DNA of 64,000 nucleotides from NCBI GenBank assembly GCA_001643675.2, contig LSRY02000023.1, positions 992,001 to 1,056,000 on the forward strand. Reading direction: 5' to 3'. Source of the DNA: Monocercomonoides exilis PA203 (taxonomy: Eukaryota; Protista; Preaxostyla). Position 1 is the first letter of the stretch. Each line of letters begins with the position of its first letter. The translations under genes were made by a program, and so were the position numbers. The notes beneath the pieces were generated by a model. That model saw only the letters and a list, made by a program, of their open reading frames with translations, ran no database searches and had not been told where the DNA came from. Of this stretch, positions 1 to 64,000 are shown in pieces.

Positions 1-513
1 TTGGTGCATACTTTTAGTTTTGTTGGAAAAAAATAGTAATTCTGAATATTTCTCGATTATATGTGTCTGATACTTTTGAAAATCAATTTTTTTTTTGAGA
101 TCAGATAAATATTTATTTCTCAAAGAGAAAACAGAGGTTTGTTTCCTTTTGAATGAACAATAAAAATAATAATTCTTTCAAGTGTTTTAAGCTTTTTTCT
201 AATGATTCCCTTTCAAATAAATTAATATCAAAACTCCAACTAAAGAAAGATAAAAAAAGAATCAAATAAATGGGTTGAAATTTTTTGCTTTATGAATTGT
301 GCTCAACTTGATTGAAATGAATTTTTTTAACTTTCTATTTTCTTTTTTTTTCTATTTTCCATTTTCTTTCTTTCTTTCTTTTCTTTTCTTTTCTTTTTTT
401 GTATTGGAACGATGGACTTAAATTGATAATATGAAGAAAAAGTCAGTTGTAAAGCAGGGTTTTTTTCGAAATTTCAAAAATTAGGCCCAATATCTTTATT
501 GAACAAACAATGT

Positions 514-549
514 GGGTGACTATTTTTGAAATCATAACTCTTTTCGGGA
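514..549 (+). mobile_element. Solo left end of a GGGTGA-family TIR element
   Basis: ATGT|GGGTGACTATTTTTGAAATCATAACTCTTTTCGG closely matches the MITE left end at 14036; no partner end found in the window. Confidence 0.45.
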
Positions 550-1780
550 ATAAAGAATGTACCAAGTTTTTTGATTATTAGCCTCTAAATATTTAAACAA
601 ATGTTGAATTCATTAAAATAACTACAAAAGCCAATGATGGATTAGAAAAAATAAACATAGGAATAATTATATAACAACAGTCCTTTTCAGTATTCTTGAG
701 TTAATATTTCATAACAAATATTATAACCAGAATATTTAGATATAACAAATGTGATTTCAAAAATAATTACACACATTTTACCAAAAAAAGGATGAAAAAC
801 AGGGAAAAAAAACAAAAAAAAAAAAAAAAAAGGGGGTGGGGGGGGGGGGGAGGGAATAAACAGACGATAGTGAAAACGGAAAGAGGCAACTGAAAGGATC
901 GCAGTTTTTTTCGTTTTATCCATGAATTAATTACAAAAAAATGCAATGTTAAGATTTTTCAAATGTGTTAGGTGAACAATTACGAATAGAAAAAAATCAA
1001 AAATGACTAAATGATTTTTTATTCACATCTGAATTTTCATGGGTTTTTTTTCAAATCTCATTTCAAAATTTATAAAATTATCATCTTCCTCAACAATTGT
1101 GTATAGCACAAATATACATATTTGAAAACCTTTGAATTTCCTTTAATTGTTATTCAAGCAACTTTTTTAAATTTTTGTTGAAAAATTTCAATTAGGGTGT
1201 TTTTTTTTGAAATCATAAAAAAAGATCAAAAATCGAAAAAACAAAAACAATTGTGGTATTTATTGATCAAAGACAAAATTTGATTTTTTGCAAGTGAAAA
1301 GCAATTTTTCTGTGATAAATAATTGTTTTATTGCTATATTCAAAAAAGCAAACCTATTTGACATTTTTAATGAAAAAGAATTCACCAAAAATATTAAAAG
1401 AATATATTACGCACTCATCAAAAAGGAAATTGAAGTTTCCAGACTTTATAAACAGTTCTTATAAATGAAAAATAATATTGATAGATATTAATATATAAAA
1501 TTGGTTTGTTCAAAATGGTATGCAATGCGTTTTAAATTAATTGATGTGAAACTTCATCACAAAGTTCCTGTCATTGCTGCGCAGTTCAACGACTTATTAT
1601 AACAATGAACGAAACGGCAGCGAAACAACAATGGACGATGACAATGGAGTCAATTCCACTTTTCTTTCCTTATTATTCTTATGAAATGATATTCAAGCAT
1701 TCTTCTTCATCCGCTGCCCATCTTTCTTCTGTTTTTGCTCCACTTCATCTGAATCCCCCATTTGAAAATGCTGCTCATGT

Positions 1781-3270
1781 GGGTGATTTTTTTTGATATC
1801 ATAAAAAATTCCGAAGTTTGATCTAAAATATTTTTCATTAAGGGTGGGGTTGAAAAGGAAATATTTTTGTCAAATTATGCGAAAATAAAGTTTTAAATAT
1901 TATTATAATAGATTATTTGTTGATTTTAATTTGTTTCCAATAGTTTTTATTTCAAATATCGAAAAATAAAAATTATTTATTAAAAAAAAACCGAAAATTT
2001 GATGAACCTAATAAAACATAAGTTAACTGATTTCCAAAACATGATAACAATAATTATAATAATGTTAAACATCAATTTCATATTCAAATATATGAAACAT
2101 ATTGTAATTGAAAAGGAAAAAAAATTGATTTGTTGAAATAGAAAATTGCAAATTGAATCAATGAATTTCCACAGATCTGGCGGCTTACTAACATATCGTC
2201 CTTTCTAATAGCCTTTTCTCCTTTTAATGTTTCTTCTTTTCTCGAAAAGAAGAGGTTTTTGTTTGTTTCATAAATCCAACTACTTCTTTAGAAATTATCA
2301 TCTCAAATTCCCTTCCCAATCCCTTCATCCTGGGCACTTTCCATATGAATTCGCTCTCCCAACTCGATGGTCAGCCTGCATAACGAGATATAAAGCTTTC
2401 ATTCATTTTCATTCTTTTCCACCTCCTGCCTTGAAAACGACACAAAAACATTCAAAAGGCAAATATTCATGTAAAGAAAAATAAATAAACGCCAAACTGC
2501 CCTTCGACTGTTTTTTTCCAGAATGCATATCTCCACAACAATCATCATTCAAAAAATCAATCTCTTCATTTCAGCCTCAGAATGGTCAAATTGCAGCATG
2601 GAATGCATCTCCATAAAACACATCGTGTATCTCACTGGAGTGTCTTCTCAGGCTGTACACATTGTGGTGGATGTTCAGAGGTGTTTTTTTCTGTTTTTGG
2701 CATGATCATCTCCTTTAATAATATTCTCAACCACCCAAAACAGTATTTGATGTTTATCTCATCAACACCAGGCTCAGGAGGGATATGGAGCAAAGAAGAG
2801 ATGGAAGAATATTTTTTGTGGCAGGGGGTGGGAGTTGAGTGTTTTTTTGAATGTTAATGTTTCATGAGGGGTTTTTGAATGAAAGAAAATCTGAGACAAG
2901 GGGGTGGCGAAGAGGAAGTGGAGATTTTGAGCAGATAATATAGTAAATATATAGAGAAGTTGCTGGGGATGATGAAGAAGGTGATTATTGTTGATGGGAG
3001 AAATGGATTTTGAAAAAAAGGAAAAGAGGGCAAAGGCGGGAAAGAAGAAGAATATTCTGAAGTGTTTGATTGGGAGAGGGGTAATTTTTGAGAGGAAAAG
3101 ATTATTTGGAAGAGACTGCGAAAGATGAAGAAAAGGAGAGGATTGATATTTTCTGATGATTTTGGGGGTTGAATGGAAGATGAAAATGGAAAAGAAAAGG
3201 AAATTGAGAGATATTTTCATTTTCAATTTTTGAAGAGAAAGGAGAAGAATTTGCAAAAGAAAATTAATTT
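1781..3270. repeat. Inverted homology block 1 (pairs with ~11990-13270 and 14830-15003)
   Basis: ORF 2582-2857(+) IISFNNILNHPKQYLMFISSTPGSGGIWSKEEMEE vs 12263-12541(-) IFSFNNILNHIKQCLMFISSTPCTGGIWGREEMEE; ~150 bp terminal match between 1781-1936 and the reverse complement of ~14845-15003. Confidence 0.85.
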
Positions 3271-4419
3271 ATTTGAAGAAATACTGCCACATTAATTTGC
3301 ATCAGTCTCTTTTGCGCAATATAAGCGATAGCGAATTTCTACTCTTACAGAAATCAACTTATCGAAAAAAAAATATTTAGTCCAATCACGACTTCGTACA
3401 AATTATTTTCAACTTCTTGAATTTCGTAAGACTGATTTCACATTTTTCAATTGCTTCTTCTTCTTTGCCTTCTTTCACATTCATCTTTGTTGATCCTCTT
3501 ACTTCCTGCTGGATCATAGAATCGAACCAATTGTAGATTATCTTGTCTTTCTTCCGGATCATGAAAGTTATTGGAATATGAGAGTCTGTTTCGATGACAC
3601 TCACGAATCATTTTTTGGAGAGCTATTCGGATTACAACATTCGTTTTCTGAGCCATCAACTGGAGTTATTGCATGTGTGATGAGAATATTTTTTAAAAAA
3701 ATGTTTTTAAGGACTTCCATTTTGACTATTATTTTGTGTTTGTGTGTGCGCTTGCTGTTTGTACTGTTGTGACCAGAAGAATTTGAAAGCATGTGCTTCT
3801 TCGTTGTGTTCTGAATTGGAAGGACGCTTCAAACTATTTCTTGGGACTTATGATAATTACCCCGTGGATAGAGAAAACTTGGAGTGGTTTGCATTTTTGT
3901 CATTTAATTTTAACTGATATTTTTGTCAACTCGTTTGTTATTTCTGTTGCTATTTTCTGTATTTTTGCGGTGCTTGGCAAACAACAAGCTTTTCACTTCA
4001 ACAACACAGGCTTCAGTCATTTGTTGGGCGTGAACTATCTGGCTTCTTCAGCCTTGCAGGTGCTCGGCATGCTGTGTCATCAGCCTCTTTGCAATTGATC
4101 GGATCAGAGGCTCCAGCAATCTCCATTGCAGAGCAAGAGAGGCGGTTTATTGAGTCGCTGGGGAAGCGGCAGGAAACACATACAGCCAACGATCACCGCT
4201 TTCCAGCACAAATTCCTGCTGAGTTACCACTCCCTTATGCAGCATGCCCTCCTCACTTACCATCCGCACAGCCTCGCTCTGATAGCATGGGCAGCTCATT
4301 GGCTGGGCAAGACAAGACAGACACTTCTCTTTCAGCTGCCAGAGATAGAATATCTGACTCTGTTCATATCCTGCAGATTCCTTAATCTTCAAACAGATCG
4401 TCATGTTCCTCTCCCTCTC

Positions 4420-5870
4420 CCTTTTCTTCTTCTTCTTCTTCTTCTTCTTCTTCTTCTTCTTCTTTTTCTTCTTCTTCTTCTTCTTTTTCTTTTTCTACTT
4501 TTTCTTCTTCACATCCTCCTCTTATTTCTTTATTCTCATCATCTTCATCTCCATCAATGCATTCTGCAGATTCGCTGAATGTGCATTTGAACTGTTTTCC
4601 TCTTCCCCAGAGGCGCATTCCGCTCTGCTTCAGCACTTCGTACGGCTTCCGCGCTCCGGCTGTGCTGAACAGTGTGAATGAGGCGAATGGGCATCGAATG
4701 AGAAATGGCAGTGGAAGAGGGAAGGAGCTTCAAGGCACATTGCGTTCATCAGCTCGCTTTATGACGCCGCCAAGGAGCAAAGAGCGAGGAGTTCGCGATC
4801 AAATGAAAGAGGCAAAGAGAGCGGAGTACAATGGCAAGATGAATGCGGTGCAGAATAAAGGGAGACGACGGGAAAAGTCAAAGGCGAAGATGCAGACGAA
4901 CGAGAAAGACGTATTTTGCACATCGCAAATTGACTCTTTCGACACAATACAAGAACAGGCAGCAATAGAAAGGAGGAGGAGGGACAGGGGAAGGGAAAGA
5001 GAATTAAATATCATCAGAAAATTTGCCTATTCGATAGTGCACTCTCATCTACTCGTCCGAATTCTCAAAATACCACAGCCTCATCAACATTTGCTACTTC
5101 CTCTTTTTATCCATTGACATGCACTAAGTTGTTTGTCACTTCTGTTGTTGTGGGAAATCCACCAAAGCCATTCACTCCATCATCTCCCACCGCGGACTCC
5201 TCTTCGATAATACAGAAGTCCCTCTGCAAATCTTACACAAGCTCCGCCTATTTATCGAACATATCTTCTTTGCATGCATCTTCAACTATTTCTTCATTCT
5301 CGCTGTCGATTCCCTGTGCGGTTCTCTGGAAGAGCAGATTGGGCAATGCATGTGTATTTGCAAGCAGCATGTAAGCGACGAGGGATGTGTTTGAGCCGCA
5401 GAGCATCCTTCTGAACTGTGCAGCGTATGTGGCTAGCCAGGGGATTCAGGTGGGTGGTGAGGAGGAGAAGAAGAAGGAGAAGAAGAAGGATGAGAAGAGG
5501 AATGCATATAAGTTTGTTAGTTACAAAGATGAAAAGGGATTGTTGTATCTGACAGATAAATGCGTCGATAATGAGAAAAATGAAGAAGAGGAAGAAAAAG
5601 ATGGATTTGGCAGAGATATTAGAAAGGTTCAGAAAGATAGGGGCTCAAAAGAAAAAATAGAATGAGATAAAAGGAAGAATAAGCCTGTAACGATTCTAAC
5701 CACGCTTTGCTCAGATTTTCTGCCTGAAATCAAAAATCGAAGAAGGATTCAGCGACAGAACATCGAAACACCATTCGCTTTCTCAACATTTGCCTCTGCA
5801 AGCACATTAACTTCTTTCACTTCTTCTTCATTTCCAACTTCATCATCATCATTTTCTTCTTCTCCTCCTC
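4420..5870 (+). pseudogene. Captured decayed Ser-rich gene fragment; inverted homology block 2 (pairs with ~10110-11560)
   Basis: VFEPQSILLNCAAYVASQGIQVGGE (5387,+) vs VFEPQSILLNYAEYVASQGIRVGGE (10072-10818,-); frames broken by stops in both copies. Confidence 0.75.
4422..4510. repeat. (CTT)n microsatellite
   Basis: Directly visible CTT tandem tract. Confidence 0.95.
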
Positions 5871-6239
5871 TTCCTCCCAAACCCTGCCATTCATCAAGCA
5901 CAGCTTGGGGGGTTCGTTCAAAGTGAAGCGGCAGAATGTGATTGATCTATGTACCAGTGTCGTTTGTAGCGCTTTTCTGTCGATGGACGTTCAACCTTAC
6001 CTGCGCTGTGCGTTTCCTGTTGTACAGTTAATGGTCTGCGGCTTCGACGACATCTGCAGGCTGAGGGGACTAAACGCAATGACCCACATGGTGAACCAGA
6101 ATTGTATGGAAATTTTGAATTTTTCTGTAAAATAAAATATATTTCATTCATTGTTTCATTTATTTTTTTTTACCTGTATTTTGCGTTTCAAATATTTATC
6201 TTAATCTAAATTTTTTTGTTCACTCTCAAATGATGAATA

Positions 6240-7480
6240 GTTACGATTGTGGACTAATGGCAATGATTTTTCAATCGTCTTGCAAAGCAATAAAGACTAT
6301 TTGCTGAATGATGCTGTTGCAAAGCAATTGATCAGATTCATGAGGTTTGTCAGAAAATATTTATTGAGATTTTATTCACAAGTTTTTCTTTCTTTTTTCT
6401 TTTTTATCAAATTCTTTTTCTTCTTCATTTTTACACCCACTTTTTCGCTCGTTCGTTTCATTATACAAAAATACGCAAATATATTCACATTCAGTTTCCG
6501 ATGGTATCCTCTTATCTCTTCTTCTCTTCTTTGACCAACAAATTCATCACCAACGGTGAAGTGTTCCACTTTTCATTTCTGCACCACGGCATTCTCCAGC
6601 CCATCCACCGCCTGCTGCACTCGCCGCGCGCTGAATACAGCGGCAAGGCCTCCTCCAACCTTCTCTCGCTATCTAGCAAGACGTTAAGCTGTTTGCCAGC
6701 TCGCTTGACAAGGCGCTGTTTAACGAGCTTGTCGAGCTGATGTACTCACCACAGGCGATTGTGCGGAACAACACGTAGGAAATCATCGAGGTGCTTGCAG
6801 AAGGAAGAGGGCTGGCAGAAGAAGGAGTTGGAGAGGGAAAACGAGATGAAGGATATGGTGGAATGCCACGGAGGGGATATGATGGAAGTGTGATGTTTGG
6901 GGATACGAAGGAGAAGAGAAACGAGAAGGATAAAGAAGCGAACAATGAGCCAACAGTTACGAAGGAAGAGCTGCTGCGCCGTTTGCTGAGCTGGGGCGTT
7001 GGTCGAATCTTGTTGGCAAACTGGCTTCACCAACGGCGACTGACATAGCGAAAATAATAACTGCTGGTGCTTTGCTTAATCTGTATGCACCTGTTGGGAA
7101 AAAGAGGAACAGAAGAAGATACGGAGGATGATGATGATGAAGAGGATGAAGAAAAGGAGAGTGTAACGAAAGAGATGAAGAAGAAGAAGAAGAAGATTGG
7201 TGTTCATGTCCGTCTTCTCCTCGCACACAAGGTCATTCGCCCACTTTGTCTCAACTGCGTTCTTCCCTGTACTAACCTTTGTTGCAGATTCCAATGATTG
7301 CCTCAGTACTAATTTTATGCCAAACCTATCCCACAATTTCATGCCCCACCCCCTGCCGGAAGAACGCACGCAGCTTCTCCACTTCAGCAGAAGGCAGTGC
7401 AAAACAGCCACATCACAACATATTCCAGTGAGCACAGCAGAGCAACCATATCTGAGTCACTGAGTGCGCTCTTCAACAAC
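6240..7480 (+). pseudogene. Probable captured host gene fragment of unknown identity inside element B
   Basis: GC-richer coding-like stretch with broken frames (ORFs at 6501, 6791, 7067), preceded by a T-rich GT...CAG intron-like segment (~6345-6494). Confidence 0.35.
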
Positions 7481-10109
7481 AAGAATGATTTTTTTCTTTC
7501 AGTATCGTATTTGAAAGAGGGTTATATCAATCCCTCAACCATTTGCTCCTTCTCCTTCATTCCCTTCCTCTTCTTCTTCTCCCAAGCCGCAACTTATTCC
7601 ACAATCTTAACTCATGTTCATATACAGCGCTCACAGAACAGCAAATTGAACAGAACTTGTCAAAAAAAAAGAGGAGTCGATGAAGCTCAACCCAATCAAT
7701 TCTGTAAGCGAACATGGGTGAGAGCAGTAGAAAGGGAAGGGAAAAGATAAAGTGTTCAGAACGTGTCAAACTCCATAAGGGAGGGAAGAACTGCGCATGC
7801 CATTGTTTAATTGCTGCTGATGCTGAGAGCAGAAGAGAGAAAAGGGGGCAGATTTAAAGAAGAGCTGAAGAAAAACAGTTTTGTCTCTCTAAATGGGTAG
7901 CTCGTGGAGAAAAGATACAGTTGCAATTGGGGGAGATGAGAGAGATGATGGAGAGAGAGTGAAATGAAGAGGAAGCAAAAACGAAAGAAAAGGATGATCA
8001 AGAGAAAGAGGAAGATGATGATGAAAGAGGGAAAGAAATGGCATAAACAAAAAACGAATGATGGTTAAGGCGAATTCAATGTTGATTTCTACACAGAGCA
8101 GCAAGAGCAGGAACTATGGAAAAGAACGCAGTTTACGAAATGAGATTTTAAAAAATGTCGAGCAGAAATGACAGGAAACGATGTAATGAATCGAAAAAAA
8201 AATTAAAACTGTATTTTTAATGAAGAATAAAAAGAGAAGTGAAGGAGTTGAGTCAATTATTTTTATTAATTGCAGTTTCCTGAATAACACAATTTTCGTT
8301 TGCCGAATCTGTTGAGTTGTTCAGCGGATAAGGGAATTTTTTAATGAGGTTTCAGCTGGATTAGTGAAAAGCACATTTCTTTTTCTACGGAAAAATAAAA
8401 ATTCACAAATTTGTTGCGTTTTTTTAAGTTCTTTAAATATTTTTTCCCTTTTATTGGCTTTGTTTAACATGTTAAGTATCTTTTTTTCCAGTCTAGATAT
8501 TTCTGTTGACCTTTTAAAGATAGACTTTTAATTTTTTTTTGAAACTTTATAAAAAAAAATTTTTTATCAAAACATTAAAAAGGTATGCTTTTTTTCATAT
8601 TAACAAATTAAACAAATATTTATTACAGAAATAAAAGCCAAATACTAATGAATAACCAATTTAACTCTTTGATCAATAAATACCAAAATAGATATTATTT
8701 TTTGATTTTTGATCTTTTTTTATGATAACAAAAAAAATCACCCATGTTGTCTTCTTTTATCTCCAATGTTTTCCAAATTAATCTTTCATAACACTGCTTA
8801 ATCACTTCTCAACGAAGAAAAAACTTGTTAATCTTTTTCTATAAAATCATTTCGTTCATTTTCTTTGTTTTATTCTCCTCTCAGCCAACTCAGTCTTCTT
8901 CAACCACATATTCATCACCAGTTTCAATTTTAACAACCTCAGCTAAATCCACCTCACTTCTCTCTCAAACCGCTTCTTCCTCAACTCCTTCAACAAATCC
9001 AACTGAAACATGAGCGGTTTCATCTTGGTACACAGAAACCAGTAAACTCCCTCTAGCGATATGATTTCCTTGAAGCAAAGATCAGCCTGTTCCGTTTGAT
9101 TGAAGATGCGAACAAATGAAAAAGAAGAAAAAGAAAAAGAAGAAGGAGAAGAAGGAAAAGTGAAAAACATATTTTGCCAATAGATATGAAAGAAATATTA
9201 TAGGCGGTTCATTTAACTGAAAATGACAAACAGATTGACTAGTGATGATGCGGGAAGAGTGGTATCCAAGTGAATACTTCAATTTTTGAGCTTACAAAAA
9301 CATCGTCTTCCTCATTATTCTCATTAAATGTTCCGATTTTTCAGATATTTGATGCATCTTCACTCGTCTCTTTCAGAATATTCGTATTGAACAAAAGAAA
9401 ATCCAAGTTATTCTCGAAATTCGACAGATGTTTTTCTTCCATTTCTTTTATTCGTTCTTCAACTGGAACAGCATGCCTGTCTGCTTCGCCATTCAGGAGG
9501 CGAAGAAGCGAAGAGAAAAAGGTGACAGGAGATGATAAGCCATCTTCATCTTCATCAACAGCATCTGTTATTGATCATTCGGATGCATCGGTCTTGTCAG
9601 CAACATATACGTTAGCAGCAGAAACTGAAAATATCGAAAGGCGGCTGAGGTGAATTTGAGTAGAATGCAGCTGTCGCTGCTGCTGTTGCCACGGGTATAT
9701 GATGTGGTAATTTGCAATATGCTGAGTGGGGTTGTTGCGCATCCCTGTGATGTGGCGCTTTGGAGATGCTTTATGTTTTGCAGGTGATGCGGATTCTTTC
9801 GTTTGTTGCTTCGATGGGAACGAAATCTGAGGCTAAGTATCCTTTTTCGCATTGGATGCGAATGCGTTCTTTGAGGTAATAATCTGTTTATCCCTTAACT
9901 GCTTCCGTCTGCGATAGCGTTGATAGAGTTTTTATCACTGTAGCCAAAGCGTTTTGTTACTAAGATCGACGACGATGCGATTTGGTAAGGGATTACACAA
10001 TCTTATGCAAGGAAGAATCTGAGGAGAAGGCGATGAAGAAAGTGGGGTTGAAAATGGAGGCTGTGGTTCTATCACCAAAACCTATTACGCCAGCAGAACT
10101 TGAGGAGTG

Positions 10110-11560
10110 AGAAGAGGCAGAAGAGAATAAGGAGGAAAAAGATGATGAGAAGGAAGAAGAAGAAGAAAGAAGAAATGGGAAATGAAGAAGAAGTGAATGA
10201 AGATGATGTACTTGCAGACGCAAATGTTGAGAAAGTGAATGGTGTTTCAATAATTTGCTGCTGAATCCTTTTTCGATTTTTGATTTCAGGCAGAAAATAT
10301 GAGCAAAGCGTGGTCAGAATCGTTACAGGCTTATTCTTCTCTTTTGTTGTTTTCTTCTTTTCTTTCGCTCCTCTTTCTTTCTGAGCCTTTCTAATGACTT
10401 TGTCAAATCCATCTTTTTCTTCCTCTTCTTCATTTTTCTCATTATCGATGCATTTATCTGTCAGACACAACGATCCCTTTTCATCTTTATCACTCACAAA
10501 CTCATTTGCACTCCTCTTCTCCTCCTTCCTCTCTTCCTTCCTCTCCTTCTCCCCACCCACCCGAATCCCCTGACTAGCCACATACTCTGCATAGTTCAGA
10601 AGGATGCTCTGTGGCTCAAACACATCGCTAGTCGCTGATACGCTGCTGCTTGCAAACACACCAGCATTGCCCAATCTGCTCTTCCCGAGAATCGCACGAG
10701 GGATCGGCACAGTTGCAAGCGGTGGAAGCGAGAAGGAAGTAATAAAAGAAGGAGAGGAAGAAGAAGAAAAAGAGGAAGAAGACATGTTTGATAAAGAGGC
10801 AGAGCTTGGGCTAGTCATGTCGAAGGACTTCCGCGTGACTGAAAAGAAGTATGTGACGGGAGATGATGAAGTGGATGGCTATGGCGAAGTTCCAACAAGA
10901 ACAGAAAGGGCTGACAATTGTGTGTGTGGCAAGGGAGAAAAATGAGGAGAAGCAAATTTTGAGGAGGCTGTGATGTTTTGAGTGTGCAGCTGGGCAGATG
11001 AGAGTGTGCTGCCGAACGAGTAAAATGTTTGCTGCTGTTCATCATTTTCATCACCTCCTTCTTCTCTTCCCCTGTCCCTCCTTCTCCTTTCTGTTGCTTC
11101 CTGTGGAAGCCTTGTGTTTAATGCATCAATTTGTGATGTGCAAAACTCGTCTTTCTCCTTCTTCTTCGTCTTCGCCTTTGGCTCTTCCTGCTGTCTCCCT
11201 ATCCTCTGCTCTGCGCTCAATTTGCTTCTGAAATCCGCCTTCTTTGCCTCTTTCATTTGATCGCACACTCCTCGCTCTTTGCTCCTTGGGGGCGTAATAA
11301 AGTGAGTGGATTTTTGAGATGTGCTTGCAGCCCCTTCCCCTTCCCACTCCCATTTCTCTTCTCATTTCCGTTCATCCCATTCAGGAGAGCTTGTGTGCTG
11401 AAGAAGAACGAGCTCTTTAAGAAGAGCAAGATGTGCCGCTGTAGAAGAGGAAAGCCGTTCAAATTCATAACCTGAAATCCAACAGAACATATCGACAGTG
11501 ATGATTATGAAGAGAATTAAGTTAAAGAAGGAAGATGAAGAAGAAGAAGAAGAAGAGGCA
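10110..11560 (-). pseudogene. Element A copy of the captured Ser-rich gene fragment
   Basis: ORFs 10072-10818, 10879-11268 and 11253-11468 are homologous to 4557-5860 on the opposite strand. Confidence 0.75.
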
Positions 11561-13279
11561 ATATTTGACTGAAGGAGATTTTGTGTGTTTTTGGCTATGC
11601 AGTTCATAACAGGCGTGCTTGTCGTTAAATAAGTAGGTGAATTGCGAGAAGGCGAATTTTGTGTTTGCAAACCGAAAAATGATGAAGATGATTGATTGAT
11701 TGAAGGAGGGTTATCAGAAGACGACGAAGAAGAAGAAGACGAAGAAGAAAAACGGGTTGAGAAATGCAAAAACAGTTGAACAACATTTATGATGTTGAGA
11801 ATAATATGTATGAAGTTGTTGATTGGCCAAAAGGGCTCACTTGCTGTATAAACTTCAGATTGGTTAGAATAAATTCAATCACAAAATTTGTGACGAACAG
11901 ATTGTGAAAATCAATCAAGTTGGATTTTTCAAAGTCAATTGAATTTCTTTTTGCGATTTCCTCTCCTTTCCCCTGAAAAATAGAAAATATTAATATCCCT
12001 CTATTGATTTTCCTTTCCATTCCCCTCTTCCATTCAGCTCATGAACTTCTCATTAAATATCAATCCCTTCCTTTTCTTCATCTTTCCCATTCTCTTCCAT
12101 AAAATCTTTTCTTCTCATAAAAACACACTTCTTTCAAGCCTCAACATTTCTCAATTTTCCTCTTCTCATCGGCTTTCACCCTCTTTTCCTTTTTTCAAAA
12201 TCCATATCTCCAATCCAATAATCACCTTCTTTATCATCCACAGCTACTTCTCTACATATTTTCTACATTTTCTTCTCAAAATCTCCACCTGCTCTTCTCC
12301 ACCTTTTTGTCTCAGAATTTCTTCTATTCAAAAGTCCCTCTCGAAATATTAACACAAAAGAACACTCAACTCCCGCCCTCTCCCACAAATAATCCTCTTC
12401 CATCTCTTCTCTGCCCCATATCCCTCCTGTGCATGGTGTTGATGAGATAAACATCAAACATTGCTTTATGTGGTTGAGAATATTATTAAAGGAGAAGATC
12501 ATGGCTGAAACAGAAAAAACACATCTGCACATCCACCACAATGTGTACGGGCTGAGAAGACCCTTCGGTGAGATATACGATGTATTTTGTGGAGATGCAT
12601 TCTTTGTTGCATTTTGACCATTCTGAGGCTGAAATGAAGAGATTGATTTATTCTGAATGATGATGGCTGTGGAAATGTGGCTGTTTGGCGAAAAACAATC
12701 GAAGCGCAGTTTGGCGTTTATTTGTTTTTCTATATTTGAATATTAACCTGTTGAATGTTTTTGTGTTGTTTTCAGGGCAGGAGGTGGAAAAGAATGAAAA
12801 TGAATAAAATTTGGATTTCTCATTATGCAGGGTGACTATGGAGTTGAGAGAGTGAATACACATGGAAAGTGCCCAGAGCGAAGGGATTGGGAAGTGAATT
12901 GGAGATGATATTTTTGCAAAAAATAGTTTTCGGATATTGAGTGTGGAATTGAAAAAAAAACACAAGTTACACATTTTTCAGAAGTGCAAGAAATAAAAGA
13001 AGTTGGAAGCGAAAATACTATTGGGAAAGATGACAAAACAGCTGATAAATCTGTTGAAATTCTATTGATTTTATTTTTTATTTGAAGATTATAGCTCCAA
13101 ATTTTATTTTGTTCATTTTCTCTTACATTATTAAACCAGTATTTTTATAAAAAATTGATTGATTACTTATTGTTTTAATTATTATCATGTTATATTAACG
13201 ATTGAACAAATATTTTATTCTGTTTTTTTCTGTATTGATATTTCGTGAATAATTTTTTATGTTTTTTTGAAAACAAGCA

Positions 13280-14828
13280 CACCAAAAATTATTCAAAATC
13301 GAAAAACTTTCAACCAAAGTCGAAAAACTTTAACGAAATCGAAAATTATTATTCAAAGTCGGAAAACTTTCATTCAAAGTCGAAAATTATTATTCAAAGT
13401 CGAAAAACTTTAACGAAATCGAAAATTATTATTCAAAGTCGGAAAACTTTAACGAAATCGAAAATTATTATTCAAAGTCGAAAAACTTTCATTCAAAGTC
13501 GAAAATTATTATTCAAAGTCGAAAAACTTTAACGAAATCGAAAATTATTATTCAAAGTCGGAAAACTTTCATTCAAAGTCGAAAATTATTATTCAAAGTC
13601 GAAAAACTTTAACGAAATCGAAAATTATTATTCAAAGTCGAAAAACTTTAACGAAATCGAAAATTATTATTCAAAGTCGAAAAACTTTAACGAAATCGAA
13701 AATTATTATTCAAAGTCGAAAAAGTTGCAAACGAAATCGAAAAACTTTCAATCGAAATCGAAAAACTTTCAAGCAAAGTCGAAAGTTCGAAAAACTTCAA
13801 ATTTTCAAAACGATGACAAAAATCAATAAAAGTCAAAAAAACATTGTGATTGTTAAAATATCAATGATATTTGTTATTTTAATGATTTTTCATGTTTTTT
13901 CCGATATTTTTCTTTGCTTTCTTTTATCCAATTACAAAATTTATAAATATGAGAGAAATAATGACACATTTTGATCTTATTTCAATTGAAATAACACTGC
14001 TTTACGAAAGATTTACAAAATTTATTTATTTATATGGGTGATTCTTTTTGAAATCATAACTTTTTTCGGTGTATTGATTTACAAGGGTTGTTTGTCTTCG
14101 AAAAATGATTTTGAATTCAAATTGAACGTTTGTCACAACTGTTTCAAAAATTAAAGTTGAAGCACAAACAAAGAAGAGGACATTTTTATTGAGCCCTTTC
14201 ACTTTTCAGTTATCAAAAATTTATGTTCTAGGTATATTTTTGAATCGAAAAATTTGAATGAAAAAATAAGATTTCAAAAATAATTACCCATATTTTTTCT
14301 CAATTAATGAAGAATGATGCACGCAATATTGGCTCTCTAATTTCGCGTTTTTAATATCAAAAAACTTATTTCTAATGGAAGGCAACAAATGTTATAGCTT
14401 TTGTTTATTGTTTATAACTGAGTTTATTTTGGTTCGAAATCTTCAAAATTTGCAGAAATCAGCAACGCAAACATTGCAGATAATATTTCCGAAAACAAAA
14501 GAATATTATTTTTCTATTGTGGAATACTTTTTATTAAACGGTTATTTTTTAGTGAAATTTTCGATTTCGATTGAAAATTTTTCGATTTCGTTTGCAACTT
14601 TTTCGACTTTGAATAATTATTTTCGACTTTGAATGAAACTTTTTCGACTTTGAATGAAAGTTTTCCGACTTTGAATAATAATTTTCGATTTCGAATGAAA
14701 ACTTTCGACTTTGAATAATAATTTTCGATTTCGAATGAAAACTTTCGACTTTGAATAATAATTTTCGACTTCGAATGAAAACTTTCGATTTTGATTGAAA
14801 GTTTTTCGACTTTGAATTATTTTTGGTG
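13280..14828. mobile_element. Element C1: foldback-like TIR element with TIRs built from ~19-21 bp tandem repeats
   Basis: Starts CACCAAAAATTATTCAAA, ends TTTGAATTATTTTTGGTG; flanks CA/TA. Arrays of AAAGTCGAAAATTATTATTC / AAAGTCGAAAAACTTT at 13280-13800 and inverted at 14555-14828. Second copy at 52125. Confidence 0.85.
14036..14289. mobile_element. 254-bp MITE of the GGGTGA family inside C1
   Basis: ATAT|GGGTGATTCTTTTTGAAATC ... GATTTCAAAAATAATTACCC|ATAT. Confidence 0.8.
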
Positions 14829-15350
14829 TAATAAAAACTATAAGAAACAAAATAAAATCAACAAATAATTAAAAACTATAATAATAAATGAAACAATGTT
14901 TTCGTATAATTTTTGAAAAGTTCTTTCTAATCAACCACACCCTTAATGAAAAAATAATTTGATCAAACGTCGGAATTTTTTATGATATCAAAAAAAATCA
15001 CCCATTTGGGGACAGACATTTTATAGAAATAAAACCCTGAAAAAGAAAAATGATAAATTAAACATTCAGCAAACACCAAAAAGTGCTGATGAATATTGAC
15101 TAATGAACACAAAGCCTTTTATATTGTTAATTGTCATGTTTATAGGTACACTTAAAGAAACCTTATGACGTGAAAACTTCAAAAGACTTTTAGAAGAACT
15201 AAAGAAAAGCTTTGTTGATAGCATCTGAAAGATCTTTTATTTTCACTTTAGTCACTGACAATTGAGACAAATTAATTCCTCAGCTGACATTTCCAGTCAA
15301 CAAATGAATTAAAAAAATCATCAGGAGTTTAATTAACAATAAAAAAATCT

Positions 15351-17343
15351 GGCGAGATATTATCTGGTTGACAGACGAGTTGAACAAAAAAATATAAAGA
15401 AAATGATTTGTTCTTTTGTTCTAATTATTAAAAAATTATTATTATTTAGCGAAACTTCGTCTTTCATGGTTGGTTTTATTTATGAAAAATTAAAAAAATA
15501 ATGTGTATGATCATTTGCATAACTCACAATTTATTGTATCTCTTTATATGATTTTCAAATTTTGCTGAACAAGGATGTTTATTATTAGTTTTTTGTAAAT
15601 TTTATCTTTGATAAATAAAAAACTTCCAAATTGTTTCCAGTGGTTGAATCATATCCAATTTTTCAACATCATTTGATTGAGAGCACGCAAGTATTACATA
15701 ATATTTAGCACATACAATAATGAAGAAATTTTCGTTTCAAGTGAGAGTTTGTGATTTAAAATATTGAATATTTGTGATTTTGATTATCATCAGTTAAAAA
15801 CAATTCTTAACGATTAATTTTGCTTTTTGCGAATTAGAAACACACAATCTAATGAATTAGCAGATTTTCAAATTAATTGGATAAAAAGAAACGTGAAAAA
15901 AAGAAATGTTTGTTCAATTCAATAAAATGTGAAAGAGTTGTTGAAGATCAGCTGCTATTGGTTCATAAGCCTCTTTCATTGAAACAAATATTAAGTTTCT
16001 AAGTTTTGAAATACATAAAACATTTATGCCTAAAAAGATCATCAATTAACATTTATTTTTTGAATGTGGCTGTGGATGAGATGAATGAAGAACGAAACAA
16101 AAAATATTTAATTATTTTGTGGAATCCCAAATCGAATTTTCGAAAATTATCTTCCATTCAAGTTAATATATCATTGAATTTTAATACATGAGATTTCATA
16201 AAACTTTGTTTTGTTTTGTTTTAGAAACAAGATATGAAATGAAAAAAAAACAAAAAGTTTTTTTCATCATCACAAATTTTCAAGTGTTTCAAAAAAAAAA
16301 GAAGTTCATTTGAAAGAACTTCTTCCATGCTAATATCCAAAAAAATACTTTTTATCATGAAATGAAGAAGGTTGATTGGAAAATCGAGTCAGATTGCGAT
16401 GTTCTTGCTGACACTGGATGGTTTCTTTGATCTCGTTCATAAACAGTTCATGCACTATTTCCTCATAAAATAAGAAAGAAATTTTAAAACGTCAATAACA
16501 AAACAAAAACGTTAAAACATATTGTTCGTTAATGCAATTCAGCGCTGAAAGTGTTTGTTCCACTTCTTTTTGAGCTTCCTCATTTTCCTCTTTCATCAAC
16601 GCAACTAATAGCAGACAAAGCACACCAATTGATATCGGCTTTATGAAAACTCATTAAAAAACAAAAGATTTGATTTGGAAAAATCTTTAACACATTTTTC
16701 AATCCTTCCTTCGTTCTTTCTGGCTTCTTTAATTAAATTCTCTTCTTCAATCACTTTGTTCATAATATAGTTTTTTTTCTGCTCCAATTAAAATATTTCA
16801 CTATGTCATTTGCAATGACTAGTGAATTCAATAAGGCACATACGCTCAGACAATTCGTTTTTCTGTTTAAAAATATAAATCTAAAATTATTGATGTGATC
16901 GATTATTTATTCAAAAAACAAAATGATACCAGTTTTTAATCGAAAATCTTATTCTGATGAGAACATTTCAAGCCATTATAAAAACATATATCAATTTATT
17001 TTCCAAAATTTCATCTTTTTTCAAAATTCAAACATGTTTTGATAATTTCAACCTGTGCAACATTAATTAAACCACAAAACAGAAGAAAAAACAGACATAA
17101 ACATGTTATTTTCATATAGCTAAATTCATTTATATTAGCTTGCTATATGAGGAGATATGTGAAAGAACATATTTTTTCAATAATCACACCCATTATTTTT
17201 TCAATTTTTCATAAATAAAACCAACCATGAAAGACGAAGTTTCGCTAAATAATAATAATTTTTTAATAATTAGAACAAAAGAACAAATCATTTTCTTTAT
17301 ATTTTTTTGTTCAACTCGTCTGTCAACCAGATAATATCTCGCC
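15351..17343. mobile_element. Non-autonomous Merlin-like (or MULE-like) element with gene cargo
   Basis: Perfect 141-bp TIRs (15351-15491 / 17203-17343) starting GGCGAGATATTATCTGG; 8-bp TSD AAAAATCT (15343-15350, 17344-17351). GG termini with an 8-bp TSD fit Merlin; no transposase present. Confidence 0.85.
16310..16860 (-). pseudogene. Decayed copy of the 50-kb helical-repeat gene family
   Basis: Minus strand reads CLLLVALMKEENEEAQKEVEQTLSALNCI, then an intron, then EIVHELFMNEIKETIQCQQEHRNLTR; compare CLLKAALNKKENGETQKEVEMALLALSYI / EIPEELFFDEIKEIVEYHHEHHNLTH at 50-51 kb. Confidence 0.75.
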
Positions 17344-17704
17344 AAAAATCTTGATATTTAAAGAATAACTTGAATTGTTATTCAGTCCAAACCGGATATA
17401 ATCACATCGGTTTTTGTACAACTTTTTGTGACGATATCCGATTGTGATAATATACAATGTGACATTTCACGGAAAAATAAAAATATTAATTCTAAAATAA
17501 ATTAATTTTGGGTTAAATTTTTAATTTTTGAAAATTCTTCATAAAAACGCATTTTTCACTTGCGAAATGAATTTTTTTAATAAATATTCATTATTTTGAC
17601 TTTTTTGAACACATTTTTGAAAATTCAAAAAATTGAGATTCTTGATCAAAAAGTCGATTTTTCAATGAAAAATCCTCCCATAATGAAAAAAAAAGTGATT
17701 ATTA

Positions 17705-20645
17705 GGGTATTTTTTTGTAAAGTTATAAAATATTAATTGATCTGAAATTCAGATCACAATTGATCAGAAAAGTTGATCAATCAGTTCCCATCATCTGTTG
17801 TTCATTATTTTCTTATTATTGTTTTATTAGCTAATTATCAAATATTGACTTTCAATAATACAGATTTTCAATAAAACTTATTGCTTTTTATTATATTTTC
17901 TTTTCAAAACGATTGCATTCAAGCAATTTGTGACTAACTTTAATATACATTGTTTTTGTCTTTTTCATTTAATGTATTCGAGCATACGTTTGATTCTTTG
18001 TGCATTTTCTAATTATTAAACATTTTCTTTTGTTTGAAAAACAAACAGATAATGCTGCGCTTTTCTAATTATTTTTATTGTTGTTTTGCGTAAATGAGAA
18101 ATTTGTCATCGTATTGCTTCAAATACTTAAATGCCTATCAAAGAGTTATCTGCATAGAACAATTAAAAAAAAAATGAAAATTAAAAACATAATGAAAAAC
18201 ACAATATTCTCTTTGAAAGATTCAAAAATCGAAAATTTAAAAAGAGCCAGAATTTCTTTTTTCGTTCCAAGTCAAGAATCGCATAACCAGCTTTATTCGT
18301 TTCCTCATATGCCTTTTGCTACTCTTTTCCCTGAAATATCATTTATTCGTTTAAAAAAATCTGTTCATCATTTTTCGTAGATCAAAAACAACTTGTTTTC
18401 AATGCTTTGTTGATATTTATTTTTGAAGATAAATTATGTGATCACAATGTTGGTGGAGCAGCTGCCAGGCATGGTGTGGAATCACAAAAATAATATTTTT
18501 TTTTTTGAAAATTCGGGTTTGTTGTTATGTCTTTACACATCACCAAAGACTTCTTTTCCGTCAGCCTTCCTGACGCTGCATTCGGCTCTTTTTTGGAATA
18601 TAGGTGATGTTGAAAAAAAGATGATCAGCTGCAGTCGTTGGTTTATATTATTTGGTCATTAATCTTCATTTTTGATGCTATTTCTGTAGAGGTTTAATAT
18701 GTGTTGGAAGAGGCTAAGAAACATGTGTTGTTTTCTGTAATGTTCAATATCAAAAGTCTTCTGAGGATTGTTATGCATGAGGCAGCTGTGAAGAATGTGC
18801 TACGCATGCTGCTGTAGTCGCTGCTGCTTCTGTTCCGATGAATGCTACAGACGCTGCGAGAGCTTAATGCAGTTCAGCGTGTAGATATATATGTGTGCAA
18901 TTAAATACATTCGATGCGGCGCATTCGTTGATTCTTTTAGTTCCACAGTTGGCACTGCTTCCATTGCTTGCAGCTTCGGATGTGAATGCACTCCAATCAA
19001 TCAACGATCAACTTGACCCATCATAGCTGCAGTTAAAGATTGCGAAGCTTGTGTCACGATCGCGTCATCAGAGTCATGTGATGGCGAAGCAGGAAGACGA
19101 AATGATGGAGTGTGAGTGATGGCGTGTGAAGCAAGGGAGATCAAAGGAAGGTGCTGGATGTTGTGAGACTGAGGATGGATAATGCACTTACGTAGCATGC
19201 GGCGATGCATCTGTTGTTCTGAAAGAGTGAGAAGAGGAGGAGGAATTGAGATGTGGAGGAAAATAATAAGAGAAAGAAAAAGAAGTTGATGGACAGGCTA
19301 CAGAAGGAGCAAAATCAAGTGCATGGCTGTGAGGAGAAGAAGAGGAGGAAGAGGAGAGAAAGAGATCGAGATAAATGAAGAGGACGAGGAGGAGGAAGAG
19401 GGCTAGGAAGAGGAAGAGGAAGAGGAAGAGGAAGAGGAAGAGGAGGAAGAAGAAGAAGAGGAGGAGGAGGAAGATAATAATAATGAAGAAACTGATATAT
19501 TTATGATAAAAATTGAAGAAATGAGGAAAAAGAAAGAGAAGGAGATGATGATGAATTTTTTAAAGAAGGAGAAGAAGGAGAAGGAGAAGAATGATGAAGA
19601 ATAAAAAAATGATGAAAAAGAAGAGGAAGAGGAAGAATAGCAAATCCTAAATGTGGATAAATCATTTTAAAATTTGTAGCACTCTGAAAGCTTTGCAGAA
19701 ATTGATATAAGTCAAGGTGTATGCTGGAAAGGCAATCTGCTTATGAAGTTAATTTCAACATCTCTTTTGATATTATGAGCTTTTGATATGTATCTGGAGA
19801 AATTTTTTAAAAAAGATGCGATAAAAAAGGACCAATCAATGATGTTAATATTTGTTGAGGAGAACAAATCACTTGGATGAACGAATTGGAATAAATGTGA
19901 CTTTGCCTCCGTTGCAGTTATTGTTCAGTAAAATTTGTTCCTTTTTTCGGGGGACTTTGAAATTGCCTTAAATTTCCACCTATTAATGCTCAGTTTAGGA
20001 TCTTTTTCCTCGTAGATTCATAATCTTTTCTCATTGAAAGTATTCAACTTATTTTCAGCCTCTGGCTTTTGGTGTTTTTGAATAATTGTTGTTCTCGCTG
20101 CTCCAATCTGTTGTTGAGTGTTGTGAGTACCTCAAATGATGCTAACGAGTTCGACTGAAGTATCCACACGTTGTAGTATTTGTCTCTCAGGAACTGAAAC
20201 ACATAAAAAGGCAATTCCTCTTTCGTTTCTTTGAAAAGGTGCGATAAATAATTTGTGTCGGACTGGGATTGAAATTGCGCACAATTTGAATTGAATTGCA
20301 AAAATAAATGTAATTTTCGAAAAAAAGTTGCTAAAAAGAATACCTTCATTTTCTAATGTTAGAGTTTCAAAGACATATTGTTCCTTTAACAATTCAACTT
20401 GGAGCTAACATTCCACAAAATGATAAAAGCAATTTCAATAGATATTCTATTTTCAAATTGATCAAAAAATAAAATTAAATTCATTTTTCATAATTTTTTT
20501 TTTAACCTTTTTGTTTTTCATAATCATACAATCATAAAATTGGTATAATATGTTGTTATGATAAATAATGGAAACGGAATGATTTGAACTTTGCAAACAT
20601 GGGTCAAATTTCAGATCAATTGTGATTTTTCATAATAAAATACAC
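17705..20645. mobile_element. Element E2: sibling of the 52841-58278 element with different cargo
   Basis: Left subterminal AGATCACAATTGATCAGAAAAGTTGATCAATCAGTTCCCA matches ~52890-52930; right subterminal ATAATGGAAACGGAATGA...ATGGGTCAAAT matches ~58198-58245. Right terminus and TSD are degenerate (ATTA/ATAT). Confidence 0.6.
19330..19640 (+). repeat. GAA/GAG purine-rich tract (decayed acidic coding sequence in E2 cargo)
   Basis: (GAAGAG)n and GAG/GAA runs. Confidence 0.8.
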
Positions 20646-20923
20646 ATATATATTTGGCTCAGTGATTATATGCGATTGAAATTGAATGAAATATAGTTCA
20701 AAAATGTCGGAGCATCGAAAAATGTGATTAAAAACGAATGTGATTATATTTAACCTGATTATTTCTGGTTTTGACTGTATTTTGATTCATAAAAAATGAA
20801 GGAGATTTTCATTGAAATCATATCATTTTTTGTGGAATTGTTTTAAAAAGGTTTTTCGTCACTTTCGATATAATTTTCAAACAGATGATAAATGTTTCAG
20901 AATAATTTCAAAGGCCAAAGATA

Positions 20924-21319
20924 CAGATATCGCATAAAATACCGGACATCGCACAAAATACCGGACAAGATCGATTTCTCAATAACTGCAGGAGGAATAT
21001 TTCTAGCAATTTTTCTAAAAGTATTTCTCATCAATACAAACTCATTTGAAATATGAGACTTTCAAAATAGCTCCATTTGTGCTCACAGAAAATTATTATT
21101 CAATTCTCGGAGTAATAGGGTTTTGAGTTTCATTGAAATTTCGATATATTTTTTTTCTGAGCTCAAGCGAAGCTGTCCTGAAAGTCTTGTATGTCACGTG
21201 AGTTTGTATTAAAGAAATATATTTTGGGGAAAATTATCAGAATTATTCCTCTTGCAGTTATTGTGAAATCGATCTTGTCCGGTATTTTGTGCGATGTCCG
21301 GTATTTTATACGATATCTA
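20924..21319. mobile_element. 396-bp near fully palindromic MITE with TA TSD
   Basis: TA|CAGATATCGCATAAAATACCGGACATCGCACAAAATACCGGACAAGATCGATTTC ... GAAATCGATCTTGTCCGGTATTTTGTGCGATGTCCGGTATTTTATACGATATCTA|TA; symmetry continues ~170 bp inward. Confidence 0.9.
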
Positions 21320-21449
21320 TAGATATCAAAATGTGCAGATTTGAAATTTGACAGAGTTTTCTCTTTTTTGTGTTCATCGATTAAAATTTAAAACACATAT
21401 TCAACCAGAAAATTTTTGCAGAAAAGATCTGATATCAAAAATAATCACA

Positions 21450-23492
21450 TAGGGTGATTTATTAACCCTATTATTTTTTTTAACCAGAACATTTTTTTTA
21501 ATTACAAGTTTAATCAAATCACTCTTCATATAACATAAATTGTTTTCAGCATTTAAAGAAAAGAAGCCAAACAGAAATAAAGATCAAATTACAATACCTA
21601 ATCTCTGATTGTGGGATGTGGAGATGGGAAGTTAGCTCCTCTATCTCTGATTAGTGCCTCCTCTGAGGAGATTAGGTCATTGCAACGGGGCATATTAAGT
21701 TTGAATTAGATTGTAAAAATTTTTATTATTATTTTTTTCATCAGAAAAAAACTTTTTTCAAAAAATAAAAATTAGATCATCTCCAAAAACTTTTTTGAAA
21801 TGAGTGTTGTCGAGAATAAAAAACAACAAGGATTAAAGAAAATTAGAAGTTTGATGAGATCCTTTCTATATCGGCATATTGAAAGTAGATTAGAACGAGT
21901 TGCAACAATTGTCGCTAATGGAGAAGCTCGGGTTGCAGATGCTACAAACATGAAAGAATTTACTCGCTCGGCAATTGAAATGGCTATTATTGCTGTGGAA
22001 AAATGAAGAAAGGAAAGATAATATGGAAAACCATAATTACTCAAGCCGGAAGAAAAGGAAACTATATTTGGAGTGCTGAAAATGGAATGTGAAAGTGGGA
22101 CAAGTTACAATGCTGCGCAAATGAGGAAATTAGTTTGTCAAAATTTTTAATTTGTTGTATTTATCTATTTTTTATATATTCAGATGAACAAAGTTATCAA
22201 TGATAGGAAAAAAGACGACTTCGATGAAGAAGATGAAGAAGTGAACATTTCTAAAGCATATCCCTATCAATACACCAAAAGGAACCCCGAGATTAAGGCT
22301 TCACACCCACGAAACATCGATATCCAAAGGCTCTCTTCATCCAATCAACAAACTCCTTTTCCATTTTTCACTTTTCCACAAAACCTTCATGATAAGCATC
22401 TTTATTCTAACTCTCTCATCTTCAACATTGATGAATCCTCTCTTCGACTCTCCGATTCTTTCTCTTCTCTTGTTTTCCATCCTTCCGACATGCCTGCTAA
22501 TTTCTCCAAAACACAGATGAATATGCCTAATGCAACTCTCGTCGTTGCAGCTGCAGCTGATGGCTACTCCCTAAAAAGCGTCGTTCTGTGGCCTTGTCAC
22601 AAATTACCTGATGAACTGCGCCTAGTTCTGAGTTCGCAGTTGGATGTTTGGAGTGAAAATGAAGGCTGGATGACTGAAGCGCTATTTCTCAAATATGCTG
22701 AAGAAGTATTGCTTTCAGAGATCACTCAAAGAAAAGAAACTTTGAAGAAGAGTGATGAACCTTGCCTTCTCCTTGATTCGCATTCTTCGTGAGTGCAGCC
22801 TGACTTATGGAAGAAGTTTGCCGATTTTTCAAAAGATGTCGTCACCTTCGTGCCCCATACCACTCACATCGCACAGCAATTAAATCGTGGCGTATTTGCT
22901 GTTTTTAAAAAGACAATAAATGCTAATTATGAAGCGCCTTCTTTTTCTTCTGTTGTTTTGCGACGAGAAGCATTGGCTGATGTGCTTCCACATGCTTTGC
23001 AAACTTCTTTGTTGCCTTCTGCAATCAAATCATCTTTTGCGAAGAGCGGAGTACTGTCTCATCAGTGGCACGAAGTGTTAGCCAAGCTTCCAAAAAAACC
23101 TTCCGTGACTCTAAAGAAAAGAACGAAAAGGTTTGATAATTCTGGAATATTTATTACCGATGAAGAATTCTTAATAGAATGGAAAAAAGAAAAGGATGAA
23201 AGAAAAGAGTCAAAAAATGAAGAAAAAGATAATGTAGAAACTGAAAAGGCTTTGTTTGAAGATGAAAAACCGAAAAAAAGAAAATTCAACCCATTGAAAA
23301 TTTTAAATGATGATTTTTCTGATGATGAAAAAAAAGAAAGAAATATTCGAAAAATTGTGAAACGAGAGCTTGTTAATTATATTTACAATTAATATTTTTT
23401 TAAAAACGAAATCAATATGCAGTACACAAAATAAAACATATTTATTTTTGTTTTGGTTTTATGAAAAATATTCGGCTTTATAAACCACCCTG
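21450..23492 (+). mobile_element. pogo/Fot-like transposon 1 (defective)
   Basis: Imperfect TIRs TAGGGTGATTTATTAA and (reverse complement) CAGGGTGGTTTATAAA flank a transposase; CA on both flanks. Confidence 0.7.
21800..23392 (+). pseudogene. DDE_1 (pogo/Fot, DD35D-type) transposase pseudogene; intron 22133-22183
   Basis: Motifs IFNIDES, GWMT, LLLDSHSS*, FVPHTTHIAQQLNRGVF (third D is N); several in-frame stops (e.g. 22004, 22790). Confidence 0.9.
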
Positions 23493-25312
23493 CATAAATT
23501 CATTTAAAACTATCTACTTAATGATAATTATTTCATGAGTGAGATAAAAATTTGTGAATATGTTATTTTTCGTAAGAAGATACTCAATTATGAACAAATA
23601 ATTTTTGAAGTTATCCCATTGACTTCGTTTTTTTAAAAATCGAATTTTTCCTATCCATCTGAATGAGCAAATAAGTGAAAATAAAAAATAGCAAAATTGC
23701 TCATTAATTGGAAAAAAATAAGTTATGAATGAAAAAGTTGAATTGAATCGTTTTATTAAAATATAAAAATTCATCAATAGTCTGATTTTCAAAATTTTAA
23801 ATTACTTATTTCAAAAAATATACAACACTGTTATTTAAAATTTGTACATGGTTAGATGTGCTATATGCTAATGTATAAATTAACAATTCAGTCTAAATTA
23901 ATTTTTGAGACTCATCGAAATACCCTTGGTGGAAAACCAGGTAGTTTAATATTTTTCAAAGTTGATATTTAAAGGAAATAATTGCAAATTTGATGGCTAC
24001 AGATAAAATCATCGAAAAAGGTTTCAAACCAGATGAGTTTGTTAAACAAAAACTGCAAATTATTCTTTAAATAAAATTATTTCCTTTTTGAGACAAATTG
24101 GAATTTTGTTTTGGATTCAAATAAAGAATGCTTTTATTCTGAAATAACGTAAGTTAATATTCCACACTGAACTTTTTGTTTCATTGCAACTTCTTGTAAC
24201 AATTATAACCCTCATTTCTTCAAGTTTTAATAAATTCATTCGTTGATCTGATGTATTATAATGGAATCTTTTGAAAGCATTTCTTCTAATCTCCTCCACC
24301 GATTAATTGCATCCTCTAATTTCCTCTTGCTTTCATCGCCTTCATAAAAAAATATTTGAAATAAAAAAGAAATATACAGTTTCATGGAGGACTGCAGTGG
24401 GATCGCATGCCATCTCCAATGGAGCTTGAGAAAGGGGTATGGCTGCGTTGAAGGCAAAGCGCCAAATTTGCGAATCTGGTCGGCCTTCGATTATATCGAA
24501 AAAACAACTTGAAACAGTGGAAAATCAAGCTATTGCTCTTCTTTCGGAACAAAAGATTATCAGACTAAAAGACATACATTCCATGGTTATGAAACTTGTT
24601 TTTTTCTTATTTTTCAATTTTGACTTTTATAGATTCTGGAGGTTTTGAATGCAGATCGTGAAAGTGGAGAAGAAAGAAAAGAAGTGAATTCCAAATATGC
24701 ATATGATTTGATTAAAAGGAGTGAAATTTTAAAGGCAAGTCTATCTTGACCCATGGAAATTGCCAAAATCAACGCACAATCTCCTGAAACTATTCGTGCA
24801 TGGTTCATAAGGTTGACAACTGTCATCTCATCTCACTATATTTGTTCATCCAATATCTTCAATTTTAACGAATCTTCAATACGAATTGTGAATGGAACAA
24901 AGAAATTAGTAATCTGTTCAAAAAATCAAATTCCACCCTCTCCTTCTTCGTTGCCAAAAACAGAAAACGCAATAATTTGCGTATGTGTATGAGCTGACGG
25001 ATCACATCTTCCTCATATTTTGATTTACCTCCGAAAAACGATGCCACAGGAATTTTCTTTGTTGTCTTCCTTTAATATTTCTTTCGTAGGTTCATCATCT
25101 TGCTGTATCACTTCGGATTTGTTTAGATTTATAATGATTCCGAAATGGTTTCTTTAAATTTCCGATAAACTGAAAGTGTCCCAATCAAAAAAGGCTCTTC
25201 TTTTATTAGACAATCACTGATCTCACCACGATCCAGAAGTTATTGCTTTTGCAGAAAAAAACAATATTATCATCGAATTTCTACCTCCTAATATGACACA
25301 CCTTCTCCAACC

Positions 25313-28150
25313 TAGCCCTGGGTGACGTGAGAAAAAAAATTTGTCACGTCTGTCACCAGTTTTCCACTTCATAAATAATAATAAAAAAAAGAAAAAAAAA
25401 TCCACCACTGTTTGTTTTTGTGAAAATCCGATATTTTTGCATAAATATAAATAGAATTTTAACGGTTTATCTAAATTATATGCAAATGTGTTTTTTTCAA
25501 AGATCACAAAATCTCATGATATCTTTATTTCAGAAATATTAGTTTTTTTTTTTTGAAATGTCTCATTTGTGAAATCAATAATCTAATAAAAGGTTTGAAC
25601 GATTATACACATATGACTGTTGTTATTTTAAAATAGAAAACCAAATTTTTTTTTGCACTCGTTTACGAATTCGACAAGAAAGAAAAATTTGCTCATTTTC
25701 TGAATGCTGTAAATTGGAAAAGACGCATGTAAAGAATTCTTTTGAAAATTTTAAGGTTCGCATTTATTTGCACTTGGATACATACCTCCTGGGCTTATTT
25801 CTTCACATTTTTTAAAAGAATTGCTTTCTGAGCTTGAAGATTGCAATGAGATAGAACAAAAACAGAAAATTGACAAAATGAAAGGGACATTGGATGAAAT
25901 GAACAAAATAGAATTTGGATCTGTTCACACAAAAGAACTGCTTAACAAAATGGACAAAATGGTTGAAGAAAAAAAAACATTCGATAATGAAAACGCGTTT
26001 ATTGTTGAAGCACATTGGATATTGAAAAGCGATGAAAGACATGAAGCGTCTGAATTGTGAAGAATCTTCGCTGAGCGAAAGAATTGCAAGGATAATTGTT
26101 GAAGAGAAGAAAAAAAGAAGAAAAGTATGAAAAGCTTTTTGTTGATATTTGTGAATGCTATCTTTGACTTCATGAGAATATTTAAAGGAAAAATTACTAT
26201 CATATGTATGCTATCCTGATGAAAGTTGTACTGAAGAAAGAAGAAGGTGCTAAAACTCAAACAAAAGTGGAATCAGCATTGTTTACTTTGATCAGCATAG
26301 GATATTTAACGGTATTTGTAATTTTTCTTTAACACAAAAATTTATTTCAACCTTTTATTGAAATTTTAACAAATGGTGAAAAAAGAACAATGCTTGAATG
26401 AATTCAAGGAGATTGTCCTGTATCATTAGGAACATTACAACCTGACGCGACTTGCATATCAATCTGCTTTTGACACTTATGGTGCATAGATTTTGCAGGG
26501 ATTCTCCATCCGAAATCTTAATTGTGGATGAGTATCATTTTATAAAAGAAGCAAGAAGAAAATAAGAAAAAATGTTGAAGCGTGTGTGTTGGAAAAAAGA
26601 GAAAGAAGAAGGAAGAGGAAATAAGACGAAAGAAAAGCTGGTTTAATGTGAAATAGATAAAAGCATTGGAGCATTTCTTGGACCCAAACTTATCAAGGAA
26701 TGATGAATGTTTAGAACTTTTCGGATGCGTTGTTCAGACATTTTGAGCTTTCTAAGAAAATTTCAGAGAAATTAGCTTCAGGTTCGTTGTTTTATTGGAG
26801 AAGCAGCAAAAAGCAAAGGTGAGTAAGTTGAAAAATTGATAAAAGGTGGAGATGAAGATTCCATTTTGAAGGAACTTCAGCAATCACGTTTGAATCACAA
26901 TCTGATGAAGAAATGTTTGAACTTCTTTTTTAGATTTCAAGAAGAATGAAAGAGAAAGAGAAAACAAATAATAAGAAACAAAAAGAAAGGCAACCAAAAG
27001 AAGGATGATTGAGAAGCTGGAAGAAGAAGAATGCAATGACATCATTACAAGCTTTCAAGAAACATTTGAGTAAACTAACGATGAATATAGATTTGATTTC
27101 TCGTTGCATATTTGTAATTATTTAGTGAATGCTTGTTGAATTGAATCAAAAATTTTTTGTTTGTCTAATTTTTTATCGTTTCACAAAACAGTTGTTCACT
27201 ATTTCGGATTTTATAAAATCTGTTTTTTTGTAATATATATATAAAAGAAGTGAAACAGAGAAAACATGAAACAGAAAAATGAACAACTATCTTTGTTGGA
27301 TTTCTGTTTTTTAATTCTTCTTTTCGCAATTCTTTCCTGCTTTTCCTATTTTTTCAATAATAATCTCAACAAATTCGGACTGTCAAACGGCATAAAATTT
27401 TTCCATCGTCAGTTTTCGGTTTTTTAAACAATAAGGCCAATTAGAAACTTGTATCAGTATTCTTTTTAAAAAAGCCATTTTCATTTGTCATGTTGCTGAA
27501 GATCCCAGATGTGTTTTCAAAAACTTCCAAACATTGTTTTTGAAAGAATTATGTTTTAATTTTTTCATTCAACGAAGTCATTTCATATAAAGCTAAAAGG
27601 AAAATTAGAAAAATTAAACAAAGAATAATTAAATAAAGAAAAAAGCGAGAATTTTCTTCAAAAGAAACAAATTGAAACAGTCCTTCTTAGTGCATTCATT
27701 TTATTCTTTTTGGAATTTGAATTGGTTATTCTTTTCACAATATTAAGAGAACTATGAAAAAAATGAAAAGTTATGGTTGTAATAATTAGAGAATTAAAAC
27801 AATTAACATTCTAGATATTTTTCCAAAATGTTCAGTCCTTTTTCACTATCTTTTGTCTTTTTCGCAAACTGACCGGATGTGACTTCAGTGACTTGTGACA
27901 ACAGTGATGTGTCAAAATTCCGATTACCGCTTTCACGTCAGTGAAAACTGTGTTATGGAAATTTTGATGAGAAATTTTTTGTATTTTTTTGCTTCAAAAA
28001 TAGAAATAAAAATCATATTCAATAAAAATTTAAATTATTATGAACAATAAAAATCAACAAAATGATTTTCTTTTCTGACGTGGAAAAATTTGTCATGTCC
28101 GTTAAAATTACAAATGTTCACGTCATAAGTCAGCACGTCACCCAGGGCTA
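25313..28150. mobile_element. Non-autonomous hAT-like element (2838 bp) with gene cargo
   Basis: 17-bp perfect TIR TAGCCCTGGGTGACGTG; 8-bp TSD CTCCAACC (25305-25312, 28151-28158); clustered subterminal GTGAC/CACGTCA motifs. Superfamily inferred from the TAG start and 8-bp TSD only. Confidence 0.9.
25700..27139 (+). pseudogene. Near full-length decayed copy of the helical-repeat gene family
   Basis: LSELEDCNEIEQKQKIDKM...; EHYNLTRLAYQSA; IEKLEEEECNDIITSF...SLHICNYLVN match the 50067-51568 gene; intron-like segments at equivalent sites (~25757-25818, ~26312-26370). Confidence 0.85.
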
Positions 28151-29965
28151 CTCCAACCTTGCGACAATTGCGTGTTCTCCAGATGGAAATAAGTTTTGCA
28201 AAACTCTTTTGTTGCGCCCTCTCATTTTTCAACTTCTTCGTATTGTAAAGCTTTGGCTGATGTTTTGTTAGAAGCTTTATCAGCAGCAACTTCTCCTTCA
28301 ACGATAAAAACAGCATTTCTAAACACAGGAGTTTACCCAGTGGCAGCTGCACCTGTGCTTTCTCGTGTGAGCGGTTCCCCTGTTCATCAGAAAAATTCAT
28401 CTTCAGATAATTTATCTTCGAAAAATTTTGAGCAAAGTCTGTTTGGAGATTTTTCTTCAAAAGAAAAACGAAAATTGAAAGTGGAAAAACAAGAAAAGTT
28501 GTCGACAGAAATGGATGAAATGGAAAAAATGGATGAAAAACTTGTTTTTTCGGAAGAAAAAGAAAAGGATGGACAGAATGAAACAGAAGAGTTAACAAAG
28601 GTGGAGAAAAGGAAGGTGAGACTCAGGAGAAAAAGAATGGATGATAATTTTATGTATGGGAACGAAATGAGCTTTATATTTGAGGAAGATAAAGAAACTG
28701 AGGCATTTGAACGCCATTCAAAAAATTCATCATGCAAACGAAGAACAGTCGATGATGAGTCATAATCCGTGGACAATAATGAAACGATTTTATATTTTTG
28801 AATGTTATTTCAATATTTTTGCATTGTAAGAGAACTAATTTTTAATATTGGATTGATTTGCCCTTTATTATAACATTTCACAAACGTAAAAACATATAAT
28901 AATACAGTTTGATTTGTTTCTTTTTTGTTTAATTCAATTATTAAACTTTTCAAACATTTTGTAAAACGTAAACCAAAATGTTCAAAAAAACACTGAGAAA
29001 ATATAAATGTTGAAAAAAAACAGCACCAATTTTGAGTACACAACTACCGGGTTTTACACAAACTACCGGGTTTTCCACCAAGGGTATTTGGATTTAAAAA
29101 AGTTCTAGTTTTAGAAAGATAGAATTTGCTTCTCTTCAAATTCTATCAAAGCAAATCGAATAGTTAAAGATTAAAAAAAATATGGAATATAAACATTAGA
29201 TAAACTTTGAAGATTTCATTGAAGAGTATCTTTCAAAATGCCCTATCTTTGAAAACAAAATATATCTCCAGAAAAGATAATAACAAATGGAAAGACAAAT
29301 TCTAAAAATCAAGTTTTAATAGCCCTCTTGAGATCCACAGCTGTTATAGAGTATGAAAGGAATATCAAAAGGATCTACAGAAACGAAATCTGTTTTTGTG
29401 TCACTTCTTTGTCTTCTTTTCTTGCTTTGACAAGCTCACGTTTAATATTTTGTACCAAAAAAGAATCCTCATTTTTATGAATTCAGCTGGTCGTTCATCG
29501 AGAAAAAAATCATGTTAGCAAATTAAAATTGAAGAAAAGGATTGTTTGCATCATATGGAGAAGTGCTTGCTCATTATTTTGTGGTTGTGTTTTAAGAGAT
29601 GCAGACACTAATTTTCAACCTTTTGTTGCAATGTTTAAGTAATAAAATGAAAATTTTGCTTCACATTCACGAAATATTCGATATAAAAAATAAAATACAA
29701 ACAAACAATGCATTCATCAATAATTTTTTGAATAGAAAATATAAAATAATACTCTGTCCAATTATAATCGGGTAAGGCAAAGAAAAAGTAGATATCAAGA
29801 AATCTTCGCATTTTTTATTAACATTGATCATAATTCAAACAATAATGGTTTATTGTATTTTTCTACACAACAACTTTGATGCACTTTTGAAGCACTTTTA
29901 AATATAACATAATTGGAATTCATATTTAAAAGAAAAATATATTGTAACCCATATTCGCATTCAAG

Positions 29966-32900
29966 ATGAATTTCGTGTATTTGTTAACTCTGACTTTCGT
30001 GTTGAATTGCTCAGAGATTGATGATGAACGCAAACTCAATGGCTTCAAATGTGTTGTTAATTCTCAAAATGAACATGTTTTGAATCAAGGATTATCCTCC
30101 AACCATTCAGACGAAAACCATGGATTATTTAATTTTCATGGTTTCAATGCAAGTGATAATGAAAATGAAGACAAAATTACTGATAAAGATGATGAAGCAT
30201 CAGGGTTGATGCAAAAACAGAGAGGATATTTTTCAAAAGAAGAAAGAAGAGAAGCGAACGATATTGACAATCATTTGGGAAATGAGAATTGTCAGTTAAA
30301 GACAATTGGTGATTCAAAAAGAGTTTTTCGCAATCAAAGATCCACTGTGATGGCGATGGTCAATTTTGGAAATTCGAGTTGTGAAATGAAATATTTGTCC
30401 TTATTCAAAGAAGAGAGAAGATCTCTCATGCTCATCAACGACTTATCCACAGTTCTTGTTCATTGTTGTTCAATCCATCAAAGAGGAGCAAAAAATGGCT
30501 ATTTATTCACACTGAATGAAGGCCATTTGATTCTGAGCAACACTTCTTATTTGAGTGCTGGATGTGCAGAAATTATTGAACCATTTGTTGGTTGCGAAAA
30601 AATGAGTTCAGAGAAAATGAAAAAAGACTTGAAAATCATTGATTCTGATTTTTCTTCATTTTCCCTTGGGAGATCAACTTCTCTTTTGGCAAGTACAGAC
30701 ATTTGGAAAATATCAGTTTTCAGCTGCCATTTTTCGAATATCTCACAAAGCGCAAGAATCCAAAACAATCACCATTCGATGGGCAACTCGAAAAATGATT
30801 ATTCTTTCACTGGATGCGTTGTCGAGAAAGTGGATTCTCCACTTGGTGGAGGATTGGTCGAAGGGATGCATTCAGGATATCATCATTTCTTTGCTTGCAA
30901 TTCGAGTTATTCTCAATGCGTTCGGAGAGATAATGCAGATCCAGTGATTGGAAACAAGACAATGAAAAGTCAAGTTGTTGACTCAGGTGATGCAACATTT
31001 GTGGATTGTGATTTCAACAACCTTTCAACTGAAAATTCATCAAGAGTTAATGGTGGTGCAATATTATTCACATCTTCTGGACTCTTAAATGTATCATTGT
31101 GCAGATTTAATGAATGCCATTCTTCTTGGTGTGGCGGAGCGATTTCTTCTCAAGGAGATGGAAAGAAATCTGTAATTACATCATCCAGTTTTGAATCTTG
31201 TTCTGTAGAAGCATCTGGTGGTTGTTTATATATTTATTTTATTTCAACATTTTCTGTAAAAAACATAAATTGTTCGAATAGTTCAGTGAAACATATGGGT
31301 GGGGGAATATTCATTGAGCACAATGTCAAACAAGGGATTATTGATAAATGTCACTTTTATAGCTGCAGAAAGAACACAACACAACACAATGGAGGAGGGA
31401 GTGTTGGATTATATAATCACGGAACTGCTGTGATTTCGGATTGTTCATTTTGTGGTGGATTCAGCGAGAATAATGGAGCAGGAATAAGTTGGGATAACAT
31501 CCCAGGAGAAAATGATTCACCAACTTTGTTTTGCTTTTTTTCGAATAACATAGCTGTGAATCTGGGCCATGACGTATATGTTGTTGAAGGATGGACAAGC
31601 GTCAATGAAACTTCGTTTGTGCATTGTCGTTCAAGCACAAGTGCAAACAACAATCGAGTTGTCAAAGGAGAAACAGGATACGACGATTGGATTCCAAAGA
31701 TCTTCTTCAACCCAGTGTTTGTGAACTCAATGGAAGGATTGGATCACATGGCCTGTGGGTTTGTGAGGGCAGGAGATGAATATGGAAGAAGATGCAAAAC
31801 AATCGAGTTTGGAATGAGTGTGCTGGATACTGATGGAAGCAGCAATGAAGTGATTATTGAAGTTGGGGATTATGAAGAAAACAAAGTTGAAGTTGGAAAA
31901 ATGAGGATTGCATTTGAAGGGAAAGATAAAACACAAGTGATTATTCACAACAGATCACCAAATGGAGAATCGTTGGTGGTCATTGGAACAGGAATGGGAA
32001 ATTTCAGAAATATGACATTTGTTTGTGGAGAGAATCCATCTTCTCATCTAATGGAAATGTTGGCAAAAGAAGGAGTTCTGAATATGTGTGAGTGTGTAAT
32101 CACTTCATTGAGAAACGATGAAAGCTGTGTACTATCAGCATCACTAATGATCGTCCAGATGGGATCTGTCATTTTTGACTCAGTTGAGATCAGTGGAATA
32201 TCGTTTTCATCAGTTCCTGCATTCAACATCAGAGGCGAAAGCTCATTGTCTTTCCAGATGAACAATGTTGATGCACATGGTATTTCTCGAGCGAGTGGGG
32301 ATGGGAGTGTGATTTGTGGGAATCTGGCGAATGGGATGAATGTGAATATTTCAGGGGGAATGATGAGGAGCTGCGGGTGTGAGGATGGGTGTGGAGGAGG
32401 GATGTGGATTCAACTGGATGAAGGCTCGAAGATGGAGATCGGGAATGCGTCAAGTGAAGGTGCTGAGGAGAATGTTGATAATGTTTCATTCATCAATTGT
32501 TACTGTGCGGGGAAGGGAAATAGAGTTGGAGGGTTTGGCGGAGCAATCTATTTGGATGTGTGCGATGGGAATTGTACTTTTTGTATCCATTGTGCTTCTT
32601 TTGAGAGTTGCCAAGCAGAAAAAGGGAACAATATATTTGTGAATGCACAGTGTTTGAGAGATGTTGTGAACAAGGCCACATTTGGCTTTGAGTGTGAAGG
32701 GATGATAGACAGTGACTTATTGGGATATGAGGATGGGTGCCGGGAGGAGTGTGCACCACTTCTTCCATTTTTGATGGAGGACGGGGATGTTGGATTTGTG
32801 GGAGGAGAGAAAAGCTTGGAATTCAGCAGATGTGGAATGGAGCAGTATCCGTGCTCATCGATCAACAAAGTAGTTGAGGTGTGGTATGGGGATGAAACAA

Positions 32901-35900
32901 GAACAATCAGAATCAAAAATGGATTTGTGCTCTGTGAAGAGATTGTGATGGAAAGACATTTTTGGAATGTGACAGGCACTGTCGGAGACGCCGCCGTTGA
33001 GGTTGTTGTGCCTTCTCCTCTGTTTGACTCAGATTGTTTGATTTGCATTTCATCTGAAGCATTGCTGAAAGATATGTGCTTTTCTCTTCCATCAACTCTT
33101 TCTCCAGCTTCATCATTCGTCCTTTCCTCTTCAAATGTTTTGAGTGTCAGTGATTGTTCAGTTGAGCCTTCCACTGGTAACTTGCTGAATGAAATTGAAT
33201 ACTGTGTTTTTCATGTTGATGGAGGAGTGCTGCACATGGCAGGCTTTTCGAACAAAGGTCAAATAAACACCTTGTCAAATCCAATTATTAAATGCACTGG
33301 AGATGGCATTGCTGAACTTTCGAATTGTGTTCTAACTGGAATTACGAGGAGAACTGGAGGGGGAAGCTGTTTGGAAAGAATATGTGAGGAAAGTGAAAGT
33401 GAAAGTGAGAGTGGAGATGCTTCTGCTGCTGTTATTATTATTGTTTCTAGTTGCACATTCAGTGAATGTTGTATTGAGGAGAAAGATGGATGTGGTGGAG
33501 GAATGAAGATTTCAATTGGAAAAGATGAAGAGGTTGTAGTAAATGGATCGACCACGTTTGATGGATGCAAGGCAGAGAATAATGGAGGAAATGGAGGAGG
33601 AGGAGGAGGAATGATGATAGGAGTTGGAAATGGAGGGAGCTTGAAGATGAAGGGAGTGAAGTTTGAAAGATGTAAAGTGTCATCAAGTGAGGATGAAAGA
33701 GGGGGAAAAGGATTAGGAGGAGGGATATTTGTGAAGTTTTCAGAGGAGATTGGTATATTTGTGTTGGAAGGAATGACATTCGAGGGGTGCAATGCCTGGA
33801 AAGGGAAGAATGTGTTTGTTTCTGGATGGGATCTGAGTGAGATTGTGAACAAAGAGAACTTCAAATGGGAGATGAGCCCACAGGAGTTGGGATCATTGGA
33901 TGAGTTGTGTGGATGGGAAAGGAAGGCAACAGGAGAGGGATATGTGATTCCACTGGTTGTGTATATGTGGGATAATTGGAGCGAGAAAGGGTATGTTTCG
34001 AAAGAGAAAGGAGGAGACTTCAGTGGTTGTGGATTTTCAGAAGCACCATGCTCATCAATCAATCACTTGATATCGCTGAGATATGGAACACTTGGAGGAA
34101 GTGAATCACATGTGATAATTGTTGATTTTGTGATTCTTCAAAATTCGTTGCACTTGATTCAGACAGATTCAGACACACAAAAAATATCAATAGAAGGAGA
34201 AGAAAATGGAACAGTGCTGAGGGTTGAAGAAGAAAATGAAGAAGAGATGGAAGAAGCAATGGTTGCCTCAGAAGTGATTCTCTCATTTGTGAATGTTTCA
34301 TTTGTTCTACCGAATGTGCTTGCTCATCATCTGGCATTCCTCAAATCGTCGTCAGGAGATGGGGCACTTTCTGTGAGAAGCTGCTCATTTGTGAGTGAGG
34401 ATGCTTCAAAAGAAACGAATTTCTGTTTGGTGAGAGTGGATGGAGGGAGCGTGGTGATCGAAGACTGTGCTCTGAAAGAATTCCATTTGTTGCAAGGATT
34501 TATGGAATTGTCCTCAGATGTGAAAGTGGCAAATGTGATGAATCTGTCGATCAGTGACACGAGTGTTTCAGGAAGAAGTCTGATATCTATCAGTGAACAT
34601 GCTCTCTTATCAGTAAGATCATTGAAAGAGGCAACGATGTTGAGAAGCAAAGTGAATGGAGATGAAGATGGAATGCTATCGATGAGCGTAAACAGCTCAA
34701 CATTCACAAACATCACACTCAGTGAAAATAGAGCCACAATTGTGAGTGCTTGTTCATTTGAATGTAAAATGAGATGCTTGGTGGAAGGGTGTGTGATGAC
34801 GAAGTGTCTGAGTGAGTGGAGCGAAGAGGGAGGAGGGATGAAGGTGAGTTTGAAGAGCAGAGGGAGTGAGTTGAGAGTGAATGGTTGCATGTTTGGGATG
34901 TGCTCGTGCTCAGTGGTGAAGGGGAGAGGAGGAGGGCTGATGATAGATGCATCTGGCCTGGGTGAAACACAAGCAGGCACAGAGGATGCACCGCCTTTGG
35001 GGATAATGATCGAGAGCACCAGATTCACAATGAATGATGCGTATGTTGGTAAGGATGTGTTCATCCGATGCAACCGAATTGAAAAGCAGATCAATGAGAA
35101 GCTGTTCTCGCTGGACTTCAGCCAGGAGTCATTGAAGTCGAACAACTCGATTTGTGGAAGCGATGAAGAGAAAACAGATATTGATCTGATCCCGCTGATA
35201 ACATTTTATTATGGGCAGCAGGTGTTTGTGAATGCGAACGGGAGGGATATGCGACAGTGTGGAGAGCAGACGAATCCGTGCAAAAGCATCAGCTGCAGTG
35301 TGGATCACATTCAAAGAGGTGTTGTGAATATTGTTTTTATTGATGAAGAAGGAGATATTGGAGGAGAATGTGCGATTGGAGATTTGAGTGTGAAGTCAAT
35401 GAAGAAGATGAAGGCGATAGTCCATTTCAATGAAGCAATTCAAGAGATAGGAAACGAAAGGAGTGTGATTGTGTTTGCGAATGAGTGTGTTGCAGAGCGG
35501 TGTGTGTTTGAGTTTGGGGAGTTGCATGAAGCAAATCACAGCCACGTGATGAAAGTGAAGAACGGAACAACCATGATGAGAGAATGTGAATGTTTGTCGT
35601 CCACAACTGAATTAATCATTACCAGCACAATAATGGCAGTTGAAGGGGGAGAACTGGAGATGGACAAGTGTGCATTCACGAGAATGAAATTGTGTGTGCC
35701 TTTGATAGAATTTGTTGGGGGATCTAAAGCAACAATATCAGAAACAAGAATAGATAAATTGGAATCAGATGAAAATGTGATTGAAGTTGGAGACAGAGCA
35801 AGAGTGGAGATGAAAGAGTTGGATATTCAGAACATCACTCTCTCAAAAAGTGGAAGTGTGGTGAAAATGAAGAATGTTGTGAAAAATGTTATTCTGTTGA

Positions 35901-38068
35901 ACTGTTCATTTGGAAAGTGTTTGAGCTCAAAAGAGAATGGATCGATTGTGCTCGTAAATAATTGTGTTGATTTGGATTTTGATTCATGTAGCTTCCTTGG
36001 GAATTTTGAAGACGAGACAAGAGAAGAATGGGGAAAAAATGGCAGAATGGAAGAGATGTGCAGATGGAATGGGTCAGTTGTGGATGTTCAATCCAGCAAT
36101 GTTGGGATGAAAGACACAACAATCAGCAACTCGAAGAAAGGGGGGCTTTCGTTGTCAGGTGGAAGTGTGGAGATATATGATGGGAGATTTGAGAACAACA
36201 ATCCGTCGATAGCGAATTATGGATCGGCACGAAGAAACATTCTGTGTGGAGGCTCAGGAAGATTGAGGGTTGTGAGTTTGAAAGGAGGGGATGGAGTGTT
36301 GCCGAATACATCGTTGTGGATGTTGAATGAAGGATGCACACTGGAAGGGATTGCCAGAGAAAGAGCATCTTCGTTTTTCATCCCGAGGGTGGAGAGTGTG
36401 TCATCGGAAAAGTCAGGGGAGGTGGTGAATGTTGTGTTCAGAGGATCAGTTCTCCTTCCATGCAACCTCTCGTTCAAGACCGTTGCAGCAGTTGGGGATG
36501 AGGAAGTGGTTGAGAAATATTCGTTTGATGAAAGCGCTTTCATATCAGAAGAAGAGGTGCATGGTTCTGTTCCTGTCAAGACAGTTGAAGGGGTGGCAAG
36601 CGAAGCAGAAGTGAGGGTGTGTATTCTGTTTGGGAGTGCTGATTCTCCATCAGCCACTGATTCTTTCGTTCTGAAGAACAGGAGTGAATCCAAAACAAGT
36701 GGAGATGAAAGGATTGCCGAAGGAGGAAAGAAAGAAAGATCGATATGGCCAATAATTGTGATTGTGATGGCAATTATTCTTTTGATTGTTCTGATTATTT
36801 CTGTAATATTTATTGTTCGATGGAGAAAAGCTAAAAATGAGAACGAAGATCTGAGAGAGATTGTGAATGACAATATCAAAAAGGATCCAAAGCTGATTGA
36901 GATGATGACGATGGAGATGTCGCCTGAGGAACAGTGGCGAAGAGCCGAAAGAGAGGCAGAGAAGAAGAATGAGGAGAGGATAAAGAAAAGAGTGTATGCG
37001 AAAAGCCTTGGACATTCGGAGTCATCTGAGCATCTTCTGTCTGAGAGTGGCTCAACAGAATATATTTTGGGAAGAGATTCAGACAAGATCCCTGAGTGGA
37101 TGCTGGAGAAAGTGGATGAGAAAGAAGAGGAAGAAGAAACAAGAAAGAGATCGCCTTCACCATCCATTTCATCCACTTCAACAACGGACACAACTGATTC
37201 GGATTCCACTTTTGTTCGGGGAGAGGATCTGTGTCCAACCACCTCATCGATGTCGAATCTTGTGGATGCCATGGCATGCTCATCACCACATGAAAAGCTG
37301 ATTGTTGACTTGAGGGATTCTCTGTTCATGTTGTTGCATGGGAGGAATGAGAAGAAAGAGATGGCGATTGGGAGTCTTCAGCAAAGAGAGCAGACAGCTG
37401 CTCAAATCCTGTTCTGGGTGGCGAATGGAGCTCTCCATTCATTTGACGAGATCGAAAATACTCTTTCTTCCCTTGCCAACCTCAGTCCTCACATTGTGTT
37501 GTTTTCAGAACATATGGTGATCTGCATTGTGATGCATTCAGACTTCTCGTCTGATGATTCTGATTCCTCATCCATCTCTTCATCGACAGTTGTGACATCT
37601 GCCAGTGATGATGATGATGATGAAAGTGACTCTCTGCCCTCATCGGCCTTTGAGGATGAGGAAGACAACCGATATGAGTGTTTGCGGTGGAAGGCGCCCG
37701 AGTTGCTGATGAACAAGAAGATTGGAGCAACAAAGGAATCAGTGGTGTTTTCGATTGGGATGATGTTGTGGGAGTGTCTGACGCTGCAGATCCCGTTTGG
37801 GGAGTATGAGGCAGAAATGGCGGGGAAGAAGATCAAAGATGGGGAGAGGCCGAAGATGTTGGTGGGTTGTGAGTCGTCTCTTGGGGAGGTTGCGAGCAAA
37901 GGGATGGCGCAGAAGGCAGAGGAGAGGCCTGGGCTGGAAGAGCTGAAAAGAGAGTTTTTCATGCGATTTCCGGAAGGGGCGATTGTGTTCACGATGTCGG
38001 ATGCGGTTGATCTTGTGGGAGAATTGAGCAAGATGGGAAGCACCGATGAGAAGAAAGAGGATGAGTGA
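29966..38068 (+). CDS. 2700-aa type-I membrane receptor-like protein: Cys-rich beta-helix-like ectodomain, TM, degenerate kinase-like (pseudokinase) tail
   Basis: Uninterrupted ORF; hydrophobic N-terminus; GGA(I/L) and FxxC/FxxN repeats; four CG-x-(P/R)C-x-(S/T)I modules; TM IWPIIVIVMAIILLIVLIISVIFIV; LRWKAPE and SVVFSIGMMLWECLTLQIPF resemble kinase subdomains VIII-IX; no HRD or DFG. Confidence 0.9.
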   Translation: MNFVYLLTLTFVLNCSEIDDERKLNGFKCVVNSQNEHVLNQGLSSNHSDENHGLFNFHGFNASDNENEDKITDKDDEASGLMQKQRGYFSKEERREANDIDNHLGNENCQLKTIGDSKRVFRNQRSTVMAMVNFGNSSCEMKYLSLFKEERRSLMLINDLSTVLVHCCSIHQRGAKNGYLFTLNEGHLILSNTSYLSAGCAEIIEPFVGCEKMSSEKMKKDLKIIDSDFSSFSLGRSTSLLASTDIWKISVFSCHFSNISQSARIQNNHHSMGNSKNDYSFTGCVVEKVDSPLGGGLVEGMHSGYHHFFACNSSYSQCVRRDNADPVIGNKTMKSQVVDSGDATFVDCDFNNLSTENSSRVNGGAILFTSSGLLNVSLCRFNECHSSWCGGAISSQGDGKKSVITSSSFESCSVEASGGCLYIYFISTFSVKNINCSNSSVKHMGGGIFIEHNVKQGIIDKCHFYSCRKNTTQHNGGGSVGLYNHGTAVISDCSFCGGFSENNGAGISWDNIPGENDSPTLFCFFSNNIAVNLGHDVYVVEGWTSVNETSFVHCRSSTSANNNRVVKGETGYDDWIPKIFFNPVFVNSMEGLDHMACGFVRAGDEYGRRCKTIEFGMSVLDTDGSSNEVIIEVGDYEENKVEVGKMRIAFEGKDKTQVIIHNRSPNGESLVVIGTGMGNFRNMTFVCGENPSSHLMEMLAKEGVLNMCECVITSLRNDESCVLSASLMIVQMGSVIFDSVEISGISFSSVPAFNIRGESSLSFQMNNVDAHGISRASGDGSVICGNLANGMNVNISGGMMRSCGCEDGCGGGMWIQLDEGSKMEIGNASSEGAEENVDNVSFINCYCAGKGNRVGGFGGAIYLDVCDGNCTFCIHCASFESCQAEKGNNIFVNAQCLRDVVNKATFGFECEGMIDSDLLGYEDGCREECAPLLPFLMEDGDVGFVGGEKSLEFSRCGMEQYPCSSINKVVEVWYGDETRTIRIKNGFVLCEEIVMERHFWNVTGTVGDAAVEVVVPSPLFDSDCLICISSEALLKDMCFSLPSTLSPASSFVLSSSNVLSVSDCSVEPSTGNLLNEIEYCVFHVDGGVLHMAGFSNKGQINTLSNPIIKCTGDGIAELSNCVLTGITRRTGGGSCLERICEESESESESGDASAAVIIIVSSCTFSECCIEEKDGCGGGMKISIGKDEEVVVNGSTTFDGCKAENNGGNGGGGGGMMIGVGNGGSLKMKGVKFERCKVSSSEDERGGKGLGGGIFVKFSEEIGIFVLEGMTFEGCNAWKGKNVFVSGWDLSEIVNKENFKWEMSPQELGSLDELCGWERKATGEGYVIPLVVYMWDNWSEKGYVSKEKGGDFSGCGFSEAPCSSINHLISLRYGTLGGSESHVIIVDFVILQNSLHLIQTDSDTQKISIEGEENGTVLRVEEENEEEMEEAMVASEVILSFVNVSFVLPNVLAHHLAFLKSSSGDGALSVRSCSFVSEDASKETNFCLVRVDGGSVVIEDCALKEFHLLQGFMELSSDVKVANVMNLSISDTSVSGRSLISISEHALLSVRSLKEATMLRSKVNGDEDGMLSMSVNSSTFTNITLSENRATIVSACSFECKMRCLVEGCVMTKCLSEWSEEGGGMKVSLKSRGSELRVNGCMFGMCSCSVVKGRGGGLMIDASGLGETQAGTEDAPPLGIMIESTRFTMNDAYVGKDVFIRCNRIEKQINEKLFSLDFSQESLKSNNSICGSDEEKTDIDLIPLITFYYGQQVFVNANGRDMRQCGEQTNPCKSISCSVDHIQRGVVNIVFIDEEGDIGGECAIGDLSVKSMKKMKAIVHFNEAIQEIGNERSVIVFANECVAERCVFEFGELHEANHSHVMKVKNGTTMMRECECLSSTTELIITSTIMAVEGGELEMDKCAFTRMKLCVPLIEFVGGSKATISETRIDKLESDENVIEVGDRARVEMKELDIQNITLSKSGSVVKMKNVVKNVILLNCSFGKCLSSKENGSIVLVNNCVDLDFDSCSFLGNFEDETREEWGKNGRMEEMCRWNGSVVDVQSSNVGMKDTTISNSKKGGLSLSGGSVEIYDGRFENNNPSIANYGSARRNILCGGSGRLRVVSLKGGDGVLPNTSLWMLNEGCTLEGIARERASSFFIPRVESVSSEKSGEVVNVVFRGSVLLPCNLSFKTVAAVGDEEVVEKYSFDESAFISEEEVHGSVPVKTVEGVASEAEVRVCILFGSADSPSATDSFVLKNRSESKTSGDERIAEGGKKERSIWPIIVIVMAIILLIVLIISVIFIVRWRKAKNENEDLREIVNDNIKKDPKLIEMMTMEMSPEEQWRRAEREAEKKNEERIKKRVYAKSLGHSESSEHLLSESGSTEYILGRDSDKIPEWMLEKVDEKEEEEETRKRSPSPSISSTSTTDTTDSDSTFVRGEDLCPTTSSMSNLVDAMACSSPHEKLIVDLRDSLFMLLHGRNEKKEMAIGSLQQREQTAAQILFWVANGALHSFDEIENTLSSLANLSPHIVLFSEHMVICIVMHSDFSSDDSDSSSISSSTVVTSASDDDDDESDSLPSSAFEDEEDNRYECLRWKAPELLMNKKIGATKESVVFSIGMMLWECLTLQIPFGEYEAEMAGKKIKDGERPKMLVGCESSLGEVASKGMAQKAEERPGLEELKREFFMRFPEGAIVFTMSDAVDLVGELSKMGSTDEKKEDE

Positions 38069-41000
38069 TGGGAAACAACACACCAGAGAGATTGTGCTTG
38101 AAGAAGGATTAGAAGAAGAAGAAGAAGAAGATAAGAGCGAGTGAGACATTGGGATAGCACGAGCTTTTCAATTGGACTTGTTGGCGCTTTTCAGAATATT
38201 TTTCTGGAGCTTGAGCCATGATGAGATGATGATGGCAATGAATGCAAAAAAAACAATTTTTTTTTTCAAAAAAAACTTTTCATTTCTTTTTATTCTTTTA
38301 TATCTTTTTTTTAGTTATGGAAAGGAAATTGGGGTTTGTCATCCATTTTTGTGGGGTTGTTCGAATAATATTTGACTCATTGACTCGTTTGTGCTCGTTG
38401 TTCTGTTTTTCTTTTTTATTCTTTTCCATTCCTTTTATGTTTTCCTTTTGAAGTTTTATAATTCTTTTTTAAAAGATCATTGGCATTTTCTGTTGAAGCA
38501 ACAATTCATAAATATGTGTGTTTTTTCAGCATTTCACAAATTCATTCCCAAAAATTAATGAGAAAAATACGAGAGAGAAATGATGCAGTTGCGATTGGCA
38601 AGCTCACTGTCTTTTCTGGCAAAGTTGCTGATTAATCTCCCACATGGAAATATGGTTCATGAATGGTCGAAGCATGAAAAAATGCAGCAGGAGTTATGGA
38701 ACAGCAGCACAAGGAAGATAAAAAAGAAAATAAATGAAATCGTCTCTGACTTGAGTAATCAATGCAAAGCACATGGATGAGATATATAGCTGACTTTTTT
38801 TTTCCTGACTTTCCACAAACACTCTCACTGGAAGCAATGGACATCTTTGAAAGTCTTCAAATGGACATTTGATTTTTTATCAAAGCATTTATTTCCTGGT
38901 TTGTGCAGCAGGAAGAAAGAAGTTATGTGAGCACCTTGGCATCCAATTTAAACAGATTTCTTATCTGAAAATAGTCCACAATAAATTCACACGAAATTCT
39001 TTGTTTATCTGTAAATTATCAAACAAATAAAATTGGATGTCAAGGTGCTCACATAACTTCTCTCTTTCTGCTGCACAAACCAGAAAATACATGCTCTGCA
39101 AAAAAAAAAAAATCAAATGTCCATTTGAAGACTTTCAAAGATGTCCATTGCTTCCAGTGAGAGTGTTTGTGGAAAGTCAGGAAAAAAAAAGTCAGCTATA
39201 TATCTCATCCATGTGCTTTGCATTGATTACTCAAGTCAGAGACGATTTCATTTATTTTCTTTTTTATCTTCCTTGTGCTGCTGTTCCATAACTCCTGCTG
39301 CATTTTTTCATGCTTCGACCATTCATGAACCATATTTCCATGTGGGAGATTAATCAGCAACTTTGCCAGAAAAGACAGTGAGCTTGCCAATCGCAACTGC
39401 ATCATTTCTCTCTCGTATTTTTCTCATTAATTTTTGGGAATGAATTTGTGAAATGCTGAAAAAACACACATATTTATGAATTGTTGCTTCAACAGAAAAT
39501 GCCAATGATCTTTTAAAAAAGAATTATAAAACTTCAAAAGGAAAACATAAAAGGAATGGAAAAGAATAAAAAAGAAAAACAGAACAACGAGCACAAACGA
39601 GTCAATGAGTCAAATATTATTCGAACAACCCCACAAAAATGGATGACAAACCCCAATTTCCTTTCCATAACTAAAAAAAAGATATAAAAGAATAAAAAGA
39701 AATGAAAAGTTTTTTTTGAAAAAAAAAATTGTTTTTTTTGCATTCATTGCCATCATCATCTCATCATGGCTCAAGCTCCAGAAAAATATTCTGAAAAGCG
39801 CCAACAAGTCCAATTGAAAAGCTCGTGCTATCCCAATGTCTCACTCGCTCTTATCTTCTTCTTCTTCTTCTTCTAATCCTTCTTCAAGCACAATCTCTCT
39901 GGTGTGTTGTTTCCCATCACTCATCCTCTTTCTTCTCATCGGTGCTTCCCATCTTGCTCAATTCTCCCACAAGATCAACCGCATCCGACATCGTGAACAC
40001 AATCGCCCCTTCCGGAAATCGCATGAAAAACTCTCTTTTCAGCTCTTCCAGCCCAGGCCTCTCCTCTGCCTTCTGCGCCATCCCTTTGCTCGCAACCTCC
40101 CCAAGAGACGACTCACAACCCACCAACATCTTCGGCCTCTCCCCATCTTTGATCTTCTTCCCCGCCATTTCTGCCTCATACTCCCCAAACGGGATCTGCA
40201 GCGTCAGACACTCCCACAACATCATCCCAATCGAAAACACCACTGATTCCTTTGTTGCTCCAATCTTCTTGTTCATCAGCAACTCGGGCGCCTTCCACCG
40301 CAAACACTCATATCGGTTGTCTTCCTCATCCTCAAAGGCCGATGAGGGCAGAGAGTCACTTTCATCATCATCATCATCACTGGCAGATGTCACAACTGTC
40401 GATGAAGAGATGGATGAGGAATCAGAATCATCAGACGAGAAGTCTGAATGCATCACAATGCAGATCACCATATGTTCTGAAAACAACACAATGTGAGGAC
40501 TGAGGTTGGCAAGGGAAGAAAGAGTATTTTCGATCTCGTCAAATGAATGGAGAGCTCCATTCGCCACCCAGAACAGGATTTGAGCAGCTGTCTGCTCTCT
40601 TTGCTGAAGACTCCCAATCGCCATCTCTTTCTTCTCATTCCTCCCATGCAACAACATGAACAGAGAATCCCTCAAGTCAACAATCAGCTTTTCATGTGGT
40701 GATGAGCATGCCATGGCATCCACAAGATTCGACATCGATGAGGTGGTTGGACACAGATCATCTCCCCGAACAAAAGTGGAATCTGAATTAGTTGTTGAAG
40801 TTGTTGAAGTGGATGAAATGGAAGGTGATGGCGTTCTCTTTCTTGTCTCTTCTTCCTCCTCCTCGTCCACTTTCTCCAGAGCCCAATCTGGAATCTTGTC
40901 TGAATCTCTCCCCAGAATATATTCAGTTGAGCCACTCTCAGATAGAAGATGCTCAGATGACTCCGAATGTCCAAGGCTTTTCGCATACACTCTTTTCTTT

Positions 41001-41931
41001 ATCCTCTCCTCATTCTTCTTCTCTGCCTCTCTTTCGGCTCTTCGCCACTGTTCCTCAGGCGACATCTCCATCGTCATCATCTCAATCAGCTTTGGATCCT
41101 TTTTGATATTGTCATTCACAATCTCTCTCAGATCTTCGTTCTCATTTTTAGCTTTTCTCCATCGAACAATAAATATTACAGAAATAATCAGAACAATCAA
41201 AAGAATAATTGCCATCACAATCACAATTATTGGCCATATCGATCTTTCTTTCTTTCCTCCTTCGGCAATCCTTTCATCTCCACTTGTTTTGGATTCACTC
41301 CTGTTCTTCAGAACGAAAGAATCAGTGGCTGATGGAGAATCAGCACTCCCAAACAGAATACACACCCTCACTTCTGCTTCGCTTGCCACCCCTTCAACTG
41401 TCTTGACAGGAACAGAACCATGCACCTCTTCTTCTGATATGAAAGCGCTTTCATCAAACGAATATTTCTCAACCACTTCCTCATCCCCAACTGCTGCAAC
41501 GGTCTTGAACGAGAGGTTGCATGGAAGGAGAACTGATCCTCTGAACACAACATTCACCACCTCCCCTGACTTTTCCGATGACACACTCTCCACCCTCGGG
41601 ATGAAAAACGAAGATGCTCTTTCTCTGGCAATCCCTTCCAGTGTGCATCCTTCATTCAACATCCACAACGATGTATTCGGCAACACTCCATCCCCTCCTT
41701 TCAAACTCACAACCCTCAATCTTCCTGAGCCTCCACACAGAATGTTTCTTCGTGCCGATCCATAATTCGCTATCGACGGATTGTTGTTCTCAAATCTCCC
41801 ATCATATATCTCCACACTTCCACCTGACAACGAAAGCCCGCCGTTCTTCGAGTTGCTGATTGTTGTGTCTTTCATCCCAACATTGCTGGATTGAACATCC
41901 ACAAGTGACCCATTCCATCTGCACATCTCTT
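36051..41931. repeat. ~5.9 kb palindrome: arms 36051-38949 and 39030-41931, ~80 bp spacer
   Basis: Mirror-identical ORFs with constant coordinate sum 77985/77982 (e.g. 37489-38160(-) and 39825-40496(+)); arm ends read directly from the sequence. Confidence 0.97.
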
Positions 41932-44900
41932 TGAATTCATTTCTGTTCTCGTTTTCATTTTCATTCACAAGCCCTCCATCAAATCGACACAGACTTATTG
42001 AAACATCCTTTGCATTGTGAATCTCCACAATGCTTCCTTTTCTTGACAGAGAATGGCAATCTGAGTAAGAGCAGTTTGAAAGAACTATTTGAGCAGAAGT
42101 TGAAGAAACAGAGAGAACAGAAGATCCTTCCGAATTCCTTGAACAGTGATTGAATGAGGAGATTCCAACAGAAACAGAACCTGAAGTCTTTTCGTTTATT
42201 GAAAAGACACAACCATCAGACAGCTTCACTCCATCAGCTGATATTCCATTGAATACAACTTCTTTGCAGTCAACAATCTCAAACACATTTGCCATTGAGT
42301 CAATTTGTTCCAGTTTCACATTTGTCAATGATATCTCTTTGCCGCTGAACAGGAATGAAGGCTTCTTGAACGAGAGGAGTGACACTGAGCAGTTGTCAAT
42401 ATGAAGAATTCCATTTTTAATGCTCAGCAAAGTTGAATTGAGAACAACAGATTCAATGTTCTCTGATTGGCCAACAGAAGAGAAATCAACAGATGAAAGA
42501 GACAGCTGGGCATTTGCTTCATGGATGATTGAACTTCCAGAATATGAAAATGACTGGCCAAAATCGAATTTCAATTTTTCAATCCGAACAGTCTCTGAGA
42601 TTGAAATGAGACTTCCCTCATTGATATTAATTGTTGAGTTCAGATGAACCAGAGCAGCTGAGGAAGATTGCAATGAGCGGATGATCAAATCCATTGCTTC
42701 GCATTCCCCAACAATAACCGTCTCCTTCGAGATCAACAGCTGCGAATACGACGAAGGAATGATGTGTTGCACTCCAACATCCAATGATTGGCAAGGCATG
42801 CTGAACTCTCCACATTGCTTGCTATCTTTGTGATTTTCAGAAACGGAAGACACAAATATCGTCTCGCTCAGATATTTCACGACTCTCAGCAGAAGATCTT
42901 CTTCTCCTTCAAACGAGTCAGTTGTGCAACCCCACACCGCAAGATCCTTCACAAACGGTGCTCTGAAATCCAGCAAGAATTGCTCATCAGCAATTTGTGT
43001 TTCGATTGAGTGACATCTCACATACACATCTCTTCCCTTCAATGCGGTGTTGTCTTTGAGGGTGATATTTGAGAGAACAAAATTCAGAGGATGTTCAACT
43101 GTTGAGGTGCATTCCAGAAACATCCACCCGCCTCTTCCTGTATTGGAGCAAAAGCATTCAGAAATCGTGCAAAATGAGCAGTCAAAGTTTCCTTCCTCAT
43201 TCAACACATTAAACATCCCTCCTCCCTTTCCACACCTTTTTCCACCACACTTCTTCATCGTTGTGTTTCTCATCACAATTTTCAATGACTCATCGTTCAC
43301 ATTTCGAATGATGGGAATATCATCTGTTGTGTTCTGAGCGACTTCTTCGAATACGCTCCATTCAACAACAATGTCTTGTTCAGCTTCATTTTTTTCTCTT
43401 CTGGAAATCTTTGAAATGCTCAATCCGCTTGCTCCTTCCAGCTCAACATTCTTCATCGTCAGGTTTTTAACATTCAATATCGTTGTTGACAACACAGAAA
43501 TAACATCTTTTGAAAAGCTGAGTGATTGTATCGTTACAAATTCCAATTTGACTGTGCCCCCATCTGCCTTGATCAGCCCGTAATTCATTATTTCTTCTCT
43601 GCTTTCTTCATTTTTTGTGAATGAGCAGTCTTTCAGAGTCAACAGTCCTTCACTTGAACCAACATGGATCAGAACGTTCACTCCACTTGTGAATGAAGAT
43701 GGAATCACAAACTTCATCAGTTCGAGATTTGTGATGCCCTGAGTCTTCATTACTGCTTCCTCTCCTCCTTCAAGAGATGAGAGACATTCCAAAGAGCATA
43801 TTTCTTCATCATCTGATTTTAAAGAAACTCCACTCACATCAACACTTTTTTGGAGAACTCCTTTTCCAATGATATTGATATTCTTTTCATTTCCTTCAGG
43901 CAGTCGATCCAGAGAATAATCGATTGATTGGCAAGGATAATCAGAAAGCCCACAAACGCACACATCGCAACCTTCACCTCCTATAAATATCTCTGAGCCA
44001 ATCGCTCTCCAAAAATACGCCAATGGAATAGCATTTGCTGTGTCATTCCCATCAAAGCCTCTCAATGAATCCAATGAAATATCTGCCAGATGATCGGACA
44101 CAAATGGAAGTGAGTCATTTGTGATGCTCTTTGTCAAGTTGGATGATTCAACAAAAAGATCATTTCCATATTTTGCAATATTTGGCTTGTCTTCCTCAAA
44201 AATGGGGGATGAGATCACAAATGAAGAACAATCATCAATCAGCTTCAGTGCCATCCCTCCACCGAAGCCAGTCTTCCGTTCTTCAGCAGGAGCTGTGCAT
44301 CCTGTGAATGTGCATGAAATAATATTTATTTGAATATTCCCTTTCAACTGAGCATCGATGGCTCCTCCTCTGCTTCCTTCAGCCAGCACAGAGCATCCAT
44401 CAAAATCGCATTCTTCAACATTTATTTCTGCCTTTGAATCTTCATCATCGCTGTTATCAATGCTCAAACAGCCTCCACTTCCATCAGTTCTTTCAATTTC
44501 TGTGAAACGGCAGTTTGTCATGTTCAACCATTTGGTGTTCATCAATTCATCCCTTGTGCAACTTCCAGACAAAGAGATCAACGGATTTCCATTCAAGACA
44601 ATTGATAAAGCTGAGAATTTGTCGATTGTCAAAATTCCTGATTCAACAGACAAGAACAGAAATGTCAATTCTAATGATGGATTTTGAAGGGAAAGAGAAC
44701 ACTGATTCAAAGTCAGTTGCGAAGAAGAAGAAACAAAAGTGGAGTGTGAAGAGAAAGAAGGAGGAAGAGAGAAGATAAGTTTTGATAATTCTGTTTCAAT
44801 GCTTGTTGTTATCATTGCTGAGTTTGATGTTGAACTTGCATCAGCGACTGTCCAACAACTTTGATCATCATTTCCTCGAATTTCATGTTTCTGTTCAGCA

Positions 44901-47671
44901 AAGGTCAATTCATCTCTCATCTGAATCATTCCATTCACAACAACTTTCTTTTCTCCTGTTGGCCTTGTGAGTGAATGTTTCATTGTCAAACAAGGGAATT
45001 GGACAATTCCACAATGGGAATGGTCAGATGCCTCGACGTTGCTCACATGAATTTCTTCTGGGGTGGGGAGGAGATAGATGCACAGAGGAATGGCTACACT
45101 GTTGTTTCCATTGTCGTATCCTCTCACTTTGTCAACAGAATCCAAGGTGGCTGTCACACACGAGATCTTTTGAGGATTGGCGATTGCTTCCAGATTGGGT
45201 GAAAAGACAAAAATGTCACTTCCCCACTTGGCTGTGTTTGTGCCAAATGAGGAAGAAATCAGGATATTGGGATTTTCATTCATCAATCGAAGAAGAATTC
45301 CACCCCCGAGTCCATTCAATGCCGAGCAATAGCATCCATCAAAAGATCCGCCTTTCACTTTCACTTCATTCGCCTCTCCCACACAAAGCATCATTGATCC
45401 TCCATCAGTTGATGTTGTGCTTCCACATCCAGAAAATGAACAAGAATCCAGATCGATGTTAACCTTGTCGTTGGAAAACGACATCACAGCTGCTCCACCG
45501 GTTGTTCTCTCAATCTCATCAAAGGAACACTCAGAAAGTGCCAATGAAATTCCATTTGCTGAAGAAAGCGAAAACAACGAAGTTGAAGAGATAGTCTTTG
45601 CCAAGTTTACATTATTCATCTGAAGGATCCCATTCCGAACATTTATCAACTCTGTGGTGAATGCTGTTTGTGCCGAGTGTCCGCTTCCAGCAGATATGTT
45701 CAGCGCACTTATCCTCAGCTCTCCTGCTCCAGTTATCTCAAACAGCCTTGACCGACGATTATTTTCATGTACCGAATCATGCACAAGAACAAAGTCTCTC
45801 ACTGAAAATGTGCCTGTAGAGACTGAAAAAAGAGATAAGCTTGATTCTTCAAATTCTGAATGGATTTCTGTGCTCATATCACTTTGGCCATATATTGTGA
45901 AAGTGTTGGAACTGCAGTCCACACTCTTGGTCTCTTTTATTTTTCCTGTGAGAATCTCGATGTCAGTCACATGGTTAGGAATAAGTTGAGTCAAGCAATG
46001 GCTGATAGTGTTGCATGGATGGCTTTTATCCAAGCCACATGCATATGTGTCAATTCCTTTTTGTTTTGAATCAGTCGATGACACAAATCTGATTCTTCCA
46101 AAATCATTTCGAAGCCATTCACTTTTGTCCACAATTTTTGAATAATCCAAGCTGACTCTGTTTTCAGTTTCCCTGGTTGAATAGCAACTTGAATCAATGT
46201 TGTTTGATGTTGAATTTTTCAAAACAATATCATGACCACCAATTCTGCATGAATTGTTATGAAAGAAACAGTAATAAAACAATATTCCACAATTGTTCGA
46301 ACCAACATCCTGAAAAACAGCACCTCCTCCAAGCATTGCCATACAGTTACAGAAGAAGCAATTTGAAACGATAACTTTATCCGTTGGCTTCCAATGCTCA
46401 ATTGCTCCTCCTGTGGAAGAAGATGGATTGTTTGCTTCACAATTCAAAAATAATGAATCAATAATACAATGTTTTTGTCTTATCGTCATTGTTGGACAAA
46501 TACTGATTGCTCCTGCATCATTCCCAGTTGAACAGTTTCGAAAAGAACTACTAACAACCAGAGTTTGAGTCAAAACGTTCTCTGCCATTATTCCTCCTCC
46601 TCCGCAATCTGTTGTTCCTGCAGCCTCACATTTATAAAAGCTTGAATGAAGAACCATACACTCAGATATTTTGAAGGCATATATTCCACCGCCTCGAGTT
46701 GAAGAAGCATTGCATCTCGTGAATGAAGAATTTTCAACAGTCAGAATGGCAGTTGAATTTTCATGCACATAAAGCGCTCCTCCTTGCGGTGCCGTGCAGT
46801 CAACCCATTCGCACAATGAAAACGATTGGCTTTCTGTTGTGTCCATTCGTTCTTTTTTCTGAAAAGCATTCATTTCTCTTTTCCCAAAGTTTATTGTTGT
46901 GTTTTTGCAGATAAACTCTTGTGAAGAATAGGATCCACTCGAGATCCCTCCTTCAAAGGCATTCACACACGAATAAATGAGTGTGTTCTCCATCGAACTC
47001 AGCAAGCATGTATGTTCCATTTGGTAATCTCCGTTTTTGTCAAATTTCACAGACATGTTCCTGAAGGCACAATTAACAATCCGTTCACTATGGCTCTTTC
47101 CGAACAATAGGAAATAGTCTGACGATGAGACAACCAGATCCGAAAACATGGAATTTCTCAAAATGACGGAATTCTTGTGATCAGATGAAATCATGAGACT
47201 TCCAGAGTAAATATTCATTTGAGGAATCACACTCAAGTTTGCCATGTTGATTGATCCGCTTTGAAGATGAAAAGGAGATTCCGATATTTGGTTGGATATG
47301 CAGGAGTCCATCATCAGAGTTGAGTATTCTGTTAGAAGCACAAAAGATGATGATGAATGTTCAAGTGCCACATTTTTCAGTCCAACTGTAGAATTGTAGA
47401 ATCCCAAAAATGCATTTATGACTGTAGAAATTCCTGACTGCTGTCTTTCTGCTCCAGATAATACACTTCGCTCACACAAATTATAATCATTGTTGTTTGC
47501 AGGAAAATGCTCATCTTGTTCTATGATTCGGTTCGGATCAATGATGAAATCGTGATTATCACAATTTCTGTAAAAATCTTCATATCTTGATGAAGGAACT
47601 CCAATGAACCCTTGACCTTTGAACACGGCCACAAGAAGCAAGTGTGCAAATAAAAACATGTGCAAGCTCAT
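39917..47671 (-). CDS. 2584-aa paralogous receptor-like pseudokinase
   Basis: Uninterrupted ORF with the same architecture (DTYACG..PC, DHSHCG..PC, DVCVCG..PC, DSKQCG..PC modules); last ~670 aa almost identical to the + strand paralog. Confidence 0.9.
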   Translation of the reverse strand: MSLHMFLFAHLLLVAVFKGQGFIGVPSSRYEDFYRNCDNHDFIIDPNRIIEQDEHFPANNNDYNLCERSVLSGAERQQSGISTVINAFLGFYNSTVGLKNVALEHSSSSFVLLTEYSTLMMDSCISNQISESPFHLQSGSINMANLSVIPQMNIYSGSLMISSDHKNSVILRNSMFSDLVVSSSDYFLLFGKSHSERIVNCAFRNMSVKFDKNGDYQMEHTCLLSSMENTLIYSCVNAFEGGISSGSYSSQEFICKNTTINFGKREMNAFQKKERMDTTESQSFSLCEWVDCTAPQGGALYVHENSTAILTVENSSFTRCNASSTRGGGIYAFKISECMVLHSSFYKCEAAGTTDCGGGGIMAENVLTQTLVVSSSFRNCSTGNDAGAISICPTMTIRQKHCIIDSLFLNCEANNPSSSTGGAIEHWKPTDKVIVSNCFFCNCMAMLGGGAVFQDVGSNNCGILFYYCFFHNNSCRIGGHDIVLKNSTSNNIDSSCYSTRETENRVSLDYSKIVDKSEWLRNDFGRIRFVSSTDSKQKGIDTYACGLDKSHPCNTISHCLTQLIPNHVTDIEILTGKIKETKSVDCSSNTFTIYGQSDMSTEIHSEFEESSLSLFSVSTGTFSVRDFVLVHDSVHENNRRSRLFEITGAGELRISALNISAGSGHSAQTAFTTELINVRNGILQMNNVNLAKTISSTSLFSLSSANGISLALSECSFDEIERTTGGAAVMSFSNDKVNIDLDSCSFSGCGSTTSTDGGSMMLCVGEANEVKVKGGSFDGCYCSALNGLGGGILLRLMNENPNILISSSFGTNTAKWGSDIFVFSPNLEAIANPQKISCVTATLDSVDKVRGYDNGNNSVAIPLCIYLLPTPEEIHVSNVEASDHSHCGIVQFPCLTMKHSLTRPTGEKKVVVNGMIQMRDELTFAEQKHEIRGNDDQSCWTVADASSTSNSAMITTSIETELSKLIFSLPPSFSSHSTFVSSSSQLTLNQCSLSLQNPSLELTFLFLSVESGILTIDKFSALSIVLNGNPLISLSGSCTRDELMNTKWLNMTNCRFTEIERTDGSGGCLSIDNSDDEDSKAEINVEECDFDGCSVLAEGSRGGAIDAQLKGNIQINIISCTFTGCTAPAEERKTGFGGGMALKLIDDCSSFVISSPIFEEDKPNIAKYGNDLFVESSNLTKSITNDSLPFVSDHLADISLDSLRGFDGNDTANAIPLAYFWRAIGSEIFIGGEGCDVCVCGLSDYPCQSIDYSLDRLPEGNEKNINIIGKGVLQKSVDVSGVSLKSDDEEICSLECLSSLEGGEEAVMKTQGITNLELMKFVIPSSFTSGVNVLIHVGSSEGLLTLKDCSFTKNEESREEIMNYGLIKADGGTVKLEFVTIQSLSFSKDVISVLSTTILNVKNLTMKNVELEGASGLSISKISRREKNEAEQDIVVEWSVFEEVAQNTTDDIPIIRNVNDESLKIVMRNTTMKKCGGKRCGKGGGMFNVLNEEGNFDCSFCTISECFCSNTGRGGWMFLECTSTVEHPLNFVLSNITLKDNTALKGRDVYVRCHSIETQIADEQFLLDFRAPFVKDLAVWGCTTDSFEGEEDLLLRVVKYLSETIFVSSVSENHKDSKQCGEFSMPCQSLDVGVQHIIPSSYSQLLISKETVIVGECEAMDLIIRSLQSSSAALVHLNSTININEGSLISISETVRIEKLKFDFGQSFSYSGSSIIHEANAQLSLSSVDFSSVGQSENIESVVLNSTLLSIKNGILHIDNCSVSLLSFKKPSFLFSGKEISLTNVKLEQIDSMANVFEIVDCKEVVFNGISADGVKLSDGCVFSINEKTSGSVSVGISSFNHCSRNSEGSSVLSVSSTSAQIVLSNCSYSDCHSLSRKGSIVEIHNAKDVSISLCRFDGGLVNENENENRNEFKEMCRWNGSLVDVQSSNVGMKDTTISNSKNGGLSLSGGSVEIYDGRFENNNPSIANYGSARRNILCGGSGRLRVVSLKGGDGVLPNTSLWMLNEGCTLEGIARERASSFFIPRVESVSSEKSGEVVNVVFRGSVLLPCNLSFKTVAAVGDEEVVEKYSFDESAFISEEEVHGSVPVKTVEGVASEAEVRVCILFGSADSPSATDSFVLKNRSESKTSGDERIAEGGKKERSIWPIIVIVMAIILLIVLIISVIFIVRWRKAKNENEDLREIVNDNIKKDPKLIEMMTMEMSPEEQWRRAEREAEKKNEERIKKRVYAKSLGHSESSEHLLSESGSTEYILGRDSDKIPDWALEKVDEEEEEETRKRTPSPSISSTSTTSTTNSDSTFVRGDDLCPTTSSMSNLVDAMACSSPHEKLIVDLRDSLFMLLHGRNEKKEMAIGSLQQREQTAAQILFWVANGALHSFDEIENTLSSLANLSPHIVLFSEHMVICIVMHSDFSSDDSDSSSISSSTVVTSASDDDDDESDSLPSSAFEDEEDNRYECLRWKAPELLMNKKIGATKESVVFSIGMMLWECLTLQIPFGEYEAEMAGKKIKDGERPKMLVGCESSLGEVASKGMAQKAEERPGLEELKREFFMRFPEGAIVFTMSDAVDLVGELSKMGSTDEKKEDE

Positions 47672-50066
47672 CCCCAGAAATATATTATGGTTTCACTGAA
47701 AAAGAAAAAAATATGTGTTTCATATTTGATCAAAGTGCAAAATAAAAACATCAAATTCAGATCATGAAGAAAGAAGGAGAAATACCTGTCGTTTGAAATG
47801 TAAGGTTTGCCTTTTCACAAAATTAATTCTATTCAATGTTCCATCGATTTTTCATCGCATCCATCTTTGTCTTCGAATCCAATGCTGTTTCTTTTTTCAT
47901 TTGTTATTCCTTGTGCTCTGTCTGAATCAAGCTTCTTTTCTGTTGATGGAGGTCATTTCATCTGCATGGCTGCCGTTTCGTCAAAACTTCTGAACAGAAC
48001 AGAAAAGAAAAGAAAAGAAAAGATGAAGATTTTGACGAATCCATCGGTTGAGTGGCATTTACATAATATTCCATTCAAAAAGAGAATGAAGATTCTTCAA
48101 CGCAGCTCAGAAGAAAGAATCGATTTCATCAGATCACTTTCGTTGTTGTCAAATATTCCGTTCAATTGGGAGATAGCATTTCCTGTTTTTTCTTCACGCA
48201 AAGCTGAATGCGAAGCAGAAAGAAAGAACGCGTAAATGGAGAGCAGAGACAGACAGAGAAGATCTGATGCAATGATGCGCTCACGCTCAGATCGTTGATA
48301 GTATTCTCTCCATTTTCACTTTTTCTGAAAACAGACAATTTGAGTCAACCAAAGTGCAAAGGAGAAAGAGCAAAAAGTATGTTCTGCTGTTCAACAAGAA
48401 AAAACACACCATTCATTTGAAACGACTCAACTTCATCGTTTTGACCAGTTTTCTCAAGTTCTCTGAATCAATTTTCCTGTTCTGAAATTTTTGTTGAGAA
48501 AAAAACAGAAATTTCAATGTTTAATTGTTATGAAAAAGAAATGGAACAGAAAGATTGAACATTGGATTTTCAAGCTCGATTGTTCATTTCAAAAGAATTG
48601 ATTTCGTTGAGACATATTGAGCAGCAAAGATGCAAATCTGGAACAAGAAAATTGCAAATGCAAGCCTTTGAAATTGGCTGATGTGTTCTTGTTGATTGTT
48701 CGTGTATTGCGCGATAAATATACAGATTTGTGAAGTCACTGGGCTTTTGAAGAAAATTGAACAATCGAAAGAAGCTTTTGATTTGAACTTTCTTCGCTTT
48801 GAAAAATATATTCAAATGAATTTTTTTGTTGGAGAAGAAGAAAAATACGAAGATGCAAATTCCGGCAAATGTTCTGCGTCTGTCCTCTGCATTGAATGAC
48901 CAAAAAAATAAAAGTCAACGAGAATAAGAAGATATCATCAAATAAAGCATTGAAACCTCTTCAAAAGCCAATAAATGAAGTGACACTGAAACGGAAGAAG
49001 AGCATCGAAAATTCAAATCTTCCAAAGTTGGATGTGAAGTCCAAATAATTTAGGCAACCCAGCAAGCTTTTTGAATGTTTTTTTAGCAAGTGTCTTTATG
49101 GAGCAAGATGGAATATATTTGGTGCAATTCTTATTTTGTTGTTTTCGAAAGAACATGGGCTGAAACAGAAGCTGTTGATCCTCATCGTTCTTGCTTCGGA
49201 AGCACAACCACGAAAAGCTGTTCTTCGCTTTCAAAAATCCACAAAACGCAGGTAAATTCTTTCAAAAGGTTGGGGCAGTTATCTCACTTCCATTGAGGAA
49301 GATAACTTCTGTTTCATTGTTTGGTATTGCTTCCTTTCCTTTTCATCTCGATAAATGCCTCTTCTTCAGCACAGTTGTAATTTAATTTGTCAAAAAACAC
49401 CAGAAACTGTCCTCATGACTTATGTTCTGAAAAAAAATGCTCCGTTTGGTCTGATGTTCGATTCCAGTCGAATTCCATCTTATTTTTCTTCTTTTTTTAT
49501 AAATCTATAAGTCGATTTTGTTTTCATCTCTTGTTCCGATTGAAAATAATGAATATTGCGCAACTTCATTTATTTCCCAATGTCTATACAATAATAAGCT
49601 CCATTCACATCGTATTGCTCTACAAAGCGGAGATTGGCCATTTCAATAATTATTCGGATTCCTGGGCTTTGGAGAGGATACAGATGGAAATATCTTCACA
49701 ACAAACAGAACAATAAAAATCACATACACTACGTCTTTTTCGCTATTAACAAAATTGTTGTATTCCCCCTGGCCATCCAATTGTCAAAAATAATCTGACA
49801 AAATTTCGTCGTTGGGAATGTCTTTTCGTTCATCCATGTCGAAACAGAAAATAATATTTCAAGTCCTGTCGTTAATGTTGATTCATCAATGTCTCATTTT
49901 GTGAAGAAATATTTGAAAAATATTAATTATTCTCACAAGAAGCCATTATAATTTTTTGTTGATTCATTCCTTTCTGAAAATGTAAAAACGAATGAGGAAG
50001 GCGTGAACGCACGTATTTTCATTGCAATTCTTATTTTTATTTTTCAAATATTTCTCCTCTCCAAGC

Positions 50067-51568
50067 ATGTTCTCGTTCAACGTGAACGTCCAAATGGTGC
50101 AGTTTTCAGAATACAAAGCTCGTCAGAAAATGCAGGCGAAAGATGGCACCCAAAAATTAATGAGTTTGCATTCATTGCTGCATTCGAATTCTTGCTGGTT
50201 GCATTTCTGTTTTTAAGATTTTTGTGATTATTTTTGTTCAGGGTCGTTTTCTGAAGTTGAACGGAGCAATGAGGAAGAGCAAAAAGCGAAAATTGAAGAA
50301 ATGAATGGGGTGATAGAAGAGATGAGCAAAGAGGAATTCTATTCCGTCTTCTCAGAAGACATGTTCAACAACATCAACAAAATGATGAAAAGAAAGAGAA
50401 TTAACGTTGAGAATGCGTGTTTGCAGCTGCTGAAGCACATTGGACATTTCAAAGTGCTGAAATGTGCGTTGATCCATGACTTTGCAGAATGCACTTTGAA
50501 TGGAAGACTTGAAACGATGATATCTGAAGAAGAAGAGAAGAAAGAAGAAAAAGACGAAAGGCTTCTTGTTGATGCTTGCGAAAGCTATCTTTTGCTGAAC
50601 GACAGATTCAATTCGTATTTGGTGTTGATTTGTATGCCTTGTCTTCTGAAGGCTGCATTGAACAAGAAGGAGAACGGGGAGACGCAAAAAGAGGTGGAAA
50701 TGGCATTGTTGGCTTTGAGCTACATTCACGAAAGATTTGTTTGAGAATCTCCTTTTTGTTTTTTTATTACATGATAGAAATTTTTTTCAACTTTTTTTTT
50801 TTTAATTTTTATTTTTGTTTGTTAAAGGAAATCCCAGAAGAATTGTTCTTCGACGAGATCAAAGAAATTGTGGAATACCATCATGAGCACCACAACCTCA
50901 CTCATCTTGCGTATGTTTCAGCTTGGAAATTTGCGATACGCAGATTGCGTTTCAATGAAAATTTGTACGATGCTGTTGCGAATGAACAGCATTTTGCGAA
51001 AGCAACAGGGAGAGAGCTGGAAGAGCTGGCAAAATGTGTGGATTGGACAGGCAAAAAGGAGAAAAAGGAAAGAGAAGAAGACTTTCTTTTGATGAGATGG
51101 CTAAAACGTTTGGGGATTTCTTTGGGAAATGCAAATTGTAGAATGAAGAGTATTACGGGGTTTGGGGGGGGGGGGGGGGCATTGTTGAAATATTCCGAGT
51201 TGGAAAGGAGAAATACCGAGAAATTTGGATGTGCAGCGAGGAACAGAAAATTTGAAGTTGATATGTTGATGAAAGGCGGAGCTCTTGATCTCATTTTGGA
51301 GGAGATTCAGGGGCTGACGTTGGATGACTATTTTTTGGAGAGCTATATGAAATGCCTTTTGGACATTTCGAGGCGATTGAAATTGAAGGATGATGACGAA
51401 GCTTGGGAAGCGAAAAGAAAGGCAACCATGATGGAGATACACGAAAAGCTGGAAGAAGAAGGATACGAAGATATCATCACATACTTTCATAAAAGATTGG
51501 ATTTTCTGAACAGAAACTATTTCAAAGAATTATCGTTGAATATTTCAGATTATTTTGTGAATTTTTGA
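50067..51568 (+). CDS. Spliced gene (or young pseudogene) of a multicopy helical/ARM-like repeat family; exons 50067-50163, 50242-50738, 50828-51568
   Basis: GT-AG T-rich introns 50164-50241 and 50739-50827 join ORFs 50022, 50301 and 50576 in frame; two homologues elsewhere in the window. Fold assignment is inference. Confidence 0.7.
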
Positions 51569-51613
51569 GGAAACACTTTGAATTTTGTCACTCATAATCT
51601 TTTCTTTTTCTTT

Positions 51614-51658
51614 TTCTATTTCTATTTCTATTTCTATTTCTATTTCTATTTCTATTTC
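51614..51658. repeat. (TCTATT)n microsatellite
   Basis: About 7 tandem units visible. Confidence 0.9.
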
Positions 51659-53699
51659 TTTTTTCTTTTTTCTCATTTCACAAAATCTAAAACAAGCAAT
51701 CATTTGAGGATAATTTTCTTTTTCTCTTTTTTCTTTTCAAGAATTTTCTTTGAATGAACCGAAAAACAATTGATGTTTTTACAAAATAAAAACTTATAAA
51801 GAAACAACTTGTCCTTTTTTTTTCTTTCAAATTTCACTCAAAGAAATGATTGAGCATTATTCATTGAGTTGAAATGAAAAAAAAAGTATACTCAAAAGAA
51901 TAAACAAATGACCAACATAAAAGTTATAAACATCCAAAAACTTGAAAAACTGTGTTGCTCCAGATTATTCGAAAATCCAAATTTTCCTGACAAAAATATG
52001 AAGAATAATGTGCAATCTCCATTTAAACAAAAGAAAATTGGCTCATGAAGTAATGACGGTTTGTCAGAAGAAACGTAAAAATGTGCTTTTGGAAATATCT
52101 CTGGTATTTGAAAAATAGTAATTACACCAAAAATTATTCAAAATCGAAAAACTTTCAACCAAAGTCGAAAAACTTTCAAACGAAATCGAAAATTATTATT
52201 CAAAGTCGGAAAACTTTCATTCAAAGTCGAAAATTATTATTCAAAGTCGAAAAAGTTGCAAACGAAATCGAAAAATTTTCAATCGAAATCGAAAAACTTT
52301 CAAGCAAAGTCGAAAGTTCGAAAAACTTCAAATTTTCAAAAAGATGACAAAAATCAATAAAAGTCAAACAAACATTGTGATTGTTAAAATATCAATGATA
52401 TTTGTTATTTTAATGATTTTTCATGTTTTTTCCGAAATTTTTCTTTGCTTTCTTTTGTCCAATTACAAAATTTATAAATATGAGAGAAATACTGACACAT
52501 TTTGATCTTATTTCAATTGAAAGAACACTGCTTTTCAAAAGATTTGTAAAAAATAATTACCCATATTTTTTCTCAATTAATGAAGAATGATGCACGCAAT
52601 ATTGGCTCTCTAATTTCGCGTTTTTCATATCAAAAAACTCATTTCTAATGGAAGGCAACAAATGTTATAGCTTTTGTTTATTGTTTATAACTGAGTTTAT
52701 TTTGGTTCGAAATCTTCAAAATTTGCAGAAATCAGCAACGCAAACATTGCAGATAATATTTCCGAAAACAAAAGAATATTATTTTTCTATTGTGGAATAC
52801 TTTTTATTAAACGGTTATTTTTTTGTGAAATTTTCGATTTGGGTAAATTTTTTTGAAAAGTTCCTCGAGTTTAATTCTATCCCACAAAAGATCACATTTG
52901 ATCAAAAAATGTTGATCATTCCGTTCCCATTATTGTTTTATTAATATTTCATATTGTCATTTTCTGAGTTTATTATTGAAAAATAAGATACAAGTTTGTT
53001 GATATCATATGAGATGTAAACTCTCGTTTCATATTTGATATTAAAAACAATCATTTTGTTGTTATTTGGAACATTCAAATGTTTTTGTTAATATTTGCCT
53101 TTTTCATTACATTAGTTTGAATATACATCTTGCTTTTTTGGATAATTACTCTTTTTTAATATCCTTGGTTGTTAGAAATTTTATAGAAAAAATTTGCTTG
53201 ATTTGGAATGGTTTTTTTTTTGAAATTTATGAACAAAAAAGACTTGACATTTCACATCTCAAAACATGTGAATGATGTTCATTCAGTTGTTTGCAAAGGA
53301 CAGTTTTTGATATGAAAATTATAATATATATAAATATGAATAACCAGCAAGTTAATAATTTAAAAACCTTGGAATTGTGAAAACAAGAAAAGAACACATT
53401 TTTCACTCGTTGAATCAAATCATGAATTGCATTCATATTCACTTTCGTTTCCATATTTATCTGACTTTTCAAAATACTTTTCTTCTTTCTTAAACGTGAT
53501 GTCCGTAGAAAGCATTCTCTATCTTTTTCCAACACTCGAAAATTGTGAGATTTTCTTTTCATGTTAATTTCACTGGAATGAAATACGAAGTTGTTACAGC
53601 TCCACCAATAAATATGCCCGAAAATGTGATTGAATTGACCAAAATTCTTCTTTTAGCAAACGAAAATCAGAAATTATCTCTTTGCTCTTCTTTAACTTC

Positions 53700-56600
53700 A
53701 TTTTCATCTTTTTCAGTACATGGAGTGAGGAAGTGAGCATTCAGATCTTTTCACAAAAGATGCGTATGCATTCATGCCAACAACTATCTGATTTATCCTT
53801 CGTTGATGCTATCTGTGATAATACTGTTGGTGTTGCGATCTCCGCTGTTAAGGCTTGCGATGGTGAAGATGAATGACGAAACGATGGGTCGAGGGGTTGT
53901 AGTGTGTGAAGCGGAGGAGATCATGGAGAAGGGGCTGAGGATGGATGATGTGGTTCTGTCGCCTGCGGCTATTGAGCTGGTGGTGCTGGAGGAGCGAAAA
54001 GAGTAAGAGGAAGGAAGAGAAGAAAAGAAGGAGAGTTACAAGATTGTGAAGCAGGAGATGAAGACGAGGTGTTCAGTATTCGCATGCTGTTGCAAAATAT
54101 CCAAGATGACAAGCGGATATAGAAGCCGAATAGCGCTCTAGCAGAGCTGATGTAGGAGAATGACAAAATCAATATGATGCTGGAGAAGAAGATTCTAAAG
54201 TTGACCGAGAAGAACTTCACAGAGTTGAAGAAGCTGCAGGAACAGCTGCTGGAGACGCAGGATAAGACTGAATTTATTGATGAAAGGATAGAGAAAGAGA
54301 AAAAGTGCAAGACGCAGTTGTGTGTAGTGGTAAGTGTGGATAGCAATCTGTTGCCAGAGGGTCGGGTGTGTCGCTTGCCAAAACTTCATCGTTGGCCTCA
54401 GCAGGTCGCGGAATAGTTCTGTCTTCGGCTTTATTGATTCTGCCTTCAGGGCTGCATGAAAAGTTGTAGGAGAAGTTAATAGAGATCATCAAAAATGGAA
54501 GTGCTGCGATGCTTGGGCAAGATCCGAACAGGAAGGTTGTTACTGTGAAAGTCGGGAGCGAGATGAGTGTTGCATGAGAAGAAGACAGAGGTCGGGCTGA
54601 GAGTGCAGGAGGAAGTGGTGGAGGAGGCGAATGAGGAGTGGATGCAACAGTGCAGGAGAAAATGAACAAGATGGAGAAGGAAATGAAGATGCGGACAGTG
54701 ATGATGAAAGTGCAGGAGCAGACGATAAGCGAGCAGAAGGTGATGTTCAATAATGTGACTGAAAAGCTAAAGACGGGGCTAATACAAAGCGAGAAAAAGC
54801 AGAAGAAAATGAAGGTGTTATACGAAGAAATTGTGGAGAGGTAGGTTAAGCAGGCTAAGGAGCTGGAGGAGCAGGTTTTGCGGGGGGAGATTGGCGGTGG
54901 CAGGGAAGGAAGGGCAGAGGAGAAACGGGGGAGAAGGAAAGTTGGGGCAGGGAGGAGGAGGAGGAGGAGCAGCAGAAGCGGAGGGGGAGAATATAAGGAG
55001 GCATAGGAGGGGGAAAAGGCAGAAGAAAGAGATGCGGGTGCGGTGTATGGGATTCAGCTGTCGCTGCATGAGGATGCGAAGAGAGAGCGGGAAGACTGGA
55101 TGCCAACTGGGGCAGAGGAAGGGGCAGGGAAGGCGACTGTTGCGCAGCGGCTGAACATGCTTCTTGAGCAGACGACAGACAGCCGAGACCGGGAAGAGTC
55201 GGAGTGGCCAGTGTCTTCGTGTGGTGGAACGGGGGCAGGGCAGCCTGGGGAAGGTGGGGTGTCTTTGCCGGTGGGGCCGACAGCGATGGAGCGGCTGATG
55301 AGCGCAGTGTCGGGGTCGCTGGGGCAGGTGGCGTACGAAACGGCGCATGTGCATTGGATGCCGCACATATATAAGTTGCATATTCCGATTCAGCTGAGTC
55401 AGCAGTTTCCAAAGACAGGACTTAAGCAGAAGCAGGCGTGGACGCTGTCGAAGATTCAGGGGGTATATGGAGACAAGATATTGGCAGATTTGAGCGACTA
55501 CAGAGCTTGCCGGGAAGGTGTGGTGCTTTCAATACAGGCCAAGAAGACTTTGAGAATATGTGATCGTGGGAGAAGTGCTCGGAGATATAGAAGAAAAATG
55601 TTGTGCTGATGGCAATGATCTGCTTGATGTAACTATTCCGAAAGGAATTTGCGGAGGTGCGGCTGTTAGGAAGCATGTTCCGCAGGAGTTTTCCGAAGGC
55701 GAGCTGTCGTTCTTCCTGTACTGCTACACGGTTCTGTTTGAAAGCATTAAGACGTGGCAAGCTGTGGAAAAAACGAAAACTTCCTGATGGTATTGTTCAA
55801 GGTGTATTAGAATGCATCAGCACGGTGCTTGAAGTGCCGTCGGAGAATAAGATCAAGATGTCTTTTGGGGAGTTTGATGGGGTGAAGTCGGAGAATGGGG
55901 AGTTCGACGCATCTGTGTTTCTTGGATAGCTGTTGAATTACTACCGGGCAGAGGCAGTGAAGCGGAAGGAGGAGATGAAGAAGCTGCATGGTGTGATATG
56001 CAGTTGCGATATATTGACTTTATCATCAGGCACAGTGTTCAGAGAGATCACGTACTCTGAGCTGGAGTCTCTTCTGCGTGCGCGCTATCCGCAGATGCAA
56101 CAGGCGCTGTCGCAACAATCCTTCTGAGATGCATCCCATCTGTCGAGGTGCTTTCTGCCATCGTTTGCGTCTGTGCTGGAGGCGTGCTAGCCTAACAACT
56201 TCATTGCGCTATTCCTGCGACTGCAAGACATGCTTGTTTCAACCGATAGACAAGTGTTTCTATCACCTTTATAGAACAGTGCAGCTGCGGAGACGGTGAA
56301 ATGGCACCTTGTGCTGCTGAAGCCTGCACTGTACGACCTTTGTATGTGCTTTCGGAGCTATCTGCAGGGATAGGGTTGAAGCTGTGCGCGAACGCTGTAT
56401 AGTAGGCGGTGGGGAAGAAAGAATGGCGGAGGGCGCTGTTTCGAATGGCGCGGCTGCTGGTGGAGCTGGTGGGGCTGCAGCTGGGGAGGAACGAGGTGGG
56501 AGTTTTATTTTCTTTGGTCCGCTTCCGCTGGGCATGTAGTGCGTGGTGAAGATTCATGAGGCAATAATGTTGTTGAAGGAGGGATAAGAAGGCTATGCCT
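53700..56600 (+). pseudogene. Decayed coiled-coil-rich gene captured in E1 (unidentified)
   Basis: GC-rich coding-like island with successive fragments (54174, 54638, 55043, 55560, 55933) separated by stops and frameshifts. Confidence 0.55.
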
Positions 56601-56929
56601 TTCCAACTGCTTTGTCGGAATTGCCATTATTAATGTTATCTTCTTTTCCTTTTTAATTTTCTTCCTGCCTCTTTTCTTTCTCTTCTTTTTCTTCAAATCT
56701 TTAACACTCTGTTATTTTGGAATCTCCATTTTTCTTCCCAATTTGCTTTTGTTCCATCCAACAGCTCATTTTCCCAAAATTCTCCTTTAATAATTCACAT
56801 CAATTTTCTTTCAAAGTATATTTTGAAAGAAACAAATATTTTATCAATCTTTTTTATGCGTTTTTTCTCAATAAATACTTCTAAAAAAAATGTTTGAAAT
56901 GCAGGAAATGAAGGAGTTAAAGAAGTTTT

Positions 56930-57773
56930 TTCTGAATTTCTTGAACAATTATTGAATGAGGAGATTTCAACAGAAATTATTACAGAATCAGAATCTTGTA
57001 TCACAATGTTGTATCCTTTTAATAGCTTCACATCATCAGCTACAACCCAATTAAATGTAACTTCTTTGCTTTGTCCAATTTCAATGATATCTGATGTTGC
57101 CTCAATATGCTCTAATTTCACATTCATCAACGAAATCTGATCCCCACGAAGCACGAATGAAGGCTTGTAGAATGAAAGCATTGTTATCGAGCAGTTATCA
57201 ACATGCAGAACTTTATTTTCGATGGTTAACAATGTTGGATTGAGAATAACAGATTCAATATTTTCTGATTGGACAACCGAAGAAAAATAAACAGATGAAA
57301 GAGAAAGTTGTCCGTTTGTTTCATGAATGATTGAATTGCCTGAATATGAAAACGATTTCCCAAAATTGAATTTCAATCTTTCAATTCGAATATTCTCTGT
57401 GGTTGTGATAAGGCTTCCCGCATTGCTGACAATCGTTAAGTTCAGATTGATCAGAGCGGTTGAGGGAGATTTCAACGAGTGAATGCTAACATTTTGCAAA
57501 CTGCATTATCCATTGATGATGGTTTCCTCCGATATCAATAGTTGCGAATATGATGAAGGAATGATGTGTTGAACTCCAACATCCAATGAATAACAGGGAG
57601 CACTCAACTCTCCACATTGTTTGCTATCTGCGTGATTGTCTGCAGTTATAGACACAAATATCGTCTCACTCTGGTATCTCATAACCCTCAGCAGAAGATA
57701 TACTTCACCAATAAACGAGTCGGTTGTGCATCCCCACATCGCCAGCTCTTTCTCAAAAGGTGCTCAGAAATCT
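56930..57773 (-). pseudogene. Internal ectodomain fragment of the receptor-pseudokinase family captured in E1
   Basis: WGCTTDSFIGEVYLLLRVMRYQSETIFVS...DSKQCGELSAPCYSLDVGVQHIIPSSYSQLLISEETII matches the 2584-aa protein (~42130-42975); no signal peptide, TM or tail. Confidence 0.9.
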
Positions 57774-58672
57774 GTAACACATTTGAAACACTAAAAAAGA
57801 AAGTGTCAAAATTAATTAAACATAAAGAAAAACAAATAGCAAACCATCAATTTTTTAAAATAATTTTGTTCACTCCAACTTGTGCAAGCTGTATTTGCTT
57901 CCATGAAAGTTGATATTCAATCTGAGTTTAAAAAAATTCTGATTAAGTTAAAACTTAAGTGATCATCAGAATATTTGTTTATTCCTTTAAAAAATCTAAA
58001 CAAACCATGAACAATTCATGAAGTTGCAAATGCAAAATAGTTCAACATAATAAAACTCTTTTTCATTGTGAAACAAATAATTAAATTTTGATCAAAAAAT
58101 CAGATATATAATTTTTTGTGACAAAATGTTTTTTCTCATTTTGAAGTTTGCAATGAACTGATAAGCATTATAGTGAATTTTTTCGTTTTTGATGAGAATA
58201 ATGGTAACGGAATGAACAATAATTAACTTCAATGGGTCAAATATTTGATCTGATGTCACTTTTCAAAAAAATTTTGCCATTTCGATTGAAAATTTTTCGA
58301 TTTCGTTTGCAACTTTTTCGACTTTGAATAATAATTTTCGACTTTGAATGAAACTTTTTCGACTTCGAATGAAAACTTTCGACTTTGAATGAAAGTTTTC
58401 CGACTTTGAATTATTTTTGGTGTATCTATCCACAACAAAGCAATGCATTTGAAATCAAAGTCTTTCTTCAAATTTTTTGGGGGAAAAACGTTTGAAAAAT
58501 TTTTTATTTAAATGCAAATTTATTATTTCAAACGCAAATTTTTTGATTTTGAATTTATACTGATTTGTTTCAAAATAAAAATTATCATAAACATTATAAA
58601 TTTTAAAATAAATTAAATATTAACAAATATGAAACACAAGATACGATAGAACAATTAAAAAGTTGAGGAAAA

Positions 58673-61600
58673 TCAAATACGAGAAAAAGTAGTTGGAGCA
58701 ACAGAGAGTGCAAAAGGCATCATTGCAGTTGTAAAAGAAGATGATAAAAGAGGAGAATTGGCTGATGAGGCTTGTTTGAGTGCAAGAGGGTGAACAGATT
58801 GAAAGGAAACAAGAAGCAACAAAGCATGCTGCGGGAAAGGTAATTCAACGAACAGTGGGCTTACTGATTCACACAGTGGGAGAGCAAGAGAAAAAGCATG
58901 GGATGTACACATTAAGGAGGATGGGCGCGATGACGCAAAAGGATAGAAAGAGGAAGGAACAAAGGAAGCGGAAGTTGATGTCGAAGCTAAATATGAAGGG
59001 GTAGAAGTGTTCGGCAAAAGAGGAGACGAAGAAGATGGAGGAGAAGTACTTGGTGGTGGTGGAGATGCAGACATTTGTTGATGAAGTGAAGGAGATGACG
59101 AGCCTTCGCATGGAACAAAGAAAGACAAATGAAGCATCACAGGAATATGGCAATGCGACAAATAAGGCGAAAGAGACGAATTTCTGTTTGAAGGAAATGA
59201 GGATGTGGAAGGAGGAATACTTGAAGAGGCATAAGCAACATTTTGCGGGAATATTGGCGTAGATGGGAAAGAAGACATATAAGAGCGCTGGAAGAAAGGA
59301 GGAACTCGGATCTGAAAAACCAACCCCGACACCAAAGTGACTCTGCGAAAGTTGAATCTGAAAAGCTGCAGTCCAGTAGTCGAAGAAGAAACACTAGGAA
59401 GAATAGAAGATGGCACGTGATGATGGATATAATAGGAAGATGTGGGAGATGAAGATGAAGATGAGGAAGATGAGGAAGAAGATAAAATATTTGTTGCCGA
59501 ATGTTGATAAGAAGGAAACAAAGAGTGAAGAGGATGAGGAGGAGGAGATGAAGCATAGACTGATGCTAAGAGCGACAGCTGTTTGGGAGATGGCGGGACA
59601 AGATGTGATGACAGCACAGATGAAGCAAGATCGTAGGAAGACATGGTGGTTGGGCGAAGAATTGGGTTGATTGGAAAGCGATTTGACAGCGCAGCATCTG
59701 ACAAAGCAGGTGGAGTAATGAAAGTGGAGGAAAAGCCGCCCATCACCTGGATGCGAGACAGTCGAAGCGAATGAAGGGTAAGCTGAGAAGAAGCAGATGA
59801 GAGCATCCTTTCGTCAAAAAAGTGGTTGCAGCAAGGCGACGACGATGGCAAGGCAGAACAGGAGAGAGGAAAAGAAGCTGCGACTGAGCACGAAATTGAA
59901 GAAGACAGAAGAGGCTGTGCAGGGGAGAATGTGTGCAGTGGAAGTGGTGTAAAGTGGATGATTAGTGCCCGACAGAATGTGTACGGGAAAATTAAATCAA
60001 TACGTTCCGGCGAGTTCAACCTCGCAAGTGGTTTCAAAGGAGACAAAGGCTCTTGTGGGAAAGGTGAAAAAGAAAGTGGTATTGAAACATTTTTCATGTC
60101 AAAATTTGAAATCAACGCATTTGAAGAAGAAGATGATGATGACGATGATGAAGTTTGTTTTGTAAACGAAACAGTTGAGGGAAAAGAAGAGGAAAGCTGG
60201 AGAAGTGCTTGCTGTGTAAGATGGCTAATTGAATGCAACGGATAAACAGATACATCAAATGGGAGTTTTAAAGCTGTTTTTCTGTAGTCATCTTCTTTTT
60301 CCAATTGGCCTGAATATTGAATCATTCCCTGAAAGTCACAAAATCCAGAGGCAGGTGCAGAAATTGAAACAGATCGAATGAAACAAGAAGAAGATAGCAA
60401 AAGAACAAAGCTTAAAGAAGGCAAATACGGAGCAGATATCCAAGTTGAGTCAGAGGAAGATGTGGGCAATGGCAGAGGAGGGAGCAAAAGGATGGAAGCA
60501 GGAAGAGAAGGGTTGGCAGACGGAGGAGTGAGGAGAAAGTCTGAAGATGGCCAGAGAGAAACATCGGTGCAACCAGAAATATAGGAAGAGAGCAAAGGAT
60601 GTGGATTGTCGGCGGGTAAAGATGAAGAGACAACGTTTGAAAAATTGCTGTTTTTTGAATCGTTTTGCTGGGTTGAAGAATTCCACAGGGATCTTTGTGA
60701 AGACGAAAGCGACAAGTGTTTAGGGAGTTGCAAATGTTGATTAAATTGGATGGATCTCTGGTTGCATTGCTGTGAGCGTGTTAAGAAATTTACAAGAGAG
60801 GAAGCATTATCCGAATGGAGCAGCACTCCAAACAAATCTTCAACAGCTCTTTCTTTCTTTTCCATCAGCAGAATTTTTTTCTGTTTTGCTCGTTTTTCTT
60901 CTCTTTCAATAAGGAAAAAATATGGAAACAGGCTTCGCTGTAGTGCAATGTTCAGCTGGTGGAAGAAAGCACGAGAAAGCGAAGAGAGCAACGAGAAGAG
61001 CGAGGCAAACAAGGAATAGCATTCGGGGCACAAGAAATCATTTGAGAAAGGAAGAGCAGGGAAGAGGAGCGACAAGCTGCTTGGAGTTAGAATGGGGTCG
61101 TTGTTGTGTGTGAGTGACTCTGCCGCCAGCCCATCGTCAAAAAGCGGCAGGAGCTGCTCTTCCATTTGCTCGTTGCGAGCACCCGCAGTGTTTGAAGCGA
61201 TGCAGGTGTAGCACACAAGACGGGAGCAGAAGCGGCATTTGTGGAGAACAGAGGGCTGCTGAGAACAAACATAGCACGAATAAACAGGTGGAGTGGGCAG
61301 CATTTGGGATGAAAGTATCTGCGAAGACGGATATGTTGATGTTTGAGGCATTCCTGTTGTTTCTTGGCTTATTAAATGTGAAGCGGTTCTTTCATCGTTG
61401 TGAGGAGAAATCGATCGAATGGCATGTGGAGTGGAAATTGTTTGCTTTTTTGATGAATCAGAAAGTTGAATTGAGGATGTTCGACTCGATGCTGAATAAG
61501 AAGATGAAGAAGAAGAAAATGATCGAAGTAAATTCCCTTTTGAACTGTCTGTTTGCTGGTATGATGCAACAAATGAAGAAGACGTTGACGAAAGAGAAGA

Positions 61601-64000
61601 AGGTTCAGGAACTTTGTTTTCAGGTGGAGCGGCATTGGTAAGGTTGAGCGAGACATGAATCACAAACCGATAGAGAAGACCCCACAAATCATAAATGATC
61701 TTGCATTCTTCTTCCCACTCATCATACTTCAATCCAAACATTTTTATATTCTCTTCGTGTATTTGTTGTTGCATCTGTAGCTGTTTTTGATATTGTGTTG
61801 TTTTTAGCAAATCATTTCTGTCTTTTTCTGCTTCTTCTGAATCTTCTTCCTCATATGAGCCTGTCTCTCCTTCTCCTTCTCCTTCAAATTCTTCTTCCTC
61901 CTCCTCTTCGTATTCCGTTGAAACTGTTGGATCTTTGCTCACCACAGCCTCATCTCCTCCTTTTGCTGCTTCTGGATGAAGTGTTCTATGCTCAATGAAC
62001 ACCGTGTTGTCATCACCGTCTTTGTGCACTTTGAACTGTGACAGATCATCCACAGTAACTTCTTCATGTTGTTCGGTTGTGCTGCTGCTGAGATAAGATT
62101 TCGGATGCTTTTCTTCGCTTTCTGAGACAGATGTTTCTGCTTCTTCTTCTGTCAGATAATCCGCTGAGGCCGTTGAAGTTGATGAGGAAGAAGAAGAAGA
62201 GGATGAAGAAAGTGAGAGAGAAGAAGTGGAAGTGCTTAAAGAAGAAGATGAAGAAGAAGAAGTTGAAGAAGATATAGCGGTTGATGAAGATGACGAAGAT
62301 AAAGTTGATGTTGGAGCTTGTTGAATTGTCAATCGAGTTGGAACTTCATCAAGACGTTCAAAGGCATTCGTATTTTTGTCAGAAATGGAAGAAGAATTTG
62401 TTGGATCTGTTGATGAATTAGTATTTGAAAGAACAAGAGATGTCGAGGAGGAAGATGAGGAGGTGGAAGTTGAAGTTGAATAAGGAGTCAAGACAGATGT
62501 GATAGATGGCTCATATGCAGCAGCAGGTGTTGGATAGAAAGAAACAGGTGTTTGTAAAGTCAGCGAACGAGGTAATGGAGACGGCTGAACAAGAGATGAA
62601 AAGGCAAGAGAAGATGACAAAGAAGAAGAAGAAGATGATGATGAGGAGGAGGAGGATAAAGATAAAGATGATGATGATGATGATGAAAATGACGAAGAAG
62701 GAGAATGATTGTGTTTCAAGTTATGGAAGTGCTTTTCTCTTTCTGCCGAAAGAATATTCTCAATTGATGAGAATGCGTTGAAATAGGAGAATGTGAGTGA
62801 ATGTCTCAGAAGATGCACATGAACAGACCACACGAGAGAAGACAGGATGGTTCTGGGCGACGTCAAAAGAAGCTTCAGAGATTTGTAGCACATTTGCTGC
62901 GTCTCAACTGGAGTGCTTCTTTTGGCAAGTTGCTCGGACGATTGTTTGGTTTCTGGGTGTGGTGGGGACAATCCAATGTCTCTCTCGCCCGATGAAATAG
63001 AAGAAGAAGAAGAGGAGGAGGAAGAAGAGGAAGAAGAAGCCAAAGAAGATGGATGTGATTTGGACACAGCTGATCCGTCGTTTGGAAACAGAGGCAGGTC
63101 GCATGCAGACATCAGCAGCTCAGATATTGTTGGCTTATTCTTCTGCTCTGAATGTGAAGGCGAAGAAACCAATGAAGAAGGTTGAGGCTGTTGAGATGAC
63201 AGCTGCTGCTGCTGCTGTTGTTGTTGTTGTTGAGAAGGCTCCTGCAAATTTGGCAGAGAAGAAACAGAGCGGAATGAGGCTGGGGAGATTGGGGTGGGAG
63301 GAATTGCAGGTGAGTTTCTGGGTGATGTGGCGTGCTGCTGTGATGGATCAGGCACAAAGGGAGAAGTGGAGCCATTGCTGAGCTGCTTGGAGAGGTTGAA
63401 TGGCTGTGACAAGACAGAAGAAGCAGAGAAAGTGGAGGAGCCGCGCCGAGACGAGTGGCTGTCAGACTCAGCTGTGGGCTCAGAGTTGGACGAGATGGAA
63501 GAGGTGTGGAGAGGATGGTTGAATGACTGCGGATTGGAAGGGAGAAGAGATGAAGGAGAATATGAGGCATGTGATAGAGAAGAAAGAGATGAAGGAGAAG
63601 GTGGTGGATGTGCAGAAAGAAGGAGGTCGCGAGATACAGACGAAAAAAGCTGTTCTTTGAACTTCTTCTTCTGATAAGTCTCAATTTTCCGTTCTTTCTT
63701 TTCCATTTCCCGTTGATGTTGTGCTTCTTTACTTCGTTCTCTTTCTCTTTCTCTCTCCTTTTCTCTTTCCTCCTCCTCTTCTTCTGCATTTGCTTCCTCT
63801 TCCTCCTCAATCTGCTCTCTTGTTTTGAAGATTTCATCATACTGCTTCCTCAAAGATGGGCTTTGGAAAAGCGAATGGGCCGAAGTCGAAGAAATGCTTG
63901 TGGACTTGAAAAGAGGCTCGCCCCAAACAGAAATCTGTCCAATCAGCTGCGGTGCTGTTGATGACTGACCTTGGCGAACATGAGGAAAAGTGAAGGTGAG
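58673..64000 (-). CDS. Large Ser-rich protein with Cys-rich Zn-finger-like motif, probably the C-terminal part of a SAC9-like phosphoinositide phosphatase; 5' end lies outside the window
   Basis: Frame stays open from 64000 to the stop at 58673; CxxC...CRFCSRLVCYTC...LCPEC; segments LIGQISVWG, ILSAERE and WISAP..SLSFVLLL..IRSVSISAPASGF recall SAC9 C-terminal blocks (from memory). CDS is solid, identity tentative. Confidence 0.65.
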   Translation of the reverse strand, partial: LTFTFPHVRQGQSSTAPQLIGQISVWGEPLFKSTSISSTSAHSLFQSPSLRKQYDEIFKTREQIEEEEEANAEEEEEEREKERERERERSKEAQHQREMEKKERKIETYQKKKFKEQLFSSVSRDLLLSAHPPPSPSSLSSLSHASYSPSSLLPSNPQSFNHPLHTSSISSNSEPTAESDSHSSRRGSSTFSASSVLSQPFNLSKQLSNGSTSPFVPDPSQQHATSPRNSPAIPPTPISPASFRSVSSLPNLQEPSQQQQQQQQQQLSSQQPQPSSLVSSPSHSEQKNKPTISELLMSACDLPLFPNDGSAVSKSHPSSLASSSSSSSSSSSSSISSGERDIGLSPPHPETKQSSEQLAKRSTPVETQQMCYKSLKLLLTSPRTILSSLVWSVHVHLLRHSLTFSYFNAFSSIENILSAEREKHFHNLKHNHSPSSSFSSSSSSSLSLSSSSSSSSSSSSLSSSLAFSSLVQPSPLPRSLTLQTPVSFYPTPAAAYEPSITSVLTPYSTSTSTSSSSSSTSLVLSNTNSSTDPTNSSSISDKNTNAFERLDEVPTRLTIQQAPTSTLSSSSSSTAISSSTSSSSSSSLSTSTSSLSLSSSSSSSSSSTSTASADYLTEEEAETSVSESEEKHPKSYLSSSTTEQHEEVTVDDLSQFKVHKDGDDNTVFIEHRTLHPEAAKGGDEAVVSKDPTVSTEYEEEEEEEFEGEGEGETGSYEEEDSEEAEKDRNDLLKTTQYQKQLQMQQQIHEENIKMFGLKYDEWEEECKIIYDLWGLLYRFVIHVSLNLTNAAPPENKVPEPSSLSSTSSSFVASYQQTDSSKGNLLRSFSSSSSSYSASSRTSSIQLSDSSKKQTISTPHAIRSISPHNDERTASHLISQETTGMPQTSTYPSSQILSSQMLPTPPVYSCYVCSQQPSVLHKCRFCSRLVCYTCIASNTAGARNEQMEEQLLPLFDDGLAAESLTHNNDPILTPSSLSLLFPALPFSNDFLCPECYSLFASLFSLLSSLSRAFFHQLNIALQRSLFPYFFLIEREEKRAKQKKILLMEKKERAVEDLFGVLLHSDNASSLVNFLTRSQQCNQRSIQFNQHLQLPKHLSLSSSQRSLWNSSTQQNDSKNSNFSNVVSSSLPADNPHPLLSSYISGCTDVSLWPSSDFLLTPPSANPSLPASILLLPPLPLPTSSSDSTWISAPYLPSLSFVLLLSSSCFIRSVSISAPASGFCDFQGMIQYSGQLEKEDDYRKTALKLPFDVSVYPLHSISHLTQQALLQLSSSFPSTVSFTKQTSSSSSSSSSSNALISNFDMKNVSIPLSFSPFPQEPLSPLKPLARLNSPERIDLIFPYTFCRALIIHFTPLPLHTFSPAQPLLSSSISCSVAASFPLSCSALPSSSPCCNHFFDERMLSSASSQLTLHSLRLSRIQVMGGFSSTFITPPALSDAALSNRFPINPILRPTTMSSYDLASSVLSSHLVPPSPKQLSLLASVYASSPPPHPLHSLFPSYQHSATNILSSSSSSSSSSSSPTSSYYIHHHVPSSILPSVSSSTTGLQLFRFNFRRVTLVSGLVFQIRVPPFFQRSYMSSFPSTPIFPQNVAYASSSIPPSTSSFPSNRNSSLSPYLSHCHIPVMLHLSFFVPCEGSSSPSLHQQMSASPPPPSTSPPSSSSPLLPNTSTPSYLASTSTSASFVPSSFYPFASSRPSSLMCTSHAFSLALPLCESVSPLFVELPFPQHALLLLVSFQSVHPLALKQASSANSPLLSSSFTTAMMPFALSVAPTTFSRI

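Follow-up and report, generated by a model that had tools for sequence, protein, structure and literature searches.

The question raised by this locus is whether host gene pieces in a crowded stretch of DNA transposons were captured one by one by the elements around them, or came with the elements as inherited parts. The window analyzed was 64,000 nucleotides of the oxymonad Monocercomonoides exilis (LSRY02000023.1:992001-1056000), in which an initial annotation had described six elements (A, B, E1, E2, a Merlin-like and a hAT-like element), all carrying coding cargo. Pack-type transposons are present in the window, and "six independent local captures" are not supported. The span is probably made up of non-autonomous cut-and-paste DNA transposons nested at several levels, with host gene pieces inherited within transposon families; the transposases acting on these elements in trans would be encoded at other places in the genome. 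The elements fall into at least four structural types. A Sola2-like group ends in GGGTG and has AT-rich 4-bp target-site duplications (TSDs); it comprises A, B, two small MITEs and a further element, N. E1 and E2 form a TA-flanked family whose subterminal regions contain arrays of 20-nt repeats. The Merlin-like element ends in GG, and both it and the hAT-like element have an 8-bp TSD. Only termini and TSD length underlie these superfamily labels, and the comparison loci yielded no autonomous partner with matching terminal inverted repeats (TIRs). Each of the six elements, and N as well, displayed TIRs with a TSD of superfamily length, and no Pfam transposase domain was detected among 20 element-internal ORFs scanned (ORFs of at least 70 aa), which upholds the description of the six as real, mobile and transposase-less. 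Three carriers of host-family coding pieces were identified, namely the hAT-like element, the Merlin-like element and N, and movement of the cargo together with the ends was seen for N (at five loci) and for the hAT-like element (as a whole-unit insertion). Comparison loci of ~170 kb in total were sampled, and Logan contigs were taken as evidence of presence, not of copy number.

The hAT-like element (25313-28150; + strand) is bounded by a 17-nt perfect TIR (TAGCCCTGGGTGACGTG) and carries the TSD CTCCAACC on both sides, the 8-bp TSD and short TIR being those of hAT elements, with subterminal CACGTC/GACGTG motifs. It was inserted in a pogo-like transposase gene, the remnant of which (24439..28765; + strand) is split at LQP|CDNCVF. 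A neighbouring pogo-like copy (22184-22789) gave a weak DDE_1 match (E = 0.022). As cargo (25803-27133) the hAT-like element carries a pseudogene of the armadillo-like family that is full-length, spans family aa 1-424 in successive frames 2, 3, 1, 2, 3, 1 and contains at least five frameshifts. A 61-nt intron remnant (26315-26375) lies at the family's intron position; the earlier statement that some cargo keeps its introns was borne out, as a remnant, for this one cargo. Contigs were ~90% alike across the cargo/non-cargo junction (26996-27719), and the right subterminal region matched in 7-16 contigs. No autonomous partner was found in the sampled loci. That such cargo consists of resident pseudogenes lying by chance between unrelated solo transposon ends is hardly credible, even in a repeat-rich region of a genome with ~46% repeats (PMC8767320): removal of the hAT unit with one TSD copy rejoined the pogo motif, and one contig joins both pogo halves (25191 to 28152).

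The Merlin-like element (15351-17343; unstranded) has GG termini (GGCGAG...), 166-nt TIRs that are 97.6% identical, and a perfect 8-bp TSD (AAAAATCT), which likewise argues against chance residence between solo ends. Terminal 5'-GG and an 8- or 9-bp TSD define the Merlin superfamily (PMC8101967), and in Monocercomonoides this superfamily numbers more than 100 copies in at least seven families with GG termini and 8-bp TSDs (PMC8101967). The element in the window shares the organism, the termini and the TSD length, but its 166-nt TIR compares with reported lengths of 23-29 nt in most families (PMC8101967), and in place of a DDE_Tnp_IS1595 ORF, or any long ORF, its interior holds a host-family gene fragment. 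No second copy was found in the sampled loci. This cargo (16266-16745; - strand) is a decayed fragment, about aa 70-238, matching at the protein level the same armadillo-like family as the window gene at 50248-51562, to which the hAT-like cargo (25825-27130) is 68% identical. The family has at least 109 M. exilis members and looks armadillo-repeat-like. The two element types that carry it are unrelated, the hAT-like one having a whole gene and the Merlin-like one a fragment. A resident member, MONOS_15728 (50301..51568; + strand), has one 89-nt intron; it is part of a segmental duplication of 10.7 kb and is not flanked by TIRs.

Element A (1781-8743; + strand; 6963 bp) displayed GGGTG ends and the TSD ATGT / ATGT and lies within B in the opposite orientation. 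B (1195-15003; - strand), also GGGTG-ended, is interrupted by both A and E1, and its flanks (ATTA / ATTT) agree at just three of four positions. A and B are sibling copies in a multi-copy family, with inverted similarity of 75-83%, a 925-bp A-specific segment (3476-4400) between CTT-rich tracts, and B-specific DNA at 1383-1780 and 8748-10138. A collinear copy of A (L003, 7358-13472) and a shorter one (L004, 7329-11670) were found with the perfect TSDs ATAT and ATGT, respectively, a recurrence that again speaks against chance assemblies of solo ends, and most of the A/B interior is common to these copies. An ORF in this interior (10072-10818) has 23 paralogues of 57-88% identity over many contigs, and no host parent gene was identified for the A/B interior. 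The two small GGGTG-ended MITEs are a 259-bp unit (514..772; unstranded) with a mutated right terminus, from a terminal motif scan with flank listing, and a 254-bp unit inside E1 (14036..14289; unstranded) with the TSD ATAT / ATAT.

AT-rich 4-bp TSDs (AWWT, ATAT, ATTT) are the signature of Sola2 (PMC3627910). Short TIRs and TSDs of this type were found at eight termini pairs of the GGGTG group: ATGT (A), ATAT (the MITE in E1) and ATTT (N) in the window, and ATAT (L003), ATGT (L004), ATAT (L007), ATTT (L008) and ATTT (L009) elsewhere. Members share one common end region and differ in their internal segments, which resembles the chimeric Sola2-Fanzor elements of dictyostelids, whose 3' halves are swapped (PMC3627910). 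No Sola2 DDE transposase was encoded in the GGGTG-group copies seen, and the assignment to Sola2 is by TSDs.

E1 (13280-14828; unstranded) is a TA-type non-autonomous element with repeat-rich ends (TIR CACCAAAAAT...; flanks CA / TA) and ~30 subterminal copies of a ~20-nt repeat with the core TTTCGACTTTGAAT. E2 (52125-58422; unstranded) has similarly repeat-rich ends and the flanks TA / TA, and is interrupted by N, so that E2 proper comprises 52125-52840 and 58279-58422. Three empty sites for E1 (in A, L003 and L004) displayed a 2-bp gain on insertion; the E family has the TA target-site duplication of Tc1/mariner/pogo-type MITEs, and no further copy was found in the sampled loci. The interior of E1 consists of the nested 254-bp GGGTG-ended MITE and AT-rich non-coding DNA. 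The MITE is partly deleted in E2, and the common ancestor element of E1 and E2 already contained it, N having been inserted in E2 later. Both were considered as gene carriers and rejected, their contents being nested transposons without capture.

N (52841..58278; + strand) is a 5.4-kb Sola2-like non-autonomous element with TIRs GGGTAAATTTTTTTGAAAAGT / GGCAAAATTTTTTTGAAAAGT, the TSD ATTT / ATTT, and similarity between the ends that extends over ~100 nt. E1 is uninterrupted at the insertion site and has one ATTT there; since N also has a TIR and TSD separate from those of E2 and recurs at other loci, the extra DNA of E2 is a nested transposon. Conservation in its internal G+C-rich block (54083-55670) is equal across all six frames. 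Copies were found at L007 (7234-15971; TSD ATAT), L008 (7499-13254; TSD ATTT), L009 (8638-14227; TSD ATTT) and L006, the last being 96% like the L007 copy over 5.3 kb with the similarity confined to the element. At a paralogous locus (L001/L005) the same two genes are followed downstream by N-like DNA, an arrangement that at first resembled synteny and would have suited resident rather than mobile cargo. This DNA is an N copy with TIRs inside a 400-bp hairpin-shaped element, H, and the intact H in the window (20922..21321; unstranded) provides the uninterrupted reference for the L005 site.

The cargo of N (56921..57772; - strand) is an 852-bp module of the giant receptor-kinase ectodomain, with two in-frame stops and 74% nucleotide identity to the window gene at 42119-42970. 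Of six N copies, each on a different contig, five had this kinase module at the same position, and N with the module was present at five loci with differing 4-bp TSDs, a pattern at odds with resident pseudogenes. The match to the window gene represents family-level similarity and not local capture: the neighbouring kinase and its 92%-identical paralogue are both 73-74% identical to the N piece.

This bears on the claim that six unrelated TIR elements each captured host pieces independently, partly from window genes, as an active system driving gene-family expansion. Three cargo pieces do match window genes, cargo occurs in three structural types, and one cargo has an intron remnant, all of which such a system would leave. 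It is nevertheless very improbable: the cargo of E2 is a nested transposon, E1 contains only a MITE, the A/B interior recurs in L003, L004 and 23 paralogues, the N piece is no closer to its neighbour than to a paralogue, the hAT and Merlin cargo is frameshifted and just ~27-72% identical in protein to family members, and no intact cargo gene was seen in the window. Host-derived cargo was confirmed for the hAT-like and Merlin-like elements among the original six and for N, and not for E1/E2 or A/B; the three matches to window genes were recovered, as family-level similarity. DNA-level host-family copies in hAT-like, Merlin-like and Sola2-like elements bear out the part of the proposal that concerned several TIR superfamilies, and recurrence of ends with cargo at independent loci was found for N and the A/B family and in part for the hAT-like element. 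Nothing in the analysis shows that the elements drive gene-family expansion or domain shuffling. With cargo 30-75% diverged from any gene found, frameshifted or interrupted by stop codons, and inherited by whole transposon families, we conclude that it is old and family-inherited, not freshly captured; the gene pieces would have been acquired at the DNA level long ago.

The kinase module aligned gap-free over 852 nt in six sequences. Between N lineages, and against host genes, dN/dS was 0.26-0.36 and neutrality was rejected (window compared to L008, p = 2e-10). The recent pair, L006 and L007, gave a dN/dS of 0.81, a value compatible with 1 (p = 0.57) and not with 0.33 (p = 0.011). In a protein tree the module sequences formed an unresolved star, and a single origin of the N-borne pieces was not rejected by the AU test (p = 0.247).

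Values of ~0.3, along with an intact 317-aa ORF in the L008 copy, could also be expected if the direction were reversed, with the armadillo-like family and the kinase module being (former) transposon genes from which the host families arose by domestication or spread, and no capture having occurred. The published M. exilis repeat annotation overlaps the tyrosine-kinase family (PMC8767320), and of five short ORFs of the kinase module that were examined, four are located within N copies. We consider this reversal unlikely, as homologues of the kinase module form interior segments of large proteins (1000-2900 aa), the resident armadillo-like gene sits in its duplication without TIRs, stops interrupt the module in the window, L006 and L007 copies with recent evolution being neutral, and two unrelated element types hold the armadillo-like sequence in different extents.

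Returning to host-derived, family-inherited cargo, the dN/dS of ~0.3 between N lineages, beside neutral change in the recent pair, indicates that the module was exchanged repeatedly with functional host genes or was under selection in the past. On the same grounds, the module of the N family may later have undergone replacement or conversion, with different functional paralogues of the host as donors; this reading is drawn from dN/dS, in which past selection on a transposon-borne ORF gives the identical signal. More tentatively, and with the odds against it, the Sola2-like family may have a fixed cargo slot, filled with a receptor-kinase ectodomain module, into which gene conversion or template switching repeatedly copied sequence from different functional host paralogues, with similar slots in the Merlin-like and hAT-like elements. 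Were this so, N-type transposons would pick up and disseminate variants from the largest family of surface receptors in the genome, and a multi-superfamily module-shuffling system would exist outside plants.

Pack-TYPE transposons are known across plant TIR superfamilies as Pack-MULE, Pack-CACTA, Pack-hAT, Pack-PIF and Pack-Mariner (PMC8903248, PMC6379663). The elements described here resemble them in being non-autonomous, with TIRs and TSDs but lacking a transposase, in their internal DNA-level copies of host coding sequence with introns included, in the presence of several superfamilies in one genome and in cargo inherited by element clusters. In contrast to the plant elements, the M. exilis elements are known here from DNA alone, without a chimeric transcript or a contribution to a functional gene; the host is an oxymonad protist, Sola2-like and Merlin-like carriers occur besides the hAT-like one, two multigene families specific to the lineage are the source of the cargo, and one module sits at a fixed place family-wide with signs of replacement from different paralogues. 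E1 and E2 compare instead with nested Stowaway/Tourist-type MITE insertions, being likewise TA-flanked, transposase-less and repeat-rich with extra DNA that consists of other transposons. They differ from such nests in their unusual length (1.5 kb) and their ~30 subterminal 20-nt repeats, and one E element, E2, hosts a 5.4-kb insertion.

Six elements delimited by terminal inverted repeats (TIRs), named A, B, E1, E2, Merlin-like and hAT-like, had been read in the initial annotation as carriers of host-gene pieces. All six stood as mobile units, with TIRs or repeat-rich ends, flanking duplications, empty sites and a pogo ORF split by insertion. Host-gene cargo was retained for the hAT-like and Merlin-like elements and withdrawn for the other four, as E1 and E2 hold a nested MITE and a nested transposon (N), respectively, and the interiors of A and B are almost wholly family sequence. 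Superfamily names were assigned by ends and target site duplications (TSDs).

The hAT-like element (25313-28150) has a perfect 17-nt TIR TAGCCCTGGGTGACGTG, a TSD CTCCAACC and subterminal CACGTC/GACGTG motifs, and it interrupts a pogo-like ORF between LQP and CDNCVF. Its cargo (25803-27133) corresponds to residues 1-424 of an armadillo-like family of M. exilis and is disrupted by at least five frameshifts; it also contains an AT-rich spacer of 61 nt that begins with GTATTTG. This spacer lies at the exact position of the 89-nt intron of the resident family gene (50301-51568), so this element keeps an intron remnant, in line with the initial annotation's remark that some cargo keeps its introns. 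The cargo is a DNA-level copy and at present a pseudogene. The right subterminal region was matched by 7-16 Logan contigs from M. exilis DNA runs, which are evidence of presence and not of copy number, and contigs approximately 90% alike cross 26996-27719, including the junction between cargo and non-cargo sequence. A single Logan contig connects 25191 with 28152, consistent with a pogo copy without the hAT-like insertion. Upstream of the split pogo copy lies a second pogo-like transposase remnant (22184-23392), consisting of two ORFs with a stop between them and a weak DDE_1 match (E = 0.022).

The Merlin-like element (15351-17343) has GG termini and TIRs of 166 nt (97.6% identical), and is flanked by a perfect 8-bp TSD AAAAATCT. 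The combination of GG ends and 8-bp TSDs has been described before for Merlin elements of M. exilis (PMC8101967). The cargo of the window element, on the minus strand at 16266-16745, is the degraded remains of residues 70-238 of an armadillo-like family member. A protein search with exon 2 of the resident gene as its sole query recovered at least 109 family members, with all matches being M. exilis proteins, and identity to the resident gene was 31-48% in full-coverage alignments. The family is predicted to form an armadillo/HEAT-like solenoid; a Pfam scan of its members gave sub-threshold matches only. Exact-pattern and BLAST searches of the fetched loci returned no matches to the ends of the Merlin-like, hAT-like or E families, and across the window and these loci neither the Merlin-like nor the E family was observed outside the window.

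E1 (13280-14828, flanks CA and TA) and E2 (52125-58422, flanks TA and TA) share the termini CACCAAAAAT... as well as arrayed 20-nt subterminal repeats (48 motif matches compared to 1.6 expected). Three paralogous empty sites (in A and at the fetched loci L003 and L004) show that the E1 insertion amounts to its own length plus 2 bp. Within E1 is a GGGTG-ended MITE of 254 bp (14036-14289, TSD ATAT), of which the right end alone is left in E2. The 5.4 kb of E2 previously taken as captured DNA is N (52841-58278), a transposon with its own TIRs (left GGGTAAATTTTTTTGAAAAGT, right GGCAAAATTTTTTTGAAAAGT; arm similarity approximately 100 nt) and copies elsewhere. N is flanked by ATTT on both sides, and E1 is uninterrupted at the same site with a single ATTT. 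There is thus no gene capture by E1 or E2. An 8-bp TSD (TTTCGATT) for the window copy of N, with T...A termini, was rejected because four other copies duplicate 4 bp only. The G+C-rich block of N (54083-55670) was also rejected as coding, all six frames being equally conserved; it had no Pfam match, and the rest of the window gave no match at the protein level.

Four further N copies were located via short kinase-like ORFs at L006, L007 (7234-15971, TSD ATAT), L008 (7499-13254, TSD ATTT) and L009 (8638-14227, TSD ATTT), with coordinates local to each locus. N-like DNA is also present 125-145 kb away, at a paralogous locus (L001/L005) where it comes after paralogues of the window's kinase and armadillo-like genes, as would be expected of resident DNA lying between solo ends. 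This synteny reading was dropped because the DNA is an N copy bounded by TIRs (L005 7473-15090), inserted in the middle of H, a hairpin-shaped 400-bp repeat that is intact in the window (20922-21321, arms 76% complementary). The second H copy (L005 approximately 7010-7472 and 15083-15245) is cut at its exact centre, and the target context AATTT(T)CGAT(T/A)T is common to the N insertion sites in E2 and H. The L006 and L007 copies, on different contigs, are 96% identical across 5.3 kb and alike inside the element only, indicating that the N family moved fairly recently. L006 also holds an 81-bp tandem repeat array (1-2074, units approximately 99% identical) within a called 3599-aa gene.

N carries an 852-bp receptor-kinase ectodomain piece (56921-57772), the kinase module, at the same position adjoining the same terminus in five of six copies; the L005 copy lacks it and is a symmetric variant with long arms. 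The same cargo therefore recurs at independent sites (TSDs ATAT and ATTT), which is a check that the initial annotation had set out. The N piece has 74% identity to 42119-42970, in the neighbouring 2584-aa receptor-kinase ORF, and 73% to a paralogue of that kinase (the paralogues being 92% identical to each other), and from this equidistance it is not a local capture. Homologues of the module are internal portions of 1000-2900-aa proteins; look-up of a 2700-aa kinase ORF gave no database record.

Six module sequences could be aligned across 852 nt with zero gaps, and identity was 70-76% in all lineage pairs, transposon-transposon and transposon-host alike. Between N lineages dN/dS was 0.29-0.36, equal to that of the host paralogue pair (0.35), and neutrality was rejected (window compared to L008; p = 2e-10). 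For the young pair L006/L007, dN/dS was 0.81, which fits 1 (p = 0.57) and rejects 0.33 (p = 0.011); these copies have two stop codons in common, and the window copy has two other stops. The near-neutral young pair and the gene-like values between lineages together indicate that the module decays neutrally in the transposon and that the lineages diverge as functional genes. This pattern fits a module slot that took up new sequence, by refilling or conversion, from different functional paralogues, and it also fits a kinase-module ORF formerly under selection on the transposon. The protein tree of the module collapsed to an unresolved star, and the AU test did not reject one origin for the N-borne pieces (p = 0.247). 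L010 (9289-10139) also holds a fragment of the module, annotated as a gene of 343 aa and with 75% identity to the piece in N. Neither N termini nor any further N sequence lies near it, and the module is therefore present outside N elements too.

A (1781-8743, flanks ATGT and ATGT) and B (1195-15003, flanks ATTA and ATTT) both have the termini GGGTG(A/T)TTTTTTTTGA(A/T)ATC. Because the two end types are asymmetric, what looks like a 13-kb inverted duplication is an insertion of A, in reverse orientation, into its sibling B. The group was named Sola2-like on the sole basis of its four-base AT-rich TSDs, the signature of Sola2 (PMC3627910). The ORF at 10072-10818 encodes 248 aa and is annotated as a gene; its 23 paralogues (57-88% identity) are distributed across many contigs. 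Two of these paralogue loci were fetched and both held family copies: a full, collinear copy 77-85% identical to A (L003 7358-13472, TSD ATAT/ATAT), and a shorter copy (L004 7329-11670, TSD ATGT/ATGT) together with a third, partial one. Almost the entire A interior is therefore family sequence, and A and B are members of a multi-copy family rather than individual captures. Copy-specific DNA is limited to A 3476-4400, with CTT-rich tracts on both sides, and B 1383-1780 and 8748-10138. No Pfam domains were detected in the A/B ORFs scanned, and the ORF spanning the A insertion site in B, rejoined in silico, gave nothing informative. Small GGGTG-ended MITEs at L003 (7336-7357, 13473-13735, 16717-16997), an inverted pair, enclose the A-family copy, and a solo GGGTG-type right terminus (ATGTGATTATTTTTGATATC, 21431-21450) lies just past H in the window, with no partner identified. 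Five gene models lie wholly within A/B copies (10072-10818, 10879-11256, 4557-5665, 3594-4385 and 6863-7048), all called "uncharacterized protein". With one of these having 23 annotated paralogues, the published gene count is inflated by transposon ORFs; 24 annotated genes are traceable to the A/B interior ORF alone.

TIR transposons carrying genes are amply documented in plants. Pack-TYPE elements occur in every main TIR superfamily in rice and maize (PMC8903248), so gene carriage by several superfamilies is not new in kind. What differs here from plant Pack-TYPE elements is the oxymonad host, the Sola2-like and Merlin-like carriers, and a fixed module that is apparently replaceable. Beyond the paper on the assembly and the survey of Merlin elements, we found no paper devoted to M. 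exilis transposable elements, and no autonomous partner was found in the loci sampled. Gene carriage by the Sola2-like, Merlin-like and hAT-like elements of an oxymonad would take the phenomenon to a distant eukaryote and to superfamilies for which we found no description. Approximately 46% of the M. exilis assembly is repeats, mostly unclassified (approximately 35% of the assembly), and these overlap a huge tyrosine-kinase family (PMC8767320). Spread of the kinase module by N-type elements would account for part of this overlap, and such elements would likewise lie behind some of the numerous short gene models called "uncharacterized protein". Through the selection signature of the cargo, it can be tested concretely whether sequence is exchanged between transposons and a receptor family that evolves rapidly.

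Two further features involve the receptor-kinase genes of the window. A 5.9-kb palindrome (36051-41931, 98% identical) is made up of the convergent 3' ends of the two giant kinase ORFs. A 10.7-kb segmental duplication (window 40970-51737 and L001 551-11284; 87% identity), inverted on the same contig 125-145 kb apart, contains one gene each of the receptor-kinase and armadillo-like families.
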